Positions 1-64,000 of a stretch of DNA of 64,000 bases are shown here, in pieces. The notes below the pieces were generated by a model. It had not been told where the DNA came from. It saw only the letters and a list, made by a program, of their open reading frames with translations, and ran no database searches. How positions within the stretch are numbered: the first letter of the stretch is position 1; each line of letters opens with the position of its first letter. The stretch lies in the NCBI GenBank assembly GCA_964549685.1, contig CAZJVE010000004.1, forward strand, positions 7,700 through 71,699, in the 5' to 3' direction. The DNA is from an uncultured archaeon (GTDB taxonomy: Archaea > Altiarchaeota > Altiarchaeia > IMC4 > QMZM01). The translations under genes and the position numbers were made by a program.

Positions 1-20
1 ATAGAGGTTATGAAACTGGA

Positions 21-3000
21 GTGAGTGATGTGGAGGTTGCGAATATCTCCTCTGAGATATGTAAGATTGTTGAGGGCCTAGATGGGCATCCTCATATTTT
101 TGTGGGACAGACGGAATACAGATGGAACGGCAGCGCATGGGCTTCATCATCAGTCTTGAATAGAGGTATCGGAGACATCATAGTAAATGGTTCCCATTAT
201 CTAGCTTTAACTTCCTACAGTTCCGCGCCCACATACTCCTATGGAGAATTTGAATCCAGAACCTCTGATTCGGGGGCGTTTACCACAAAAATATCTCCTT
301 CGTCAAGCGTAGGGGCAATGAGTTCGACTGTAAGGCAAATAGGAGCTACCATATATGCTTCAGGGGGCTTTTGTATAGGTGGGGCCGGATATTATAGCAC
401 AGCCATTTACAACAAATCTAACTGGATTAATTCAACCTATCTAGATATTTATGGTGGTGGAAGTAACTGCAATCTTCATATAGAGGATAATGCTTTAATC
501 TTTGTGAATAACTCCTTCCATCTCTTTGCAAGCTATGTCTTGAGCGATGACATCAATGAGTCTATTACTCCAGATTACAATACTACCTTTACCGAGGCGA
601 CGGCCGTCTCCTCTCCATACTCCAAATACTTTTCTGCCGATGGAGGGGCTTATGGTTATCTGCTTTATAACCATAACGAGAGCTTTTCCTCCGTAGTCGC
701 AATCAGGCTCCAAGCCTACACCTATAATCTTTCCGGCTACGTAAGGAACGTCTTCAGCAGCCAGGTAATAGCTAATGCAAACGTATCCCTAAACTTCAGT
801 TCCGAAAACCACTCAACCATATCAGACAGCTCCGGCTACTACTTCTTCCAGGAACTGAGTGATATGTACAGCTACACGGTCTCAAAGGCAAACTACTCCA
901 ACTCCACAGGAACCATCATCGTCACGGGCACGAGCCATGATTTCTATCTCACACCGCTCATCCCGGACCTGTTTATAAATTCATCCTATATTGCAGTCGG
1001 GCCCGAATTCCCCCTAGTAGAACAGAACATCACCATAAACTTCACGGTCAGGAACGTCGGAGCCAACGCGACGGGTGTGGTTCTCGAGGTCTTCGACAAT
1101 AATGTCTCTATCGAGAATTTAACCTTCGGAAATCTCTCGATGAACGAGTCGAAGACGATGAATATTACGAGGAATTACTCGGCGGTTGGATTTCATGAGA
1201 TTCTGGCGGTGGTTGATCCTGATGATGCTGTGAGTGAGGTGGATGAGACGAATAACAATGCCACAGCGTGGGTGAATGTTGGAGAGAGATACTGGAATTG
1301 TGAGTATAGGACCGAGCATTTCATAATCAACCATTGCAGTTATGAGTATTTTATCTTTCCTACTGGCACGACTGTGGACCCTACTGACGATAATAATAAC
1401 AATGTGCCTGATTTTGTGGAGAAGATGGGAGATTTTTTCGAGAAGGTTTATACTTATGAGGTTACTGAACTGGATTATTTGCCTGCAGGTGACTCATATG
1501 ACAACGAGATGTATGGCTATCACGTGCAACTAATGGATATAGGTTCAGATTATGGTTTTGTCCCCCCTGCTTTAGTCAAACTACCAGGAGTCACTGGTTC
1601 CACTATACAAATAAATTCAGAACTATCATTTCATAATCTGCCGGACGCAGATACTAACGCTGATGGCATAATAGATGATACATTTCTTTTGAGCAATGCC
1701 GGCCACGAATATTATCATGGCATACAAATCAGATACTTGGATATACTATGTTTCAGTAACACATTAAGTAATAATGAAAACCTCTGGGTTATGGAAGGTT
1801 CTCCCGCTTGGATGGAGTATAAGATAGCTAGAAAATATTACCCCTCAATCGTCAAAGACGAAAGTGATGAACTGGTGTTTTTTTATAAAAGGATTGACCG
1901 GTTTATAGGGAATATATATGAAACTTTAAAGCAACAGAGCGATCATAGAAAGTATGATGCTGCTTTATTTTGGTGGTTTTTGGAAAACTATAAGGATTTA
2001 GACACTGTTAAGTCATTTTGGAGCAGTTTAGACCAGACATGTGGTATTTGGCGACAAGGAGGGGATCCAATATCAGCAATAGAAGACGCAACGGGAGAGG
2101 ACTTCAACGACATCTTCAAGACATTTGCAAAGGCCAATTACTTTAGAGATAGTTGGTATCCTGATGATATTCAATATGCAAGAAACACGCCATTTACATC
2201 GATAAATCTTGAAAATAATAACTCTCGAGAAATTCCTGTTACATCTGGTGGTATTGATGCTATGGGAGAATACGGAGCATTTTATTTCAAAATAACAGAT
2301 ATTCCAGCTAACAGTAACACTAGCATAATCTTCGAGAGCACAACGCCGGGAGAGAACTACTTCATAAGCATCTTTCTGGCAGGTGTTGAAGATCAAGGCG
2401 AAACCCACAATGCTTCAGAGGGCTATTCAAAAATACTAAATTCCAGCGAAAGCGAAGGTACTGTCGTAATTGTGGGTCGGCTGGGTGATGACACGGGAGA
2501 TGGAGACTACAAAATAACTTTCAGAGACATAAGCCCTAATAACCCAGAAACAAATCCAGAGATAAAACCTAACGAAACTATAAACGATACTAAAACCATT
2601 GACTCTACCGTGAAGCAAGCATACTTCAATATCGAGTGGGAAGACGGCGATCTTGATCAGATACTAATCGCACCGAATGGAACAGTCATAGATCCACAAA
2701 AGGCAGAGAGTGATCCCGATATAGATTACGTCGAAGGTTCAACTCTGGAATACTACCTCGTTAGAAACATAGAAGCTGGAGACTGGACATTGAACATAAC
2801 TGCAAACGACACATCAGCGACCCAGAACGTCACCGTCTCTACGTCACTTAGCAGCAACATTACCTTGTATGCATCAACCGATAAAAACCTCTACGAGCCA
2901 AACCAGACCATAAACATAACTGCGAACCTGACTCAGGAGGGCTTAGGCATGAACGACTCTACTGTGAAGGCCACAATCATAAAGCCAGGCTCGTCGGAGA

Positions 3001-4010
3001 ACATAAGTATGACTAACGAAGGTAACGGTATTTACAATGCCCTATACAATAACACCTCCACTGAAGGTTCTTACACGATAAAGGTTATCGCTAACGGTAC
3101 GGTTGGGGGCACCAACTTCACGAGAGAAACTACTATGGGGGTTACAGTTCAGAGCCTTCCTGATTTTGAGGTTAACGTATCAGACATAATCTTCTCTAAT
3201 TCAACGCCAAAAGCAGGAGAGAACATAACCATAAACGCCACTGTCTGGAATGTTGGCGACGCGGAAGCTAATGCCACTATCCTCATCTATGACAACACAA
3301 CCTTGGTAAACGATACCTCTGCCATACTAGAAGCGGGTGGAAACATAACATTCTCGACTCTTTGGGAAGTACCAACATCAGGCAATCATACGATAAAGGT
3401 TGGGGTTGATCCCACCCACCTTGTTACCGAGAGAAATGAAAGCAACAATGACGCAAACAAGTCATTAAACGTAAGTCCTGCGATGAAGTTGAGGATGGTT
3501 TGTTGGACTGACCAGGTAGACTACGAGCAGAACGATAATGTTAATATCAGTTGCGACCTTTACAATTATGATTGGACTAACATTTCTGTGGACTCTGTGC
3601 AAGCAGACATAAACGGAACCGAACTCGACCTGACCCAAGACCAGAACGCATCAAACAGGTATTCTGGACTGTTCACGCAGACAAGCCAAATAGGTATTTA
3701 CGTCATAAATATAACTGCCAGTAAAGCCGCTTATGTGAACTACACAACCATTCTGGCCTTCAAAATCATAGAAGCAACCTCAACAGCCAACTGCTCAGGT
3801 AGTGAACCAATCTTTTCTTTGGATTGGAACATTACCCAGTACACCGTTTGTGAGGATACTGACGTATCATTGGCTCAGAATAAGACAGTTAATTTTTTTA
3901 ATGAAACACTAATACTTAATAGTACAGAAGTTAATTTGAACTCCAGCAGAATGGACTTTGGAAGTGCGGGGGTGCTCACTATGGACAACTCAACAATATG
4001 GTTTTGGTGA
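21..4010 (+). CDS. Large secreted HExxH (gluzincin-like) metalloprotease-like surface protein with two CARDB-type Ig-like domains; probably 5'-partial at the window edge
   Basis: 1329-aa ORF. The frame stays open back to nt 3 and the N-terminus has no signal peptide, so the true start is probably upstream of the window. HEYYH at nt 1704-1718 is followed about 25 aa later by WVMEGSPAW (Glu codon 1794-1796), which fits an HExxH...E zincin pattern. CARDB-like segments at ~960-1280 and ~3165-3475 end in xESNNxA/ETNNNA. N-x-S/T sequons are very dense. Confidence 0.75.
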   Translation: MSDVEVANISSEICKIVEGLDGHPHIFVGQTEYRWNGSAWASSSVLNRGIGDIIVNGSHYLALTSYSSAPTYSYGEFESRTSDSGAFTTKISPSSSVGAMSSTVRQIGATIYASGGFCIGGAGYYSTAIYNKSNWINSTYLDIYGGGSNCNLHIEDNALIFVNNSFHLFASYVLSDDINESITPDYNTTFTEATAVSSPYSKYFSADGGAYGYLLYNHNESFSSVVAIRLQAYTYNLSGYVRNVFSSQVIANANVSLNFSSENHSTISDSSGYYFFQELSDMYSYTVSKANYSNSTGTIIVTGTSHDFYLTPLIPDLFINSSYIAVGPEFPLVEQNITINFTVRNVGANATGVVLEVFDNNVSIENLTFGNLSMNESKTMNITRNYSAVGFHEILAVVDPDDAVSEVDETNNNATAWVNVGERYWNCEYRTEHFIINHCSYEYFIFPTGTTVDPTDDNNNNVPDFVEKMGDFFEKVYTYEVTELDYLPAGDSYDNEMYGYHVQLMDIGSDYGFVPPALVKLPGVTGSTIQINSELSFHNLPDADTNADGIIDDTFLLSNAGHEYYHGIQIRYLDILCFSNTLSNNENLWVMEGSPAWMEYKIARKYYPSIVKDESDELVFFYKRIDRFIGNIYETLKQQSDHRKYDAALFWWFLENYKDLDTVKSFWSSLDQTCGIWRQGGDPISAIEDATGEDFNDIFKTFAKANYFRDSWYPDDIQYARNTPFTSINLENNNSREIPVTSGGIDAMGEYGAFYFKITDIPANSNTSIIFESTTPGENYFISIFLAGVEDQGETHNASEGYSKILNSSESEGTVVIVGRLGDDTGDGDYKITFRDISPNNPETNPEIKPNETINDTKTIDSTVKQAYFNIEWEDGDLDQILIAPNGTVIDPQKAESDPDIDYVEGSTLEYYLVRNIEAGDWTLNITANDTSATQNVTVSTSLSSNITLYASTDKNLYEPNQTINITANLTQEGLGMNDSTVKATIIKPGSSENISMTNEGNGIYNALYNNTSTEGSYTIKVIANGTVGGTNFTRETTMGVTVQSLPDFEVNVSDIIFSNSTPKAGENITINATVWNVGDAEANATILIYDNTTLVNDTSAILEAGGNITFSTLWEVPTSGNHTIKVGVDPTHLVTERNESNNDANKSLNVSPAMKLRMVCWTDQVDYEQNDNVNISCDLYNYDWTNISVDSVQADINGTELDLTQDQNASNRYSGLFTQTSQIGIYVINITASKAAYVNYTTILAFKIIEATSTANCSGSEPIFSLDWNITQYTVCEDTDVSLAQNKTVNFFNETLILNSTEVNLNSSRMDFGSAGVLTMDNSTIWFW

Positions 4011-4494
4011 CAAGTTGGATAAACGGATCAAAATCGGACTTAGTATAGCTACAATTTCCTTGTTTTTAGTCATACTTTGGCAATTGGGAATACTTGGTTA
4101 TGATCTAAGAACCTGTGACCCAGACCCTAGTGGTTTTGGTGGTTTCGGGTGGAGCGAAATGCTCGTTGATACTGATGGGACGTTTTATATTAAGGTTGTG
4201 GACCTGCCAGGGCATCCAATGACTTTTACAAACATAACTATCAAATCGCGTAAACCCGGAAATATAGATTATATTGTTGAAACTCCCTCCCTGCCGTTTG
4301 TGGTAACAAATCAAAGGGAATTTTTAATAGCAGGAAGATATGAACCTGTGACAGGTATAAAAGAAGGCGAAAAATGTTGGTTTCATGTTGATATGTTTTT
4401 CACTAAATCTGTGGCTGGAACTACAATAGAACATAAAGAATCTGCGATTATGTCTGGCAGATTTGGTATCGTAGAGTTACCGGAACCGTGTTGA
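3958..4494 (+). CDS. Hypothetical small membrane-anchored or secreted protein
   Basis: 178-aa ORF overlapping the upstream stop. An internal TTG at 4015 would give LDKRIKIGLSIATISLFLVILWQ as an N-terminal signal anchor. I recognised no family. Confidence 0.5.
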   Translation: MEVRGCSLWTTQQYGFGDKLDKRIKIGLSIATISLFLVILWQLGILGYDLRTCDPDPSGFGGFGWSEMLVDTDGTFYIKVVDLPGHPMTFTNITIKSRKPGNIDYIVETPSLPFVVTNQREFLIAGRYEPVTGIKEGEKCWFHVDMFFTKSVAGTTIEHKESAIMSGRFGIVELPEPC

Positions 4495-4540
4495 AGGGAC
4501 ACTTCTTAGCCTTCAGCAATCCAAATTCATACTCTTCCAC

Positions 4541-4572
4541 GAATTCACTATCCCTCAAAGCACAGTGAATTC
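4541..4572. promoter_or_regulatory. Perfect 9-bp inverted repeat (gaattcact / agtgaattc) with a 14-nt spacer, in the intergenic region before the giant gene
   Basis: gaattcact at 4541-4549 and its exact reverse complement at 4564-4572. It could be a hairpin/terminator for the upstream gene or an operator. Confidence 0.4.
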
Positions 4573-4601
4573 TCGCTGCTCGGTGCCATGGATTCGAATG
4601 G

Positions 4602-4615
4602 TGTAGTGCCTAACT
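4602..4615 (-). promoter_or_regulatory. 14-nt motif AGTTAGGCACTACA (minus orientation) upstream of the 4424-aa gene
   Basis: tgtagtgcctaact at 4602-4615 is the exact reverse complement of the motif found twice at 19247-19283. Confidence 0.5.
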
Positions 4616-4694
4616 TCCCCAACTTGTCTGAAAAATCCCGTCAAAACATGCATCATGCACGTTTTTATGTCTTCCATCAGCTATATTTAACAGG

Positions 4695-7600
4695 TTGGTT
4701 AATACCATTGGTTACCGATGGGTTGTTCTAGTATTAGTATTATTCCTAGCAACAGGATTAGCATCAGCGAAGACGCTGTATGTCAATGCCAGCGGGGGTG
4801 CTGACTTCGCCACCATAGGGAGCGCGATAACTGCCGCCAACAGCAGCGACGAGATTATTGTTTATAATGGGACCTACTACGAAGCCCTGACCCTTAACAA
4901 GCAGATTACGCTGAGAGGAGTAGATAAACCCACTATAGATTCAAACAGCAGTTCGAGTACTATTAAGATTACTTCAGAGGGTTGTGTCGTCGAAGGTTTT
5001 CGGCTGACCGGCAACGGCTCCAATATTGGAATGGAGGTCGGATCCGACAGAAATCTGATTGCGAATAACTCAATCTACGGAAATAATAAGGGAGTATCTA
5101 TTGAAGGACCATTTCTTGGCTGGGTATGGGATAGATTTGAGTGGGACAGGCCGCAAAGCAACGTTGTTATCAATAATAATGTTTCAGACAACCATGATGG
5201 ACTTTATCTCGCTCAGTCCTACAACGGCACTTTCATCAATAATTCCCTAACCAATAACACCTATAACCTCGCGGTTCGTGGAAGTGGTCTATATGACGAT
5301 TACCTATATGACTACAACCAGAGCATAGACACTTCAAATACTGTAAACGGAAAGCCTATCTACTATCTATTCAAACACAGCGACGAGGTAATCGATTCCG
5401 CAACCAACGCGGGCTGCGTCTATGTGATAAACTCTACCAACATAACTGTCAGGGATCTGAATCTAAAAAACAATTATTATGGGATTCTATTTGAGAATGT
5501 GAGGAATTCCAAAGCAGTGAATCTGACTCTTAAGGATAATTACAAGGGAATTTATCTGGATGAATCATCAGAGAGTCTTGCGATAAACAATAATATTTCA
5601 AACCATATGTGGGGTATAGAGGTCTATGAGTCCTCCAATAATAATCTCATAGGCAACAGAATCGAAAATTCGACCTACTACAGTATAGACCTCAGAACAG
5701 ATTCATTAGGAAATCTTGTACACCATAACAACCTTATAAACAACACCGGAAACGCACGTGATTTGACTGGTAGCAACAAATGGGACAACGGCTCCGCAGG
5801 GAATTACTGGAGCAATTATACAGGGACCGGTTCATACCCCATCCCAAGCAACTCGGAGGATAGGTACCCGCTAACCACAGAATACTCAAGCGACTGCACA
5901 CTCTCATCACTCTCAGTTACAATCCTTGCTCCCTCATCTGACTTTTCTATAACCCAAAAATGTCCAAATTCAATCAAAGCAATGATTCGGGATAACTGTG
6001 GTAATCTGCTGATAGGGGCAAAAGTAGATGCATTAATAGCCAATGAGGACTCAACTCTAACTCTCTACGATGACGGCAGCCATGGCGACGACACAAGCAA
6101 GGACGGAATATATGCTAACAACTGGACCCCCTCCAGCAACGGCTCCTATGTTATCAACGTAACAGCGAGCGGCCTTGCACTGAGCGATGGGGAAGCACAG
6201 CTCAGCGGCCTGGTAAAGAATTTCACAGGAATCATCGTGAATGCCAGCGCCACTGACGATTCTGGAAACTGCCTATGGAATTCAATCACAGAAGGAATAG
6301 CATCTGCAGATTCCGGAGATGTTGTCTTGGTTTACAATGGAACCTACAATGGAGGCATAACTATCAGCAAGCAGGTGAATCTTACCGGTATTGATTACCC
6401 TCTGATAAATGCTAGCGGAAATGCTGTTGTAATCTCAGCTAATGGTGCTGTAGTGGACGGTTTTAGGATTGCAGGATCGAGCAATGGAGTTTATATACAT
6501 GACCAGAGCAGTAATCTTATCAGGAACAATCTCATTACGAAAGGAGGTATCTATATACTGGGGACGGCGACTTATGTTTATGGTTACTGTGGGAACGCTG
6601 CCCATGATAACCAGATTATAAATAATTCTATCCAAGGAAAGATATTCCTGTACTGTACATATCTTGAAGACATCATAAATAATTCCATTTCCGGTGGATA
6701 TGCTGGCGTAAATGCCCTTGAAGCGTATGGGACCTCTATCATTGATAATGTTATATCCAACAACGGTCATGGTATATTTCTACAAAGTTCACAGTTTGTA
6801 GAGCTCAACAATAATACACTCCTAGATAACAACTATAGTTTGGCTATACTTGGGCGTTCATCATATGACTATACTCATGAGATAAATGCATCAAACACAA
6901 TAAACGGAAAACCAACTCTATACCTGATGAGTAAGGATAACATTACGATAGACTCGGCAAATAATTCCGGTTTTATAGGGGTCATAAATTCCAGCAATAT
7001 CACGATAAGAAACCTGACGATAAGTAGTAGTTATCAGGGAATTCTTCTTGCTTATAGCGAATATTCCGATATTGAGAACGTTACACTTATGGATAACTAT
7101 TATGGGGTTTACCTGGATAACTCATCCAATGGCTCCATTAATAACAATTTCATTGATAACTCCACTTTTGGTATACGTCTTCATGAGTCTGATGGAAACC
7201 ACATCTTCGGCAACGAGGTCAGGAATTCAAGCAGCATATATAACACAAGCATATACCTCTCCAGCTCCTCAGGGAATCTTGTATATCACAACAACCTGAT
7301 AAACAATTCTGGCCCGACAGGTTATGACAACTATGGCAGTAATGTCTGGGACACCGGCATTGAGGGGAACTACTGGAGCGATTACGCTGGCAATGATTCT
7401 AATGGCGATGGGATAGGCGATTGGGCCTATAATATCTCAGGAAGCAGCGTAAAGGACCGCTACCCGTTGATGCAAAAATATAACATGAGCTGCAGAAGGC
7501 ACGGGATTTCAATTACTCTCCTGTCGCCTCCTTCAGTAACCGGGGATAGCAACGTATCCATTATAACAAGAGCCATTGACAATTGCAAGAACCTCGTTGC

Positions 7601-10600
7601 TGGTGCAGCAGCAACTGCAAAGATTGACGGGAATCCGATACCTCCCTTATATGAAGATGTAAATCATACCTATCGAAGAGACATATTCAACATTATCGAT
7701 GGCTCTCACAGCCTTTACACCTGTGTCAATGACAGTTCAGGCGTCGGTAATTGCAGCAACACTTCCTTCAGGGTTGACCTGAAAACCCCATCCATCCTGA
7801 ATATCAGCTACGACAAGGGCACGGTTACTCCTTACGAGAATATCAATTTCACCGTTAATGTGAGTGATGTATCAGAGATTGAAAGCATAACTCTGAAAGG
7901 TGTGAATGAGTTCAATTTCACACTGAACGGAAGCATTGGTTATCTCATCATGAACATGTCGTCCCTTGGTTACGTCAATGACGGTAATCACTCACTTCTT
8001 GTTAACGCAACCGACATAGTAGGCAACTTCAACACAAGCAATTTCACGATAAGGATAAGGAACCCGGACCTGGTTGTCGGGAATCTGTCATGGAACCCAC
8101 AAAGCCCTGATGACGGAGAAATAGTCAACTTCACAATTAGAATCGACAATCTGGGTGGAATAATAACCTCTGCATTCCTAACGTCCCTGGAAATCAACGG
8201 CTCTCTTGCTGCACTGGAGACAAAATACAATCTTTCCGCCAACTCCTCATTCTCATTCGATGAAAACTGGAGCGCGTTCCCAGGGAACAATACATTAAAG
8301 GTAAAAGCAGATTATGCCACCCAGATTAACGAATCCAACGAGACCAACAACGAACTCCAAAAAATACTGGAAGTGGGTTATCCTGATCTAGAGGTCGTCA
8401 ATATAACCTGTACCTCGGTAAACGTAACCGAAGGCGACCCGGTAAACATTACTGCAAGGATAAAGAATCTCGGCTCAAGCACAAGAAGAGAATTCTACTG
8501 CAAGATTCTGATTGACAATTCAACAATCCTTGAGGAATCCATCAACGGCTTGAATTCCAATATCATAGTGAATCTCTCCAAAGGCTGGAATTCAACCGGT
8601 ATAGGGCAGCACATAATAAAGGCAATAGCGGACAGCGGAAACAACGTCTCAGAGTCCAATGAAAGCAACAGTCTCTCCATCTCAATCCAGATTAATCCAA
8701 ATCCCCTACCGGACGTTCTTGTAAGGGTTATGAATGCCAGCGGCTCTGCACTGGAGGGCGCCTTGGTAGCTCTCATCAATACCACCAACATATTCAGCAA
8801 TCTTACCTCCGAGAATGGAAGCGCATTCTTCAAGGACATACCTGTAGGAAATTACAGGGTCCAAGCCTACAAATCCGGATACTGGCAAAGCTCAACCAGC
8901 GTGGATTTGGAGATGGGAGAAACGGAAGAGGTAAACCTCACCCTGACCTCAAACAGCATAATATTTGGTGTTGTTAATGATGCCCTCACAGGAGACCCAA
9001 TCCCAAATGCAAACATAACACTCTCCAATATCCTGGAGTATTCCACACTGACTAATTCAACCGGGGGTTATTCTCTTTCGGATGTAAAACCCTCTGATTA
9101 CCAGATTAAGGCATGGGCCAGAAACTATGAAAGCAATACAACAGAGGTAACAGCGTCCGCTGCCGGAGTAATCCAACTTGATTTCTCCCTGATACCCTTC
9201 GGAGAGATTCATGGCGAGATTCTCAATTCCACAGGCAAGGTTTCAAACACAACGGTAATCCTCTATCGTGGAGACTCCTTCTCCTACTTCGTGAATAAAT
9301 CCACCGGCGACTTTTCATTCTTCAACATAAGCTCGGGCAATTACAGCTTGGAGTTCTCATCCACTGGATATAGGACAGATACGGTCGGAATAGAACTAAC
9401 CCCTGGCCAGAACCTCTCAAGGAACATCACGCTGAAAAGGAAGCCCTTCCTGAAGGGAACCGTAAAGGACAATCTAGACCAGACAGTAAGCAATGCCACA
9501 ATTCTCATATCAAACGAAAACGCAGTCATAAGTTCCGGCAAGAGCGACGAGAACGGAAGCTATAGCATAATGCTCCCCCTCTCGGGCACCTTCACGGTAA
9601 GAGCATCAGCCCAGAACCACTACTCCAGCACGAACACAACGACCGTTGATTATGACGGAGAGAAAAGCCTAAACCTGACACTAAGAAAGCACGGCATTGT
9701 AACCGGCTACGTTCTTGACTCCGTCTCCGATTTGAGAATAGAGAATGCAAACATCTACCTCGACGGCTCATTAAAGGTTACAGGAAACAACTACTCCATC
9801 AGCGCAGAGGAAGGGATTCATCTACTGTCGGCATCCGCCCCCGGCCATGTTTCGAATTATTCCTGGGTAAATTTCACCTCAGGAGAAAACATAAGCCTTA
9901 ACCTGTCCCTAAGTCCGGCAGGCAACCTCTCAGGCAATGTAACGAACTGGGATGGAGACCCGGTTGCAAACGCTTCGCTGACACTTGCAATGAATGGCCA
10001 GATAAAATCAATTGCAACAACAAATGCAAACGGGACATACAAATTCACAGGTATAATATATGGGAATTACACCTTGGAGGCATCTGCCTACGGCCACACC
10101 CCGGAATTAGCAAATCCGAGGGTATTTCCCCACCAGGAAGCCAAGCAGAACTTCTCGCTCAGGATGGCAGGAATTTATCCACATATAGACATCCCATACC
10201 GAATCTATTCCATAGGCGAAACGATAACATTCAATATCACTGCTACAGACCCATGGGATAATGTCACTAACATAACTGACATTTCCATCTCTCTGAAGAA
10301 AGGGAACCAGAGTGTCCCAATCCCGGCAGTAAGAATAGACAAGGGCTTTACAGCCAACTACACCATCCCCTCCAACGCAACCCTGGGCCAGTGGGTTCTG
10401 GCAATAAATATAACTGCCCTTGCCAACCTGACCCAGGAACTGGAAATCTTCCAGTTTTTCAGCCCGTTCTTCATCCAGCTGAGAAGCAACAGCAGCTACC
10501 TACAGAACAGCACCGCAATAATCCAGTCCAAGGTCTCCAGGTACAGCAACCTGAGCAGATTCCTAAACGACAGCGAGATAGACATAACTCTAACTGTCCT

Positions 10601-13600
10601 GAACCAGAGCAATCACACCGTTCTATTCAGAGCGCTGTCCTTCAACGAAACCCTGATTACATCAGACTTTATTCTGGATAATTTCAGTATCGGGAATTAC
10701 ACAGTTTACATCGCAGTAACGGACAATGAAGGAAACGTAATGAACGCCAGCAAGACGTTCATGGTAATACAGAATTTCTCCATAACTGTAGATACTGGTA
10801 GGGAAATCTACAACCGGAGCGAAACTGTCACAATCTTCGGAAACGCTAACCTTTCCAATGGAACGCCAATGGTCAATGCATCGGTCCAGCTTATCATCAT
10901 CCACAACAAGGGCTTCAGGAGAACGGTATACTCTAAAACCTTAAGCAATGGCTCATTCAACTACAACTTCACTCCCTTCTCAGCTGAGGCAGGAGTCTAC
11001 CAGGTTGTGGCATCCATCTATTCGGCAACCATAAAAAAGCAGGCAGACGCAAACTTCACTATCCTCGGTCTTCTTGCACCTTCAGCCAACGTCGAGATGT
11101 CCAAGAATTCCGTCCATGACCTATCACTCCCAATCAAGAACGTAGGCAACATCTCTCTCTCCGGGATAAACATCACTATCCTGAATTCCTCCCTGGAAGG
11201 AACGGCTCTAAGCATCCTGAACCAATCCGCTACGACAATACTCCCTGAGAAGGAGATTACAATGGGTTTAAAGATAAATTCCACACTGTACGCGAATTCC
11301 ACGACCTTCACCTTCAGAATAAGCAGCACCGAAGGAGCCGTGGACTACGGAAGAATCCACCTCAACCTGTACTCAGCAACCCCTGCAGCAAAAGTAGACC
11401 CGTCCGTTCTGGAGGTGGGCCTGAACCCCGGGAATTTCACAACCTATGAGATAAATCTGAGCAACATCGGCCACGCAACAATGAAGGATGTCCGTATCAC
11501 AGATGCCAATAACTCTTGGATACTCGCATCACCAAGCAGTCTCGGCGATATCGAGTCCAAGAAGAGCAAAACGTTCGACATCAGAATCCATGCGCCCCAG
11601 ACACAGGGAATCTACGAGGATGAGATAAAGATACTGAGCAGCAACCACGAGCCGATTACAATCTATATGGCGATAACCGTTACCACCGCAAGAAACGGAA
11701 GTCTCTCAGCCCATGTCATGACCGAATGGGGCGAGGACATTTCAGGAGCATACCTCAGGCTGCAGAACCAGAAAGTTCCAACCCTGATAGAATCCTGCCT
11801 GACAAACTCCAGCGGAAACTGTTTATTCTCAGGGATTCCCGCAGGCAAATATTCATATCTTGCAAGTAAGGACGGTTACTACAGCACTTATGGGACCGTG
11901 GAGATAGAACCTGGAAGGAGTAAGGCGCTGGACATCACTCTCTCAGCCAAGATGATGGAAGTCACCCTCTCCATGACTCCCGTGAAAATAGGGGACCGAT
12001 ACTACATATACCTGAATATCACATATGACACGGAGATAGCACCACCTTATATCCTCCCCATCCCTGCGATTATGGACCACTACGTCGACAGAAACGATGT
12101 ACTTACCGAAGGATTGCAGCTGAATAAATCCTTCACCATATACAACCCAGGGCTGGTCTCAATTCACAATATAAGTCTAATGACAGAGCTCAATTCTTCA
12201 GGCTATTCCCTAACCTTCCCTCAGGGCACGATAGAGAAGATTGAAGCAGAGGGGTCAGAGTCAATCCCCTATACTCTCACCATAGAGAAAGGCACCAGAG
12301 TATCAAACCTGACCAATAATTTTGCAGGCAAGATAAAAATCAACGGAAGTTTCATCCACTTCAAGGAGAATACGGACATAACTCTAAGAGGAAAAACAAG
12401 TGCTGAGGTCCATGTAAAGGTCTACGAAGCCGGCATCAGAGAACTTCTCGTCGAGCCCGACCCAGTATCAATCATAACAAACGAGAACTACAGCTTTTTT
12501 TCTGTAGAACCGAAAGGCCCGGAAGAAAACTTCATGCCCCCCATCAGCATAAAGAACGCCGGCAGTGGGGAGTGGGTATACGTCCTCAGCAAGGGCATCG
12601 GCGGAGCGGTGAAGTATGACCCTGCGGTTGCTATATTGGATGTTCTTGGAATTGGAGAGTTTATTAGAAGACTAATGCCTGGCGACAACTATGCCTTCTA
12701 CTTTCTGGATGCAACTATAACAGAAGAAAATCAGAGTGCTCCAGTATCTATCAGCAGCACGGTGCAGGACCTAAATCTCAAGGACAGCTCTGTACTCAGC
12801 CAGATTGCAGCCAGCTATTACACTAAGTTGCTGGATGACCCATGGGTGACTCTAACACAGGATGAAACCGCTACAATGGAGACTGAAATTTGGGAACTCG
12901 ATATTCCTGGCGAAGACGACATCTCCGACGTAATCTCCTTCAACCTCCCCGGGGTAGACCTGACACAGGGAATAATCACCTTTGCCTATCAATGGCGCTT
13001 CGATGAAAATCCAAGTCTGCATTCAATACCCCTAAACATAATCAACCTGAGATTTCCAGTCATCCAACTACCGGTTTCGTCAGGGACGACCAACACCACT
13101 ACTGAAGAGGAAACAAACCAGACCACATGGTATGTCTCCTACCAGAATATAAGTAATCATACATACACTCCGCCGGAAGTAGACGAATCCCCAGAAAAAC
13201 CAGAACTCGATGGAATTAAACCCCATCCAGTAGAAAACATACACGAAAGAGTCAAGCTCTCCATCTCCCAGGAAGCAACATTAGAAATGGACGCATTTGA
13301 CGCCAAGCTGGACATGGAAAACAAGCTGGCTGACAAAACAATAACTAATGTAGTTTCAGAACTCAAGGTATTCGACGGCGGCGGACAGGAGAAGACCACA
13401 AACTTCCACATTACGGAAGCCGAACTAAGTAACATAGATGATATCAATGGCTCCGGTTCGATAACCCAGGGAAGCACAGCAACCGTGCACTGGACCCTGA
13501 TACCAAAATCTGATGCCGGTGGTATAAGTGAGGACGGCACAACCTATCTGGTTCAGGCCTTTATTACCTACAAGGTGGAAGGCACTCCATTTGGCATAAA

Positions 13601-16600
13601 TTCCACCGAGGAGAAGATTCTTGTCAGACCATCACCACAGATAACGCTGGACTATTACATCCCTCACAAAGTTGGAGCCAACAAAACCTTTAAGCTGGCA
13701 GTAAAGGCAACCAACGACGGCCATGGAACCGCAAGCAATTTTGCCATAGACTCCGCCCAGCCTCAAATCTACGACAACAAAGCAGAGCTGCTGATAGACT
13801 TTGAGATACTTGGCGATGAGTCACTAAAGGTGAGCTTCGGAGACATCCCTCCCGGCGAGAGCAGGATTACCTCATGGAGCATGAGCTCGTCCCTGAACGG
13901 AACCTTTTCTGCCTTTACCGCTACTTACGCGCACGAGAATTCCTTTGGAGCCATGGAGACCTCCGTCATCAAGGATGTAAGGACTCACATAATCGAGCAG
14001 GAAATAAACACGAGCAAGGAGTATCTCGATTTCCTAATAGATTCTGATAACGACACCGTTCCCGACACACTGGTTGACCCGGTTAATGGAACTGCCACTA
14101 CTGTACTCTCTACAAACTACACTACTGTAGTTGAACTGCCATCCGGGGGCAGGGGGTTCACGATAGAGGTTAATGTAACAGACATCTTTAACTGGACCCT
14201 GATTGTAGTAAACGATTCTTATCTGGGCGATGTACCAATAGACGAGATAGTGTACTGGAATGGCACGCAGGTCGAGTCCACAAACTACTGGCTTCTTAAC
14301 AACAAGATATACTTCGTGATTTACATAGTCAATAATACCCGATACAACATAACCTACGACGGCGCTGCCCCCCTACCAAAAGCAGAAATAGTAATAAACG
14401 AAATCATGTACGACCCGGACACCGATAAAACCGGGGAATTCATCGAGCTCTACAACTACGGCAATTATTCTGTGGATTTGAGCGGATGGGAGATATTCGA
14501 TGATTCCGGTTCTGATACTCTGGCAGGATTCAATGGCAGCTCCTCCATTGTTGCTCCAGGCGGCTACGTAGTTATTACAGACAATGACAGCAAAGTCAAT
14601 GTATCTGATAACGCAACCCACCTAACGACAGGGGATACTACTGTCTGTCATCGCGGTCTGAAGAACTCGGGAGAGCTGCTAGTTCTCAAAGACAAATGGG
14701 GAGATATCAAAGACCAAATAGGCTATTCCTCACCTATGAAGAAGTGTGACGAGAATTTCTCCCTCGAGAGGATTAATCCGCTGGAGAATTCCTCTAACAT
14801 AAGCAACTGGGACCAGAGCAATGTATCGGGAGGAACACCCGGAATGACAAACAGCATCTATGGAAGGGCAGCAATTACTACGACTACTACCAGTACCTCA
14901 ACCACTACAACAACTACAACATCCACTACAACTACATTGCTGCCGGCAAAGGCCCTGCAGTGTGGGGTCTACAATTCCTCCGAATGCACTGGTGGCAGAG
15001 GGAACCTAACCTGCATATTCTCACTATACAATGAAACCAACGCCCACGCCGGAAGCTGCGGCGAATACAGCAAGGCGGTCTGCTGCAACATCTCGAATGG
15101 AACAGTAACCAGCACTGTAACGACAAGCAGTTGCCCTGCCGGGGATGGTAGGGTGATTTCCATGCATTCGACGACCAATTCTCATGTCGCAATTTACGGC
15201 GTTGATAATTACCAAAACAACGTATGTTTGGACATTGACATAGCAAACGTTACCTGTACCACAAACAACCTTAATTGTCCGTCAGGCTACTATGGCAAAT
15301 TAGCCTCAATCTACAGACCAGGAAATGCCCATGTAGGGAACTTTTCGTACTACAACTTCAAGGTATGCTGCAATGCTACTGAGGTCTCAACCACAACTAC
15401 AACGACAACCACTACAATACCAACACTATCATCAGAAATTGTGATTAATGAGGTGATGTACGACCCAGGAGACGGCAACAAAGGAGAATTCGTCGAGCTA
15501 TATAATGACGGAGATTATGCCGTAAACCTGGCGGGATGGAGAATCTCTGATTCAAGCTCGACTGATACTCTGGAAGGATTCAACGGAAGCTCGGCAGTAA
15601 TAGTGTCCAAGGGCTATGCAGTCATAACAGCTAATGATACATCAGCAACTCCGCTGGGGAGTTCAACCCACCTGAGCACTGGAGACAAGAGAATCGGAAA
15701 CGGCCTCAATAATGGTGGAGACATTGTTACTCTAATCAACACCTTGGGCAATGTCACGGACAGGATTAACTACTCACAGACGCCTTGGTGCGACGATAAC
15801 CGCTCGCTGGAGAGGGTCAGTACCGATGAAGATTACTGGAATGAGAGTCTTGAAGATGGAGGAACCCCTGGATATGCTAACAGCGTTTCACAGGGCGGCC
15901 CACGAGCAGTTCTTGATTATTACCTCCCATCAGAGGTGCTGGCCAACAAGGACTTCAAGATGGTGATAAAGGTCAACAACGAAGGCCAGGGAGCATTGAA
16001 AGACTTTGCCATAGCTTCTGCCCAGCCCAAGGTAAAAGGAAAATCCAAAGCCAACCTTAACTGCCAGGTATCCAATTCCTCCCTGGTGGGCAAGGGCAAG
16101 GGGAAATCCCTCATGATGAATTTCTCGGATATTCAACCAGGGAAGAGCAAGCTCGTCCACTGGACCATGAATACTGACGAGGACGGAAATTTCACAGAGT
16201 TCGAGGCCACCTTCCGCTATCAGAATCCTGCCGGGAAGGTGAAGAAACTTTCCACCGAGATAAGAATTCACTTATTGGAGAGGGAAATCTACACCAACAA
16301 GGAGGATTTTGACTTCCTTGTAGACTTCGATAATGACGGAATCCCCGACCAGATACTGGAATCCATCTACGGCAACACGACCAATGTCTCCAAGGTTAAC
16401 TATTCCATTCACACCCAACTTCCACCACAGGGGAAGGACTTTAGCATCGAGATTAACAAATCCGGCTGGATATACATCCCTGTTGAAGACCCCTACAACA
16501 ATACAGTATCCATAGAGAAGATAACCCTGGAGAACGGCACAGTTCTTCATTCACAAAATTACTGGCTGGATGATAATAAAATCTATATCCTAGATGACCC

Positions 16601-17969
16601 TTCGCAGACATACAATATAACCTACAACCTTTCTCAGGAAACCACAACGACAACTACAACAACGCCCCCAACAACCACGACCCCTGCACCGGAAACTACC
16701 ACTGTTCCAACATCAACTACCACGACTACTTCAACAACTACAACACTCCTGCCCGGCACTTATGGGGTAGTAATAAACGAAATCATGTACAATCCTAATC
16801 CATGCAGCGATTCCTATTGCGAATGGATTGAAGTCTACAACCCAACGAGCCAGAGCATAGACCTGGGCGGCTGGTATCTCTGCGATGACAAATTGCTGGA
16901 GGGATATGTTGACTATCAGGACGGACTGGTCCATTCTGCCAACGGGATGTTAATTCCGTCTGATGGCCATGCCCTTATTACAGATGGTGGCTCTGGAACA
17001 CTTTTCTATGCCAATCTAAGCGTGAGTCCAAATCTTATAGCCCTGCACGTAAATGCAAGCAGCATGTGCGGAGGTCTTGATAACTCCGGAGAAGAGATTA
17101 CACTCAGCAACGAAAGCATTACCATTGCTCTCTCATCCTCCTATTCAAAATCAGGACTGGGAGACTCGATAACCTACGACAGCTCATGGGGCGCGAACGG
17201 CAATGGCTATTCTCTGGAGAGGATAAATCCCTCTGCTGACCCGGCCGATGCAGCGAACTGGGGCCAGAGTCTTACGTTGGGTGGCTCCCCTGCTATCAAG
17301 AACACGATATACTCGCCAGGGGCGAATGAATCCACAACGACCACCTTAACCTCCAGTTCCACAACAACCTCTACAAGCACGACATTGGTGACGACATCTA
17401 CGACTTCGACAACATCCACACTTACCACAACCAGCACATCTACCACCACACCCATCACAACCAGCACCACCTCTACTACATCCACGACCTCATCATCAAC
17501 CAGTACAATAACATCAACAACGACCAGCACCACAAGCACAACGACATCTTCTTCAACCACAACCTCGACAACAATCCATGTAGATGATTTTGATTCTGCG
17601 AATCCCTCCGCGAAAGAGGGCGAGATTATCTGCAAGCCGGACGGAAAGGAAAATTATAGAGAAACAGGAATTGATTGTGGCGGCCCCTGTGGACCATGTC
17701 CTGAGACGACTATTGCTACTGCATCTTTAATCACTACCATGCCCACAACGTCCGTTCCAACTACGACAACGTTATCGGCCACAGCACTACCAACTACAAC
17801 AACAATACCCTCTACCCCCGGAATCATCGGCAGCGTTATAGCGCTATCTCAGGACTGGGCCGGCGAGCTTTCAATCGTCGCGATACTCCTCCTCCTATCA
17901 GCAACAGGATATGCGATGAAGAAAGGCCGGGGCAAGAAAAAGGGACAGTATTCGCTCTCGATGGTCTGA
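4695..17969 (+). CDS. Giant (4424 aa) modular cell-surface protein or adhesin: two NosD/PbH1-like beta-helix regions, CARDB domains, tandem carboxypeptidase-regulatory-like domains, three lamin-tail domains, Thr/Ser-rich linkers and a C-terminal TM anchor
   Basis: Uninterrupted 13.3-kb ORF. Signal peptide RWVVLVLVLFLATGLASA. Beta-helix repeat regions at ~4770-5880 and ~6230-7480 both end in GNYWS.Y.G...DRYPL. CARDB domains at ~8060-8700. Six ~80-aa repeats at 8706-10165. LTD signature (VINE[IV]MY.P....GEF[IV]ELYN..D..V.L.GW) occurs three times. C-terminus is TM (IVAILLLLSATGYA) plus KKGRGKKKG. The only in-frame start candidates are non-ATG (TTG at 4695). Confidence 0.9.
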   Translation: MVNTIGYRWVVLVLVLFLATGLASAKTLYVNASGGADFATIGSAITAANSSDEIIVYNGTYYEALTLNKQITLRGVDKPTIDSNSSSSTIKITSEGCVVEGFRLTGNGSNIGMEVGSDRNLIANNSIYGNNKGVSIEGPFLGWVWDRFEWDRPQSNVVINNNVSDNHDGLYLAQSYNGTFINNSLTNNTYNLAVRGSGLYDDYLYDYNQSIDTSNTVNGKPIYYLFKHSDEVIDSATNAGCVYVINSTNITVRDLNLKNNYYGILFENVRNSKAVNLTLKDNYKGIYLDESSESLAINNNISNHMWGIEVYESSNNNLIGNRIENSTYYSIDLRTDSLGNLVHHNNLINNTGNARDLTGSNKWDNGSAGNYWSNYTGTGSYPIPSNSEDRYPLTTEYSSDCTLSSLSVTILAPSSDFSITQKCPNSIKAMIRDNCGNLLIGAKVDALIANEDSTLTLYDDGSHGDDTSKDGIYANNWTPSSNGSYVINVTASGLALSDGEAQLSGLVKNFTGIIVNASATDDSGNCLWNSITEGIASADSGDVVLVYNGTYNGGITISKQVNLTGIDYPLINASGNAVVISANGAVVDGFRIAGSSNGVYIHDQSSNLIRNNLITKGGIYILGTATYVYGYCGNAAHDNQIINNSIQGKIFLYCTYLEDIINNSISGGYAGVNALEAYGTSIIDNVISNNGHGIFLQSSQFVELNNNTLLDNNYSLAILGRSSYDYTHEINASNTINGKPTLYLMSKDNITIDSANNSGFIGVINSSNITIRNLTISSSYQGILLAYSEYSDIENVTLMDNYYGVYLDNSSNGSINNNFIDNSTFGIRLHESDGNHIFGNEVRNSSSIYNTSIYLSSSSGNLVYHNNLINNSGPTGYDNYGSNVWDTGIEGNYWSDYAGNDSNGDGIGDWAYNISGSSVKDRYPLMQKYNMSCRRHGISITLLSPPSVTGDSNVSIITRAIDNCKNLVAGAAATAKIDGNPIPPLYEDVNHTYRRDIFNIIDGSHSLYTCVNDSSGVGNCSNTSFRVDLKTPSILNISYDKGTVTPYENINFTVNVSDVSEIESITLKGVNEFNFTLNGSIGYLIMNMSSLGYVNDGNHSLLVNATDIVGNFNTSNFTIRIRNPDLVVGNLSWNPQSPDDGEIVNFTIRIDNLGGIITSAFLTSLEINGSLAALETKYNLSANSSFSFDENWSAFPGNNTLKVKADYATQINESNETNNELQKILEVGYPDLEVVNITCTSVNVTEGDPVNITARIKNLGSSTRREFYCKILIDNSTILEESINGLNSNIIVNLSKGWNSTGIGQHIIKAIADSGNNVSESNESNSLSISIQINPNPLPDVLVRVMNASGSALEGALVALINTTNIFSNLTSENGSAFFKDIPVGNYRVQAYKSGYWQSSTSVDLEMGETEEVNLTLTSNSIIFGVVNDALTGDPIPNANITLSNILEYSTLTNSTGGYSLSDVKPSDYQIKAWARNYESNTTEVTASAAGVIQLDFSLIPFGEIHGEILNSTGKVSNTTVILYRGDSFSYFVNKSTGDFSFFNISSGNYSLEFSSTGYRTDTVGIELTPGQNLSRNITLKRKPFLKGTVKDNLDQTVSNATILISNENAVISSGKSDENGSYSIMLPLSGTFTVRASAQNHYSSTNTTTVDYDGEKSLNLTLRKHGIVTGYVLDSVSDLRIENANIYLDGSLKVTGNNYSISAEEGIHLLSASAPGHVSNYSWVNFTSGENISLNLSLSPAGNLSGNVTNWDGDPVANASLTLAMNGQIKSIATTNANGTYKFTGIIYGNYTLEASAYGHTPELANPRVFPHQEAKQNFSLRMAGIYPHIDIPYRIYSIGETITFNITATDPWDNVTNITDISISLKKGNQSVPIPAVRIDKGFTANYTIPSNATLGQWVLAINITALANLTQELEIFQFFSPFFIQLRSNSSYLQNSTAIIQSKVSRYSNLSRFLNDSEIDITLTVLNQSNHTVLFRALSFNETLITSDFILDNFSIGNYTVYIAVTDNEGNVMNASKTFMVIQNFSITVDTGREIYNRSETVTIFGNANLSNGTPMVNASVQLIIIHNKGFRRTVYSKTLSNGSFNYNFTPFSAEAGVYQVVASIYSATIKKQADANFTILGLLAPSANVEMSKNSVHDLSLPIKNVGNISLSGINITILNSSLEGTALSILNQSATTILPEKEITMGLKINSTLYANSTTFTFRISSTEGAVDYGRIHLNLYSATPAAKVDPSVLEVGLNPGNFTTYEINLSNIGHATMKDVRITDANNSWILASPSSLGDIESKKSKTFDIRIHAPQTQGIYEDEIKILSSNHEPITIYMAITVTTARNGSLSAHVMTEWGEDISGAYLRLQNQKVPTLIESCLTNSSGNCLFSGIPAGKYSYLASKDGYYSTYGTVEIEPGRSKALDITLSAKMMEVTLSMTPVKIGDRYYIYLNITYDTEIAPPYILPIPAIMDHYVDRNDVLTEGLQLNKSFTIYNPGLVSIHNISLMTELNSSGYSLTFPQGTIEKIEAEGSESIPYTLTIEKGTRVSNLTNNFAGKIKINGSFIHFKENTDITLRGKTSAEVHVKVYEAGIRELLVEPDPVSIITNENYSFFSVEPKGPEENFMPPISIKNAGSGEWVYVLSKGIGGAVKYDPAVAILDVLGIGEFIRRLMPGDNYAFYFLDATITEENQSAPVSISSTVQDLNLKDSSVLSQIAASYYTKLLDDPWVTLTQDETATMETEIWELDIPGEDDISDVISFNLPGVDLTQGIITFAYQWRFDENPSLHSIPLNIINLRFPVIQLPVSSGTTNTTTEEETNQTTWYVSYQNISNHTYTPPEVDESPEKPELDGIKPHPVENIHERVKLSISQEATLEMDAFDAKLDMENKLADKTITNVVSELKVFDGGGQEKTTNFHITEAELSNIDDINGSGSITQGSTATVHWTLIPKSDAGGISEDGTTYLVQAFITYKVEGTPFGINSTEEKILVRPSPQITLDYYIPHKVGANKTFKLAVKATNDGHGTASNFAIDSAQPQIYDNKAELLIDFEILGDESLKVSFGDIPPGESRITSWSMSSSLNGTFSAFTATYAHENSFGAMETSVIKDVRTHIIEQEINTSKEYLDFLIDSDNDTVPDTLVDPVNGTATTVLSTNYTTVVELPSGGRGFTIEVNVTDIFNWTLIVVNDSYLGDVPIDEIVYWNGTQVESTNYWLLNNKIYFVIYIVNNTRYNITYDGAAPLPKAEIVINEIMYDPDTDKTGEFIELYNYGNYSVDLSGWEIFDDSGSDTLAGFNGSSSIVAPGGYVVITDNDSKVNVSDNATHLTTGDTTVCHRGLKNSGELLVLKDKWGDIKDQIGYSSPMKKCDENFSLERINPLENSSNISNWDQSNVSGGTPGMTNSIYGRAAITTTTTSTSTTTTTTTSTTTTLLPAKALQCGVYNSSECTGGRGNLTCIFSLYNETNAHAGSCGEYSKAVCCNISNGTVTSTVTTSSCPAGDGRVISMHSTTNSHVAIYGVDNYQNNVCLDIDIANVTCTTNNLNCPSGYYGKLASIYRPGNAHVGNFSYYNFKVCCNATEVSTTTTTTTTTIPTLSSEIVINEVMYDPGDGNKGEFVELYNDGDYAVNLAGWRISDSSSTDTLEGFNGSSAVIVSKGYAVITANDTSATPLGSSTHLSTGDKRIGNGLNNGGDIVTLINTLGNVTDRINYSQTPWCDDNRSLERVSTDEDYWNESLEDGGTPGYANSVSQGGPRAVLDYYLPSEVLANKDFKMVIKVNNEGQGALKDFAIASAQPKVKGKSKANLNCQVSNSSLVGKGKGKSLMMNFSDIQPGKSKLVHWTMNTDEDGNFTEFEATFRYQNPAGKVKKLSTEIRIHLLEREIYTNKEDFDFLVDFDNDGIPDQILESIYGNTTNVSKVNYSIHTQLPPQGKDFSIEINKSGWIYIPVEDPYNNTVSIEKITLENGTVLHSQNYWLDDNKIYILDDPSQTYNITYNLSQETTTTTTTTPPTTTTPAPETTTVPTSTTTTTSTTTTLLPGTYGVVINEIMYNPNPCSDSYCEWIEVYNPTSQSIDLGGWYLCDDKLLEGYVDYQDGLVHSANGMLIPSDGHALITDGGSGTLFYANLSVSPNLIALHVNASSMCGGLDNSGEEITLSNESITIALSSSYSKSGLGDSITYDSSWGANGNGYSLERINPSADPADAANWGQSLTLGGSPAIKNTIYSPGANESTTTTLTSSSTTTSTSTTLVTTSTTSTTSTLTTTSTSTTTPITTSTTSTTSTTSSSTSTITSTTTSTTSTTTSSSTTTSTTIHVDDFDSANPSAKEGEIICKPDGKENYRETGIDCGGPCGPCPETTIATASLITTMPTTSVPTTTTLSATALPTTTTIPSTPGIIGSVIALSQDWAGELSIVAILLLLSATGYAMKKGRGKKKGQYSLSMV
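8706..10165 (+). repeat. Six tandem ~80-aa carboxypeptidase-regulatory-like (beta-sandwich) domain repeats within the giant ORF
   Basis: Recurrent pattern G.V.d..g.P...A.v.l......t.t...G.y.f..l..G.Y.l.as..Gy.......v......n..L, read six times in the translation. Confidence 0.7.
14383..14860 (+). other. Lamin-tail domain (LTD) copy 1 inside the giant ORF
   Basis: AEIVINEIMYDPDTDKTGEFIELYNYGNYSVDLSGWEIFDDSG ... FSLERINP ... GGTPG. Confidence 0.75.
14938..15385 (+). repeat. Cys-rich module of three ~40-aa repeats sharing an N[AS]H[AV] ... Y..(x)VC[CL] core
   Basis: CIFSLYNETNAHAGSCGEYSKAVCCN / RVISMHSTTNSHVAIYGVDNYQNNVCLD / KLASIYRPGNAHVGNFSYYNFKVCCN. The module is flanked by poly-Thr linkers. 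Confidence 0.6.
15433..15885 (+). other. Lamin-tail domain (LTD) copy 2
   Basis: SSEIVINEVMYDPGDGNKGEFVELYNDGDYAVNLAGWRISDSS ... RSLERV ... GGTPG. Confidence 0.75.
16762..17305 (+). other. Lamin-tail domain (LTD) copy 3 (divergent)
   Basis: GVVINEIMYNPNPCSDSYCEWIEVYNPTSQSIDLGGWYLCDD ... YSLERINP ... GGSPA. Confidence 0.7.
17330..17575 (+). repeat. Thr/Ser-rich low-complexity linker (probable glycosylated stalk) near the C-terminus of the giant protein
   Basis: The translation is almost exclusively T/S with a few L/V/I/P. Shorter poly-T linkers lie at ~14878-14935, ~15385-15420 and ~16630-16745. Confidence 0.8.
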
Positions 17970-17973
17970 TAAA

Positions 17974-17982
17974 CATTTATAC
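17974..17982 (+). promoter_or_regulatory. TATA-box-like element (catttatac)
   Basis: It lies ~30 nt upstream of the ATG at 18008, consistent with a leaderless or near-leaderless archaeal transcript. It is too close to the ORF-track start at 17987. Confidence 0.45.
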
Positions 17983-18007
17983 AAGAATGAGAAAAATAGT
18001 ATTTAGG

Positions 18008-18535
18008 ATGGAGATGAGAGATTTTTTAATTGGTGGGTTTATTGTACTAATTTTATTCACAGGCTGTACTGATGGAGGAAACCCGCTCAGCACGGGCCCC
18101 AAAGAGGTCTCAGTGGACCTAAGCACTCCGGAAGGGGTGATTGAGGCTTATTGGAAGTATATTGATGTTGGGAAATATGATGAGGTGTATGATCTATTTT
18201 GTGATGATAGTTACTTCGATCAGATTAAAGGTGGTGGTGCTAGTAAAAACTATTACAGTAAGGAAAGTTTCATGGATCATATGGTAAGTGCTTACGGAGA
18301 ACAAGGCGAGAAATTAGATGCGAGTTCCCCAAAGATTACAGGGAAAAACTTACTAAGCAGCAGACGTGCTAGCATTTATGGGATAGGTACAGCGGCAGAG
18401 GAGGGCTACGGTATAGGTTGTGAAGCAGGTAAAGTATTGGCTAGTAGCCCCAGTGGACGGCGGGGTTGGGTAGATATCCGCGGTGGTGGAATAGTGGTCA
18501 AACACAACGGTAGATGGTGCATCGCAAGCGAGTGA
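18008..18535 (+). CDS. Putative lipoprotein, NTF2-like/DUF4878-like
   Basis: The ORF-track start is 17987, but TATA spacing favours the ATG at 18008. Lipobox-like LILFTGC follows a hydrophobic segment. VIEAYWKYIDVGKYDEVYDLF resembles the first helix of small NTF2-fold lipoproteins. Confidence 0.55.
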   Translation: MEMRDFLIGGFIVLILFTGCTDGGNPLSTGPKEVSVDLSTPEGVIEAYWKYIDVGKYDEVYDLFCDDSYFDQIKGGGASKNYYSKESFMDHMVSAYGEQGEKLDASSPKITGKNLLSSRRASIYGIGTAAEEGYGIGCEAGKVLASSPSGRRGWVDIRGGGIVVKHNGRWCIASE

Positions 18536-18593
18536 TAATTCTAATGAATTCTCTTTCACAAGGATTTATTCTGGAAGACCAAATGATTAATTG

Positions 18594-19223
18594 ATGGAAA
18601 AATTTCTCTTAGTTATCATTCTGGGTATCGTGCTCCTTTCAGGTTACTGGCTCTATTCGGGCCAGCAGGAAATGACTGGGACTCATACTTTAATATCATT
18701 ACCTAAAGAGATCGAAATCGTGCACCAGGGCTATAAAAGTAGATACGAGCACAAGGGAATCCCTATCGAATTTTCTGAAAATTCAATCAAATACAAAGAA
18801 AAGAAAGACATAGAAGATATCAAAGCGGCATTAACGCTGATCAAGGACAAATCACCTGAGGATTATCGAATGGTTGAAACATATGTAGATGAGATAACGA
18901 TTATTATTGTAGTAATGTATGGTGGCACAGGTGGACAATATACTAGGGGGACAAAGGATATTGATGTAATGCTGCAGATAATAAACCCTAAATGTGTCAA
19001 TTGCGATTTGACATCTGAGGATTACGAGAGGTTAGCAGGTGTAATCGTTCATGAGGCATGTCATTCTATGAGGTACAATACAGGCGTAGGGAGTGCCTTG
19101 GGGCTTGATGAAAATATTTCCCGTGAGGCCATTGAGGAAGAAGCTTGCATTGGAATGGGGAATGATTTCCTGGAAAGGATAAGGAGTGAGCACAGACAGG
19201 AGCCATATTCTGCTGAGGAGTGA
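18594..19223 (+). CDS. Small membrane-anchored HExxH protein (putative minimal zinc metallopeptidase)
   Basis: N-terminal TM segment FLLVIILGIVLLSGYWLY. HEACH motif at ~19050-19064, with downstream acidic residues (EAIEEE). The ORF begins TTG-ATG and the ATG at 18594 is preferred. Confidence 0.55.
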   Translation: MEKFLLVIILGIVLLSGYWLYSGQQEMTGTHTLISLPKEIEIVHQGYKSRYEHKGIPIEFSENSIKYKEKKDIEDIKAALTLIKDKSPEDYRMVETYVDEITIIIVVMYGGTGGQYTRGTKDIDVMLQIINPKCVNCDLTSEDYERLAGVIVHEACHSMRYNTGVGSALGLDENISREAIEEEACIGMGNDFLERIRSEHRQEPYSAEE

Positions 19224-19246
19224 TTCGGTAGGATCGAATCCCCCGG

Positions 19247-19260
19247 AGTTAGGCACTACA
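19247..19260 (+). promoter_or_regulatory. 14-nt motif AGTTAGGCACTACA, copy 1, upstream of the 1636-aa gene
   Basis: Exact 14-mer, repeated 23 nt downstream. It lies just upstream of the TATA-like tttaaata at ~19289. Confidence 0.5.
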
Positions 19261-19269
19261 TCTTAGCAA

Positions 19270-19283
19270 AGTTAGGCACTACA
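19270..19283 (+). promoter_or_regulatory. 14-nt motif AGTTAGGCACTACA, copy 2
   Basis: Exact direct repeat of 19247-19260. The 23-nt centre-to-centre spacing is about two helical turns. Confidence 0.5.
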
Positions 19284-19326
19284 ATCAAGTTTAAATAACT
19301 CTAAACTAATCTATAACTGAACAAGG

Positions 19327-22300
19327 GTGGACCCCAGGATTTTATTTATGGGCTGCATGTTTTTTCTCATTCTAATCAGCTCTGCAGATGCAGCAATATA
19401 TAACTGCTCCAACTGTTCCAACTGCGAGTCAGCAATCTCAGATGCTTCGGCCGGGGACACGGTCAACCTTTTGGCTGATATAGCAAACCAGTCCTGGAAC
19501 TGCATCGTCTGGGACAACAGCAACGTAACATTCGACTGCCAGCAGCACGGTATAGATGGTACTGACACCCTCTACGGAATTGTCATGGAGTACGACAAAG
19601 GAAACGTCATAAAAAACTGTGTGATTACTGACTTCATGATGGGGATATACCTCTATTATTCCGACAACAACCAGATTGGCGATAATACTATAGAGTCAAA
19701 CACCGGCAATGGAATCAAGCTGAGTCATTCCGCTGGCAACCTGATATCCGGCAATACATTGAAATCAAACACGGAGGACGGGCTCTATGTCTTTGGTTCA
19801 GGGAGCCAGGACAACACCATTCTCAACAACCTCGCGAGCTCGAACAACTACAACGGAATCTACATCCGCGACTCCTCCAGCAATACCCTCACAAACAATA
19901 CTGCAAACTCCAACGACGACCACGGAATCCGCCTTCGCGAGTCCTTCAACAACACCCTCACAAGCAATACAGCAAACTCCAACACAATGGACGGAATCAG
20001 TTTGTATGATTCCTCCAACAACACCATTACAGGAAACACCGCAAACTCGAACAGCTATTATGGAATCTACATCGTCTATCCCTCGGGCAGCACGGTGAAC
20101 TCGAACGAGGCGTGCTATAACGATGTAGATGATATCCACCTCTATAACAGCGAGGATAACTCAGGAGATGAGAACACCTGCGACACGACCTATGAGTGGA
20201 ACGATGAAGGAGCTACTGGATGCACCAATGCCTGCGGGGCTGCAACATCGACCAGCAGCACATCTACATCAACCTCGACAAGCACGACACCAAGCACGAT
20301 AAATGTTACTACGTCTACATCCACATCGACCAGTACAATATCGACAACCAGCACTACCTCAACCTCGACAAGCACAAGCACAACAACCCTGCCCTTGGGG
20401 GAGACTACCTGCAGCAACTGCTCCGACTGCAGCAATAAACTGAACGGAAGCTACTCCACAGTCAGGCTTGATGCCGATATAACCGAACACAGCCACAACT
20501 GCATAGAATTCAATACAAATGGCACGGTGTTCGACTGCCAGGGCCATATCATTGATGGGAACTATACTTCCCTATCCGGCAGCGGAGTTTATATCTCAGA
20601 CAAGTCCTCCAACACAGTAAAGAACTGCATAATCACGGACTTCAACCGTGGAATCTACGTTTACTACTCGCCCAGCAATACTCTCATAAACAACTCCGTC
20701 TCGAGCAACATGTATGGCGTCCATCTCCACATGTCCAACTATAGCACTATCGACAGCAACACAGTGGAATCGAATCTGGATTTCGGCATTCTCCTGTCCT
20801 TTTCCAGCTACAGCTACATGGCGAATAACAGGTTTTGCTCACACGGAGTCCTGGATATATTCCTGGAATACGTTACAGGAAATTCCGGCGACGAGAACAC
20901 CTGCGACAGCCCCGGAGGATGGAACGATACGGGAACAACCTACTGCACATATGGCTGCAGTGCAGTAACGACAACAACAACATCAACAACCTCCACAACC
21001 ACAATCCAGCCCCAGGTAATGCTGGCGAGAATTCTCCCTGATGAGGCCCTTCCGGGCGAGAATCTAACGGTCACACTTAGTCTGGACGTAAACGAATCGA
21101 ACACCCCGAACAGCATCGGTATAACTGAAACACCGCCGGCCGGCTGGGAGATATTGGAGACGTCAATAGACGGCAACCTTCAGTCAGCACCCGGCTCGAT
21201 AGAGTGGCTTCTCTGGGACATGGGCACATCGGTGGAGGACATGAATATCACATACACCTTGCACGTGCCAGAGAATGCAAATGGAACCTATTACTTCAGT
21301 GGGGAGTTCATGTACTACCTGGGCGATACGCGCACGGATGACAACATATTCGGCGATGAGCTGATAATCGTCAATGGAACATCCGTCCTGAGGCCGCACC
21401 TTACGGTCTCAAGGGGCAACACAACAATAAACGAAAATTACATAGACCTCGAATTTATTGTAGAGAATGATGGCAATTCAACGGCAGAGAATATAAGCGT
21501 CTGGACCTGGCTTGCTGGGTTCATTCCTGCAAGGGAGACCACCTACAACTACAATTCCAGCAACTTCTCGTTGGAGAGCTATGGTTCTGCCGTAAAGCTC
21601 GTGCTGAACTCGCTGGGGTCTCAGACCTCCACCAGCATGCGCTTCACCGCAGTGCCTGTTCTTGCCGAGGATGATGTTGACTACGAGATTGATTCCACAG
21701 GCCATGTGGACGTAACCTACATTGACAGCGACGGGGTTGAATACTCCGAAACCTTCACGACATCTGCAAGCATCCAGGAGCAGGACGTCTACTCGGCAAT
21801 CTCGGCCTCGGACTACCTTATAGTTACGAACCCTTCAAGGCTCTACTCCTACTACTCCAATGCCGATGTCCATAGCCTTCTCCTGGTAATGAGCAAACTG
21901 GCAAGGGAGGAGAACGGCGTTCTCGGCTTTGTTACGAACTATTCGGCAGAGTCCCTGGAGAGACTGATAGACAACGGATGGAACGGCAGGATGAATTCCC
22001 AGTGGAGGGACGACGGATTCCTGCTCCTTGTCGGAGAGACCGAGATAATCCCGTCCTGGGACATCAGCTTCGATTGCGAGGGCAGCCTCCCCCTATCCCT
22101 GACGGCCACGAGCTCGGATAACGTCTATGCCGACATACTGGAGGGCGACTCCTATGCCCCCGAGCTGTATATCGGCAGAATCATAGGGAATTCCGCCAGC
22201 GACCTGGAGAATTCCATCACGAACTCAATCGACGCCTCTCTGCAGAGGGACAATGCGCTGATTGCCAGTGGAAGCGGAAACGGGTGGGAGAGCTTCCTCA

Positions 22301-24237
22301 ACAACGCAATCGAGGCTGTAGACATACTGAGCGACTGGTTCAGCACAACCCGGCTCTACATGGGCAACTACAGCACGGACGGGGAGAAATTCAACGAGTT
22401 CAGCAGTTATACGAGCGATGCCGACCTGATATTCTGGAGGGACCACGGCTCCGAGCAGTCCTGGGGCACCGGCTTCATCGATACGGACAATGCAGCCAGC
22501 CTGGACTTGAGCTCCCTTCCATTAGTCTTCTCATCCGCATGCCTCACCGGGCATTATCAAAATACCTACAGCCTGGCCGAGGCCTTCCTTGCCAATGGCG
22601 CTGGAGTATTCATCGGCTCGACCGAGGTCAGCTACCGCACATTCAACAACGAATTCTCCAAGACGTTCTTCAATGAGTTCATGCACTCTACTGAGCGGCC
22701 GGTGGGCAAGTCACTGCGGGAGGCAAAGAGGGAGTTCAGGTCTGCAGGAACCGGCTCCTGCCAGATGAAGGCCCTGCTTGGCTATACGATAAACGAATAC
22801 AACCTCTATGGCAATCCGAAGCTCGGCTCCAGTTCGATACAGCAATCAGAGCTGATAGGAATACAGACCGTGGAAGGGCCGCTCTCCTCCCTCAATGTCA
22901 CGGTTCCGGACTACACTGTAACTGAGATGTTCAGCGAGCACTGGGTCGAGATTCCCAGCGGCAACATGCTCCTCGAGCCGGGCAACTGGCAGATACCCTA
23001 CTACAGGACAGCCATATCCTATCCTGCGGGCTATAAGGTACAGGGCGTTTCCATACTGGAAAGGGACGGTCTTATGCAGGCTACCGGGTTGATCATCCCT
23101 GAAGTGAGCATGGAGACGGGTGGAATTCCAACGGATAAGAGCCATGGCGTATTGCCGCAGAACCCCGGCTTCTATCCCAGCTCCGACTTCAGTTGGGAGA
23201 CGGTCGAATACCTTAACGGTACAACTATCCTCGTCATCTCGATGTACCCGTTCTACTACGATGCCAATACGACTGAGGTTCAGTTCTACAAGAACTACTC
23301 CTTCGGAATAAGCTACAGTCTATCTTTTGTGACTATGGGCCGGGTGCAAACGGACAAGGAAAACTACCTGATTGGAGAGCAGGTCAGCATAAGCTTTGAC
23401 GCAAACAACACACAGATACCCATAAACGCCACCGTCAATGCAACGATAAGGTACTATGGCAACAACGAGATTGCAGACTCGATAGGCCCCCAGACAATCA
23501 GCGTGGATGCCGGCGTTACGGAGGGTCAGATATACTGGAATTCCACCGGCTTTGAGGCAGGGTATTATCTCGTCAGCGTGAAGCTGTCAGACCCCAACGG
23601 ATATGAGCTGGACTCAGCAACCGAGAGATTCAGACTTGGTTTAGTTTCCGGTGAGATGGCTGATTTCTCGGCGTCGCCCCAGAGAATACGGATAGGGGAG
23701 TACGCGAACATTTCGCTAATATTCGATAACATCGGCACAGAGAACATCTCCGGTTCAGCCGCAATAAAAATCTACAATTCAAGTAGCTCTCTAGTGGGGG
23801 AGTTCAACCACAGTTTCACCAACCTGAACCCCCTGGACGCAGTTGACTTCTCATTCATATTCACTCCTTCGGCTGTCGATACGTACAAGATAATCGGCTT
23901 CATCCTCTACGGGAGCGAATCCACAGAGCCGCAGGAGATTAACATGACTGTGGGGTGTGCCATGAGGGGAGATGCCCAACCCTGTGACTCCATAATCGAA
24001 GACCTGGAGTTCCTGCTTTACCTGGACCTATGGGGCCAGGACGAGGTGGAGAATTCCCAGGTTCTTGAATCTGTTGAAAACTGGATAGATTATGGTAGCT
24101 GTGAGATAGAGGGGGACACCCCGCCATGCGGCGCTGTAGAGCTGGCTGAGGTGATAGATTTTATAACTGAGTGGGATGCAGGAAGTGCAGATTTGGAGGA
24201 CGTAATCGATTTGATAAACGAATGGGTGCCGGAGTGA
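19327..24237 (+). CDS. Large (1636 aa) secreted protein: two beta-helix (PbH1/NosD-like) modules, Ser/Thr linkers, C25 (gingipain-like) cysteine peptidase domain, Ig-like domains and a C-terminal duplicated helical Cys module
   Basis: Signal peptide MGCMFFLILISSADA (ATG at 19348 is the likelier start). CSNCS..C caps and N..x.N repeat rungs at ~19390-20230 and ~20400-20960. C25-like catalytic dyad context: FWRDHGSEQSW (His codon 22444-22446) and VFSSACLTGHY (Cys codon 22540-22542), plus YADILEGD..PELYIGRI. Confidence 0.85.
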   Translation: MDPRILFMGCMFFLILISSADAAIYNCSNCSNCESAISDASAGDTVNLLADIANQSWNCIVWDNSNVTFDCQQHGIDGTDTLYGIVMEYDKGNVIKNCVITDFMMGIYLYYSDNNQIGDNTIESNTGNGIKLSHSAGNLISGNTLKSNTEDGLYVFGSGSQDNTILNNLASSNNYNGIYIRDSSSNTLTNNTANSNDDHGIRLRESFNNTLTSNTANSNTMDGISLYDSSNNTITGNTANSNSYYGIYIVYPSGSTVNSNEACYNDVDDIHLYNSEDNSGDENTCDTTYEWNDEGATGCTNACGAATSTSSTSTSTSTSTTPSTINVTTSTSTSTSTISTTSTTSTSTSTSTTTLPLGETTCSNCSDCSNKLNGSYSTVRLDADITEHSHNCIEFNTNGTVFDCQGHIIDGNYTSLSGSGVYISDKSSNTVKNCIITDFNRGIYVYYSPSNTLINNSVSSNMYGVHLHMSNYSTIDSNTVESNLDFGILLSFSSYSYMANNRFCSHGVLDIFLEYVTGNSGDENTCDSPGGWNDTGTTYCTYGCSAVTTTTTSTTSTTTIQPQVMLARILPDEALPGENLTVTLSLDVNESNTPNSIGITETPPAGWEILETSIDGNLQSAPGSIEWLLWDMGTSVEDMNITYTLHVPENANGTYYFSGEFMYYLGDTRTDDNIFGDELIIVNGTSVLRPHLTVSRGNTTINENYIDLEFIVENDGNSTAENISVWTWLAGFIPARETTYNYNSSNFSLESYGSAVKLVLNSLGSQTSTSMRFTAVPVLAEDDVDYEIDSTGHVDVTYIDSDGVEYSETFTTSASIQEQDVYSAISASDYLIVTNPSRLYSYYSNADVHSLLLVMSKLAREENGVLGFVTNYSAESLERLIDNGWNGRMNSQWRDDGFLLLVGETEIIPSWDISFDCEGSLPLSLTATSSDNVYADILEGDSYAPELYIGRIIGNSASDLENSITNSIDASLQRDNALIASGSGNGWESFLNNAIEAVDILSDWFSTTRLYMGNYSTDGEKFNEFSSYTSDADLIFWRDHGSEQSWGTGFIDTDNAASLDLSSLPLVFSSACLTGHYQNTYSLAEAFLANGAGVFIGSTEVSYRTFNNEFSKTFFNEFMHSTERPVGKSLREAKREFRSAGTGSCQMKALLGYTINEYNLYGNPKLGSSSIQQSELIGIQTVEGPLSSLNVTVPDYTVTEMFSEHWVEIPSGNMLLEPGNWQIPYYRTAISYPAGYKVQGVSILERDGLMQATGLIIPEVSMETGGIPTDKSHGVLPQNPGFYPSSDFSWETVEYLNGTTILVISMYPFYYDANTTEVQFYKNYSFGISYSLSFVTMGRVQTDKENYLIGEQVSISFDANNTQIPINATVNATIRYYGNNEIADSIGPQTISVDAGVTEGQIYWNSTGFEAGYYLVSVKLSDPNGYELDSATERFRLGLVSGEMADFSASPQRIRIGEYANISLIFDNIGTENISGSAAIKIYNSSSSLVGEFNHSFTNLNPLDAVDFSFIFTPSAVDTYKIIGFILYGSESTEPQEINMTVGCAMRGDAQPCDSIIEDLEFLLYLDLWGQDEVENSQVLESVENWIDYGSCEIEGDTPPCGAVELAEVIDFITEWDAGSADLEDVIDLINEWVPE

Positions 24238-24325
24238 AATGAGAAATTCGGACACCAAAGCAATTATATCCTATCCCATCTAATCTATAATTATACTTTT
24301 TTCAAAAGAAACTTATAGATTAAAG

Positions 24326-27300
24326 ATGAATTCGAAATTCATAACTCTTGTTGCCGTTTTAATCCTTGTTTCCACCGCATACGGGCAGGAAACAACCCCC
24401 TATGCTGTTGTTGGTCGCGTCTATCAGCAGGATGGCGAAACACTCCAGGCCGATGCTGCCATCACCCTTATCTACCTACCGACCGGCGAGACCCTCACTC
24501 AGGATTCCTCGGCAAGCGGCGACTATCTCTTCGACATCTCGGACTTACCCGGCGGCTACGAGGTCGGGGAGCAGATACAGATTATTGCCGAATACAACAA
24601 TTCCGGGGCGAGCGTCATAGAGACGATAATCGAGGACGGCCCCATATTCGCCCAGAGCCTCGTTCTGGGCCCGCTGGCAGATAACGTCTCTGTCGTTCCG
24701 AACTATCTCCAGGGCGGCGAGACTGCCGAGGTTACTGTAATAAGCCTCGTCGTAAACGCTGTCGTCAATGCAACAATAGAGGGGGCAACGACCTTCCTTA
24801 CCCAGGGGGAGCTGGGCACATATTCTGGCTATATTACTGCCCCCGACGATGACGGCGTCTATGTAGTTGATATACTGATGGAAAGCCCCGAGGGCACAAC
24901 TGCACACTACCAGGAACTCCTGACGGTCGACAACCTCCCGCCCTCTCTCGTGATATACTATCCAACTAACGGCACCGCCACAACCAATCTGACAATACTG
25001 GTTGACGGAATTACTGAGCCGGATGCGACCGTAACCGTGGACGGAGTCGACGTGAACGTATCTGAACTGGGGAGATTCAACCACACTGTGACACTGGAAG
25101 CCGGCACCAACACCATCGTAGTTGATGCAGAGGACAGGGCAGGCAACATAAACCGGACGAGAGTTACCGTATTCCTCTACGCGCTCTACATCTCTGAGGT
25201 TTCGGCAGACTCGGTCCAGCTCGGCGAAGGGACCACAATCTACGCCGAGGTTATCTCAACCTTCGACATAGCCGGCGTAATAGCGCAGGTCCTCTCGCCT
25301 GACGGAACTACCCTGAACTATCCGATGGTTGAGGCCGACGGCGGCTATGATGTTGACATCCCGGAATATGACATCGCCCAGATAGGCGACTATAACGTAA
25401 CAGTAACTGCAACGGATGTAAACGGAAACACAACCAACGGAACCGGATGGTTCGAGGTTTACGGCACGAGAAGGTTCTACGGAGATGTCCTGGATTCCGA
25501 GAGCAATCCCGTTTCCACCACATTCAGTCTCTACAGGCCCGGAACCGAATACCTCATCCATGAATTCATAACCGACGTCTTTGGTGAATATGATGTAACG
25601 ATTCACAGCAGGAATTACGACCCAATGCTTGAATTCTCGGACATGGAATTCAAGCTGAACAACATAAACTTCACCCCGCTCCATGACGACCCCATAGACG
25701 TAGACCTCCTGGAAGGCAATGAAGTCTATATTGCCACTACCGAACCCATCAAGGGCTTTGCGGTCGATACAAACATCACAGCGACCGGCATTGTGGAGAT
25801 TACCTACTCGCAACTGGAAATAAGCAACGAGGAGCTGATTGAGATTTATGGGTGCAACGACTGGGACTTTGGGAACAAGACATGCAGGGGCTTATGGACG
25901 GCCCTTGACAGCCAGGTGGACAAGTTCGCAAACACCGTAACAGCGGCAATAAGCAAGCCGCTGGAGTCAACCGCCTATATGGCTGTGGAGGCCTCAAAGT
26001 GCGGCGACGGGGAATGCATACTGGAATATGGGGAAACCTGCAGCACCTGTCCGATTGACTGTGGCACCTGTCCCACGGGAGGGGGAGCGACAGACGTTTC
26101 CGGGATAGAGGCAACACTTCTCATCCTGATAGAAAAGATAACCATTCTCGAGGAGAGACTTAATCTCACTCAGGAGCAGATAAACATAAACCTCGAAAGC
26201 CGGGAAGTGACAGAGTATCTGAGGGGCGCGATATACAACCAGACGCAGGACATGGCCCTCCTTCTTCTCGCGAAAAAGGTCGAGCTGGTTTCCGGCTACC
26301 AGGTCGTTTCGGCTGAATTATACCCTGGCGAGTTTACAAAAACGTCCATAAGAATCAAGAACCCGTCCAACAAGAGCACAACAATGGCCGTGAATATATC
26401 CGGAAAGGTCGTGGACTTCATAAGCTTCGAAGAAGAAGCAGTGGAGTTAACGCCCGGCGAGGAATCTGACCTCATAATAAACACCTTCATTCCCGAGGGA
26501 ACGACTGCCGGCAACTACTATGGTGAGTTAACCTTAACCATCGCAGATATAGCCTCGAATATACCTGTAAATATAAGGGTCCTCGAGAGGAGGGAGAGAC
26601 TTCTTGACCTCAAGATTAACCCCCTTACGGACGTTATTGCCCCCGGAAGAACCCTCCGGGTTGATGTCAGTCTTTACAATCTTGGAACCAAGGATGTCAA
26701 TGTCGAATTCCTGCTCCAGCTTGTAGATTCCATAACTAACGACATAGTCGTCGAGAAATCGGAGAACATATCCATAGCTGCGGGGGCAAGCATCCCCCGG
26801 ATAGAGGACCTCAATATTTCCGAGGGCGTCAGGGAAGGAAAATACATAGTGAAAGGCATAGCCCGTTATCAAGGAGAGGGAGAGAGGGAGGTCGTTTCCA
26901 TATCCTATGTTGACGTTAGTAAGTCATTCTTTGAGTTGCAAATCTTTGGCATACCGGTCTGGATAATCCTGCTTGTTTTCTTCATCGTAACTCTGAGCTA
27001 TGTAGCATTCCTCCTCTACAAGAGGGAGCAGTCGAGAAAGAAACGTTATCTCGAGCTGGTTGAACTCAGGAGCCTGCCACAGCCTGGACCGCGCTCAGGA
27101 GTCATCGGCAAACTGGCGGAGACCGCAATAAGGGCATTTATGCCGGTAGACCGGCTGCAGATGCATACTCTTATCGCAGGGGCAACCGGTTGTGGAAAGA
27201 CAGTTGCTGCCCAGGTTCTGGTTGAGGAAGCACTCCTGAAAGAAGCCGCGGTCCTCGTTTTCGACCCAACTGCCCAGTGGAGCGGATTCCTGAGAGCGAA

Positions 27301-28711
27301 CAAGGACGCGGGAATGTTCCGTCTCTATCCAGCATTCAAGATGAAGGACAGCGACGCGAGGGTCTTCAACGGCAACGTCTACACGATAACGGAACCCGGC
27401 CAGAGGATAGAAGTAGGAAAGCACATCAAACCTGGAGAGATTTCCGTGTTCTGCCTACATAAACTCGACCCCTCCCAGATTGATTCGATAGTCGAGAATA
27501 CGGTAAGGGAGGTCTTCCTTGCGAACCTTGAGGAGACACCAAAGCTAAGGGCCCTCTTCGTGTATGACGAGGTCCACCGCCTGCTGCCAAAATTCGGTGG
27601 CTCAGGAAAGGGTTTCACCCAGGTCGAGAGGGCAGTCAGGGAATTCAGAAAGTGGGGCATAGGTCTTGTTCTGATTTCGCAGGTTTTGTCGGACTTCGTG
27701 GGAGAGATTAAGGCAAACATAGGTACAGAGGTTCAGATGAGGTCCCGCTATGAGGGCGACCTAGAAAGGATTAAGATGAAGTACGGCGAAGACATCCTGC
27801 GCTCAGTTGTGAAGTCAGCTGTCGGAACCGGTATGGTGCAGAACGCGGAGTACAACAAAGGAAGGCCATACTTCGTCAGCTTTAGACCCCTGCTCCATAA
27901 TCCCCACAGACTTTCCGACGAAGAGCTTGACAACTATGACAAGTTCAACAAGGAGATAACCAAACTCAGGGATAAACTGGAAATTCTCAAGAAGGGTGGA
28001 ATTGACGTATTCGACCTGGAACTGGAGCTGAATCTGGCACTGGACAATGTGAAGAAGGGCTCATTTGACGTGGTCAAGATGTATCTGGAATCCCTGGGCC
28101 CAAGGATAGAGGACGAATTCTCCAAGATGGGCACCGGGGAGAGGGAGAAGGCCGAGGCCAAGGCAAAAGAGGAGGAAGAGAGTGCAAGAAGGGATGCTGA
28201 GAAAGATGCAAAGCACGGGGAGATGCTTGAGGGCCTTAAGGAGAGAAGGGAAGAGAGAAACGAGAAGTGGGAGCGCCTAAAGACGGAAAAGCCCGAGGAA
28301 AAGCCATCTCCTGAGAAAAAGGAACTGAGCTCCGATGAGAAAAAGGCGGGTGAGAGGGTAAGGGAGATAATACGCCGTGGCAGGGGGGGCGCTGAGGGGA
28401 AAAGAGCGCCGTCCAGACGCCCCCTAGGGGAAAAGCCAGCCGAGAAACCACCTGAAAAGCCACCGGCTCCTCCAGCAGGGGAAAAGCCACCAGAGAAACC
28501 ACCTGAGAGACCACCAGCTCCTCCAGCCAAGGAAAAGCCCGCTGGAGAGGACGAGGAGCTGAAGAATATGCGCAAGGAGGTGGAGGAGCTGAAGGAGCTT
28601 CAGGAAGAGCTAAAGAAGTCTGGAGGCAAGATAACCCCTGAGATGAGGAAGAAGATAGAGGAGAAACTGAGGGCGAAGAGGGAAAGGGAGAAGAAATCGT
28701 CAGGCACATAA
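24326..28711 (+). CDS. Single-pass membrane protein (1461 aa): large Ig-like/CARDB-like ectodomain, TM helix, cytoplasmic HerA/FtsK-superfamily (DUF87-like) P-loop ATPase, coiled coil, Pro/Glu/Lys-rich tail
   Basis: Signal peptide FITLVAVLILVSTAYGQE. Cys knot KCGDGECILEYGETCSTCPIDCGTCP at ~25997-26085. TM segment at ~26949-27015 is followed by YKREQSRKKR. Walker A GATGCGKT at 27179-27202. Walker B LFVYDE at 27554-27571. WGIGLVLISQ...VG.IKANIGTEVQMR is typical of HerA/VirB4-like ATPases. EKPPEKPPAPPAGEKPPEKPPERPPAPPAKEKP at ~28430-28540. Confidence 0.85.
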   Translation: MNSKFITLVAVLILVSTAYGQETTPYAVVGRVYQQDGETLQADAAITLIYLPTGETLTQDSSASGDYLFDISDLPGGYEVGEQIQIIAEYNNSGASVIETIIEDGPIFAQSLVLGPLADNVSVVPNYLQGGETAEVTVISLVVNAVVNATIEGATTFLTQGELGTYSGYITAPDDDGVYVVDILMESPEGTTAHYQELLTVDNLPPSLVIYYPTNGTATTNLTILVDGITEPDATVTVDGVDVNVSELGRFNHTVTLEAGTNTIVVDAEDRAGNINRTRVTVFLYALYISEVSADSVQLGEGTTIYAEVISTFDIAGVIAQVLSPDGTTLNYPMVEADGGYDVDIPEYDIAQIGDYNVTVTATDVNGNTTNGTGWFEVYGTRRFYGDVLDSESNPVSTTFSLYRPGTEYLIHEFITDVFGEYDVTIHSRNYDPMLEFSDMEFKLNNINFTPLHDDPIDVDLLEGNEVYIATTEPIKGFAVDTNITATGIVEITYSQLEISNEELIEIYGCNDWDFGNKTCRGLWTALDSQVDKFANTVTAAISKPLESTAYMAVEASKCGDGECILEYGETCSTCPIDCGTCPTGGGATDVSGIEATLLILIEKITILEERLNLTQEQININLESREVTEYLRGAIYNQTQDMALLLLAKKVELVSGYQVVSAELYPGEFTKTSIRIKNPSNKSTTMAVNISGKVVDFISFEEEAVELTPGEESDLIINTFIPEGTTAGNYYGELTLTIADIASNIPVNIRVLERRERLLDLKINPLTDVIAPGRTLRVDVSLYNLGTKDVNVEFLLQLVDSITNDIVVEKSENISIAAGASIPRIEDLNISEGVREGKYIVKGIARYQGEGEREVVSISYVDVSKSFFELQIFGIPVWIILLVFFIVTLSYVAFLLYKREQSRKKRYLELVELRSLPQPGPRSGVIGKLAETAIRAFMPVDRLQMHTLIAGATGCGKTVAAQVLVEEALLKEAAVLVFDPTAQWSGFLRANKDAGMFRLYPAFKMKDSDARVFNGNVYTITEPGQRIEVGKHIKPGEISVFCLHKLDPSQIDSIVENTVREVFLANLEETPKLRALFVYDEVHRLLPKFGGSGKGFTQVERAVREFRKWGIGLVLISQVLSDFVGEIKANIGTEVQMRSRYEGDLERIKMKYGEDILRSVVKSAVGTGMVQNAEYNKGRPYFVSFRPLLHNPHRLSDEELDNYDKFNKEITKLRDKLEILKKGGIDVFDLELELNLALDNVKKGSFDVVKMYLESLGPRIEDEFSKMGTGEREKAEAKAKEEEESARRDAEKDAKHGEMLEGLKERREERNEKWERLKTEKPEEKPSPEKKELSSDEKKAGERVREIIRRGRGGAEGKRAPSRRPLGEKPAEKPPEKPPAPPAGEKPPEKPPERPPAPPAKEKPAGEDEELKNMRKEVEELKELQEELKKSGGKITPEMRKKIEEKLRAKREREKKSSGT

Positions 28712-28798
28712 AAGCACCCGTCTCAAATCTACACTTTTTATCGTCTATTCTTAATATATTTCTATCTTATAGTATCATCCATTCTGTCCCCTTCCAAG

Positions 28799-29650
28799 AT
28801 GATAAACCCCTTGCGCAAACTACTCAAAAAACTCGGTCTGGGCGCTCTTGCAACCAGGGAGAAACCCGCTGAGGAAGTTAAGGGTGCAAAGAAGAACAGG
28901 ATAATAGCGGTTGCGAACCAGAAAGGCGGCGTGGGGAAAACAACGACTGCTATTAACCTTGCGGCCTATCTCGCCATGATGGAGAACAAGGTCCTTCTCA
29001 TAGATATAGACCCCCAGGCCAACAGCACCATCGGACTCGGGATAGAGAAGGACAGCATATCCGATTCGATAGCCGATATACTCACCGACAAGGCAAAGGT
29101 AAAGGACGTAATTCTCCCGACAAAGGTTAAGGGACTTAGCATTATTCCTGCAAGCGTCCATCTGGCCGATGCCGAGATAAAACTGGTCGGGATGAATTTC
29201 CGCGAGACAATCCTGAAGAATTCCATTAATAACCTGACGAGGAACTACGATTTCGTCCTGGTAGACTGCCCTCCCTCCCTCGGTCTTTTGGCCCTGAATG
29301 CATTAACGGCAGCAGATTCGGTCGTAATCCCTGTCCAGTGCGAGTATTTTGCTCTGGAAGGCCTGAACGAATTCATGAATGTCGTAAGCCTGATACAGGA
29401 GAGGGTAAACCCCGGGCTTGAGATAGACGGCATACTCCTTACGATGTACCAAAAGGATACAAAGCACGTGAATGAAATTCTCAAAGACATCCGGAAACTG
29501 TTCGGCGGGAACATCTATGCAACAGTCATCCCCCGGGATGAGAAATTCCCCGAGTCCTCAAGTTTCGGGAAACCCATCGGAGTCTATGATAAGAAGTCCG
29601 ACGGGGCCAAAGCGTATGAAGAATTAGCCCATGAATTTTTGGGTCAATAA
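28799..29650 (+). CDS. ParA/Soj/MinD-family ATPase with a basic N-terminal extension
   Basis: Deviant Walker A KGGVGKTT at 28922-28945. IAVANQKGGVGKTTTAINLAAYLA, DIDPQANST and VLVDCPPSLG are classic ParA/Soj motifs. An extra ~33-aa N-terminus reads MINPLRKLLKKLGLGALATREKPAEEVKGAKK. Confidence 0.9.
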   Translation: MINPLRKLLKKLGLGALATREKPAEEVKGAKKNRIIAVANQKGGVGKTTTAINLAAYLAMMENKVLLIDIDPQANSTIGLGIEKDSISDSIADILTDKAKVKDVILPTKVKGLSIIPASVHLADAEIKLVGMNFRETILKNSINNLTRNYDFVLVDCPPSLGLLALNALTAADSVVIPVQCEYFALEGLNEFMNVVSLIQERVNPGLEIDGILLTMYQKDTKHVNEILKDIRKLFGGNIYATVIPRDEKFPESSSFGKPIGVYDKKSDGAKAYEELAHEFLGQ

Positions 29651-29652
29651 AA

Positions 29653-32115
29653 ATGGCAAAGAAATCAAAATCTAAAGACTTAGAAGCGCTGATACCTGCT
29701 TCCAGAGCTAAGAAAACAAAAAAAGTCAAGGAGTCCGAAGTAAAGGATTACGGAAAAGTCGCTGACATTTTGGATATGACAAAGGACTATCTTGCAGAGG
29801 TAGAGACGGAAAAGCAGAAAGTAGGGGCGGAGATGAGGAAAATAATGAAGGAAAGAGGGGAACTGAGAGATGAATGGAAGAACATAAAAGAAACCAGGGA
29901 GGAGGTAGAAAAAGCCAAGGAAGATCTGGAGAATGTTCTGAAGACAAAGGCCAAGAAAGTGGCAAAGGCCCTGCCAAAGGCCGTGGCAAAAAGTCAGGCA
30001 TTGAGCACGCTTATTCCTGTAACTGGCCCCAAAGAAGGCAAAGGACCAAAGGGCGATGCTGGAAGCCTTCTGGGATTGGCCAAGACGTACCTTGCAGAGG
30101 TTGAGAAGGAAACCCGTGAGATAGAGGTCATGAGGGGGGAGGTGGAGAAGGAGGCTGCCAAGGTCGAAAAGGAGTGGGATAAAATACAGAAATCACGGGA
30201 AGATATAGAAAAGCTCTTAGAGAAGAAGGAGCAGGACGAGAAGGAGATAGACCGGCGCAGGATTGAGGTCGAGAAGGAATTCGCCAAGATAGCCAACGAA
30301 TGGGAGAAGATAGAGGGGATTCAAAATGATACGGATTCCCACCGCGACAAGCTCGACCAGGAATTCATCAAGGTTGGGAAGGAATGGACTGAAATCAGGA
30401 AGAACAAGGCTCACCTGGAGAAGGAGCTCCAGAAGAAGAACCTCGACATGGACGAGGTTGACAGGCAGAGGTCAGAAATCGACGGGGGCCTGAAAAAGAT
30501 AGGCCACGAGTGGGGCAAGCTGGAGGAGACGAGGAATTCTATAGAGAAGCAATCAACCGAGCTGGATAGGGAATTCGGCAAGCTCAAGGAGGAATGGAGC
30601 AATCTCAGGAAAAGCCAGGCTGAACTGAGCGAGGCAATGAAGAAGAGCGAGGTCGACCAGGAGAAGATAGCTCATCAGAGAGAGATAATCACGGAGGAGA
30701 TGAAGAAGATAAACGGAGAATGGAGCAAGATAGACGAGGCTAGGAAAGAGATGGAAGAGCACCGAACCAGCATTGCCCATGACTTGAAGAAGATAGATGA
30801 AGGCAAGGCGGAGCTTGAGGAGTACATGAAGAACAGAGAGGCCAGTAACAAGGAACTCGAAGAACAAAAATCCTCCCTAAAATCCGAACTCTCAAAAATC
30901 ACCGAAGAATGGTCGCAATTGCGCGAGAATCAGGCAAAGCTGGAAGAAACCCTCAGCAGCACTTCCGAATTCAACAAGAACGTTGAGGAGCAGAAGAGGC
31001 ACATAGAAAAAGAGCTGAGGAAGATAGACGACGAGTGGAGGAAGATAGACGAGATTAACAAGAGAAGAGAAATCGACAAGAGGGCAATCGAGCAGCAGAA
31101 TAAGGAGATAGAGGCCGGGCTGAGGAAGATGGGCGAGGAATGGAGCAGCATAGAGGAGCACAAGAAGAAGATTGAGGATGACCGGAAGACCGTTGACCTG
31201 GATCTGGCCAAGGTAAGAATAGAATGGGACAAGCTGAAGGACGGAGAGAAAGAGTTCGATGAGAGAATGGCCCAAATCGAGGAGGAAGACAGAAAGAGGG
31301 GTTCCGAGAGGGACGAACTCGTCAAGCTCAGAAGGAAAATCGACGAAGACCTTGGCAGGATAAAGCTGGAGTGGGACAGGATAGAACTGACACAGAAGGA
31401 CATACAAAGGGAAAGGGACGACATGACCGAGGAATTAAACAAGATAGAGTCCGAGTGGCAGAAGATTCAATCTGCAGAGGAGGACCTCAGCATAGAACTC
31501 GGCAAAGGAAAGATAGACCGGCAGATGGTAGAGAACATTATGAAGAAGATAGACCGGGAGTTCAAGAAGGTACACAAGGACCTGGCCAAGGCCAAGAAGG
31601 ACAAAACCAGGATAGACAAGCAGAGAAAGGCCATCACTGGCGAACTGAAGAAGATTGCCGAGATATGTGAAGGGGTCGCAGAGGAGGGCGAGAAGGCCAT
31701 AAAAAGAATTCCCAGGGAGATAAAGATTCCGCTACAACCAAGCAGGGATATGGAGCTTCTTGAAAAAGAGAGGGGCAAGCTAAAGGCCGAGTGGGACAGG
31801 ATAGAGTCCGAGTGGGACAAGCTGGAGAGCGTCCTCTACGAGTCCGGCGTTGAGGAGATGATGCATGACGTGAAGCTCAAGCAGGCGGGGCTTGAGAAGG
31901 AGAAGAAGGAGATTCTTGCAAAGGAGGAGAGACTAAAGTCGTTCATCGAGGAGGACGAGTTCGAGATAGAGAAGAAAAAGAAGGAGCTTGAGCTACTGCT
32001 TCTGGAGGACGAAAAGAGGCTCAGGGAGAGGGAGAAGGAGTTGCTAAAGGAAGAAAAAAAGCTCAGGGGCAAATACTCGGACATGAGGCAACTCTTCAAA
32101 AAAGGAACAAGGTGA
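29653..32115 (+). CDS. 820-aa Glu/Lys-rich coiled-coil protein with a periodic [E/D]EW..[IL] motif; basic N-terminal tail
   Basis: Its start is 2 nt after the ParA stop. The N-terminus is MAKKSKSKDLEALIPASRAKKTKKVK. At least 13 occurrences of xEW(D/E/S/T/G/R/Q)x(I/L) recur at irregular intervals of roughly 25-65 aa. A duplicated K[DT]YLAEVE[TK]E segment is present. I saw no TM segment and no enzyme motifs. Confidence 0.8.
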   Translation: MAKKSKSKDLEALIPASRAKKTKKVKESEVKDYGKVADILDMTKDYLAEVETEKQKVGAEMRKIMKERGELRDEWKNIKETREEVEKAKEDLENVLKTKAKKVAKALPKAVAKSQALSTLIPVTGPKEGKGPKGDAGSLLGLAKTYLAEVEKETREIEVMRGEVEKEAAKVEKEWDKIQKSREDIEKLLEKKEQDEKEIDRRRIEVEKEFAKIANEWEKIEGIQNDTDSHRDKLDQEFIKVGKEWTEIRKNKAHLEKELQKKNLDMDEVDRQRSEIDGGLKKIGHEWGKLEETRNSIEKQSTELDREFGKLKEEWSNLRKSQAELSEAMKKSEVDQEKIAHQREIITEEMKKINGEWSKIDEARKEMEEHRTSIAHDLKKIDEGKAELEEYMKNREASNKELEEQKSSLKSELSKITEEWSQLRENQAKLEETLSSTSEFNKNVEEQKRHIEKELRKIDDEWRKIDEINKRREIDKRAIEQQNKEIEAGLRKMGEEWSSIEEHKKKIEDDRKTVDLDLAKVRIEWDKLKDGEKEFDERMAQIEEEDRKRGSERDELVKLRRKIDEDLGRIKLEWDRIELTQKDIQRERDDMTEELNKIESEWQKIQSAEEDLSIELGKGKIDRQMVENIMKKIDREFKKVHKDLAKAKKDKTRIDKQRKAITGELKKIAEICEGVAEEGEKAIKRIPREIKIPLQPSRDMELLEKERGKLKAEWDRIESEWDKLESVLYESGVEEMMHDVKLKQAGLEKEKKEILAKEERLKSFIEEDEFEIEKKKKELELLLLEDEKRLREREKELLKEEKKLRGKYSDMRQLFKKGTR

Positions 32116-32116
32116 G

Positions 32117-32359
32117 ATGGTCGAAGAACTGAAGAAAAAAATCGATGAGACGAAGGCAGAGGTCCAGGAGAGCTGGAGGCGAATCGATGAGCTCGGGAAG
32201 GGAACACCGCAATCACTGCCAAAGCCCAAGGAGCAAAAGAAGCTCGAGGACAAGAGCAACGTAAGCCCGCTGAAGAGGGCGATGACAAAGGTGGGCCTCA
32301 AGAAAGACGGAGATAAGGAAGGCGGCGACTGGACCAGGGTGAAGAGTAACATTGACTGA
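32117..32359 (+). CDS. 80-aa Lys-rich protein carrying one more E-W repeat unit (ESWRRIDE)
   Basis: The ATG is 1 nt after the TGA of the upstream gene, in a different frame. The sequence MVEELKKKIDETKAEVQESWRRIDELGKG resembles the repeat unit of the 820-aa protein. Confidence 0.55.
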   Translation: MVEELKKKIDETKAEVQESWRRIDELGKGTPQSLPKPKEQKKLEDKSNVSPLKRAMTKVGLKKDGDKEGGDWTRVKSNID

Positions 32360-32395
32360 TTGCTTTTTTACCCCCTAAATCTACTATCTAATCCT

Positions 32396-33519
<1,124 letters not shown>

Positions 33520-33546
33520 ATAAGCAATCGAATAAATAACTGCAAA

Positions 33547-34056
33547 ATGGAAAGAGTCAATCTAGGCATCGTTGCCTCAGAATTCAACTACGACATAACT
33601 TATGCCATGGTGCAGCTTGCAATGGAGCACGCAAGGTTTCTCGGAGCAGAAGTCGTTAAGATAATAAAGGTTCCCGGCGTCTTTGACACGCCGCTCGCAG
33701 TCAAAAAGCTGATGCAGATGCCGGACATAGACTGCGCAGTCGTTCTCGGTGCAGTAATAGAAGGGCAGACAGAACACGACGAAATCGTTGCCCAGCACGC
33801 ATCCAGAAAGATTGCAGACCTCGCGCTTGACTACGGCAAGCCGGTCGGTCTCGGAATCTCAGGCCCTGGGATGAGCAGGCTCGAGGCACATAAGAGGGTG
33901 GAATACGCCCGGCGCGCAGTAGAAGCAGCGGTAAAGATGTGCAGGGCCCTCGGCGACAGCGAAACAGGAGAAACGCACCTCAGTAGCGTAGGCGGCTTTG
34001 AAGACTCCGATTCTGAGACAAGTTCCGTCTTCAAGGACTTTATGGAGATGGGCTAG
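33547..34056 (+). CDS. ribH: 6,7-dimethyl-8-ribityllumazine synthase
   Basis: LGIVASEFN.DIT..M...A......GAEV.KI.KVPGVFD.PLAVKKL......D.VVLGAVI.G.T.H. It has an extra acidic C-terminal tail. Confidence 0.85.
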   Translation: MERVNLGIVASEFNYDITYAMVQLAMEHARFLGAEVVKIIKVPGVFDTPLAVKKLMQMPDIDCAVVLGAVIEGQTEHDEIVAQHASRKIADLALDYGKPVGLGISGPGMSRLEAHKRVEYARRAVEAAVKMCRALGDSETGETHLSSVGGFEDSDSETSSVFKDFMEMG

Positions 34057-34391
34057 TAAAGCTTCAGCTCCCCAGTAACCTTATCTATTTCTTCCTCTGG
34101 AGCAGGACCTATCCCGACACAAGTCTTCGTCCCTGCCGGAATCTCCGTCTTCCCTTGATCCTGAATCAGATCGGTCGGCAGGCCCGAATCCTTCGCATCC
34201 ATAAAAACCTCAATCAGCTCCTTCTCGTTCTCCACCTTCAGCACGGACTTCTTCTGCCCCTGCCTGAGCCAGTCTTTTTTCCACTCACTCTTGTCTGCTG
34301 CAGAAACGGAGGCATGAGCCACCTGTGCAGACAGCTTCCCCTTGCTCAGATTCAAGTCCTTCCTTGCCACAATGACCTGCTTCAGCTCCAT
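34053..34391 (-). CDS. pth2: Peptidyl-tRNA hydrolase, archaeal type (Pth2)
   Basis: KQVIVARKDLNLSKGKLSAQVAHAS ... GLPTDLIQDQGKTEIPAGTKTCVGIGPAP; 112 aa. Confidence 0.9.
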   Translation of the reverse strand: MELKQVIVARKDLNLSKGKLSAQVAHASVSAADKSEWKKDWLRQGQKKSVLKVENEKELIEVFMDAKDSGLPTDLIQDQGKTEIPAGTKTCVGIGPAPEEEIDKVTGELKLY

Positions 34392-34421
34392 TAGTTAAAT
34401 ATTCCATTCCAATAGTTTAAT

Positions 34422-35381
34422 ATGTCGAAGGAGTTATGGGTGAGGGCAGACGGCACCGATTCCTGGGAGGAGAGAAAAGAACTCGTAAAGACGGCGCTGG
34501 AGAGCGGAGCCCAGGCAGTTCTTGTTAATGCAGGCGAGGAGAAGCTTGTAAGGGAACTGGGAAAGATAAAGGTAGTTTCAGATGGGGGAGATTCAGACAT
34601 ATTTCTTACTAATGATATTAAAAAAATAAAAAAATCCACTGCGTTCTACTGTGAGATTAAGAGCAAGGAGGACGAGCGCCTCATAGCCGAGGCGGGCAAA
34701 GCCGCGGCTTATGTCATAATCAATGCCAAGGACTGGAAGGTCATTCCCCTCGAGAACCTGATTGCCGAGCTGAAGGGCAAGTGCAGTATTCTGGCCGAGG
34801 CAGGCACAGAAAACGAGGCCCGCCTGGCCCTGGAAACCCTTGAGATAGGCACCGATGGAGTTCTTGCCAGCGCAGATTTCCAGGAAGTCAGGAAGATAAA
34901 GAACCTCATAGACTCCCTTTCGGCTGAGAAGCTGCAGCTGAGGACAGTGAAGGTCACTGCCGCTGAGCCGTCGGGAGAGCACGACAGCGCGTCCATCGAC
35001 ACCTGCTCAATCCTTAACCTCGGCGAAGGCCTTCTGGCAGATAACATCCTAGTCCACTCAGACACGGAGAAAATCCCCTGGATGGAACCGACGCCGTTCA
35101 GGATAAATTTAGGTATTAATTCGAAAATTAAAATTCCTGATGGAATTAAATCAGTGAAGGAATTAAAGCCAGGAGACGAAATTCTTTCTGCTAATTTCGA
35201 GGGCAGGACACGGAGGCTCGTAGTCAATGAAATAATCTCCTCAAAGAAGAAGATGCTGAAGGTCAGCGCCGATAAATCCGAGCTAGTTATCCCAGACGAC
35301 TCGGCCCTTGTTGGAAGAAAAGGGAAAAAGATTCCCGCCGGAAAACTGAAGCCCGGAGATGAGATATCTATTTCTCAATAA
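34422..35381 (+). CDS. 3-dehydroquinate synthase II-like protein (archaeal shikimate pathway) with a degenerate C-terminal half
   Basis: The N-terminal half (KELWVRADG..W..RKELVKTALESGAQAVLV) fits DHQS-II. The C-terminal half keeps IDTCSILNLGEGLL but has TPFRINLGINS where RPFRVNAG is expected, and it lacks the terminal GRHFGM..EETI.E motif. Confidence 0.65.
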   Translation: MSKELWVRADGTDSWEERKELVKTALESGAQAVLVNAGEEKLVRELGKIKVVSDGGDSDIFLTNDIKKIKKSTAFYCEIKSKEDERLIAEAGKAAAYVIINAKDWKVIPLENLIAELKGKCSILAEAGTENEARLALETLEIGTDGVLASADFQEVRKIKNLIDSLSAEKLQLRTVKVTAAEPSGEHDSASIDTCSILNLGEGLLADNILVHSDTEKIPWMEPTPFRINLGINSKIKIPDGIKSVKELKPGDEILSANFEGRTRRLVVNEIISSKKKMLKVSADKSELVIPDDSALVGRKGKKIPAGKLKPGDEISISQ

Positions 35382-35916
35382 TCGTCTCTTCGACGGCCAT
35401 TCCGAAGTGCCGGCCCATTCCTTCTTTATCCACCAGGGCAAGAACCTTATCTCCAGATTTCAGATTGACCACCGAGACCGCTTTGCCATCCTCCGTCACG
35501 AGCCTGATTGTCTCGGCATTCTGCAGGAATGAATGGAATTCCACCTCCCCGCACTTCGCCTCAACAAGGAGAAACGGCCTCGTTTCTATCTTCGACCTGA
35601 CCACCTTCACCTCTCTTTCCTTCCCTTTGGAATCCACCGCGAGGAGGGGGTCGCCGCCCTTAAGCTCGACCAGGTAGCGCGTCTTCCCTCCTGGGACTAG
35701 GACATAGGCAGATACAGGCCCTGCATTTACTCTGAATGGCCTAGTCTCAACATACGGATTCTCAACAGTTTCAGAATGAATGAGAAACATACCTCTCGAC
35801 AGAGAGCCGATAAGCATACCCTCGCCCAGCTTCAGCTCGGTGTCGGTGTCTATACAGACCCTGTCCCCCGAGCCGACCTCTTCAATCTTCGTTATCTCAA
35901 CAAGAGAGAGTTCCAT
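35368..35916 (-). CDS. Stand-alone DHQ synthase II C-terminal domain protein (canonical motifs retained)
   Basis: GDRVCIDTDTELKLGEGMLIGSLSRGMFLIHSETVENPYVETRPFRVNAGPVSAYV, QNAETIRLV and GRHFGMAVEETIIEK. It is convergent with the upstream DHQS-II-like gene and overlaps it by 14 nt. Confidence 0.7.
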   Translation of the reverse strand: MELSLVEITKIEEVGSGDRVCIDTDTELKLGEGMLIGSLSRGMFLIHSETVENPYVETRPFRVNAGPVSAYVLVPGGKTRYLVELKGGDPLLAVDSKGKEREVKVVRSKIETRPFLLVEAKCGEVEFHSFLQNAETIRLVTEDGKAVSVVNLKSGDKVLALVDKEGMGRHFGMAVEETIIEK

Positions 35917-35919
35917 ACT

Positions 35920-36789
35920 TTATCCTCTGGAAACGTAGTAGATTCCAGACAGGGTGACGATGACAACCAAGATGAGACCAATCCATAGCGTGGAATCATC
36001 TCCTGCTGCCTGCGGTACGGTCGTCCCTGTCCCAGACACGGTCGTCTCCGTCCCAGGCACTGTTGTAATTTCCTCGCCACCTTCATAACCTGATAGCGTG
36101 TCCCTCAGACCCTCGACCTCGCCAAGGGCGCCGCCGGACGGGTCCGAGTCTGTAAGCCTCATATCAAGGTCCGAGAGCATCCACTCTATCTTCTGGATGG
36201 ACGCATCCAGTGCATCAGAATCCTCCGTGCTGTTCTTCAGGTTCGAGAATTCCTCCTTGAGTTTGTCGAATTCCTCCTTGAGGGACTCCCTGCTTCTCCC
36301 TGACTGGTTCAGCTTCTTACCTATGCTGTTCAGCTTTGTTATAACGTCCCTTATCTCATCGGAGCACTCTGTTATTGCACCGCCGTAATCAGAACTTTTC
36401 ACGCAGCCCACTTCTGCTTCCCACTCCATGCCTATGGGGCAAACGCACGCTGAATCATCCTTCACCCACTCACCCTCTTTTATTCTGCACCAGTTCGTGC
36501 AGCCCTCGTCTCCCTCACCAAGGCAGTCGCAGCCAAGGCCTTCCCATATCTCTTCCTCAGCAGAATATCGCAGGCACGCCCACTGACAAACAGTTCTGTT
36601 CTCCTCCGCAAGGCCGACCATGTACCAGGTGCCGTTGGGCATCGGGTTTCGATGTCTGTCATCCCCTGCAAAGTAGTACTTACACTCCCCTGTTTCAGGG
36701 CTTGCTATGTGTGTTGGAGGCAGGTATCCGGCAGCAGCCCCCATAACTATAAACATCCCAACAATAACCAAAATATTTTTAGTTTTCAT
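35920..36789 (-). CDS. Secreted Cys-rich, coiled-coil surface protein with a C-terminal TM anchor
   Basis: Signal peptide ILVIVGMFIVMGAAAG. Cys-rich block (CQWAC...CDCLGEGDEGCTNWC...CVCP). Heptad-like acidic segment. Thr-rich stretch, then the TM segment LWIGLILVVIVTLSGIYYV. Confidence 0.65.
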   Translation of the reverse strand: MKTKNILVIVGMFIVMGAAAGYLPPTHIASPETGECKYYFAGDDRHRNPMPNGTWYMVGLAEENRTVCQWACLRYSAEEEIWEGLGCDCLGEGDEGCTNWCRIKEGEWVKDDSACVCPIGMEWEAEVGCVKSSDYGGAITECSDEIRDVITKLNSIGKKLNQSGRSRESLKEEFDKLKEEFSNLKNSTEDSDALDASIQKIEWMLSDLDMRLTDSDPSGGALGEVEGLRDTLSGYEGGEEITTVPGTETTVSGTGTTVPQAAGDDSTLWIGLILVVIVTLSGIYYVSRG

Positions 36790-36805
36790 TTTAACTATAA
36801 CTATT

Positions 36806-36857
36806 AGGATTAAGCTTTTTTATTTATTTAACAGGATTAAGCCCTTATTTATTTAAC
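36806..36857. repeat. Tandem direct duplication (27 + 25 nt) of an AT-rich TATA-containing element in a divergent intergenic region
   Basis: aggattaagcttttttatttatttaac (36806-36832) is followed immediately by aggattaagcccttatttatttaac (36833-36857). Confidence 0.7.
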
Positions 36858-36880
36858 CTGAATCCATTATAGAGACTAAT

Positions 36881-37237
36881 ATGTTTAGAGGCAAAACAAA
36901 GAAGTCCAGGAACTGGAGAAGGTACGAGGCAGGCAGAGTGTCTTCCGACACCACTGTAGGGGAGAGGAAGGCAAAGAACATAAGGGTCAGGGGGGGGAAG
37001 GAGAAGGTAAGACTCGTTGCCGATAATTATGCTCATGTAATCATCGACAAGAAGCCCGTGAAATGCGAAATTCTGTCGGTTGCCGAGAATTCTGCCAACA
37101 AGGACTTCACTCGGAGGAACATAATCACGAAGGGAGCAATTCTGAAGGCAAAGACACCTGAAGGGAAGGAGATTCAGATAAAGGTCACCTCGAGGCCGGG
37201 ACAGGACGGCCTGCTAAACGCAGTTTCTCTTTTGTGA
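36881..37237 (+). CDS. rps8e: 30S ribosomal protein S8e
   Basis: GKTKKSRNWRRYEAGRVSSDTTVGERKAKNIRVRGGKEKVRL pattern; 118 aa. Confidence 0.85.
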   Translation: MFRGKTKKSRNWRRYEAGRVSSDTTVGERKAKNIRVRGGKEKVRLVADNYAHVIIDKKPVKCEILSVAENSANKDFTRRNIITKGAILKAKTPEGKEIQIKVTSRPGQDGLLNAVSLL

Positions 37238-37316
37238 GCGTCTGGTTAGCATATGCTAAAGCCAGACCAATAGTTAACTAATACTAAATTTATTACGCTA
37301 ACAACCTTACACGAAA

Positions 37317-38804
37317 ATGGCGAGGAAAATAAAGGTATTCGACACGACGCTGAGGGACGGAGAACAAACTCCCGGAGTGGCACTGACCATAGACAACAAG
37401 ATTCAGATAGCCCAGGCCCTGGCCGAAATGGGAGTCGACATAATCGAGGCCGGCTTTCCCATGAACTCGGAGCTTGAATTTCAAGCTGTCAAGAAAATTG
37501 CAAAGGAAATCGACACGACGGTATGCGGGCTTGCAAGAGCGCTGCAGTCTGACATAGACTCGTGCATTAAAGCCGATGTAAATCTTGTCCATACATTCAT
37601 CTCAACCTCGCCGCAGCATCTGAAGTATCAGATGAACAAAAGTGAGGATGAAGTCTATGAAATGGCGGTAAAGGCAGTGGAATATGTCGTCGACCACGGC
37701 CTGCCGTGCCTTTTCTCTCCGATGGATGCAAGCAGAAGCGACCTCCCCTACCTGATAAGGGTATGCAAGGGCGTGGAAGAAGCAGGAGCGGAGGTAATAA
37801 ACGTTCCCGATACCGTGGGAGTGATGTATCCTTCCCAAATGAAGGAATTCATTGCGAAGATTCGCAAGGAAATCAAAATCGACCTGGACGTCCACTGCCA
37901 CAACGACTTCGGGATGGCGGTGGCCAACACCCTTGCAGCAGTCGAGGCGGGCTGTAACCAGGTTCAAGTCGCAGTAAACGGCCTCGGGGAGAGGGCAGGA
38001 AACGCGGACCTAGAGCAAGTCATTATGGCACTGGAGGTTCTCTACAAGACAAAGACCAACATAAAGACCGGGAACATATACCGGACGAGCAAGCTTGTTG
38101 AAAGGCTGACTGGCGTGAGAGTGATGCCCAACTTCCCGATAGTCGGGGAGAACGCATTTGCCCATGAGTCAGGAATTCATGTTCATGCAATCCTGAAGAA
38201 GGCCGAGACCTTTGAGCCCCTGAAGCCAGAGATGGTCGGCGCAAGGAGAAGGTTCGTCATTGGAAAGCACGTTGGAGTCCATGGTATAGACGCGAAGCTG
38301 AAGGAGATTAACCTGGAGGTCAACAAGGAGCAGCTGAAGGACATAACTCAGAAGGTCAAAGATTTGGGCAGCATGGGCAAGAAGGTATTCGAAGAGGACC
38401 TTGTTGCAATAGCGGAGGATGTCATAGGCAAGGTCCCGGACAAGGACGTCATAGTCGAGCTGAAGGACATGAAGCTGAGCGCAGAACTCGGAAAGGAGCC
38501 CGTAGCAACGGTGGTACTCAGTGTAAGGGGCAAGGAGAAGAAGGCCACCGAGGAGGGCGTAGGCCCTGTAGATGCAACCCTGAGCGCAATCAGAAGTGCA
38601 GTCGGCGAGAAGAACATAACTCTGGATGAATTCCACCTTGACGCAATCACGGGGGGTTCTGACGCCCTTGCTGATGTGACTATAAAGGTATCCGACGGAA
38701 AGAAGACGACCATGGCGAGAGGAGTCCATGAAGACGTGGTCATGGCCGCGGTCATAGCCTTCATAAACGGCCTGAACAGGATTCTGAGACTAGAATCTAA
38801 ATAG
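37317..38804 (+). CDS. 2-isopropylmalate synthase / (R)-citramalate synthase family enzyme
   Basis: IKVFDTTLRDGEQTPGVAL, HCHNDFGMAVANTLAAVEAG, and the C-terminal LeuA-dimer regulatory domain. LeuA and CimA cannot be distinguished by eye. Confidence 0.85.
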   Translation: MARKIKVFDTTLRDGEQTPGVALTIDNKIQIAQALAEMGVDIIEAGFPMNSELEFQAVKKIAKEIDTTVCGLARALQSDIDSCIKADVNLVHTFISTSPQHLKYQMNKSEDEVYEMAVKAVEYVVDHGLPCLFSPMDASRSDLPYLIRVCKGVEEAGAEVINVPDTVGVMYPSQMKEFIAKIRKEIKIDLDVHCHNDFGMAVANTLAAVEAGCNQVQVAVNGLGERAGNADLEQVIMALEVLYKTKTNIKTGNIYRTSKLVERLTGVRVMPNFPIVGENAFAHESGIHVHAILKKAETFEPLKPEMVGARRRFVIGKHVGVHGIDAKLKEINLEVNKEQLKDITQKVKDLGSMGKKVFEEDLVAIAEDVIGKVPDKDVIVELKDMKLSAELGKEPVATVVLSVRGKEKKATEEGVGPVDATLSAIRSAVGEKNITLDEFHLDAITGGSDALADVTIKVSDGKKTTMARGVHEDVVMAAVIAFINGLNRILRLESK

Positions 38805-38851
38805 TATATATAGTCCCCCGATTTATAACTTCTTATCTATATCGATAAGAG

Positions 38852-39934
38852 TTGGACACCAAAAATATACAAAAAGTTCTGCTGCTCTTCCTCCTTGTTT
38901 ATGTATTTCTTGTCAGCATAAAGCTGATGGGCGCATCCTTCCAGCTATTTGGCAAGGACTTCGCCGAATTTCTCATTGCAACCACCTCAGACCCGCTAAC
39001 CGGCCTGCTTATCGGCATTGCTGCAACCTCGATAATCCAGAGTTCCTCTACTACGACATCAATCGTCGTCGGGTTGGTTGCAGGGGGAGGCCTTCCACTG
39101 AGTGGTGCAATCCCCATCATAATGGGCGCCAACATCGGGACAACGGTAACCAACATAATCGTCTCCATGATGCACGTCACAAGAAAGCAAGAGTTCGAGA
39201 GGGCATTCTCCGGAGCGGTTGTCCACGACTTCTTCAATGTCTTTGCGGTAATACTCCTCTTCCCACTCGAGATGGCTACCCACATCCTGGAGAATTCCGC
39301 AACATTCCTTTCGAATGCATTTGTTGGGGTGGGCGGGATGACCTTTATGGGGCCGCTGGACTATCTTGTGAAGCCCGTTGTTGAATCCATAGAGGACCTG
39401 ACAGGCAGTTCACCCGATATAATGCTTGTCCTGTCTCTAATCATGCTATTCCTCGCCCTGAAGTTTATGGTCGATACATCCCGCTCCCTGATGATGACCA
39501 AGTTCGAGGTGCTGATTGACCAGTACCTCTTCAGGAATGCCTCCACGGCGTTCGTTCTTGGGATAATTCTCACTGCCCTGGTGCAAAGCAGTTCCGTAAC
39601 CACATCGATAATAATCCCTCTCGTAGGGGCCGGGCTTCTCACCGTCAGGAAGATATTCCCCTACACCCTCGGAGCAAACATAGGGACTACGATAACTGCC
39701 ATACTGGCTGCTCTTATCACCATGAACCCCATAGCCATCACGGTCGCCTTCAGCCACCTCCTCTTTAACATATTTGGAATAGTGCTAATCTATCCCCTTA
39801 GGGAGATACCCATACGACTCGCTATTGGTTTTGCAAAAATAGTAGCAAAGTCAAAGAAACACGCAATCCTCGTCTTGGCCATATACTTTTCACTTTTCGC
39901 TATCCCCTTGATTTTTATCCTTGCATTTAAATAA
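38852..39934 (+). CDS. Na+/phosphate symporter (Na_Pi_cotrans family)
   Basis: Duplicated motif: IQSSSTTTSIVVGLV...GANIGTTVTN and VQSSSVTTSIIIPLV...GANIGTTITA. Polytopic membrane protein with a TTG start. Confidence 0.8.
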   Translation: MDTKNIQKVLLLFLLVYVFLVSIKLMGASFQLFGKDFAEFLIATTSDPLTGLLIGIAATSIIQSSSTTTSIVVGLVAGGGLPLSGAIPIIMGANIGTTVTNIIVSMMHVTRKQEFERAFSGAVVHDFFNVFAVILLFPLEMATHILENSATFLSNAFVGVGGMTFMGPLDYLVKPVVESIEDLTGSSPDIMLVLSLIMLFLALKFMVDTSRSLMMTKFEVLIDQYLFRNASTAFVLGIILTALVQSSSVTTSIIIPLVGAGLLTVRKIFPYTLGANIGTTITAILAALITMNPIAITVAFSHLLFNIFGIVLIYPLREIPIRLAIGFAKIVAKSKKHAILVLAIYFSLFAIPLIFILAFK

Positions 39935-39952
39935 ATATGTTGCGTGGTGTAA

Positions 39953-40618
39953 ATGTTTAACGATATATTTGGCATGTGGAAGAAGCAGGGCCTTATGAGC
40001 CAGGCACTCAAGAACCTGGAGGAGATGTTCAAAGACAGCCGCTGTATGTTTGAGAAGTCAACAAAGGCACTCTTCAATAACGATAAGATAGACGTTGACA
40101 TATACAAGGCAGACAAGAACCTGAACAAGCTGGAGATGGAGACGAGAAGAAAGATACTCGAGCATCTGTCAATAAACCCGCAGCAGGACATAATCGCATC
40201 ATTTATCTTTGTCGATGTTGTCAGAGACTTAGAACGGATAGGGGACGTCTCCAAGGCAATAATGAAACTGAACGAGGACTACCCCAAGAAGTTTGAGCCG
40301 GGCGAATACACGGACGTTATCACATCCTCCAAGGAGAGGATAGACACCATGTTCGACCTGACTCCAAAGGCCTTTATGGAGGCCGACAGGGATTCTGCCG
40401 GCAAGGTGGAAACAATCTATGAAGACGAGGTAAGGGTAAAGCTTGACAAGCTGGTCAGGAAGATAATGGACGACAAGGAAATAGATGTAAAGAAGGCCAT
40501 AGCATATACTCTGGCGGCAAGGTATCTCAGGAGGATAAGCGGCCATCTCGCTAACATAAGCAGCACCGTCGTGAGCCCGTTTGACAGGGTAAGGCACGAC
40601 AAGGTGGATATAGATTAA
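39953..40618 (+). CDS. phoU: PhoU-domain phosphate-uptake regulator
   Basis: [13 protein letters not shown] and [15 protein letters not shown] are PhoU repeat signatures. The gene is adjacent to the Na/Pi symporter. Confidence 0.7.
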
Positions 40619-40620
40619 AG

Positions 40621-42264
40621 ATGAGGTCCGACAGAATCAAAAAAGGACTGGGGAGGGCCCCTCACAGGGCGCTACTCTATGCAACGGGAATCTCGAAGGA
40701 ACAGATGGACAAGCCGTTCATCGGAGTTGCGACATCCTTCAGCGACGTCGTCCCGGGGCACATAGAAATGCGAACCCAGGAGAGATTCATCGAGAAGGGA
40801 GTCCATTCCGGAGGGGGCCACTCGTTCTTCTTCGGCGTTCCAGGAATCTGTGACGGGATTGCAATGGGTCATGAGGGAATGAATTATTCTCTCCCTTCCA
40901 GGGAACTGATTGCAGACATCATAGAGTCAATGGCCATGGCCCACGCCTTCGACGGCCTTGTTCTATTGACAAACTGCGATAAAATCACTCCGGGTATGCT
41001 GATGGGTGCTGCAAGGACCGACATCCCCTCGATAGTCGTTACGGCCGGCCCCATGCTATCCGGTAGATACAAGGGAAGAAAACTCTCGTTAGTCAGGGAC
41101 ACATTCGAAGCGCTTGCAAAGTGCCAGGCCGGAGAGCTTCCGGAGGAGGAGGTCCATGCCATGGAAGAGTGCGCATGCCCCGGCGTTGGCTCCTGCCAGG
41201 GCCTCTACACCGCCAATACAATGGCCTGTGTTACCGAAGCACTGGGAATGTCCCTGGAGGGCTGTGGAACGGCCCTCGCAGTATCAGCCAAGAAGAGGAG
41301 AATCGCATTCAATTCCGGCACGAGAATTGTCTCATTAGTCAAGGAAAATATCACTCCAAGAAAGATTCTGACAAAGAACGCCTTCGAGAACGCCATAAGA
41401 GTAGACATGGCCATGGGCGGCTCTACAAATACGGCATTACATATCCCTGCCATCGCCAATGACGCTGGCATTAAAATCGAGCTGGACCTGTTCGACAAAA
41501 TCAGCAGGGAGACCCCGCACATAACCAACATAAGGCCGGGCGGTGAATTCTTTATGGAAGATGTTGAATTCGCGGGAGGAATCCCCGCTGTTCTGAATAT
41601 CATCAAGGACATGCTGAAGGACAACCCAACCGTCACTGGAAAGGCGATAAAGAAGATTGCTTCCGATGCCGAGGTATCTGACTCAGAGGTCCTGAGGCCC
41701 CTGGACAACCCGTTCCACAAGGAGGGAGGCATCGCGGTCCTGAAGGGAAGCCTTGCCCCCAACGGCTCCGTAATAAAGCAGAGCGCGGTAAACCCGGACA
41801 TGCTCAGGCACGAGGGCCCGGCAAGGGTCTTCGACTCAGAAGATGATGCAATAAAGGCAATCTTCGGCAAGAAGATTAATGAAGGGGACGTAGTCATCAT
41901 CCGCTACGAGGGCCCAAAGGGCGGCCCCGGCATGAGGGAGATGCTCTCTCCCACATCAGCAATCTCAGGTATGGGCTACAAGAAGGTCGCGCTCATCACT
42001 GACGGCAGGTTCTCAGGAGGAACAAGGGGACCGTGCATCGGCCACGTTTCTCCAGAGGCAATGGAGGGCGGCCCTATGGCCATAGTGAAGGAAGGAGATG
42101 CGATAGAAATCGACATCCCCGGCAGGAAGCTGAACCTCAAGCTCTCGGACAAGGAAATAAAGGAAAGGCTCAAGAACTGGAAAAAGCCCAAGAAGAAACT
42201 AACCGGGCTCCTTGCCCGCTATTCTAAGCTTGTCAGTTCTGCAGACAGGGGCGCAGTATTCTAA
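40621..42264 (+). CDS. ilvD: Dihydroxy-acid dehydratase
   Basis: [16 protein letters not shown]...[28 protein letters not shown] and [11 protein letters not shown]; 547 aa. Confidence 0.9.
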
Positions 42265-43118
42265 TCTTCTATAATCTCTACCCTCTTCATCGCACCGGCA
42301 ACGACCTCATTGTCATAGATGATTCCATCGAATTCTCCGCTGTAAAGCAGCTTGGCATTTATCCCGTAAAGTCCGGCGTCGATGGTGAGGTTGTCCTCTA
42401 GAGCAGGTATCATATACTCATAATCGAATGAACTCTCCCCGGCCGGGATTTTCACTCTCTGGGAGTTGTCAATCCTGTCACAGCCGGAGCGAATCCCTTC
42501 AACCTTCAGCGTTGCCATTCCGATGTCCCTTTCACTGCCGACCCTGACGAGAACCTTCACCGTTTCCTCAAGTTTATATTCCTCCTTTTCAGTCTCCACC
42601 GAGATGTTCAGTGTGTCCTCCAGCTCGGGTAGCCTTCTTCTCTCCAGTTCGAACTCGTTGGAGTAGTATGTCTCATTCCTCTCGCAGCCGGATACCTCGC
42701 TGTCAGGGCAGCCGAAATACAGGTCGAACCTCTCTCTGTATGTCCCCGGGTCCAGGTAGTTGTTTGCCGACCGCCTCGTCTCAAGGGAGAATTCCTTGCT
42801 CTCGCCGGGAGCCAGGCTGTGGGTAATCTTGTTTTTCTTGCACCTCTTTTCCGATGATGGCCCCCATTTGTTCCAGACCTCCTTTTCGAGAACAAGGTAA
42901 TCGCAGGATGCAAAATGAGCATCCCTATCGAGGCCGTTCTTGACGGTTATGGTGATGGTCTCAGCCTGAACATACTCTTCTTTATCAGTCTTTATCGTAA
43001 GCTCCCCTGCCTGGGGAACGGTCGTTTCCGTCCCTTCCTGTTTCAATCCCTGTTCCGCTTCCTGATGGACACAGCCAGCGAAGAGCAGAAGCACAACCAA
43101 AAACATAATTCCTTTCAT
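42261..43118 (-). CDS. Hypothetical lipoprotein
   Basis: [16 protein letters not shown] lipobox-like signal. ATGA overlap with the upstream lplA-like gene. Confidence 0.6.
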
Positions 43119-44170
43119 TTTTTGAATTCCTCAACGGCTCCGAGAATTGCTTCAATGAAATCATCTGCCGTTGCGCCAATTAATTGCACGTCGTTCTCGG
43201 AGAAATAATCATTGACCGTCTGCTCAATAGCAGCCCTCTCGGATTCAACTCCTGAAAGGGCCTTCTCAAGCCCCGTAAAGTCTATGTCGTTTACCTGCAT
43301 GAAGTCCCCCGTAATTCCAATGGCCCTTATGCTGTCCCCCTCAAGATAGGCGGCAACCCTTATGATGCCCTTTTCGGCGGGATGTATGTAACTGACATTG
43401 GAAACGCTGCAGTGCCCTGGCCTGAATATGAATTTCAGGTCTCTGAACTGCCCTATTTTCTCCTCCCATATCTTTCTCTCCTCGTCATTGAGCGGCTTCT
43501 TCTCCAGTTTCAGGCCGAGGGATTCTTCGAATCCCTGCAATAGATACTGCCTTAATTCGGCGGGCGGAATCTTCCTGCCCAATTCAGCAGTCAGTGTGGT
43601 GATTCTCTTTTGCGCCGAGGGGACGCCCTTCTTCTCCAGCTTATGGGCCGGAATCTTCGCAATCTGCTTGTAGGTCTCAAAATCCAGGTCCCAGATGACG
43701 CTGCCGTAGACAAGGACGGCATCGCTCTTGCTCATGGCCGTCATCCCTCCAATTTTCTTATCGTCTATATTTATGTCATTAACTGGGGTGAAATTAGCGT
43801 TCAGGCCGAGCTTTTTCAGCCCGATTACCACTCCTTCGGAAAATCTTTTGAAGTTCTCCATCATATCGCTCGAGGCATCTTCCCTGCTGACGCAGACGCC
43901 CCAGGCAGTATTTCCCGGGACCATGAATCCCGCCCCGCCCCCGGTCTCTCTCCTCTCCAGCTTTATACCCAGGCGATTACAGGCATCCAGGTCACATTCC
44001 TCCTCAGCGCACTGGTTCCTGCCGAGAGAGAGAACATTACTTGGACACTCTTCAAGAAAAACGGTATTCGGACTGACTCCCTTATTCATCCCGTCAAGAA
44101 GGGTCGAGTGGATGGCATTGCACTTGAACACCTCGTCCTCCCTTACCTCAAGATAACGCCACAACATCAT
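43115..44170 (-). CDS. lplA: Lipoate-protein ligase A family protein
   Basis: RRETGGGAGF and the size and layout of the BPL/LPL catalytic domain plus a C-terminal accessory domain. Confidence 0.65.
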   Translation of the reverse strand: MMLWRYLEVREDEVFKCNAIHSTLLDGMNKGVSPNTVFLEECPSNVLSLGRNQCAEEECDLDACNRLGIKLERRETGGGAGFMVPGNTAWGVCVSREDASSDMMENFKRFSEGVVIGLKKLGLNANFTPVNDINIDDKKIGGMTAMSKSDAVLVYGSVIWDLDFETYKQIAKIPAHKLEKKGVPSAQKRITTLTAELGRKIPPAELRQYLLQGFEESLGLKLEKKPLNDEERKIWEEKIGQFRDLKFIFRPGHCSVSNVSYIHPAEKGIIRVAAYLEGDSIRAIGITGDFMQVNDIDFTGLEKALSGVESERAAIEQTVNDYFSENDVQLIGATADDFIEAILGAVEEFKK

Positions 44171-44215
44171 GAATCTTAAATTATAGCTATTACAGAAATA
44201 AAAACAGTCAGCGGA

Positions 44216-46180
44216 TTATTCCTCTTCCCCTTCAGGAATCTCTTTGGCCTCTTTTTTTGCCTCCTGAATGACACTCTTGATTTCCTCCTCCATGCTCTCC
44301 CCGGCATCCGGCTTCTCTACGGGTTCCTTTTCCTTGACCGCGGCCTTCTCCCCTGCCGGCAGAGTTTCCCCCTTCACAATCTCTCTCTCCCTCTCGACCA
44401 TGCCCTCACGGCCCCTTCGCGTGTCCTCAAATTCCTGCCTTGCAGTCTCTTTTTCTCTAATCTCCTCTTCGACCCGGTGTCTCTCCTCTATCTCCCTCTT
44501 CTCCTTCTCGGAGCGCCACTTCATAATCACAAATATTATCATAATTATGACTACCACGGCTATACCTACGTTGAATATGTCGCTCAACCTCTCCGTCTCC
44601 CCCAACATCTTTTTATTCGAGGAAATCAAATCCTCCGACTTCGAGATTCCGCTGGAATGGTTAATCTCCTTGTAAAGACCGTTTGCCCTTATCGAATAAT
44701 CCTTGGAAACCTCGTAGTTGTTAAGCTCGAAGTACCTCTGGGCTTCAGCATAATAGTTGTTCGCCTCCACCTCCTTTACAATCCCCGCCTGGATGGATGA
44801 ATTCAGCTCCTGCAATTTTTTGTATTCACTGTAACAGCACATACTCTCTTCATCACATTCCATCCCCCTAAGGGTGTCGCTTCCGTTCTTCACATCCGCG
44901 GTTGCCAGCCCATAATCTGCCGACCTGTAGTATCCCTCTGCTGATATGTATCTCAGATTCACATCGTCCATATACCTCAGGCTCTCCTCTATCTTCTCCT
45001 TCAGGACTATACACTTCGACATACCTGCAGAGTAATCTATGGAATCAAAGAGCCCATAGGCATTTTCAACCCTCTCGCTGGCATTCTCGAAGCATCCGGA
45101 GCCGAAGAGGACATAGGCCCTGTCATAATGGTATTCCGCGTCATCCTTGACACTCATCTTCCCCCAGTCCACCCTTATTCTGTCCTGGAGATCCTCGACC
45201 ACGCCAACCTTATCTGAATAGGCCTTCATCTTGACACTGTCATCTGTGCTCCTTGCCAGGTCGAAGAACGTCTGGTATATGTCGTGCGCCATTGCGGCAG
45301 TAGTATTCGCATTAGCATAATCCCCCGTCAGGTAGTAGGTCCTTGCTTCCCTGTAATATCCTTCTGCCTTTTTGTTCTGCTCCGTCTCGTAGATTGACAT
45401 CTCGCTATAGATGACGTCCACCAGTTCCTGGGCCTTTGCAGCCCCCACCTCATCATCTATCTTCAGGTAAAGCCTCTTCGCTTCCCCGACATATTCCAAA
45501 GCAGTGTTATAGTTCCCGTAACCCCCCATCCCGTAATACTCCTGCGCCCTGCCGTAGTTTATGTTCGCCATCTCCTCTATCTCGGTTATCTTCTCATCAA
45601 CAGTGCTCAGGAAATTTGTGCATTTTTCAACTCCTACGGTGTCGCTTATCTCCGCATATACTTCAGAGGCGTTCTCGGCATACTCTCTTGCGGTTATGTA
45701 ATTCTCTGATATGAAGAAATCCTCCGCCTGATAGTACAGGCTGTCAGCATATGCCTTTCTACTCGCTTCCACCTTCTCATTAATCTTTGCAATAAGCACG
45801 TCACAGTTGTCGATTCCCTGCTGATAGGGGATTAGGGAATACAGTTCCCTTGACCTGCTCACAAAGTCGGTCGCATCCGCATAATTGCCCTGGTTGTAAT
45901 ATTCGAAAGCCTGATAGTAGTAATTGTAGGCCTGGTTCCTAAGACACGTGTTAATCTCGATAATCAACGCAGCTGCGTTGTCCTTACCTTCAGTGTAATG
46001 TGCCCTGTCATAGTAATTCAGGGCAAGCTCTGCAAGTGGGCTGGCGTTCTTGCAGTTGGTATTATCATACTCGTCAAGGGCCTGCTGATAATACATGTCG
46101 GCCAACTCCCTGTCGGAAATGGCATTTACTGTCCCGATTATCAGAATCAAGGCCAGCGCGGTGATGAGTTTAGCTTTCAT
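44216..46180 (-). CDS. Secreted TPR-like, Cys-containing repeat protein with a TM anchor and an acidic/basic cytoplasmic tail (paralog family member 1)
   Basis: Signal peptide LITALALILIIGTVNA. About 8 repeats of A..YY..A..YY..G.Y..A...A..A..LY..I.....G...C..L. TM segment IAVVVIIMIIFVIMKW, then an E/K/R-rich tail. Confidence 0.75.
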   Translation of the reverse strand: MKAKLITALALILIIGTVNAISDRELADMYYQQALDEYDNTNCKNASPLAELALNYYDRAHYTEGKDNAAALIIEINTCLRNQAYNYYYQAFEYYNQGNYADATDFVSRSRELYSLIPYQQGIDNCDVLIAKINEKVEASRKAYADSLYYQAEDFFISENYITAREYAENASEVYAEISDTVGVEKCTNFLSTVDEKITEIEEMANINYGRAQEYYGMGGYGNYNTALEYVGEAKRLYLKIDDEVGAAKAQELVDVIYSEMSIYETEQNKKAEGYYREARTYYLTGDYANANTTAAMAHDIYQTFFDLARSTDDSVKMKAYSDKVGVVEDLQDRIRVDWGKMSVKDDAEYHYDRAYVLFGSGCFENASERVENAYGLFDSIDYSAGMSKCIVLKEKIEESLRYMDDVNLRYISAEGYYRSADYGLATADVKNGSDTLRGMECDEESMCCYSEYKKLQELNSSIQAGIVKEVEANNYYAEAQRYFELNNYEVSKDYSIRANGLYKEINHSSGISKSEDLISSNKKMLGETERLSDIFNVGIAVVVIIMIIFVIMKWRSEKEKREIEERHRVEEEIREKETARQEFEDTRRGREGMVEREREIVKGETLPAGEKAAVKEKEPVEKPDAGESMEEEIKSVIQEAKKEAKEIPEGEEE

Positions 46181-48164
46181 TATTTATTTCTTCACTATCC
46201 TCTTTTGTTATCTTTTCAATCTCCTCCTCTATTTCTTTACTAATCCCCTCATCTATTTCCCCACCCTTATCCTCTATCTCTGCACTCTCCTCCTTTATTC
46301 CTACACTCTCCTCCTTTACTCCTTCAATCCCTCCCTCCTTTATTCCTTCACCCTCTATCTCTTTACTCTCCTCCTCCTTTACCTCTTCCTTCTCCGTTCC
46401 TTTACTCCCCTCCGTCTTTGTTCCTTTACTCCCTTCCTTTCCCTTTTCTTCACCCCCCTTCTTCGTCTGCTTCACCCCTCTCTTCCTAATAAATATTATC
46501 GCGAGCACTATTATTAATACTGCCGCCATACCTGGAAGCTTGCCTGCGATATCCCCCAGGGCATTGTCCTCGACAGGAATTGTTGTCGGAATCGTCGTGG
46601 GAATCGTCGTTTCCAGCTGAACCGAAGTCGTTGACTCGGGGAGAGAAGTGCTCGTCGTAATCGTGGCCTCCTTTATCCTTCTCGATAACGTATTGCACTT
46701 TGCAATGCCCTCGCCGTCCCTCAATCCTATATACTCCCTTGTCGCGTTCATAATGTAAATACTGGCATTTTCATAGAGGGAGTTGTTGTAGTAATACTCT
46801 GCAAGTTGATAATAGCTCTCGGCAAGCGCTTTCTTCTCATCCCTAACACCTGCTGCAATCTTGGCGATAATTATCGAACACTTGAGCATATTCTCGTTAT
46901 CACCCAATTCCACATATGCTGCCTTTGCCATATTGATATACCGGCTGGAATTGTCATAGTCCTTGATTGTGAAATATCCCTCTGCAATCCTGTAGTACTC
47001 GTCCGCATTATCTCTCTTGACCTGAGTCCAGTTTATGTTGAAGACATAAATTCCATCCGCCGAGGCTATTACGAACTCCTTTTCACCATCGTTTTCGAAG
47101 TCATCGATGACTACGTCGTTTATACTGTATTCAAGGCCGGGGTCATAGATGTGCTCCAGTTCCCCGTCCCTGCTAATCGCATGCAAATGGCTGTCGCTGA
47201 GAAGCAGAATGCTGTCGTTCACCATACCCTCCGCTATTATGCCCCAGATATACTCCCCCGCATCATACTCCCAGATTGCTTCATTGTTTACATCGCGGGC
47301 ATAGGCAACATTCCCCGAGATAAGAAGAATCTCATCGTAATCATCGTCATCAAGATTCAGGGGAATTGCATCGAAATCCCCCTCAGTTATGTTGATTTCC
47401 ACCTCCAGCTCCCCCTCGGTGTTCAGGACGTATATGCTGTCCTCCAGGGAAACGACGAATATCTCCTCACCGGCCCTCGGATAGAAATCGGCGAGATATA
47501 TGCTGCTGACCCCATTGGACAGGCTGTAGTTCCACTCAACAGAGCCCTCAAAGTCCATGATATATATCGAATAGTCGGAATTTGCCAGGATCCATCCCCT
47601 CAGTTCAGTCGACATCGACTCTATGCTGTCGTTGAGAGAATTGTACCAGAGGTATTCATTATAGTTATCAGCAAGTGTTGCCACCCCCTGTCTCGTTCCA
47701 CCCAGTATCTCTTTGTAGCCGTTATCGTCCATGTCAACGGCTTTGATTTCACGCATTATCTTGTTTGATTTAACCTTGCCGGAGGGGAACACCCACCTCA
47801 GCTTGCCGCTGTTCTCAAATATCCATATATTGCCCCTGGCAATGTTCTCGATGCTCTTACCGGAGCTTATGACAATCTCTTTCTTGTTGTCCCACTCAAG
47901 GTCTGATATGCAGATGGATACGAGATTGTTTATGTCATTTTTCCATAAAAGCCCGCCGTCATTTCCGATGACGTAGACTGTATCGCCGCTCACAACAACG
48001 AGCTCACTGACACCGTCGGGGCCCAGGTCCTCGACGTTGATATACCTGCCCTTGCCTCCGATGGCATAATCCCATCTCAGGTCCATGTTTTCTGCTTGAA
48101 CAACATTGAGCAGCATAGAAGCCAGTGCGAGCAGAAGCAATATTTTTTTGGACATCTTATTCAT
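46170..48164 (-). CDS. Secreted FG-GAP/beta-propeller-like plus TPR-like Cys-repeat protein with a TM anchor and E/K/G-rich tail (paralog family member 2)
   Basis: The ORF-track start at 48230 would overlap the upstream galT. The ATG at 48164 (MNKMSKKILLLLALASMLLNVVQA) gives a proper signal peptide. D.D.DG..E-type loops are present (VEDLGPDGVSELVVV, AVDMDDNGYKEILGG, IDDFENDGEKEFVIAS). Two Cys-repeats, a TM segment and a tail follow. Confidence 0.75.
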   Translation of the reverse strand: MNKMSKKILLLLALASMLLNVVQAENMDLRWDYAIGGKGRYINVEDLGPDGVSELVVVSGDTVYVIGNDGGLLWKNDINNLVSICISDLEWDNKKEIVISSGKSIENIARGNIWIFENSGKLRWVFPSGKVKSNKIMREIKAVDMDDNGYKEILGGTRQGVATLADNYNEYLWYNSLNDSIESMSTELRGWILANSDYSIYIMDFEGSVEWNYSLSNGVSSIYLADFYPRAGEEIFVVSLEDSIYVLNTEGELEVEINITEGDFDAIPLNLDDDDYDEILLISGNVAYARDVNNEAIWEYDAGEYIWGIIAEGMVNDSILLLSDSHLHAISRDGELEHIYDPGLEYSINDVVIDDFENDGEKEFVIASADGIYVFNINWTQVKRDNADEYYRIAEGYFTIKDYDNSSRYINMAKAAYVELGDNENMLKCSIIIAKIAAGVRDEKKALAESYYQLAEYYYNNSLYENASIYIMNATREYIGLRDGEGIAKCNTLSRRIKEATITTSTSLPESTTSVQLETTIPTTIPTTIPVEDNALGDIAGKLPGMAAVLIIVLAIIFIRKRGVKQTKKGGEEKGKEGSKGTKTEGSKGTEKEEVKEEESKEIEGEGIKEGGIEGVKEESVGIKEESAEIEDKGGEIDEGISKEIEEEIEKITKEDSEEINNES

Positions 48165-48189
48165 AATTTCGAAGGCGGCGATAAATACT

Positions 48190-49083
48190 TTACTTTCCGC
48201 CGATTTCGCCCCTATAATGTTCGGCAGCAACCTCAGGCGGCATCGTATTTATGACAATGCCCGTGCCGAACTCAAAGCCGGCAAACCTCGAGAGCCGGGG
48301 CAGCAGTTCAAGATGGAGATGTAAATCTTTCCCTTCTGGAGCATAATGGATAACGAAGTTATACGGCGGATAATTCAGCGAGGAATTCAGTGCGGATAAA
48401 ATCTTCTTCAGCGCCCCCGCAAAGGACTCTGTCTCTTTTTTATCCATCTCATCCAGGTTTCCAAGATGCCTCTTCGGCATCACCCATGCCTCGAACGGGA
48501 ACCTGGACGCAAATGGCGCAAATGCGGCAGTATATTTGTCCTCATAGACGAGCCTGTCGCTCTTAACCTCGTCCTTCCATGTCCTGCATAGGGGACAACC
48601 CTTACTTGAGGCTCTCACCTCGTTCCTAATCAGTGGTGGAACCATCGTAAGGCCAATAAGCTGCGTATGTGAATGGGGCAGGGAAGCCCCTCCCATCTTC
48701 CCGCTGTTCTTGAAGATTGAGACGTACTTCACTCCAGACTTCTTCTTGATTGCCCTCTGCCTTTCCGAATACATCTTAAGGACCTTGGCTATGTGCCCAA
48801 CGCTCAGGTCGCCAAGATGCTCCCCGTGATTCGGCGTCTCCACAACGACCTCGTGCCATTTCGTTGCTGGAAACTTGTTCGGAAAGGTCCGGATAATCCA
48901 CCTGCCCTTTTCCTCGACCCGTGCTATCTCCGAGGGAGTGGTATTCTCGTTCCCGGGGCAGAAGAAGCAGAGCTTCTCCTTAACCTTACCTGGCTTCTGC
49001 ACGAAGTGCTGGGGCCTCTTCCCCCGACCCTTTGCGATTATCACCCACCTGTCAAGGATGTAGTCCTTCCTCAGTTCGTTCAT
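48190..49083 (-). CDS. galT: Galactose-1-phosphate uridylyltransferase-like (GalT/HIT superfamily)
   Basis: CFFCPGNE and SLPHSHTQLIG (HxHxQ) motifs; 297 aa. Confidence 0.75.
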   Translation of the reverse strand: MNELRKDYILDRWVIIAKGRGKRPQHFVQKPGKVKEKLCFFCPGNENTTPSEIARVEEKGRWIIRTFPNKFPATKWHEVVVETPNHGEHLGDLSVGHIAKVLKMYSERQRAIKKKSGVKYVSIFKNSGKMGGASLPHSHTQLIGLTMVPPLIRNEVRASSKGCPLCRTWKDEVKSDRLVYEDKYTAAFAPFASRFPFEAWVMPKRHLGNLDEMDKKETESFAGALKKILSALNSSLNYPPYNFVIHYAPEGKDLHLHLELLPRLSRFAGFEFGTGIVINTMPPEVAAEHYRGEIGGK

Positions 49084-50093
49084 TTTATGACCTCTGTCTC
49101 AGTTGCAAGATTCTCGGCCTCTTTTTCATCGAGGCCGTCCCTCAGGACGGTGTACCTGTCCCTTATCGAACTGGCCATCACCAGCGCCTTTACTATGTCA
49201 TCGCCGGCAATCCCCAGCCCATCGGCATCCGTCGGAGCCCCTGCCCTCTTCAGAGCGTCCTTCACCCCCTCCCAGTCCGCTTCATGGAGGCGGGCCATCA
49301 TTATCGTTCCAACGCCGCACTGCTCCCCGTGCAATGCTTGTTTTTTACATATCGCATCCAGCGCATGGCTGAACTGATGCTCGGCCCCGGAACAGGGCCT
49401 TGACGAGCCGGCTATTCCGATGGCGACCCCGCTGCTGATAAGCGCCTCAACCAAGATGCTGACATCGTCCTTAATCTTATCCGCAGTTTTCATGACTATC
49501 TCGGCACTGAGCATTGACAGGGAGGCGGCATAATGCCCATAGTACTCGTCCTTCTCATCCCTGCCGAGCTTCCAGTCAAGAACAGCAGTATAGTTCGAGA
49601 TTGCATCCGCACAGCCAGAAGCAATCAGCCTTGGTGGAGAATTCCCTATTATCCTGGTGTCCGCTATAATGCAAACAGGGCTATGAACTCCGACCGAGTA
49701 GGGCTTTTGGCCCTTCAGGGAAACCCTGGGAGAAATAATGCCGTCATGAGATGCAGAGGTTGGTACGGAAAGGAAGGGAATTCCCGCATTATAGGCAAGA
49801 AATTTACCGGCATCTATGACGTGACCTCCCCCCACGCCGGCTATGTAGGAGACGCCATTCTTTATCATATCCAGGTTCTTCTCAACTACCTGCTTCGCAG
49901 AGCCCTCGATAATCAGGATTTCGGCGTCAAGCTCTTTGGCAACTGCTTCGCCTGCGACCTTCAGCGTATTTTCATCAGCAACAACAAGCGCACTGCCTCT
50001 GAGACCTAGTTCCTTAACAACATCGCCAGTCTTCTCAATAGCCCCCTTGCCTATAACGACTCTCCAGGGAAGCTCTATGTGCTTGACCGCCAT
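49080..50093 (-). CDS. egsA: sn-glycerol-1-phosphate dehydrogenase
   Basis: Iron-ADH-like fold, GVGGGHVIDAGKF, size 337 aa, archaeal context. IELPWRVVIGKGAIE resembles G1PDH N-termini. Confidence 0.75.
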   Translation of the reverse strand: MAVKHIELPWRVVIGKGAIEKTGDVVKELGLRGSALVVADENTLKVAGEAVAKELDAEILIIEGSAKQVVEKNLDMIKNGVSYIAGVGGGHVIDAGKFLAYNAGIPFLSVPTSASHDGIISPRVSLKGQKPYSVGVHSPVCIIADTRIIGNSPPRLIASGCADAISNYTAVLDWKLGRDEKDEYYGHYAASLSMLSAEIVMKTADKIKDDVSILVEALISSGVAIGIAGSSRPCSGAEHQFSHALDAICKKQALHGEQCGVGTIMMARLHEADWEGVKDALKRAGAPTDADGLGIAGDDIVKALVMASSIRDRYTVLRDGLDEKEAENLATETEVIK

Positions 50094-50135
50094 ATTACTT
50101 TAGAATATGGTTTTTCCTACGTTAAATAAACCCAT

Positions 50136-50432
50136 TCAGATTATGTTGACCGTCTGTGCGTGTTTTACACCGGATATCTCCATTACGCAATCCTCATCAA
50201 CAAACCCAAGCTCAACGGCCTTCTCAACCACCTCGTTGCCGATAAGATTTGCGATGGTGGCTTCGGCCATAAGCCCGGCCAATTCTTCGATATCTACAAG
50301 CATGTCCTCATAGAATCCCTCATCAACTTTCAGGCAGAATTCACCGTCCGTCAGAGTATTACCCAGAACCTCTTTGTCGCAGGCCGCAAGAAGAATATCA
50401 TCCTCCCTTCTGTGAATCTTGACGCATATCAT
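50136..50432 (-). CDS. DUF424-like small conserved archaeal protein
   Basis: The start is moved to the ATG at 50432, just after the aIF-2beta stop. MICVKIHRREDDILLAACDKEVLG... Confidence 0.55.
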   Translation of the reverse strand: MICVKIHRREDDILLAACDKEVLGNTLTDGEFCLKVDEGFYEDMLVDIEELAGLMAEATIANLIGNEVVEKAVELGFVDEDCVMEISGVKHAQTVNII

Positions 50433-50434
50433 CT

Positions 50435-50848
50435 CTACTTGATTTTCCTTAGTGGCCACCAGCCGCCGCATGCGGTGCACTTTATTATCCTCTCGCCGCT
50501 GAGCTCTGTAATCTTCGTGTCGGGTCGGCCGCATTCATGGCACAGTACGAACACCTTGGCGTAGTCCTCAATCTTCTTTGCTATCATGTTCTTCTTCAGG
50601 ACCCTCTGCACTATGGCCCGCTTGCCGTCAAAGGTTGCGGGAGCAGCAAGCTCTTTCGAGAGAAACGTCAATAAATGTTGCGGCTTTCTTCTAAGAACGT
50701 CAACAATCTCATTAAAGTTGGTTATTATGGTCTGGTTGCCCTCAATCAGAGTATCAAGCTCGGGCATCTGGAACCTTGAGTGGTTCTGGAGCTCCTCCGG
50801 GAGGTTCGCCCATGCCCTGTCCAATAAGCTCGCGTAGTCGTAATTCAT
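50435..50848 (-). CDS. eif2b: Translation initiation factor aIF-2 beta subunit
   Basis: YDYASLLDRAW, LLTFLSKELAAPATFDG and the C-terminal zinc ribbon CHECGRPDT...CTACG. Confidence 0.9.
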   Translation of the reverse strand: MNYDYASLLDRAWANLPEELQNHSRFQMPELDTLIEGNQTIITNFNEIVDVLRRKPQHLLTFLSKELAAPATFDGKRAIVQRVLKKNMIAKKIEDYAKVFVLCHECGRPDTKITELSGERIIKCTACGGWWPLRKIK

Positions 50849-51336
50849 TCGCCTTCGGATTCCTCATCCTCGAGAGTGGCCTGTGTCGTTGGCGGTCCGG
50901 GATAGGTGATGAATTTCCTGTCGACGTCCCTTATCAGCGAGTCGCAGTCCTGCTTTATTTTCTCAAGGGTTGCCACTATTCTATGCCTCTCCCCCTCCAC
51001 GTCGTCTATCATCTCGAAGGGCTCGATGGCAGTCTTGAAATCGTCGGTTTCAACCATCGTATACTCGGAGCGGTTCATGATGTTGGATATCTTCCTGCAG
51101 ACCTTCTCCAGCCACAGGTTCATCTCCACCTTCACCCTGCTCCGAATCATCTTGTCGTTGTCGAGCTCCTCTTTCATAATCCTCACAACCGGAGCCATCG
51201 CAAAGGCGAACTCTCGCCCCCCTGTCTCTTCCATTCCCTCCATGGATTCGTCTTCCGCTCCCTCCACAGGTTCCTCTTTTGCTGCTTCCACAGCGTCTTC
51301 CTCTTCCTTCTCAGTAGGTTCTTTTTCTTCTGTCAT
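50845..51336 (-). CDS. Histone-fold-like protein with an acidic N-terminal tail and a C-terminal extension
   Basis: The core APVVRIMKEELDNDKMIRSRVKVEMNLWLEKVCRKISNIMNRSEYTMVETDDFKTAIE fits a helix-loop-long helix-loop-helix histone-fold pattern. The N-terminal 40 aa are E/D-rich. Confidence 0.45.
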   Translation of the reverse strand: MTEEKEPTEKEEEDAVEAAKEEPVEGAEDESMEGMEETGGREFAFAMAPVVRIMKEELDNDKMIRSRVKVEMNLWLEKVCRKISNIMNRSEYTMVETDDFKTAIEPFEMIDDVEGERHRIVATLEKIKQDCDSLIRDVDRKFITYPGPPTTQATLEDEESEGE

Positions 51337-51530
51337 TTTGCTGTCATAACTTAAGATTCAGCGCTAAAAAGCCGCCCTTTTAAGTTTTTAATAGAGTATA
51401 TTATCTACCCGTTATGGCAGTTCTCACGTTCGAATTCGCCGGGGAATTCTCCTGGAAATTCAAGTGTCATCGAGCCTGTTCTAAGACTAGGGCGAAGATG
51501 GCACCCGCGTGTGAACGGAGCGAGCCGTTC

Positions 51531-51604
51531 GCAGGGGTGGTCTAGCCTGGTAAGGCAGTCGGCTGCAAACCGACGTATCGAGGGTTCAAATCCCTCCCCC
51601 TGCT
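51531..51604 (+). tRNA. tRNA-Cys (anticodon GCA)
   Basis: I folded the cloverleaf by hand. The 7-bp acceptor stem GCAGGGG/CCCCTGC is fully paired. D stem GTCT/AGGC has one G-U pair. Anticodon stem GTCGG/CCGAC with loop CTGCAAA. T arm GAGGG-TTCAAAT-CCCTC. The discriminator is U, as expected for tRNA-Cys. No CCA is encoded. Confidence 0.92.
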
Positions 51605-51640
51605 TCCTTGATTTCTCTCAAAAACCCGATTTCTGCAAAT

Positions 51641-51649
51641 ATTTATACT
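51641..51649 (+). promoter_or_regulatory. TATA-box-like element ATTTATACT upstream of the pilus platform genes
   Basis: aaatatttatacttcc lies 55 nt before the ATG at 51704. The same core occurs upstream of the pilin genes. Confidence 0.5.
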
Positions 51650-51703
51650 TCCGCGTGAAATTTCTTATTGTTACTTAGCAAGTAAATTGCCGCAACCCGA
51701 AAG

Positions 51704-52573
51704 ATGCCTTCACTCTTCGAATCTAACCAGCTCCTGAAATCATCGGAGCCGCTCAAACCCGCTGCCCACCAGCTCTCTCTGATGTTCCCCCAGCTTGAAT
51801 GGGACCTCAAGAAAGCCGGCTACACAATCGATGTCGGGCAGTTCCTCTCCATCGTGATATTCTCGACGCTCGCCGTCTTCTTCATCGCCATGTCCTTCAC
51901 AAGCACGTCGCTCGTTATAGCCCAGGGGATAGTTGGCTCATATGGCGCGCTTGGCATATCGCTCGTCGCCTCCGCCCTTACCTTCTCCTATCTCATGTTC
52001 GTTCCGAGATTCAAGATTCTAAGCAGGGGAAAACTGGTTGATAAGCACTTGGAGTATATGCTGAAGGACATGCAGATTCAGCTAACTGCAGGGATTCCCA
52101 TATTCGACGCAATGGCGAACGTGGCAAAGGGAGGCTATGGTGAATGCTCAGTGGTAATGAACGAGATAGTTCAGGAGGTCCAGTCGGGAGAGTCAATGAC
52201 GTCCGCGCTTGATAATTACGGTATGCTGTCCCCGTCGGAATACCTGAGGAGGGTTTTCTGGCAGATAGTGAATGCCGTAAAGACGGGATCCGATGTTACT
52301 CTTGCATTGAAGGCAATATCCAGCGACCTTAGGATGGAGAAGGAGAACAAGATAAAGATGTACGGCCAGGAGCTTAACCTGTGGGGGCTCATATACATGA
52401 TGGCCGTCGTTGTTGCTCCATCAATGGGAGTAACCCTTTTGGTTATTCTGTCCAGCTTTATTGGAAGCACCCAGATTAATGAACGGCTGTTCTGGATAAT
52501 CCTCTTCGGACTCGTCCTTTTCCAGATAGTATTAATATCAATCATAAGGAACAAGAGACCGGATGTCGGCTAA
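51704..52573 (+). CDS. Type II secretion system F-domain membrane protein (FlaJ/TadC/PilC-like platform, N-terminal half)
   Basis: QLTAGIPIFDAMANVAKGGYGECSVVMNEIVQEVQSGESMTSALDN is a T2SSF-domain signature. Multiple TM helices. Confidence 0.75.
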   Translation: MPSLFESNQLLKSSEPLKPAAHQLSLMFPQLEWDLKKAGYTIDVGQFLSIVIFSTLAVFFIAMSFTSTSLVIAQGIVGSYGALGISLVASALTFSYLMFVPRFKILSRGKLVDKHLEYMLKDMQIQLTAGIPIFDAMANVAKGGYGECSVVMNEIVQEVQSGESMTSALDNYGMLSPSEYLRRVFWQIVNAVKTGSDVTLALKAISSDLRMEKENKIKMYGQELNLWGLIYMMAVVVAPSMGVTLLVILSSFIGSTQINERLFWIILFGLVLFQIVLISIIRNKRPDVG

Positions 52574-53765
52574 AATGGCGGAACCACCTGAAGAAAAACC
52601 GAGGCCGAAGGGCCCAGGGGGGATAATAGCGCATTTGATACTTGACGTAATCGTAGGCAATCTGATAAAGGCCATCTCCCACCTATTCATAGCCATCGGA
52701 AATATTGCGATACGGATTGTTACTCTCATAGTCGCCATGATGCGGCCGATTGCTAGGTTCTTCACCAATTTCATCACCTCTCTCCATGAAAGACTTGGCT
52801 CGTATTTCCCTACCGACGTTAGGGGGAAGCTGGAGCAGAACATAATATATGCGGGTGTTCCCAGGAATCCCGAGGAAACGCTGGGCACTACACTGATGTA
52901 TTCTATGATTCTGCCATTACTAACTGCAGCACTAGCGATTACACTGGGCGCGTCACTGCTCATTATCCTAGCCACAATTGTCGTCTCGTTCTTTGTAGTA
53001 TGGACCACGATGTACGTCCTCCTAACGCTGCTGATAGAGAGGAGGACGGAGAGCATAGAGAACGTACTGCCGGACGTCTTGTCCATGATAAGTCAGAACA
53101 TGATTGCAGGGATGACGCCATACAATGCCCTATGGACTGCTGCAAGGCCGGAGTTCGGACCGCTAGCTCTTGAGATTCAGAAGGTTGCAAGGGACACTCT
53201 CGCAGGGGTTTCGCTCGAGGAAGCGCTCCTGGACATGGCTTTCAGGGTAAAGTCCACGAAGCTGGACAGGGCCGTGAAGCTGATGATTCAGGGAATGAAG
53301 TCCGGAGGCGAGCTCCCAACGGTCCTGCAGGAGATTGCAACGGACATAAGAACCGAGCAGAACCTGATGAATAGAATGCGCGCTGAAACGGCGGCACAGG
53401 CAATGTTCATAGTGTTTGCAATCCTGGTCGGCGCCCCCCTCTTGTTTGCTTCGTCGATACAGTTCATAACCATATTCTCAAAGATTTACGGCAGGATAGA
53501 CTCCAACGTCCTGTCGCAGCAGGCGCAGTCCGGCCTGATGACACTCACGGGACTTTCAATCACCCCTGACTTCTATTTTATGTATGCCGTAATAACCCTG
53601 GCAGTATCCGCCTTCTTTGCATCGCTCCTTGTCGGTCTAATCAGGACAGGAAAGATAAGCTCCGGCATGTCGTCCATCCCCATCCTGATAGCACTTGCGG
53701 TAGGAATCTTCATTGGCCTGAACTACGGCCTTGGTTCGTTCTTCCAGGGAATGATATCCATGTGA
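52563..53765 (+). CDS. Type II secretion system F-domain membrane protein (FlaJ/TadC/PilC-like platform, second half)
   Basis: NMIAGMTPYNALWTAARPEFGPLALEIQKVARDTLAGVSLEEALLDMA...MIQGMKSGGELPTVLQEIA. Overlaps the upstream gene by 11 nt. Confidence 0.75.
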   Translation: MSAKMAEPPEEKPRPKGPGGIIAHLILDVIVGNLIKAISHLFIAIGNIAIRIVTLIVAMMRPIARFFTNFITSLHERLGSYFPTDVRGKLEQNIIYAGVPRNPEETLGTTLMYSMILPLLTAALAITLGASLLIILATIVVSFFVVWTTMYVLLTLLIERRTESIENVLPDVLSMISQNMIAGMTPYNALWTAARPEFGPLALEIQKVARDTLAGVSLEEALLDMAFRVKSTKLDRAVKLMIQGMKSGGELPTVLQEIATDIRTEQNLMNRMRAETAAQAMFIVFAILVGAPLLFASSIQFITIFSKIYGRIDSNVLSQQAQSGLMTLTGLSITPDFYFMYAVITLAVSAFFASLLVGLIRTGKISSGMSSIPILIALAVGIFIGLNYGLGSFFQGMISM

Positions 53766-53773
53766 CGGGGTCC

Positions 53774-54505
53774 CTATTTTGCATACCTCAGGATTACATC
53801 CCCCATCCTCTTAATCTCCTCATCAGAAAAACGGGTTTCTGACTCCACCTGGGATATGAAGTCGGAAAGCTCCTCGACCCTGAGTACGTTTACGGTGGGT
53901 TTCTTGATAATCAGGTCGGCGTTCTCGTTCGTGAATACGACAATTACATTGACCCAGATGTGCGGGTCCCTTCCCTTGAAAATCTCATCCTTGCGCTCAA
54001 GGATGAAATCCTTCAGCACCTTTGCGTTTCTCTTCACCTGGTTGCTGGGGCTCCCTATCCAGAGCTTATACGGCTTCCCTCGTTTACTCACCTTCTGCCT
54101 GCTCCATGAGTCCCCCTCGCATTTTATCTCCCCGCCGTAGTTCTTGGATTCGATGACGAAGATGCCGTTGGGCCCGAGAGTGATGTGGTCCGTATCGCCT
54201 CTGTTCGGAGGGATAACGACTCCATCAATCTGATAGTAGTAGTCGCTCAGGTCACTCAGACTCCTACTTACTACGTCCTCTCCCCTGATACCGCTGCCCC
54301 ACGTCATATACTTGCTGTAGCTGTAAATGCCGAACACATAGGCGAGGGGAATCAGAATTATCCCGACCGATGAATAGGGATACTGGTCCATGATAAAGAG
54401 CGCAGTGGCAAAAACAAACAGTGCTGAGAAAAGCAGGAGCCTGCTCCTCGTTAGCTGGATGTTCCTCCACAGGTAGAGATCTATCCCTTTTTTAAGAATC
54501 TGCAT
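53774..54505 (-). CDS. NERD-domain protein with N-terminal TM helices
   Basis: GEDVVSRSL...GDTDHITLGPNGIFVIESKNYGGEI matches the NERD nuclease-related domain pattern. Two N-terminal hydrophobic helices. Confidence 0.7.
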   Translation of the reverse strand: MQILKKGIDLYLWRNIQLTRSRLLLFSALFVFATALFIMDQYPYSSVGIILIPLAYVFGIYSYSKYMTWGSGIRGEDVVSRSLSDLSDYYYQIDGVVIPPNRGDTDHITLGPNGIFVIESKNYGGEIKCEGDSWSRQKVSKRGKPYKLWIGSPSNQVKRNAKVLKDFILERKDEIFKGRDPHIWVNVIVVFTNENADLIIKKPTVNVLRVEELSDFISQVESETRFSDEEIKRMGDVILRYAK

Positions 54506-54540
54506 AATTTATATTTATTGGTTATATTATAGAAAACACA

Positions 54541-55233
54541 ATGAAGGAGAATCCCTGGAGCAACTGGAGGCACATAACGAAGCTGGACCCGGACAAACCC
54601 CTGTCCGACGATGATGTACGGGCAGTGGCTGAGAGCGGGACCGATGCAATAATGATTTCCGGGACCCAGAACGTCACTCTAGAGGAGGTAAACCGCTTGG
54701 TTTCCCTGCTGAAGGACTACGAAATCCCAAAGGTCCTTGAGCCCTCCGGCCCGGAGCACGTAATCTATGAGGGAATTGACCATGTCTTTGTGCCATCTGT
54801 CATAAACGCCCAGGACCTGAACTGGGTCACTGGCAAGCACATTCACTGGATAAAGGACTCCGCCGTCGAATGGGAAAAGGTCGTTCCCGAGGCCTACATA
54901 GTCCTGAACCCCGACTCCGCCGTTGGCATGGTAACCAAATCAAAAACAGAGCTGGACACGGACGAAATCATAGCCTATGCGAAGCTGGCCGACCGCTACT
55001 TCGGATTCCCCATCTTTTACATCGAATACAGCGGCACCTATGGAAATCCCGATGTGGTGAAGGCAGTAAAGGAAAACCTGGAGAATTCAACCCTCTTCTA
55101 CGGCGGGGGCATAACCGACGGGGAAAAGGCCAGGGAGATGTCAGCGCACGCAGACACGATAATAGTCGGAAACGTCCTATATGAGCAGGGCATAGGAAAG
55201 CTAAAGGAAACAATAGATGCCATCAGGCGCTAG
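54541..55233 (+). CDS. Geranylgeranylglyceryl phosphate synthase (PcrB/GGGPS family)
   Basis: WRHITKLDPDK, GTDAIMISGT, EYSGTYG and LFYGGGI; 230 aa. Confidence 0.85.
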   Translation: MKENPWSNWRHITKLDPDKPLSDDDVRAVAESGTDAIMISGTQNVTLEEVNRLVSLLKDYEIPKVLEPSGPEHVIYEGIDHVFVPSVINAQDLNWVTGKHIHWIKDSAVEWEKVVPEAYIVLNPDSAVGMVTKSKTELDTDEIIAYAKLADRYFGFPIFYIEYSGTYGNPDVVKAVKENLENSTLFYGGGITDGEKAREMSAHADTIIVGNVLYEQGIGKLKETIDAIRR

Positions 55234-55240
55234 AAAAGGA

Positions 55241-55254
55241 AAGGTATTTATTTA
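55241..55254 (+). promoter_or_regulatory. TATA-like element aaggtatttattta upstream of pilin gene 1
   Basis: Shares AAGGTATTTAT with the promoters at 56861 and 57441. Confidence 0.45.
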
Positions 55255-55282
55255 AACAAGGGAAAATTAGATATGATACACG

Positions 55283-55747
55283 ATGAAATTATTGAGCAGA
55301 AAAGGACAGGGCGCTCTCGAATACATGCAGACTTATGGCTGGGCAATTCTTGTTGTCCTAGTTGTCGGCATAGTCCTCTGGCAATTCGGCGTTTTCGGCC
55401 AGCACAGCGGGGCGAACAGGGCAACCGGCCTTGGAAAAATCAAGGTCCTTGACCAGAGCATAAAGTACGATTCGACAGCAGACGAACTCACCTTTGACGT
55501 AATAAACGGCGAGAGCATGCACATACGTGTTCTGGGGAATAAAAGTGAGGGTGACTGTAACATCATAAACATTGATGATGTAGGGCTAGATGGCGGAGAA
55601 ACCGCCACAATAACCTGCACAAACTGCACGAATTTAGATGCCGGCGAGGCCTTCGACGTGTCTATAACAATCAATTACAGGATAAAGGTAGCCGCTGACA
55701 TAATCTACCGCAACGATACGGGTCGTATCACAGGCCTTGCAGAATAG
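55283..55747 (+). CDS. Archaeal type IV pilin-like protein (class III signal peptide), paralog 1
   Basis: MKLLSRKGQGALEYMQTYGWAILVVLVVGIVLWQ: basic residue, then G followed by Q with E at +5 and a hydrophobic helix. Downstream GDC...C..C..LDAGE.F motif. Confidence 0.85.
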   Translation: MKLLSRKGQGALEYMQTYGWAILVVLVVGIVLWQFGVFGQHSGANRATGLGKIKVLDQSIKYDSTADELTFDVINGESMHIRVLGNKSEGDCNIINIDDVGLDGGETATITCTNCTNLDAGEAFDVSITINYRIKVAADIIYRNDTGRITGLAE

Positions 55748-55752
55748 AGGAA

Positions 55753-56331
55753 ATGAAATTCCCGCGCGGAAAAGGGCAGGGTGCTCTTGAATATCTACAG
55801 ACCTACGCTTGGGCAATTCTCGTGGTTCTCATAGTAGGCGTTGTCCTCTGGCAGCTTGGCATATTTGGCCCGCACAGAGGCCCTAACACCTCGAGCGGCT
55901 TCGCAGCCATGAAGATTCTCAACCCCTCGATTACTTATAGAGAAACTACTGAGGACAACGCATTCAACTTCAGCTTCGTAAACGCCGTGGGAATTCGCGC
56001 GAGGAGCACATATGTTCTCAAGAACGTAAGTGGTGATTGCTCGGTCATACTGCTCGATTATTCTGAATTAACTCTATCCGAGGCTGTTTGCAACGCTCTT
56101 CCAGACCCGAATTATGGCGTATTCATACCCCCTGATACCTGTTGGGTAAACCAACCAGTATCCATCGAAGCAGGGGATACTGCCAAGCCAGTATATACGA
56201 GATGCAATTCCCTTGACGCAGGGGAAACATTTATTGTCTATATAACCTTCCAGTACAGTGAGAGGGTCGGTTCGGGAGAGCCAACGACCCGCCTGGACAG
56301 CGGCGTTATAATGGGCACCGTACAAGAATGA
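55753..56331 (+). CDS. Archaeal type IV pilin-like protein, paralog 2
   Basis: MKFPRGKGQGALEYLQTYAWAILVVLIVGVVLWQ; GDC...RCNSLDAGETF. Confidence 0.85.
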   Translation: MKFPRGKGQGALEYLQTYAWAILVVLIVGVVLWQLGIFGPHRGPNTSSGFAAMKILNPSITYRETTEDNAFNFSFVNAVGIRARSTYVLKNVSGDCSVILLDYSELTLSEAVCNALPDPNYGVFIPPDTCWVNQPVSIEAGDTAKPVYTRCNSLDAGETFIVYITFQYSERVGSGEPTTRLDSGVIMGTVQE

Positions 56332-56846
56332 CATCAAGCAACAAAGCACAGTCGGCTCTGGAATACCTGAATACCTATGGGTGGGCAATTCTCGTGGTTC
56401 TGGTTGTTGGCCTAGTTTTATGGCAGATGGGCATATTCGGCTCCCATGCTGATGTAAACAGGGCAGTTGGCTTCGGGAAGATAACGGTCCTGGAGCCGAC
56501 AATCAAGTATATGGAAAAATCAGGCACCCCTGAGCAGCAGGTAACGAATAATCTGAATTTCACCGTCGTTAATGCCGCTGGCACACACATCCATGGCCTT
56601 GGAATAGGAACAAACGGCGATTGCAATAGCAGTGTGCTTTCATGTAGCGGAGGCGTAACCCTCTCAAAAACCTCACTTGCGCCCGATGAAATCACGGAGA
56701 TTTCAAAAATATGCTGCAAAAATTGGGAGTCGGGGGACTTCTTCTGGGTCAATGTAACGTTTACATACTGGTACAGGGTTGCCGAAATGAAGGTAAATCG
56801 CACAGAGAGAGGTATTATTCAGGGGTTTGTGGAGGAGGAGACCTAA
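56328..56846 (+). CDS. Archaeal type IV pilin-like protein, paralog 3 (divergent signal: NKAQSALEY)
   Basis: MTSSNKAQSALEYLNTYGWAILVVLVVGLVLWQ. ATGA overlap with paralog 2. Confidence 0.8.
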   Translation: MTSSNKAQSALEYLNTYGWAILVVLVVGLVLWQMGIFGSHADVNRAVGFGKITVLEPTIKYMEKSGTPEQQVTNNLNFTVVNAAGTHIHGLGIGTNGDCNSSVLSCSGGVTLSKTSLAPDEITEISKICCKNWESGDFFWVNVTFTYWYRVAEMKVNRTERGIIQGFVEEET

Positions 56847-56860
56847 AGTCCAATAACAGC

Positions 56861-56874
56861 AAAGTATTTATACT
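56861..56874 (+). promoter_or_regulatory. TATA-like promoter element aaagtatttatact for pilin paralog 4
   Basis: Lies 50 nt before the ATG at 56924, which is preceded by the RBS-like gaggtgat at ~56910-56917. Confidence 0.5.
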
Positions 56875-56880
56875 ACCTCA

Positions 56881-57104
56881 ACCATCACTATAATACCCTA
56901 ATAAACAAATGAGGTGATATACAATGATTGGAAGAAAAGGACAGGGCGCTATGGAGTACCTGATGACCTATGGATGGGCAATCTTAGTAGTTATGATTGT
57001 CGGAGTCGTCCTATGGCAGCTGGGTATCTTCGGAGGCGGCCCAGGTGCAGTTAACACTGCAAGCGGATTTGGAAAAATTAAGCCGATGGAGCCGAGCATA
57101 AAGT
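56881..57104 (+). repeat. 224-nt segment 100% identical to 57461-57684 (promoter-proximal region, RBS and the first 60 codons of the pilin)
   Basis: Base-by-base comparison of the two copies at a constant offset of 580 nt. Confidence 0.9.
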
Positions 57105-57397
57105 ACGACTCCAGTGGACTTACGTATTCCATGATGAACGGCGCGGGACAGAGCATACACACTGTTTCATTTACCAGTGTATCTGGTGATTGTTCCGGTG
57201 CAACAATGGCTGCTGGAGTCAATGGAGCTGGAACTATGGGTAGCGGAGAGGTACTCATGGTGACCGGTACAGGCTGCGGTAGCAAGACAGCAGGTCAGTC
57301 CTTCAGTACGGTCATGACCATACAGTACAACGTAACTGTCGCTGGCTCTGACGTAATACACGCCGAGACTGGAACAATAAGGGGCGTTGCAGAATAA
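56924..57397 (+). CDS. Archaeal type IV pilin-like protein, paralog 4
   Basis: MIGRKGQGAMEYLMTYGWAILVVMIVGVVLWQ; GDCSG...GCGSKTAGQSF...ETGTIRGVAE. Confidence 0.85.
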   Translation: MIGRKGQGAMEYLMTYGWAILVVMIVGVVLWQLGIFGGGPGAVNTASGFGKIKPMEPSIKYDSSGLTYSMMNGAGQSIHTVSFTSVSGDCSGATMAAGVNGAGTMGSGEVLMVTGTGCGSKTAGQSFSTVMTIQYNVTVAGSDVIHAETGTIRGVAE

Positions 57398-57406
57398 ACC
57401 CCTTAA

Positions 57407-57432
57407 TTTTTTTCTTTTTCTTTTATTTTTCT
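57407..57432 (+). terminator. Oligo-T tract (archaeal terminator-like) after pilin paralog 4
   Basis: ttttttctttttcttttatttttctc immediately after the stop codon. Confidence 0.5.
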
Positions 57433-57440
57433 CTCATAGT

Positions 57441-57454
57441 AAGGTATTTATACT
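57441..57454 (+). promoter_or_regulatory. TATA-like promoter element aaggtatttatact for pilin paralog 5
   Basis: Duplicate of the 56861 element (1 mismatch within the 14-mer; two further mismatches lie just downstream at 57455 and 57459). Confidence 0.5.
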
Positions 57455-57460
57455 CCCTTA

Positions 57461-57684
57461 ACCATCACTATAATACCCTAATAAACAAATGAGGTGATAT
57501 ACAATGATTGGAAGAAAAGGACAGGGCGCTATGGAGTACCTGATGACCTATGGATGGGCAATCTTAGTAGTTATGATTGTCGGAGTCGTCCTATGGCAGC
57601 TGGGTATCTTCGGAGGCGGCCCAGGTGCAGTTAACACTGCAAGCGGATTTGGAAAAATTAAGCCGATGGAGCCGAGCATAAAGT
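57461..57684 (+). repeat. Second copy of the 224-nt identical pilin 5' segment
   Basis: Identical to 56881-57104. Confidence 0.9.
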
Positions 57685-57983
57685 TTACAGCCGGCGCATC
57701 AGGAGATCTTAGCTTTTCCATAATGAACGGCGTGGGACAGGCTGTACGTGAACTCAATTACACGGCAACCGGTGATTGCACCCAGGCAACCCAAACACTA
57801 ATCTCGGGCGGGACTTTGAACGCTGGAGAGGTGGACTCGGTGTCTCTGGGAGCAGCAAACTGCAACGACAAGACCGCAGGTCAGTCCTTCAGTACGGTGC
57901 TTACCATAAGGTACGCAACTACTGTTGCTGGAAATGATGTAACCCACGTAGAGACCGGAACAATAAGGGGCGTTGCAGAATAA
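57504..57983 (+). CDS. Archaeal type IV pilin-like protein, paralog 5
   Basis: The first 60 aa are identical to paralog 4. The middle is divergent. The C-terminal TAGQSFSTV and ETGTIRGVAE are conserved. Confidence 0.85.
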   Translation: MIGRKGQGAMEYLMTYGWAILVVMIVGVVLWQLGIFGGGPGAVNTASGFGKIKPMEPSIKFTAGASGDLSFSIMNGVGQAVRELNYTATGDCTQATQTLISGGTLNAGEVDSVSLGAANCNDKTAGQSFSTVLTIRYATTVAGNDVTHVETGTIRGVAE

Positions 57984-57992
57984 ACCCCTTCC

Positions 57993-58016
57993 TTTTTCTT
58001 TTTTCTTTATTTTTTA
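57993..58016 (+). terminator. Oligo-T tract after pilin paralog 5
   Basis: tttttcttttttctttatttttta following the stop codon. Confidence 0.5.
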
Positions 58017-58046
58017 ATTACCTGAGGTTAATTATTATCCTACGAG

Positions 58047-58223
58047 ATGAAACTGGATAGAGATAAATGCTGCTATTGCGGGGGATGTGTTGGCATCTGC
58101 CCCGAAAACGCAATGGAGTTGAGGGAGATTGCCCTTTGCATAGATGGGGAAAGGTGCAAGAATTGCGGGCTTTGCGCTAAATTCTGTCCGGTCGGAGCTT
58201 TAACGAAAGATGGAGATTCCTGA
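58047..58223 (+). CDS. Small 2x[4Fe-4S]-type ferredoxin (58 aa; below the ORF-track cutoff)
   Basis: My own translation: MKLDRDKCCYCGGCVGICPENAMEL...DGERCKNCGLCAKFCPVGAL. It contains two CxxCxxCxxxCP motifs and overlaps the start of the geranylgeranyl reductase by 14 nt. Confidence 0.8.
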   Translation: MKLDRDKCCYCGGCVGICPENAMELREIALCIDGERCKNCGLCAKFCPVGALTKDGDS

Positions 58224-59409
58224 TTATGATGCTGTTGTGGTGGGCGCAGGCCCTGCCGGAAGCATCGCGGCCAAATTCCTTGCCATGAATGGCGCTAAAA
58301 CCCTTGTCGTTGACAAGAAGCAGGAGATAGGGACCCCCAAGAGGTGCGCCGAGGGGATAAACCTGGGGGGCCTTGAAAAAATGGGCCTCAAGCCCGACCC
58401 CAGATGGGCGACAAACGAAATCACTGGCTCAGTTATCCACTCTCCAGGTGGTGGGAAGGTTGTCTGCAAATTCAGCAAGGGATATGTCCTGGAGAGGAAG
58501 ATATTTGAGAAGCACCTGGCAATGGACGCGATAAGGGCAGGAGCAAGGTATATGGTGAAGACCAGGGCTATCGAGGCAATAAAGGAGGGCGACAAAGTCA
58601 CAGGGATAAGGGCGGAATTCATGGGCGAGGAATTCAGCATAAATTCAAAGCTTGTAATAGCAGCGGACGGCGTGGATTCAAAAATCGCCCGGTCAGCCGG
58701 CATCAACACAACGAACAAGATGACCGACTACCACTCCGGCTTCCAGTACGAGATGGCGGGCCTTAACCTAGAGGGGCACGATACGCTGCACCTGTACTTT
58801 GGGAACGACGTAGCCCCCAAGGGCTACATCTGGATATTCCCCAAGGGCAAGGACGTAGCCAATGTGGGCATAGGAATCCTTGCCATCACATCCGAGGAGG
58901 GGAACAGGGCGAGGGACTACCTTGACAGGTTCATCGGCAACAATCCGGAGATATTCGGGAATTCAAGCCCGATTGAAATCAATACCGGGGGAATTCCAGT
59001 CAGTTCCTCGGTCGACACGTTCGTAATGGACGGCCTCATGATTGTTGGTGATGCGGCACAGCAGGTTAATCCCATCCACGGAGGAGGGATGGCGATTGCG
59101 ATGAAGGCTGCAAAGCTATGTGCTGAGGTTGGTGCGGAAGCGATAAAGGAGGACAACGTCTCAAGGGAAAGGCTCTATGAATACGAGAAGACCTGGAGAG
59201 AGACCGAGGGGGTAAAGCTGCAGAAGCTGTTCAAGCTGAGAATATTCCTTGAGAAGCTGAACGACAATGACTTTGAGAAATTCGCGGATATTCTGTCGGA
59301 AGAGGACATAGCAAAACTGACCAATGCAGAGTACAAATCCCTGCTTAAGACATTCGCGAGGAAGGCACCCAAAATTCTTCCGCTTGCCTTGAAATTCCTG
59401 TCCGGTTAA
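58210..59409 (+). CDS. Geranylgeranyl reductase family flavoprotein (digeranylgeranylglycerophospholipid reductase-like)
   Basis: YDAVVVGAGPAGSIAAKFLA..G..TLVVDKK.EIGTPKRCAEG, VGDAA..VNPIHGGG; 399 aa. Confidence 0.85.
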   Translation: MEIPDYDAVVVGAGPAGSIAAKFLAMNGAKTLVVDKKQEIGTPKRCAEGINLGGLEKMGLKPDPRWATNEITGSVIHSPGGGKVVCKFSKGYVLERKIFEKHLAMDAIRAGARYMVKTRAIEAIKEGDKVTGIRAEFMGEEFSINSKLVIAADGVDSKIARSAGINTTNKMTDYHSGFQYEMAGLNLEGHDTLHLYFGNDVAPKGYIWIFPKGKDVANVGIGILAITSEEGNRARDYLDRFIGNNPEIFGNSSPIEINTGGIPVSSSVDTFVMDGLMIVGDAAQQVNPIHGGGMAIAMKAAKLCAEVGAEAIKEDNVSRERLYEYEKTWRETEGVKLQKLFKLRIFLEKLNDNDFEKFADILSEEDIAKLTNAEYKSLLKTFARKAPKILPLALKFLSG

Positions 59410-59410
59410 A

Positions 59411-59641
59411 ATGCCCGATGAAGAAAAGATAAAGGAGGAGGGAGTGAAGCTGATAGAGGAATTCTCCAGGATGCTCGAGAAGGTTCCGGAGACGGAGGAG
59501 ACGCACTACGTCGTTGATATCCGGAACGTCACGAGAAAGGACGGAAAGCCCGTAAAGAAGAAGAAATTCCCCAAGAACCTCCGGAAGATTGTCCCGAGAC
59601 AGGAGGACGGTTATGTAGTGGCTGAGAAGGGGGTAAAATGA
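59411..59641 (+). CDS. Small GatC-like protein (weak call)
   Basis: 76 aa. A helical N-terminus, then ...VDIRNVTRKDG...P....EDGYVVAEK, resembling the GatC C-terminal pattern. No gatA or gatB lies nearby. Confidence 0.3.
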   Translation: MPDEEKIKEEGVKLIEEFSRMLEKVPETEETHYVVDIRNVTRKDGKPVKKKKFPKNLRKIVPRQEDGYVVAEKGVK

Positions 59642-59988
59642 AGAGAAACGCAATGATTCTTGCCCTGCTTGCTCTAATCCTTGTTATTGTTGCCGCATAT
59701 TTCCTGTCCACCGGCCAGGACGACTGGTGCCCCACGCGGATTGAGGACAAGGAAATTCGCGGAGAGATGCGGGAGGCGTGCCTCTCCGAATCCACCTACG
59801 ACACGGGCGAACCAAGGCTAAGGTCCTGGGAGACCCAGGACAGGGACTATATATACCAGGAATTCTATAAGAGAAATACCCTTCAGTATTCAATAACCTA
59901 CTGGACCGAGGACAACAAGAGATGTCAGGAAATCAAGCGAATCAACAACGAGTTCGTTCCTGAAGGGATAGAATGCACGGAAATCTAA
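59638..59988 (+). CDS. Hypothetical membrane-anchored protein
   Basis: N-terminal TM segment MILALLALILVIVAAYFL. ATGA overlap with the upstream gene. Confidence 0.5.
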   Translation: MKRNAMILALLALILVIVAAYFLSTGQDDWCPTRIEDKEIRGEMREACLSESTYDTGEPRLRSWETQDRDYIYQEFYKRNTLQYSITYWTEDNKRCQEIKRINNEFVPEGIECTEI

Positions 59989-59989
59989 G

Positions 59990-61207
59990 ATGGATGCAGT
60001 AGTCATGGCAGCCGGGGAAGGAACACGACTGAGGCCCCTCACATCAACGAGGCCCAAGCCGATGCTTCCAGTCGCAGGCAAACCAATCCTTGAATGGAAT
60101 CTTGAGGCACTGGCCGGGAACGGGTTCAAGAACGCCCTCCTCATTGTCGGCTACAAGAAGGAAACCATCACCGACCACTTTGGGAAGAGATTCAACGGCA
60201 TCAAGCTGAAGTACGTTGAACAGAAGGAGCAGCTCGGAACGGCCCATGCAATCTCCATGGCCGAGGGTAAAGTAGGCGATGAATTTCTTGCCATGAACGG
60301 CGATTTGATTCTCCCCAAGAAACTGATATCGGACTTCCTCTCCCGCACCCGGAAGGTAAAGGCCGTTAACAGCATCTGCCTTACACGGGTGGACAACCCC
60401 TCGCAATTCGGCATAGTGAATCTTAAGGGGAACACCGTCAGTGGCATAGTAGAAAAACCAAAGAAATCTACCAGCAACCTGGCCAATGCAGGAATCTACT
60501 CCTTCAGCTCCGAGATATTCGACGCGATAAGGGGCATTGAAAAGTCAACCCGACTCGAATACGAGATTCCCGACGCACTCAAACTCCTCATAAAGGAAAA
60601 GAAGGTCCACGGCTTCGAGTGCAAAGGCCATTGCATAGACATCGGCAGGCCATGGGACCTCCTTGATGCGAACGAGATACTGCTGAAGAATATGGAACTC
60701 AAGCCAGAGAAGGCGGAGGTCGAGAAGTTCGCCGTAATCAAGGGCCCGGTCAGGATAGGCAAGGGCACAGTGATAAAATCCGGCTCATACATAGAGGGCC
60801 CCTGCTGGATTGGGGAGAACTGCACGATAGGGCCCAGCTGCTACATAAGGCCCCATTCCTCAATCGGCAACAACGCCCACATAGGCAATGCAGTGGAAAT
60901 CAAGAATTCCATCGTGATGGACGGCACGAACATAGGCCACCTCTCATATGTCGGGGATTCAATAATCGGCGAGAGCTGCAACTTCGGGGCAGGAACGAAG
61001 GTTGCAAACCTCAGAGTTGATAATGAGGAGGTCAGGATAGAGATAAAGAACGAGCTGACAGCATCTGGAAGGAGAAAATTCGGGTGTCTCATGGGCGATG
61101 GAGTCAGGACCGGCATAAACGTCTCGATAATGCCCGGCAGGGCCATCTACCCCCACGCAAGCGTGTCCGCAGGGAGCATTGTGCGGAATACCATCTATAC
61201 TGACTAA
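59990..61207 (+). CDS. Bifunctional sugar-1-phosphate nucleotidylyltransferase / hexapeptide acetyltransferase (archaeal GlmU-like)
   Basis: VVMAAGEGTRLRPLTSTRPKPMLPVAGKPIL (NTP-transferase G-loop) plus C-terminal left-handed beta-helix hexapeptide repeats (IG.N..IG..V.I). Confidence 0.8.
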   Translation: MDAVVMAAGEGTRLRPLTSTRPKPMLPVAGKPILEWNLEALAGNGFKNALLIVGYKKETITDHFGKRFNGIKLKYVEQKEQLGTAHAISMAEGKVGDEFLAMNGDLILPKKLISDFLSRTRKVKAVNSICLTRVDNPSQFGIVNLKGNTVSGIVEKPKKSTSNLANAGIYSFSSEIFDAIRGIEKSTRLEYEIPDALKLLIKEKKVHGFECKGHCIDIGRPWDLLDANEILLKNMELKPEKAEVEKFAVIKGPVRIGKGTVIKSGSYIEGPCWIGENCTIGPSCYIRPHSSIGNNAHIGNAVEIKNSIVMDGTNIGHLSYVGDSIIGESCNFGAGTKVANLRVDNEEVRIEIKNELTASGRRKFGCLMGDGVRTGINVSIMPGRAIYPHASVSAGSIVRNTIYTD

Positions 61208-61238
61208 ATATAAGCTCCTAATCCCCTTATTATTACTA

Positions 61239-61727
61239 ATGAAATCAAAAACACTCCATTTTTTGATAATATCGCTCTTATTCTTATTCATCGTTCAATC
61301 GGCTTCGGCAGAAGACACATTGAAACCCGCGCTGGAGCAGCTCTATAACGCAATACAGCAGATTGTAGATAAGATACAGGAGATTGTCTACGGCTTCTTC
61401 CCTGGCCTCGAGGCTTCTATTGAGGGGATAAAGGCAATCTTCCTCGAATCGCCGGTACTTGAATGGTTCCCCTCAATCCAGGATTACTTCTGGCTGTTCT
61501 ATGTCGCCGCCTTCTTTGTGATAATAGCAATCCTCGCAAAGGTATGGAGCATGTCAAAGAACTTCATAATAAACTCGGTGGTCGGCATAATAATCCTGCT
61601 CATACTCATCCATTATTTCGATGTCGATATTCAGGTTACTATTCTAAAGCTAGCCATCATAGCGATTTTCGGAGTCCCGGGGGTTCTCTTCGTGCTTATC
61701 GCGCACTACTTGGGAATCCCCCTCTGA
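61239..61727 (+). CDS. Small secreted/integral membrane protein (C-terminal TM hairpin reminiscent of BofA-like proteins)
   Basis: The ATG at 61239 gives the signal-like MKSKTLHFLIISLLFLFIVQSASA, whereas the ORF-track start at 61179 overlaps the upstream gene. C-terminal segment INSVVGIIILLILIHYF...IFGVPGVLFVLIAHYLGIP. Confidence 0.55.
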   Translation: MKSKTLHFLIISLLFLFIVQSASAEDTLKPALEQLYNAIQQIVDKIQEIVYGFFPGLEASIEGIKAIFLESPVLEWFPSIQDYFWLFYVAAFFVIIAILAKVWSMSKNFIINSVVGIIILLILIHYFDVDIQVTILKLAIIAIFGVPGVLFVLIAHYLGIPL

Positions 61728-63983
61728 CTGCGCCACCTTAGGCCTCCTCTCTGGCCTCACCGTCCCTGAATCACCCTGCGACTGCTTTCTCACCTCAGGG
61801 GGCCTGGAAGTCCTCCCTGACCTCACCGCCCCGGAACCCGCCTCCGACAGCTTTGTCTTTCCTACCACCCGGGAATCCCCCCCTGACTGCTTCCTCATCC
61901 TCAGAAATACCAGAATAATTGCAATAATAAATACTGCCGCTATGGCATAATTCACGTAATCCATGTACCAGTTCCTTTTCTCGCCTATACCTGTGAAAAT
62001 GGAATCGCATTTTTCAATGCCGTTATTATCACCCAGCCCCACATACAAATCCCTGGCCTCCTTTGCATACTCCTCCGCTTTGTCATAGTCCCCCCCGTCG
62101 TAGGATTCCTTTGCCTTCCGGTAGGACTCATCCGCACGCATGTACCTGTCGGAGGAATCAATAAGCCTCTCACATACCTTGACCATTCCCTCATCTTCAA
62201 TCTCCAGGTAAATCTCCTTTGCATCCTCCGCGTACTGGCTGGAATTCTCGTACTCTCCCGCCTCGAAATGTTCCATTGCCTTATCGTACATTGACGTTGC
62301 ATCCATACGCTTCCCGCTTTTATGGATGATGGAGTCGCATTCGTCTACTTTGTCCTGGTCGTTGATTTTCAGGTAAATCTCCTTCGCCTTTTCTGCATAA
62401 GACATCGCGTCCTCGTAATTCTCCATGTCGTAGCTAACCTTCGCATCTATCAGATACTTATCAGCTGCTTTAATCTCACCCTCCATCATCTCGTCCCATC
62501 TATTACCGATGTTAGCGAGCAGGAGGTCGCAGTCCATAACTCCTCTAATAAGTCCCAGCTCATCGTATATCTCCCTTGCACTCTCGGCATAATAGGTCGC
62601 ATTGCTGAGCATGTCCTCCATGTATAATTCCTGGGCTTTACTGAAATACTCCTCCGCCAGGCCCTTCCTGTCCCCCAAAGTCCCATTCTCCCCCCAGAGG
62701 AGAAGCTTGTCGCACTTTATAACTCCTTCAGTATCTCCAAGCCTGATGAATATCTCCTTGGCAAGGGTCGCATATTCTATCAGCTCATCAAGGCCCCTGC
62801 TCGTGTAGTATTCAAGAGCCAGCTCATAGTAACCGTTCGCCTTTTCGTCATCCACGTAATCCGGGTTTATCCTGAACGAATAGAGGGCCTTGTTGGTTCC
62901 CACGAGGAGAGTTTTTTCACTTTCCCCCTGCATTACGTAAAGGGACTGCATGCTCTCACCCAGGCCGTATTCCCATTCCTCCATGAGATTATCCATGCTG
63001 TAATTCCAGTCCTGCCACAGGTCGCTGTTAATTGCGTAGATGTTCCTGTCCTTGGATGCAGTAATTATCTCTGCCTTGCCGTTCTCGTCAAAATCAGCTA
63101 TAGCTATTCCTGCAGTCACTCCTGCAAGGCTGAACCTGCTCTTCAGATTCCCCACCGAATCCAGGACGTATATCTCATCGTCCTCGGAGACCCCGACCAC
63201 CTCATTGCCGATATTTCCATCAAGGTCTGCCGCATAGACGCCCCATATCCTCCCGTCCGTTGCATAATCCCAAATCGGCCCCCCGGACGAATCAACTACT
63301 GATATGGAGCGGAACGTTCCTGCCAGAATATCGGTCAGGCCGTCCCTGTTTATATCGACCGGCATTATGTCCCAGACAGCACCCTCCAGGTCGCTCGTCC
63401 ACTCCACTGACCCATTGGTGGTAAATCTATAGATTGCAGCGTCCTCCAGGTTGGCGGCAAGAATCCCCCCATCCAGGTACTCGACGTCGTTCATCCTGCC
63501 TGCCCCCTCATGGAACCACTGCAGTTTTAATGGGTGTAGTATATCGCCGCCGACCTCCTTCGTAATCCTATCGACCCTGTAGAACTTGTGCACATTGAGC
63601 GAGCCCCAGACAAGCCAGCTCCCCACGAAGAAGTCCAGGTCCCCGTCATCATTTACATCATCGACATAGATGCCATATAATCTCTCATCGGCTGCAGTAT
63701 ATGTCGTGGCAGAATAGGTGCCCCATCCCTTAATATCAGTATCTAACTCCAGACCCCCGTCGGGTTCAAGAACATTCAGACGCAGGTAATTCTCCTTGGA
63801 ACCGTGTGATATGGAGGTGAAGGCGAATATTTCCTCTACTCCATCATCATCCCAGTCCAGAGAATATATCTTCTGCGTCTTGGCAGGATACCTCCAGTTC
63901 ACCAAGAGCGGAGGATATTCCTTCGCGACGGAGATTCCTGCAATCAAGATTATTGCAAGTAGGGTTATTATTCTCCTGTTCAT
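61650..63983 (-). CDS. Secreted FG-GAP/beta-propeller-like plus TPR-like Cys-repeat protein with a TM anchor and basic repeat tail (paralog family member 3)
   Basis: Signal peptide IITLLAIILIAGISVA. Loops DWDDDGVEEIFAF, VDDVNDDGDLDFFVGS, VDINRDGLTDILAGT, ADLDGNIGNEVVGVS and ADFDENGKAEIITAS. About 6 repeats of A..YY..A...Y....Y..A..YA..A..IY..(L/I).D..G...C(D/E). TM segment AIAAVFIIAIILVFL. Confidence 0.8.
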   Translation of the reverse strand: MNRRIITLLAIILIAGISVAKEYPPLLVNWRYPAKTQKIYSLDWDDDGVEEIFAFTSISHGSKENYLRLNVLEPDGGLELDTDIKGWGTYSATTYTAADERLYGIYVDDVNDDGDLDFFVGSWLVWGSLNVHKFYRVDRITKEVGGDILHPLKLQWFHEGAGRMNDVEYLDGGILAANLEDAAIYRFTTNGSVEWTSDLEGAVWDIMPVDINRDGLTDILAGTFRSISVVDSSGGPIWDYATDGRIWGVYAADLDGNIGNEVVGVSEDDEIYVLDSVGNLKSRFSLAGVTAGIAIADFDENGKAEIITASKDRNIYAINSDLWQDWNYSMDNLMEEWEYGLGESMQSLYVMQGESEKTLLVGTNKALYSFRINPDYVDDEKANGYYELALEYYTSRGLDELIEYATLAKEIFIRLGDTEGVIKCDKLLLWGENGTLGDRKGLAEEYFSKAQELYMEDMLSNATYYAESAREIYDELGLIRGVMDCDLLLANIGNRWDEMMEGEIKAADKYLIDAKVSYDMENYEDAMSYAEKAKEIYLKINDQDKVDECDSIIHKSGKRMDATSMYDKAMEHFEAGEYENSSQYAEDAKEIYLEIEDEGMVKVCERLIDSSDRYMRADESYRKAKESYDGGDYDKAEEYAKEARDLYVGLGDNNGIEKCDSIFTGIGEKRNWYMDYVNYAIAAVFIIAIILVFLRMRKQSGGDSRVVGKTKLSEAGSGAVRSGRTSRPPEVRKQSQGDSGTVRPERRPKVAQSEGDSQVVRDKHEENPRDSENRYDG

Positions 63984-64000
63984 CCTGATTAGGGCTCATG

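Follow-up and report, generated by a model that had tools for sequence, protein, structure and literature searches.

A probable accessory genomic island encoding predicted giant surface glycoproteins and protease-type proteins in an uncultivated Altiarchaeota archaeon

A block of 28.15 kb (28,153 bp) in the genome of an uncultivated Candidatus Altiarchaeota archaeon is probably an accessory (‘flexible’) genomic island, and it encodes predicted giant surface glycoproteins together with three protease-type modules (one C25 and two HExxH). Two traits of flexible islands were observed: the block is present or absent between conserved flanks, and its composition deviates from that of the genome. 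Altiarchaeota are abundant, uncultivated archaea of the subsurface and of marine settings, with unusual surface structures, and are hosts of viruses and DPANN symbionts. To our knowledge, almost nothing is known of their surface biology outside the hamus. Flexible (metagenomic) genomic islands, for which metagenomic under-recruitment is the usual defining observation, encode variable surface glycoproteins or giant proteins, for example in Haloquadratum walsbyi (halomucin) and in marine bacteria. The island described here is a further case of this known kind of strain-variable surface island, and represents neither a new kind of system nor a new principle.

We analysed a 64,000-nt stretch of contig C4, hereafter called the window. 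The island extends from window -3889 to 24263 and makes up 2.4% of the ~1.2-Mb genome. Its left border (C4:3810, window -3889) lies outside the window, and the 3.9 kb of the island upstream of the window carry a nucleotidyltransferase gene and a gene for a 724-aa laminin-G glycoprotein. A preliminary description had proposed an island of 24 kb; its nature as an island was upheld, but its size was 28.15 kb with these 3.9 kb included. The flanks are an ilvN-like ACT gene on one side and a SPEARE-type membrane ATPase gene (24326-28711) on the other, 62 nt ahead of which homology with the congener G002 restarts (24264). The six consecutive same-strand genes proposed for the window are real, and all of their ORFs were located on the + strand (21(3)-4010, 3958/4015-4494, 4695-17969, 17987-18535, 18591-19223 and 19327-24237). 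All of the domains named at that stage were also found, namely, beta-helix/NosD, CARDB, CarboxypepD_reg, three lamin-tail domains, C25 with its His/Cys dyad and two HExxH domains. The island products were counted as nine, including the nucleotidyltransferase, the laminin-G glycoprotein and the six proteins of the window, and no RNA gene was found in the island. The features in window coordinates are as follows:

1..4010, + strand: secreted, sequon-rich multidomain protein of 1445 aa, the 3' 1335 codons of which lie in the window (Pfam, ORF calls)
1275..2552, + strand: putative metallopeptidase domain (HExxH, gluzincin-type) within the 1445-aa protein (NF045524, 4fgm)
4015..4494, + strand: small protein of 159 aa, TM/signal-anchor at its N-terminus (ORF, TM prediction)
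4602..4615, - strand: copy of the 14-mer AGTTAGGCACTACA, 80 nt upstream of the 4424-aa gene
4695..17969, + strand: predicted tail-anchored giant glycoprotein of 4424 aa (Pfam, sequon count)
14376..14729, 15429-15776 and 16764-17111, + strand: lamin-tail domains LTD1, LTD2 and LTD3 (Pfam PF00932)
17847..17966, + strand: C-terminal TM helix (ELSIVAILLLLSATGYA) and basic tail MKKGRGKKKG of the 4424-aa protein
17987..18535, + strand: lipoprotein-like protein of 182 aa (175 aa by the public gene caller), with lipobox-like LFTGC
18591..19223, + strand: mini-HExxH protein of 210 aa with an N-terminal TM anchor; HEACH at 19050-19064
19247..19283, + strand: two direct 14-mer copies, one at 19247-19260 and one at 19270-19283, immediately ahead of the promoter of the C25 gene
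19327..24237, + strand: predicted secreted beta-helix and C25 cysteine peptidase protein of 1636 aa (Pfam)
19399..21015, + strand: two NosD/beta-helix modules and poly-Ser/Thr linkers, aa 25-563 of the C25 protein
22000..22824, + strand: predicted Peptidase_C25 catalytic domain (Pfam PF01364)
23953-24087 and 24088-24234, + strand: C-terminal tag of the C25 protein, a degenerate copy followed by a canonical copy
24238..24263, no strand: right-hand border of the indel in the comparison with G002

In G002, a sister species from the same genus (~79% nucleotide identity), the sequences matching C4:1598-3809 and C4:31963-37397 align contiguously, and ~125 bp replaces the 28,153 bp. This difference represents either a gain here or a loss in G002. 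In a second congener, G001, the end of the mini-HExxH gene is followed by two 14-mer copies and then by the SPEARE gene, and the C25 gene is missing. The closer metagenomic relatives L011 and L012 (88% nucleotide identity in the flank) carry the giant gene, a short C25 gene, SPEARE and ParA; the genes for the lipoprotein and the mini-HExxH protein are lacking there, as are the beta-helix modules of the C25 gene. Their C25 gene encodes 1063 aa and is otherwise collinear; the beta-helix modules (aa 25-563) thus represent an in-frame insertion or deletion of modules relative to L011/L012. Because the genomes of the relatives are MAGs of 85-86% completeness, a gene missing from one of these assemblies counts for less than the empty, contiguously aligned site of G002. 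Scans of metagenome contigs by promoter pattern and SPEARE N-terminus detected nothing. Taken together, the replacement of the block in G002, the missing C25 gene in G001 and the partial set in L011/L012 bear out the earlier expectation that the region varies between strains.

The same comparison bears on the possibility that these genes are conserved core envelope components of Altiarchaeota, such as S-layer or hamus-type filament proteins, which we consider extremely unlikely. The hamus protein of Ca. Altiarchaeum hamiconexum is large, glycosylated and has a NosD domain (PMC4975002, PMC4460559), and the island proteins too have NosD/beta-helix modules and many sequons. However, the hamus architecture is S_Layer_N + NosD + FKBP_C (PMC4975002), and of these only NosD was found in the island proteins. 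Within the order, island proteins matched only generic beta-helix parts in relatives, and beta-helix proteins have numerous paralogues in this genome. The preliminary description had taken conserved core S-layer genes in related genomes as contrary to its reading; such conservation failed at the syntenic site of G002, where the island is missing, and this absence, with that of S_Layer_N and FKBP_C, largely rules out a core envelope role. The island genes are thus predicted not to be core S-layer or hamus components, because S_Layer_N and FKBP_C are lacking and, in the 48 other genomes of the order, the HExxH domain has no orthologue (E<=1e-5) and the C25 domain has only paralogue-type matches.

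Next to variable presence, the island differs from the genome in composition. GC3 was at percentiles 0.6-16 in eight of the nine island genes (0.318 and 0.6th percentile for the 159-aa gene, 0.456 and 5.5th for the 1445-aa gene, 0.525 and 16th for the 4424-aa gene, and 0.393 for the lipoprotein-like gene), and the 5-kb tetranucleotide windows of the island reached the 95th-99th percentile. Low GC3 was also found in small non-glycoprotein genes, indicating a bias beyond that of amino-acid composition. Only the C25 gene (GC3 0.66, 75th percentile) was typical of the genome, which points to a mosaic rather than to a block acquired as a whole. A composition like that of core genes, which had been named as evidence against an island, was therefore not what we found.

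The low GC3 over most of the block might also suggest a mobile element that has integrated, the remnant of a provirus, or a chimera of assembly or binning. The mobility-associated hints in the island were limited to the nucleotidyltransferase gene at its left edge, with a weak match to the transposon-associated DUF2080, and the 14-mer word dispersed at internal junctions. Against these readings, the island ORFs, all of which were accounted for, included no gene for an integrase, transposase, capsid, terminase or conjugation protein; no tRNA flanks the island; and neither long direct repeats nor long near-identical repeats were found, the only repeats seen being the 69-nt beta-helix coil repeats. 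The lack of long near-identical repeats also rules out phase variation by that route. Both flanks are syntenic with G002, the right-hand part of the island was also assembled in JGI metagenomes of relatives, and the whole island is identical and collinear (100% identity) in a 72.7-kb Logan contig from the public run SRR24302413. Pieces of the island recur in two further public runs, and the contigs of all three runs were 100% identical, with no heterogeneity seen. A mobile element or chimera is very unlikely on these grounds, and we retain the accessory island as the preferred reading. Exact-sequence look-up of the nucleotidyltransferase and mini-HExxH proteins returned no match, probably due to start-codon differences.

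The 14-mer AGTTAGGCACTACA is present in 27 exact copies in 1.17 Mb, compared with ~0.01 expected, and this genome-wide spread rules it out as specific to the big genes of the island. The word marks the rearrangement junctions of both G001 and L011, and the junction of G002 has a degenerate version, so that all three junctions lie beside a copy. The upstream region of the C25 gene partly duplicates a SPEARE promoter element (CTAATCTATAA), as might be expected if the island and the adjacent SPEARE-type ATPase formed one apparatus for cell-cell contact or uptake, in which separate laminin-G, adhesin and protease proteins would replace the fused nanohaloarchaeal SPEARE ectodomain. The SPEARE-type gene adjoins the island at a distance of 88 nt and in the same orientation, and the order giant, C25, SPEARE, ParA is retained in L011/L012. 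The domain makeup is also consistent with such an apparatus: the ectodomains of nanohaloarchaeal SPEARE proteins unite protease domains with laminin-G and adhesion domains, and Altiarchaeales were reported to have SPEARE-like cytoplasmic parts (PMC6642349). However, G002 holds SPEARE, ParA and a coiled-coil gene without any island, the SPEARE homologues of the more distant G011 and G023 are preceded by unrelated genes, and the adjacency may reflect a permissive insertion site. One apparatus is therefore unlikely. Equally doubtful is its extended form, an exchangeable contact apparatus whose adhesin, lectin and protease ‘head’ would be encoded by separate genes and cassette-swapped at promoters bearing this lineage-wide 14-mer; the swapping was proposed because the three junctions adjoin the 14-mer and the C25 gene partly duplicates the SPEARE promoter.

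The first ORF runs off the window: the true start is at C4:7372 (window -327), outside the window, and the full protein, with the signal peptide MKKIIILLGMLALIMGAEA, is 1445 aa and not 1329 aa as first described, while the HExxH and CARDB domains described for it were confirmed. Its Pfam domains are two CARDB, CarboxypepD_reg and MG2, and no C-terminal anchor was found. The HEYYH motif (1704-1718) is followed 25 residues downstream by a conserved LWxxEG. HEYYH was kept in the two homologues spanning those columns, and LW..EG was invariant in all four sequences. The HExxH domain matched NCBIfam NF045524 (MXAN_6640_HExxH) with an E-value of 5.5e-18 and 65.7 bits over profile positions 10-272 of 290, under the curated cut-off of 140 bits; the domain is thus, by its score, a distant relative of MXAN_6640_HExxH and no member by NCBI's rule. 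A profile of the domain gave a weak match to PDB 4fgm (E 0.016), in which HExxH...LWxxEG was aligned, with LW..EG falling on LWFYEG of 4fgm. HExxH with a downstream Glu as third zinc ligand is the signature of gluzincins (clan MA(E)), and suggests a putative peptidase. The AF2 model of this domain was unusable (pLDDT 41). Three homologues of the domain were found among 5.8 billion proteins in a length-limited search, and no orthologue at E<=1e-5 in the 48 other genomes of the order. Two homologues of this HExxH protein end in canonical dockerins. The downstream 159-aa protein likely starts at TTG 4015, 5 nt past the stop of the preceding gene (the ORF opens at 3958), and matched no Pfam or NCBIfam family. 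A constant pairing of the HExxH giant with a small downstream protein was ruled out, since an unrelated protein follows the homologue P0122.

The 4424-aa protein has a signal peptide, followed by two beta-helix/NosD regions (aa ~30-400 and 520-900), two CARDB domains (aa 1123-1330), at least six CarboxypepD_reg and Ig-like modules (aa 1340-2420) and a region without Pfam match (aa 2420-3000). It also contains two paralogous ~245-aa modules, a Cys-repeat module and poly-Thr/Ser linkers. On the whole protein, PF00932 matched three stretches (E 1.6e-46, 157.6 bits against a cut-off of 34.3), and on overlapping pieces every lamin-tail copy was over the gathering score (E 7.8e-20, 2.3e-20 and 6.6e-11). 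The lipoprotein-like protein that follows had no family match in Pfam or NCBIfam; a 36% identical homologue sits upstream of a mini-HExxH homologue on an unrelated metagenome contig. In the mini-HExxH protein, an ExE..C motif lies ~25 residues downstream of HEACH. This protein had 11 relatives among 1.84 billion representative proteins, and HEAxH was invariant in nine aligned family members. Its AF2 model (pLDDT 81.8) had mostly zincin metallopeptidases as top Foldseek PDB matches, all of them weak (best E 0.01, TM 0.30-0.48).

In the 1636-aa protein, a full-length scan missed C25, and PF01364 matched the excised stretch 21700-23400 with an E-value of 7.9e-32 and 111.3 bits, against a cut-off of 23; a precomputed PF01364 annotation exists for the same protein (P0008). 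The domain aligned to gingipain R (4ief/1cvr; E 1e-7), with HGSEQSWGT corresponding to HGSETAWGT and FSSACLTG to FDVACVNG. With a score over the gathering cut-off and the predicted catalytic His1040 (22444-22446) and Cys1072 (22540-22542) in register with gingipain R, the domain is assigned to family C25 (clan CD) as a predicted peptidase. Metagenomic homologues of the protein were found at 65-73% identity. In the order, the domain had only paralogue-type matches (25-32% identical), in four of the 48 other genomes, and no close relatives were found in genome contigs with the C25 half as query.

The tag at the C-terminus of this protein is a ~48-aa Cys-x8-Cys, two-helix, Trp-capped module (GDxxPCGxVxLAEVIDxIxLW...LxDVIDLINxW). 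By profile search, it was detected at 24 places in its own genome and in 10 of the 49 genomes of the order, representing four genera, and is a lineage-specific module. The tag gave no PDB sequence match, and the last 120 aa of the protein no Pfam match (E<=0.01). A true dockerin was not supported for the tag, with no Dockerin_1/PF00404 match, no PDB match and an hhalign probability of 0.4% against a canonical dockerin. The C25 peptidase was also rejected as a PorU-like sortase for the tag, given that genera g6 and g8 hold 9-27 tag copies per genome yet no C25 match.

With regard to glycosylation, the large proteins had been described as saturated with sequons. In residue shuffles, this held for the 4424-aa protein (210 sequons against 87 expected, z 16.0), the 1445-aa protein (73 against 24, z 12.1) and the laminin-G protein upstream of the window (z 7.8), but not for the C25 protein, whose excess was weak (z 2.0). 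Likewise, poly-Thr/Ser linkers, ascribed to all large proteins, were present in the 4424-aa and C25 proteins only. An STT3/AglB oligosaccharyltransferase was detected at C1:24258-25172 (64.4 bits, over the cut-off). Sequon excess together with AglB/STT3 are traits of archaeal N-glycoproteins, and glycosylation is thus predicted. A C-terminal TM helix with a basic tail had been proposed as the common anchor, but two of the three large proteins do not have it: the 1445-aa protein has no anchor and the C25 protein ends in the tag, leaving the 4424-aa protein as the only one so anchored. The reported lack of a PGF-CTERM-type signal was correct, as no such tripartite tail was found among the ORFs of the genome with a C-terminal TM helix, and a loose PGF regex flagged, genome-wide, only polytopic membrane proteins or plain TM-plus-basic tails. 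No archaeosortase match (PF09721, Exosortase_EpsH) was found in this 85% complete MAG with a model of limited sensitivity in control genomes.

Based on these predictions, the proteins would be exported through signal peptides and heavily N-glycosylated. The C-terminal helix of the giant would fix it in the membrane, with its beta-helix, Ig-like and lamin-tail modules projecting outward, while the C25 enzyme might be docked through the two-helix tag to some partner; the other two large proteins would be released or non-covalently held. Together, the products would form a strain-specific adhesive and proteolytic coat, the genes of which may be swapped, acquired or discarded in units of cassettes and domains. 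From domain content, a toolkit for attachment and degradation, as suggested in the preliminary description, is a plausible function of the island. These results provide an accessory locus with base-pair-level boundaries, which probably sets strain-specific attachment, protein degradation and virus or partner recognition, and suggest that giant archaeal surface proteins change through the insertion or deletion of whole genes and of in-frame domains. Among the putative enzymes, the two HExxH families, both very rare, and the C25 peptidase from an archaeon are of interest.

The island shares with the flexible islands of Haloquadratum walsbyi and marine bacteria its presence or absence at a fixed site, atypical composition, giant glycosylation-rich repeat surface proteins and module shuffling; it differs in its host, an Altiarchaeota MAG with a ~1.2-Mb genome, and in the combination of giants with three protease-type modules. 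In common with the SPEARE proteins of Nanohaloarchaeota (PMC6642349), it shows giant size and laminin-G, adhesion and protease domains next to, or there fused to, a membrane-anchored cytoplasmic domain of ATPase/restriction type. Here, in contrast, these domains are encoded by separate upstream genes, the proteases are C25 and HExxH rather than serine types, and the association is dispensable (G002). The hamus (PMC4460559, PMC4975002), compared by its published description, comes from the same phylum and is likewise a large glycosylated surface protein with NosD/beta-helix, whereas the island proteins are without S_Layer_N/FKBP_C and without conservation in relatives. As in gingipain R/K of Porphyromonas gingivalis, the C25 domain is part of a large secreted protein that has several domains and, at its C-terminus, a module for sorting or attachment, and the RgpB His-Cys dyad aligns with that of the island protein; the latter, however, comes from an archaeal host, lacks the type IX secretion C-terminal domain, has beta-helix modules ahead of the C25 domain and terminates in a two-helix tag specific to Altiarchaeota. 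Dockerins (PF00404), like the tag, are short duplicated-helix modules ending many different secreted proteins, some tag copies show a DxDxDG EF-hand-like loop, and cohesin domains exist elsewhere in the genome; however, dockerins have two loops, and the tag has one, in whose place there is usually a Pro-Cys turn together with a Cys pair. Finally, the HExxH domain shares with the MXAN_6640 family and M1/M61-type gluzincins (4fgm) the third-ligand signature, HExxH followed ~25 residues on by LWxxEG, but differs from the MXAN_6640 family in its position inside a 1445-aa CARDB/MG2 surface protein.

The six same-strand ORFs of the surface-protein island set out in the preliminary description were all present, an anatomy observed directly; for the small second one, the TTG at 4015 is a likelier start than 3958. 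The island reaches further upstream than the 24 kb first assigned to it: the 5′ end of the supposed 1329-aa first protein lies off the window, and the full ORF, read on contig CAZJVE010000004.1 (C4), starts at C4:7372 and encodes 1445 aa beginning with a signal peptide. Upstream of it lie a gene for a 724-aa secreted Laminin_G_3 (LamG) protein and, on the opposite strand, a gene for a 269-aa nucleotidyltransferase whose N-terminus weakly matches DUF2080 ('transposon-encoded protein'); an adjoining 60-aa ORF was called by Logan's gene caller. The source genome is a MAG of 1.17 Mb (27 contigs, 85% complete), with the 'Candidatus Altiarchaeota archaeon' MAGs JAHIKS01 and WALD01 as closest named relatives, and the window corresponds to C4:7700-71699. 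Its right half is taken up by housekeeping functions usual in archaea, among them riboflavin synthesis, DHQS-II, LeuA and IlvD.

Left-edge gene and short repeated sequences in and beside the island (window positions unless marked C4)
C4:3962-4771, minus strand, left of the window: nucleotidyltransferase gene, left edge of the island (NTP_transf_2, E = 1.3e-9)
C4:4830-4843, minus strand: 14-mer AGTTAGGCACTACA
4602-4615, minus strand: 14-mer AGTTAGGCACTACA
19247-19260 and 19270-19283: 14-mer AGTTAGGCACTACA, two copies
19306-19316 (upstream of the C25 gene) and 24280-24290 (upstream of the SPEARE-type gene): CTAATCTATAA, only 3 copies in the genome

The expected strain variability was directly observed. 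In the congener G002 (~79% nucleotide identity), C4:1598-3809 and C4:31963-37397 are contiguous but for ~125 bp, and therefore 28,153 bp (window −3889 to 24263) are missing. In the second congener, G001 (89%), the region upstream of the SPEARE-type ATPase gene holds the 3′ end of a mini-HExxH gene, followed by AGTTAGGCACTACA twice and then by the SPEARE promoter; a C25 gene is missing there. Metagenome contigs of relatives (L011–L014; 88% identity in SPEARE/ParA) have the order giant, 1063-aa C25 gene, SPEARE, ParA; on L011, the C25 gene shares the promoter and signal peptide of the island copy, without its 540-aa double beta-helix insert, and neither a lipoprotein nor a mini-HExxH gene stands between the stop of the giant and the 14-mer. 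The island and L011 giants share the C-terminal third bearing the lamin-tail domains (75% amino acid identity) and differ upstream of it. Island genes are 79–82% identical to L011 at the nucleotide level, compared with 88% for the flank, a faster divergence, as would fit surface proteins under diversifying or relaxed selection. Elsewhere in the order, 48 genomes yielded no match to the large HExxH domain and only paralogue-type matches (25–32% identical) to the C25 domain; other beta-helix/C25 homologues (65–73% amino acid identity) were found in unrelated gene contexts. Absence from G002 and the distribution in the order contradict conserved core components, and we reject core S-layer or hamus proteins as an explanation, since the S_Layer_N and FKBP_C domains found in hamus proteins are also missing from the island proteins (PMC4975002).

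Within the island, AGTTAGGCACTACA occupies three intergenic positions; this word also adjoins every rearrangement junction seen in the relatives, as exact copies for G001 and L011 and as a degenerate one for G002. Specificity for island genes was ruled out by its 27 exact copies, dispersed and mostly intergenic, across the genome; it may act in regulation or mark a hotspot of recombination. Upstream of both the C25 and the SPEARE-type gene lie CTAATCTATAA and a TATA-like box, which suggests that the C25 cassette was inserted into the SPEARE promoter or copied part of it.

Composition also separates the island from core genes: GC3 is 0.32–0.52 in eight of nine genes (0.6th–16th percentile), including small genes not rich in Asn/Ser/Thr, whereas the C25 gene (GC3 0.66) does not deviate from the genome at large. 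Both results that the preliminary description set as refuting the idea, conserved core components and indistinguishable composition, are thus contradicted. A chimeric assembly was ruled out because the 72.7-kb contig built by Logan from run SRR24302413 spans both junctions at 100% identity. Island pieces recur in Logan contigs of SRR8146442 and SRR24302412, and no within-population variation was seen in contigs of the three runs. With the same arrangement in independent assemblies, syntenic flanks and no mobility genes inside, a mobile element or chimera is unlikely.

Domain searches bore out the proposed content of the large proteins. The first carries two CARDB domains and HEYYH, together with CarboxypepD_reg and MG2; the 4424-aa giant carries two NosD/beta-helix modules, two CARDB and three lamin-tail domains, and further at least six CarboxypepD_reg, additional Ig-like modules and one Pfam-less stretch. 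Between its poly-Thr linkers is a triple ~40-aa Cys-containing repeat (14938-15385) without a Pfam match, whose three-fold symmetry would be compatible with a trefoil-like lectin module. Sequon saturation held for the LamG, 1445-aa and 4424-aa proteins (z = 7.8, 12.1 and 16.0 over residue shuffles; 4.0–5.05 per 100 aa, placing all three in the genome's 99.4th percentile or higher), but was weak in the C25 protein (z = 2.0); poly-Ser/Thr linkers were confined to the 4424-aa and C25 proteins. AglB/STT3 is present in the genome. Another metagenome contig (L027, ENA ERZ24794666) carries a lipoprotein-like homologue (36% identical, 3-320) and a mini-HExxH homologue (65%, 1813-2451) with two unrelated genes between them, so the two may be loosely linked in function.

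For each of the three proposed protease-type modules, a profile match or motif conservation was found, the catalytic motifs being observed directly and activity predicted. The 1636-aa protein combines NosD/beta-helix repeats with a C25 domain, which a full-length Pfam scan missed and the C-terminal half scanned alone revealed (Peptidase_C25, E = 7.9e-32); in an alignment to gingipain R (4ief, 1cvr), its catalytic His and Cys line up with their gingipain counterparts. By profile score and catalytic dyad, this predicted domain belongs to Peptidase_C25. The large HExxH domain matched nearly the whole NCBIfam MXAN_6640_HExxH profile (E = 5.5e-18, under the curated score cut-off). Its HEYYH and the LWxxEG 25 residues on are conserved in its few homologues, and its profile aligns them, weakly (E = 0.016), to HExxH...LWFYEG of 4fgm, of the aminopeptidase-N family; HExxH...LWxxEG is, judged from alignment, a gluzincin signature. 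The 210-aa mini-HExxH membrane protein has the proposed N-terminal TM helix and HEACH. Its family is tiny (11 matches among 1.84 billion representative proteins), with invariant HEAxH and a downstream ExE..C motif; the predicted model, a confident one (pLDDT 82), has mostly zincin metallopeptidases as best PDB neighbours, with weak scores. All three modules are credible as putative peptidases.

The common anchor first proposed, a C-terminal TM helix with a basic (Lys/Arg) tail, applied to the 4424-aa protein alone. No ORF of the genome has a PGF-type tail, in line with the preliminary description, and Exosortase_EpsH had no match across the genome, a profile of limited sensitivity in control genomes. 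The C25 protein ends in a two-helix, Trp-capped module of ~48 aa with a Cys pair (C-x3-GD-x2-PC-G-x-V-x-L-AEVID-x-I-x-LW-x6-L-x-DVIDLIN-x-W).

Copies of the 48-aa tag
24088-24234 (window): canonical copy of the C25 protein
23953-24087 (window): degenerate extra copy directly before it
C2:84704-84847, C2:89803-89946, C3:86175-86312, C12:17127-17270 and ~20 more: further copies in the source genome

Profile searches located the tag at 24 places in its own genome, where 13 or more further secreted proteins, many unrelated to one another, terminate in it; within the order, 10 of 49 genomes carry it (four genera only, 5–27 copies each). Pfam and PDB gave no match. By hhalign it does not resemble a canonical dockerin, and some copies bear an EF-hand-like DxDxDG loop. 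All three Pfam Cohesin domains of the genome (C2:106840-107124, C3:86316-86711 and C2:85403-85795) lie in proteins that also have the tag, directly adjacent to the Cohesin in a 3384-aa giant on C3. Of the three metagenomic homologues known for the HExxH giant, P0123 and P0124 end in canonical two-repeat dockerins; P0122 and the island protein have ...DNSTIWF[WR] as their terminus and lack any recognisable anchor.

From their domains, the island proteins would serve adhesion and degradation. They would be exported by Sec and heavily N-glycosylated; the giant, tail-anchored, would display beta-helix, Ig-like and lamin-tail modules, the C25 enzyme would dock via the common 48-aa tag, the mini-zincin would be held by its N-terminus, and the LamG protein and HExxH giant would be released or held non-covalently. 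Together they may give the cell a coat that is adhesive, proteolytic and particular to the strain, and that exchange of cassettes and domains would remodel.

The neighbouring genes for the SPEARE-type ATPase, ParA, an 820-aa coiled-coil and an 80-aa protein (24326-32359) form a block kept in G001, G002 and L011/L012, with or without the island. It is quite improbable that island and ATPase form one apparatus: they adjoin, their order is kept in L011/L012, the SPEARE promoter is partly duplicated at the C25 gene and the domain repertoire resembles that of nanohaloarchaeal SPEARE proteins (PMC6642349), but G002 retains the ATPase module without any island. The island is real, variable and of an already known type, a flexible cell-surface island; noteworthy in it are the rarity of its HExxH families, the C25 peptidase in an archaeon, the putative docking tag restricted to this lineage and the indels documented at the level of domains.

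What the first reader, a model, noticed from the sequence alone, without database searches (positions are those of the whole stretch)
24326..32359. Four co-directional genes: ectodomain-anchored HerA/FtsK-type ATPase, ParA, an E-W repeat coiled-coil giant and a mini-repeat protein
**Seen in sequence.**
- The 1461-aa protein has a signal peptide and ~870 aa of Ig/CARDB-like ectodomain with a CGDGxC...DCGxCP cysteine knot.
- It has one TM helix with a positive-inside flank, then a cytoplasmic P-loop ATPase with HerA/VirB4/FtsK-type Walker A/B motifs and the ...LISQ... region.
- It ends in a coiled coil and an EKPPEKPPAPP low-complexity tail.
- 88 nt downstream lies a ParA/MinD ATPase, coupled (2-nt gap) to an 820-aa coiled-coil protein with a Lys-rich N-terminal tail, then (1-nt gap) an 80-aa Lys-rich protein.

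**Known background.**
- Membrane-bound HerA/VirB4-like ATPases drive DNA or protein translocation, for example CedB in crenarchaeal DNA import, VirB4 and FtsK.
- ParA-type ATPases position cargo through partner proteins that carry basic N-terminal peptides and coiled coils, such as ParB and McdB-like adaptors.

**Inference.**
- This may be an undescribed envelope-spanning machine. A translocase ATPase would be wired directly to an extracellular adhesin-like domain, and a dedicated ParA/adaptor pair would set its position or number.
- I know of no characterised system with this domain fusion.
Basis: partly seen in the sequence, partly recalled or inferred. Interest (0 to 1): 0.75.

Follow-up and report, generated by a model that had tools for sequence, protein, structure and literature searches.

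The report
SPEARE-type surface ATPase beside ParA module
The large gene belongs to an already described family of archaeal surface proteins with an internal motor domain; the three genes after it look like a previously undescribed ParA positioning module, but their link to the large gene is only weakly supported.

Summary

**Gene 1 (24326-28711)** is not an undescribed fusion.
- It is an Altiarchaeota member of the DPANN-wide 'SPEARE' family of giant membrane-anchored surface proteins (Hamm 2019; re-annotated by Reva 2023).
- Its layout is signal peptide, Ig-like ectodomain, one TM helix, cytoplasmic HerA/FtsK-superfamily ATPase, then a coiled-coil and low-complexity tail.
- The ATPase is 59% identical to that of RLG14629.1, a protein listed in the SPEARE paper. 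I confirmed 586 related stretches in species-representative genomes.

**Genes 2-4 (28799-32359)** form a separate, tightly coupled triad.
- The first is a bacterial Soj-type ParA with an added N-terminal amphipathic helix.
- The second is an 820-aa coiled coil with Trp locked to the heptad register. It sits where ParB normally sits, and its N-terminus (MAKKSKSKDLEALIP) resembles the ParB peptide that stimulates ParA.
- The third is an 80-aa protein that carries one such motif.

**Distribution of the triad.**
- It is rare and occurs in a few Altiarchaeota-like genomes.
- It lies near a SPEARE gene in two different gene orders.
- It is absent from 78 of 80 family loci, most of which carry an unrelated coiled-coil gene ('cc54') instead.

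A dedicated positioning role for the triad is therefore possible but weakly supported.

The parts
24326..28711 (+). SPEARE-family gene (1461 aa): signal peptide, ectodomain, TM helix, HerA/FtsK-type ATPase and tail
   Evidence: ORF. The ATPase has 463 homologs at 45-72% identity across DPANN and 586 confirmed genomic stretches. L014 equals RLG14629.1, a protein listed as a SPEARE match.
24326..24385 (+). Predicted Sec-type signal peptide (aa 1-20)
   Evidence: Read from the sequence MNSKFITLVAVLILVSTAYG/Q. This is an inference; no predictor was run.
25193..26125 (+). Family-conserved ectodomain block 1 (aa ~290-600), including the Cys-rich CGDGEC...CPIDCGTCP motif
   Evidence: phmmer coverage in about 38 loci. 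Cys positions 510-582.
26303..26920 (+). Membrane-proximal tandem Ig/FnIII-like beta-sandwiches (aa ~661-864), the most conserved ectodomain block
   Evidence: Covered in about 48 loci. AlphaFold pLDDT 90.2. Foldseek matches RbmA and WxLIP tandem beta-sandwiches at E 3e-10.
26921..27025 (+). Single transmembrane helix (aa 866-900) with a basic cytoplasmic flank
   Evidence: It is the only 19-aa window with Kyte-Doolittle score above 1.6. It is helical in both models.
27098..28111 (+). Cytoplasmic HerA/FtsK-superfamily ATPase plus C-terminal helical domain (aa ~925-1262)
   Evidence: Pfam DUF87, HerA_C and TrwB_AAD_bind. PDB sequence hits to HerA proteins. The model's best Foldseek hit is S. 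solfataricus HerA 4d2i at E 4.6e-13, followed by FtsK, TcpA and EccC. Walker A at aa 952 and Walker B at aa 1077.
28112..28708 (+). Charged, Pro/Lys/Glu-rich cytoplasmic tail with short helical segments (aa 1263-1461)
   Evidence: Sequence. Conserved in L001 and L081.
28712..28798 (+). 87-nt spacer with a T5 run after the stop codon and an AT-rich TATA-like box (ttaatatatt) about 45 nt before the ParA ATG
   Evidence: Sequence. Reading this as a separate transcription unit is an inference.
28799..29650 (+). Soj-type ParA ATPase (283 aa) with a clade-specific N-terminal cationic amphipathic helix (aa 2-14)
   Evidence: Pfam AAA_31 at E 2e-67. PDB ParA/Soj 8ray at E 1e-72, HpSoj and TtSoj. About 53% identical to bacterial chromosomal Soj. 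Hydrophobic moment 0.7-0.8.
29653..32115 (+). 820-aa E-W coiled-coil protein: ParB-like N-terminal peptide, 15 heptad-locked Trp motifs and a conserved C-terminal ~110 aa
   Evidence: Trp spacing. N- and C-terminal conservation. The repeat HMM is specific to this family. ParB N-peptide comparison.
29653..29700 (+). N-terminal peptide MAKKSKSKDLEALIPA, a candidate ParA-stimulating motif
   Evidence: 67 of 77 ParBs next to Soj homologs start M-x-K-K-..-LG[RK]GL-x-AL[ILF]. Coiled-coil N-termini rank 5-18 of 1561 on a ParB-peptide PSSM, far below true ParBs.
32117..32359 (+). 80-aa protein with one E-x-W motif, a Lys-rich middle and a conserved GGDWTRVKSNID end
   Evidence: Conserved and translationally coupled in L001, L081, L084 and L089; a 123-aa version occurs in L027.

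Best explanation
The region holds two units.

**Unit 1, gene 24326-28711: a mid-sized Altiarchaeota member of the SPEARE family.**
- Shown: it has an exported Ig-like adhesin ectodomain with a family-conserved membrane-proximal core.
- Shown: one TM helix is followed by a cytoplasmic HerA/FtsK-superfamily ATPase.
- Inferred: the ATPase forms a hexameric ring under the membrane, as its structural relatives do.
- Inferred: it uses ATP to move a polymer at sites where the ectodomain holds another surface. I slightly favour DNA over protein as that polymer.
- Inferred: because it has only one TM helix per subunit, it probably needs a partner channel.

**Unit 2, genes 28799-32359: a ParA positioning module in which a coiled coil has replaced ParB.**
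- Shown: the ParA is a bacterial Soj type with an extra N-terminal amphipathic helix.
- Shown: the 820-aa protein occupies the ParB position.
- Suggestive: its N-terminus, MAKKSKSKDLEALIP, resembles the ParB peptide.
- Inferred: this peptide stimulates ParA ATP hydrolysis. The coiled coil would then be a scaffold that is positioned by a ParA gradient, as PomX or McdB are. The 80-aa one-repeat protein would act as a cap or regulator.

**Link between the units.** It is possible but unproven that the scaffold places or spaces the SPEARE complexes. I put that at about 0.3.
For: **Membership of the SPEARE family.**
- The ATPase is 59% identical to that of L014, which is RLG14629.1, a protein named in the SPEARE paper.
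- The architecture matches the description by Reva et al..

**ATPase fold.** HerA, FtsK and TcpA structures are the best matches, consistent with the sequence hits.

**Family-wide pattern.** The gene product ranges from 402 to more than 4000 aa with a constant cytoplasmic part.

**ParA type.**
- PDB Soj and ParA matches.
- A bacterial homolog sits in a dnaA-dnaN-yidC-parA-parB context.
- 77 of 79 bacterial homolog loci carry ParB.

**Triad conserved with tight coupling.** Seen in L001, L081, L084, L089, L091, L085+L027 and L087.

**Coiled-coil protein.**
- N-peptide similarity to ParB.
- The literature says the ParB N-terminal peptide binds ParA and stimulates its ATPase (PMC7333895).
- Trp residues are heptad-locked.

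**Link to SPEARE.**
- The triad lies downstream of the SPEARE gene in the window clade.
- It lies upstream in L085+L027, as ParA, coiled coil, mini protein, TM protein, KaiC-like, SPEARE. These two contigs join by an exact 127-nt overlap.
- In a rough neighbour-joining tree these SPEARE ATPases fall in one small subclade.
Against: **Link between the units.**
- The triad is absent from 78 of 80 family loci.
- It stands without a SPEARE gene within 5.8 kb upstream in L088-L090.
- The T-run and TATA-like box in the 87-nt spacer suggest separate transcription.
- Synteny among close relatives also includes the unrelated ribB, ribH and DHQS genes, so it may be simple inheritance.

**ParB-like peptide.**
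- It scores only 2-6 bits on a ParB-peptide PSSM, against 27-46 bits for real ParBs.
- It finds nothing in NCBIfam or the PDB.

**E-W motif in the SPEARE tails.** The E-W-like motifs there are not significant against the repeat profile.

**Function of the ATPase.**
- No substrate, channel partner or hexamer was shown.
- The window organism carries biosynthetic genes, so the host-parasitism rationale proposed for SPEARE proteins may not apply.
Confidence: 0.6

Rival explanations
1. All four genes encode one integrated envelope-spanning machine, and the ParA/coiled-coil pair exists to set the position or number of the membrane ATPase.
For: - The genes are co-directional and adjacent.
- The four-gene block is kept in L001, L081, L084 and L091.
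- The triad is again within three genes of a SPEARE-subfamily gene, in a different order, in L085+L027.
- The ParA has an extra cationic amphipathic N-terminal helix that could bring it to the membrane.
Against: - The triad is absent from 78 of 80 family loci, which mostly carry the unrelated cc54 gene instead.
- It is detached from any SPEARE gene in L088-L090.
- The spacer looks like a terminator followed by a promoter.
- No shared motif reached significance.
Confidence: 0.27
2. The ParA triad is a chromosome-segregation or division-site system. It would be a horizontally acquired Soj whose ParB was replaced by a scaffold, and it would have no functional tie to the surface ATPase. Adjacency would be inherited synteny.
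For: - The ParA is closest to bacterial chromosomal Soj, at about 53% identity.
- Three of the four basic residues that I recall as DNA-binding in HpSoj align with R/K here (alignment; the residue list is from memory).
- The triad occurs without SPEARE nearby in L088-L090.
- Housekeeping genes downstream are equally syntenic.
Against: - No DNA-binding domain or ParB fold is found in the 820-aa or 80-aa proteins.
- The extra N-terminal amphipathic helix is not a feature of the chromosomal Soj proteins seen here.
- Proximity to a SPEARE gene survived a rearrangement in a lineage with only 51% ParA identity.
Confidence: 0.35
3. The ATPase gene is an anti-phage HerA-type defence component.
For: PADLOC hits to mad8 (E 9e-15) and to several HerA models. 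Foldseek matches SIR2-HerA and DUF4297-HerA complexes.
Against: - The hits are at superfamily level and partial.
- No Sir2, DUF4297, nuclease or methylase partner lies in the window.
- The protein is membrane-anchored with a large ectodomain.
- It is near-universal in DPANN and 50-70% conserved, which is unlike patchy defence genes.
Confidence: 0.03
4. The ectodomain and ATPase are separate genes fused by an assembly or frameshift error.
For: In L003 the equivalent gene is split into a 532-aa ectodomain ORF and a 443-aa ATPase ORF.
Against: The continuous fused ORF is found independently in L001, L081 and many other loci from different assemblies, and in published nanohaloarchaeal genomes.
Confidence: 0.01

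Closest known systems
SPEARE proteins, also called giant membrane-anchored extracellular proteins, of Nanohaloarchaeota (Hamm et al. 2019, PMC6642349; Reva et al. 2023, PMC10266531)
   Same: The layout is the same: signal peptide, Ig-like adhesion ectodomain, one TM helix near the C-terminus, a conserved cytoplasmic P-loop ATPase and a terminal coiled coil. The ATPase is 59% identical to that of the listed SPEARE match RLG14629.1. Homologs in Altiarchaeales were already noted.
   Different: This protein is only 1461 aa, against 3000-9400 aa. No laminin-G, protease or toxin-like domains were detected. The organism appears biosynthetically competent. Here the gene is followed by a ParA triad, not by the cc54 gene seen in the nanohaloarchaeal loci fetched here (L014, L024, L035, L044) or by the second ATPase that Reva et al. 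report.
HerA/FtsK-superfamily membrane-associated translocases (HerA, FtsK/SpoIIIE, the type IV coupling proteins TrwB and TcpA, EccC, CedB)
   Same: It shares the RecA-like P-loop fold with Walker A and B motifs. The best structural match is the HerA hexameric DNA translocase. As in coupling proteins and FtsK, an N-terminal membrane anchor precedes the motor.
   Different: It has no HAS barrel and no NurA partner. It lacks the FtsK gamma domain, the VirB4 N-terminal domain and neighbouring type IV secretion genes. It has only one TM helix per subunit, and the part outside the cell is a large adhesin.
Bacterial chromosomal ParA-ParB (Soj-Spo0J)
   Same: The ParA is Soj-type (E 1e-72 to a solved ParA). 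The downstream gene is translationally coupled and begins with a Lys-rich GL-E/D-AL-IP peptide that resembles the ParB N-terminus.
   Different: The partner has no ParB/Srx, HTH or dimerisation domains and is an 820-aa coiled coil. The ParA carries an extra N-terminal amphipathic helix. The host is an archaeon.
ParA/MinD systems with non-ParB scaffold partners (PomXYZ of Myxococcus, McdAB of carboxysomes); comparison from my own knowledge
   Same: In both, a ParA-type ATPase works with a coiled-coil partner whose N-terminal basic peptide is thought to activate the ATPase, so the partner or its cargo is positioned rather than DNA segregated.
   Different: There is no sequence homology to PomX, PomY or McdB. 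The cargo is unknown. The repeat architecture, with Trp locked to the heptads, is specific to this small family.

Membership tests
SPEARE / giant membrane-anchored surface protein family | Conserved intracellular domain homologous to that of published SPEARE proteins | tested here: met
   The window ATPase matches L014 at 59% identity over aa 8-402 of the query. The L014 protein is RLG14629.1, which Hamm et al. list as a SPEARE match.
SPEARE / giant membrane-anchored surface protein family | Most of the length lies outside the cytoplasm, with a single TM helix towards the C-terminus and a cytoplasmic C-terminal region | tested here: met
   One hydrophobic segment at aa 866-900, preceded by about 845 aa after a signal-like N-terminus. 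The TM helix appears in both models.
SPEARE / giant membrane-anchored surface protein family | Adhesion-type (Ig-like) ectodomain | tested here: met
   Pfam Glucodextran_B plus weak Big_13 and Big_6 hits. The tandem beta-sandwich model matches RbmA and WxLIP.
SPEARE / giant membrane-anchored surface protein family | At least one laminin-G domain (Hamm et al.) | tested here: not met
   No Laminin_G family was found at E <= 0.01 in Pfam. Reva et al. dispute several of the original domain calls.
SPEARE / giant membrane-anchored surface protein family | Giant size (thousands of residues) | tested here: not met
   The protein is 1461 aa. However, Hamm et al. include 655- and 717-aa versions, and family members here range from 402 to more than 4000 aa.
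HerA/FtsK superfamily ATPase | Walker A and B motifs and the RecA-like fold of the superfamily | tested here: met
   GATGCGKT and LFVYDE motifs. DUF87 and HerA_C are above the Pfam cut-offs. Foldseek matches HerA 4d2i at E 4.6e-13, then FtsK, TcpA and EccC.
HerA/FtsK superfamily ATPase | Hexameric ring with a central pore | not testable with these tools
   Only monomer prediction is available.
HerA proper (HerA-NurA end-resection helicase) | N-terminal HAS barrel, NurA partner and a full-length match to HerA equivalog models | tested here: not met
   NCBIfam HerA models score 15-30 bits against cut-offs of 800-970. A TM helix directly precedes the ATPase. No NurA was found among the window ORFs scanned.
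Type IV secretion ATPases (VirB4, VirD4/TraG) | VirB4 N-terminal domain (PF03135) or a full coupling-protein match, with neighbouring type IV secretion genes | tested here: not met
   Only P-loop-region hits were found: TrwB_AAD_bind at aa 939-985, and TraD and TraC far below cut-off. No type IV secretion genes were found in the window. No VirB4 structure was among the top 50 fold matches.
ParA/Soj (chromosomal type) | Deviant Walker A KGGxGK[ST] and close similarity to Soj | tested here: met
   NQKGGVGKTT motif. AAA_31 at E 2e-67. PDB ParA 8ray at E 1e-72, HpSoj at 1.6e-61 and TtSoj at 2.5e-53.
ParABS system | ParB partner with ParB_N, HTH and C-terminal domains next to ParA | tested here: not met
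   77 of 79 bacterial homolog loci have ParB, but the archaeal loci do not. The downstream 820-aa protein has no ParB domains.
ParB-type ParA-stimulating N-terminal peptide | M-x-K-K-..-LG[RK]GL-x-AL[ILF] at the extreme N-terminus | tested here: inconclusive
   The coiled-coil N-termini share KK...GL[ED]ALIP and rank 5-18 of 1561 ORF N-termini. They score 2-6 bits against 27-46 bits for real ParBs, and they lack the LG[RK]G half. No NCBIfam or PDB hit was found.

The most novel reading that the evidence does not exclude
In one Altiarchaeota-like lineage, a Soj-type ParA acquired from bacteria has been rewired. A heptad-locked E-W coiled coil carrying a ParB-mimic peptide replaces ParB. With the 80-aa protein it forms a cytoplasmic scaffold that the ParA distributes along the membrane or nucleoid, and this sets the position or number of the SPEARE translocase-adhesin complexes. 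That would be the first ParA-positioned envelope-spanning surface machine in archaea.
Probability: 0.25. Interest if true: 0.75.

Novelty: new variant of a known kind. Interest (0 to 1): 0.45.

Why it matters
**SPEARE family.**
- SPEARE-type proteins are the most conspicuous and most conserved surface machines of DPANN archaea, and their function is still unknown.
- A mid-sized member in an apparently free-living Altiarchaeote suggests the family is not only a parasitism tool.
- A conserved coiled-coil partner gene (cc54) lies within the flanks fetched in 45 of 63 loci that have at least 2.5 kb of downstream DNA. In 41 of them it starts within 2 kb downstream on the same strand.
- Together these give smaller, more tractable targets for biochemistry.

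**ParA triad.**
- It would be a clean natural example of ParB being replaced by a scaffold that keeps only the ParA-activating peptide.
- That bears on how ParA systems acquire new cargo and on bacteria-to-archaea transfer of cell-organisation modules.

**If the triad positions the SPEARE complex**, it would link cytoplasmic patterning to cell-surface contact machinery.

Tried and rejected
- **Word-indexed homolog search with the 820-aa protein.** No hit at E <= 0.001, probably because low-complexity candidates saturated the index.
- **Exhaustive search of 1.84 billion representative proteins.** It found one real relative, a 97-aa fragment of the C-terminal domain, plus unrelated coiled coils.
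- **Metagenome scan with the coiled-coil C-terminal alignment.** 600 pattern matches, none real.
- **Metagenome scan with ParA.** One more close relative (L091); the other 79 loci were bacterial Soj loci.
- **Is the 820-aa protein a divergent cc54?** A cc54 HMM against the window gave E = 6 with heavy compositional bias, so I rejected homology.
- **Do the SPEARE tails carry true E-W repeats?**
  - The local motifs looked similar: NEKWERLK in the window and EWRKMD in L027.
  - Neither the repeat HMM nor a PSSM supports this. The best tail windows score at or below -7.5, against a median of 27.8 for real repeats.
  - I kept it as a hint only.
- **ParB-like peptide against NCBIfam and the PDB.** Nothing found.
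- **Defence-system reading.** Only superfamily-level HerA and mad8 hits, and no effector partner.
- **The 'type III restriction enzyme' label from the SPEARE paper.** Pfam ResIII scores E 6e-4, below cut-off, over the P-loop region. The listed fold matches are HerA-, FtsK- and coupling-protein-type ATPases, with no restriction enzyme among them. This agrees with Reva et al..
- **Literature searches for DPANN+DUF87 and Altiarchaeota+ParA.** No prior description of the triad turned up.


Full report
**Observation.**
- The four co-directional ORFs are at 24326-28711 (1461 aa), 28799-29650 (283 aa), 29653-32115 (820 aa) and 32117-32359 (80 aa), with gaps of 87, 2 and 1 nt.
  - a signal-like N-terminus;
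  - the Cys-rich KCGDGEC...CPIDCGTCP block at aa 558-583;
  - a single hydrophobic segment at aa 866-900 followed by KREQSRKKRY;
  - Walker A GATGCGKT (aa 952), Walker B LFVYDE (aa 1077) and LISQ (aa 1116);
  - a charged tail with EKPPEKPP repeats.
- The window is archaeal (type II 3-dehydroquinate synthase).
- Its nearest relative among species-representative genomes is an Altiarchaeota MAG, L001 (WALD01000043.1), with 91% identity in the ATPase.

**Gene 1: what it is.**
- Pfam finds DUF87/HerA and HerA_C above cut-off. It gives only sub-threshold P-loop hits to TrwB, FtsK, AAA_10 and ResIII.
- NCBIfam and PDB sequence searches give partial HerA-type matches.
- An AlphaFold model of aa 861-1262, built on 18 homologs, has pLDDT 90.6.
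  - Its best structural match is the S. solfataricus HerA hexameric DNA translocase (E 4.6e-13).
  - SIR2-HerA, HerA-NurA, the coupling protein TcpA, FtsK and EccC follow.
- A model of aa 640-905 (pLDDT 90.2) shows two tandem Ig/FnIII-like beta-sandwiches leading into the TM helix.

**Gene 1: it belongs to a large, already described family.**
- The TM+ATPase part has 463 homologs at 45-72% identity in Altiarchaeota, Woese-, Pace-, Nano-, Aenigm- and Micrarchaeota.
- Across 80 fetched loci the cytoplasmic part is constant. The ORF ranges from 402 aa to more than 4000 aa, and 34 ORFs run off the 10-kb flank or the contig end.
- Two ectodomain blocks are family-conserved: aa ~290-600 and aa ~650-860.
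- This is the architecture published as 'SPEARE' proteins of Nanohaloarchaeota:
  - they are mostly extracytoplasmic, with a C-proximal TM helix and a conserved intracellular domain;
  - similar sequences were noted in Woese-, Aenigm- and Micrarchaeota and in Altiarchaeales (PMC6642349).
- One protein listed there, RLG14629.1, is exactly the L014 protein. Its ATPase is 59% identical to the window's.
- Reva et al. (PMC10266531) had already corrected the 'restriction enzyme' label.
  - They call the domain a VirB4/TraG-like ATPase followed by a coiled coil.
  - They proposed a secretion 'straw'.
- My fold search places the domain nearer HerA than VirB4.
- I found no VirB4 N-domain and no type IV secretion genes.
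- 'HerA/FtsK-superfamily' is therefore the safer label.
- Gene 1 is a new, mid-sized member of a known but functionally uncharacterised family. The claim that the fusion is undescribed does not hold.

**What normally accompanies the family.**
- I clustered the neighbours in the 80 loci.
- A ~340-aa coiled-coil protein, here called cc54, is the main conserved neighbour.
  - Its N-terminus reads MGLFxKKKK and its core motif is ERHADKVETIF.
  - It occurs in 54 loci, and in 45 of the 63 loci with at least 2.5 kb downstream.
  - It starts within 2 kb downstream on the same strand in 41 loci.
  - It has no Pfam, NCBIfam or PDB match.
- KaiC-like ATPases, a small V4R-like protein, a small TM protein and upstream giant secreted proteins also recur.
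- The window itself has three giant secreted proteins upstream, of 1329, 4424 and 1636 aa.
- The window has no convincing cc54, and the cc54 HMM does not match the 820-aa protein (E = 6).

**Genes 2-4: the ParA.**
- The ParA is a Soj-type chromosomal ParA.
  - It matches a solved ParA at E 1e-72, and also H. pylori and T. thermophilus Soj.
  - It is about 53% identical to bacterial Soj proteins. One of these sits in a dnaA-dnaN-yidC-parA-parB context.
- Close orthologs (72-98% identity) exist only on a handful of Altiarchaeota contigs, after which identity drops to the bacterial level. This suggests horizontal acquisition.
- The archaeal clade adds about 30 N-terminal residues that begin with a conserved cationic amphipathic helix, MINPLRKLLKKLGLG.
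  - Its hydrophobic moment is 0.7-0.8, reached by 1-10% of shuffles.
  - The helix might bind membrane or a partner; that is an inference.

**Genes 2-4: the partner.**
- In 77 of 79 bacterial homolog loci a ParB is present. In the archaeal loci the ParB position is taken by the coiled-coil gene.
- The coiled-coil N-terminus resembles the ParB N-terminus.
  - Coiled-coil examples: MAKKSKSKDLEALIP, MARKSKSKGLETLIP and MGKKISDMGLDALIP.
  - ParB examples: MAKKTGLGKGLDALF and KKALGRGLEALIP. 67 of 77 ParBs here carry this motif, and T. thermophilus Spo0J has LGRGLEALLP.
  - That ParB peptide binds ParA and stimulates its ATPase (PMC7333895).
- The resemblance is partial.
  - On a ParB-peptide PSSM the coiled-coil N-termini rank 5-18 of 1561 ORF N-termini.
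  - They score only 2-6 bits, against 27-46 bits for true ParBs.
  - They find nothing in NCBIfam or the PDB.
- The body of the protein has 15 Trp residues, with all spacings multiples of 7. It is a long coiled coil with Trp at a fixed heptad position.
- A repeat HMM is specific to this family.
- The C-terminal ~110 aa and the 80-aa protein are conserved.
- The family is almost absent from 1.84 billion representative proteins.

**Is the triad tied to gene 1?**

In favour:
- The block SPEARE, ParA, coiled coil, mini protein is kept in L001, L081, L084 and L091, at 78-98% ParA identity.
- A more distant genome has 51% ParA identity and 57% ATPase identity.
  - Contigs L085 and L027 join by an exact 127-nt (41-aa) overlap inside the coiled-coil gene.
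  - The joined order is ParA, coiled coil (~549 aa), mini protein (123 aa), TM protein, KaiC-like, SPEARE-like (1151 aa).
  - The triad is thus upstream rather than downstream.
- In a rough neighbour-joining tree these ATPases share a small subclade with L002.

Against:
- 78 of 80 family loci lack the triad, including the closer L002, L003 and L004.
- In L088-L090 the triad follows IS elements, with no SPEARE gene in 5.8 kb.
- The 87-nt spacer has a T5 run and a TATA-like box.
- The unrelated riboflavin genes are just as syntenic.
- The apparent E-W motifs in the SPEARE tails are not significant.

I put the probability of a direct functional link at about 0.3.

**Mechanism.**

Shown:
- domain identities and membrane topology;
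- family membership;
- ParA type;
- conservation and tight coupling of the triad.

Inferred for the SPEARE protein:
- It forms a hexameric motor under the membrane, as HerA, FtsK and coupling proteins do.
- It moves DNA or protein at contact sites made by its ectodomain.
- With one TM helix per subunit it likely needs a channel partner.

Inferred for the triad:
- The coiled coil acts as a ParA-stimulating scaffold, in the manner of PomX or McdB (comparison from my own knowledge).
- It is positioned by a ParA gradient on the nucleoid or membrane.

The main rival for the triad is a chromosome-segregation or division role unrelated to SPEARE (0.35). The defence and assembly-artefact readings are disfavoured.

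**Verdict.**
- Gene 1 is a new member of a known kind.
- The ParA triad with a ParB-mimic coiled coil appears undescribed. I found no prior report in the searches I ran. It is a new variant of ParA systems.
- Overall interest is moderate.

Noticed in passing
L004-L080 (for example L014:6384-7427, L052:2085-3101): A ~340-aa coiled-coil protein ('cc54') is present in 45 of the 63 SPEARE-family loci that have at least 2.5 kb of downstream DNA, and in 41 loci it starts within 2 kb downstream of the SPEARE gene on the same strand. Its N-terminus reads MGLFxKKKK and its core motif is ERHADKVETIF. It has no Pfam, NCBIfam or PDB match and looks like an unrecognised conserved partner of the family.
   Followed up: partly
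window 21-4010, 4695-17969, 19327-24237 (+): Three giant secreted proteins lie directly upstream of the SPEARE-like gene. They are 1329, 4424 and 1636 aa and carry CARDB, CarboxypepD_reg, lamin-tail and NosD/beta-helix domains. This island is absent upstream in the close relative L001. Similar giant genes precede SPEARE genes in 23 other loci.
   Followed up: partly
window 35368-35916 (-) and 34422-35381 (+); also L084:7698-8315: A 182-aa ORF matches only the C-terminal half of type II 3-dehydroquinate synthase (E 7e-82). It lies convergent to a full-length copy and is conserved in a relative. It follows a 289-aa ORF (35920-36789, -) whose only family matches are weak coiled-coil-type hits.
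   Followed up: no
L005:4110-5193, L064:5588-6677, L002:6760-7473, L027:1734-3329: A single-domain KaiC-like ATPase recurs next to SPEARE-family genes in Altiarchaeales-type loci. In L005 and L064 it follows a 134-136-aa protein (the L005 copy is V4R/MsvR-C-like); in L027 it follows a 288-aa membrane protein.
   Followed up: partly
L003:2952-7127: In another Altiarchaeota genome the SPEARE-like ATPase gene overlaps the start of a different 1391-aa Glu/Ser/Lys-rich coiled-coil gene that has two beta-rich inserts. Different lineages therefore place different long coiled coils after this gene.
   Followed up: no
L050:4347-5141: A Woesearchaeota locus has a distant ParA/MinD-like ATPase (264 aa, E 6e-16 to the window ParA) directly after cc54, downstream of its SPEARE-family gene.
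   Followed up: no
window 51704-53765 and 55753-56331 (+): Two TadC/T2SSF-like genes and a pilin-like ORF with a class III signal-peptide-like start (MKFPRGKGQGALEYL) suggest a type IV pilus-like locus about 20 kb downstream.
   Followed up: no
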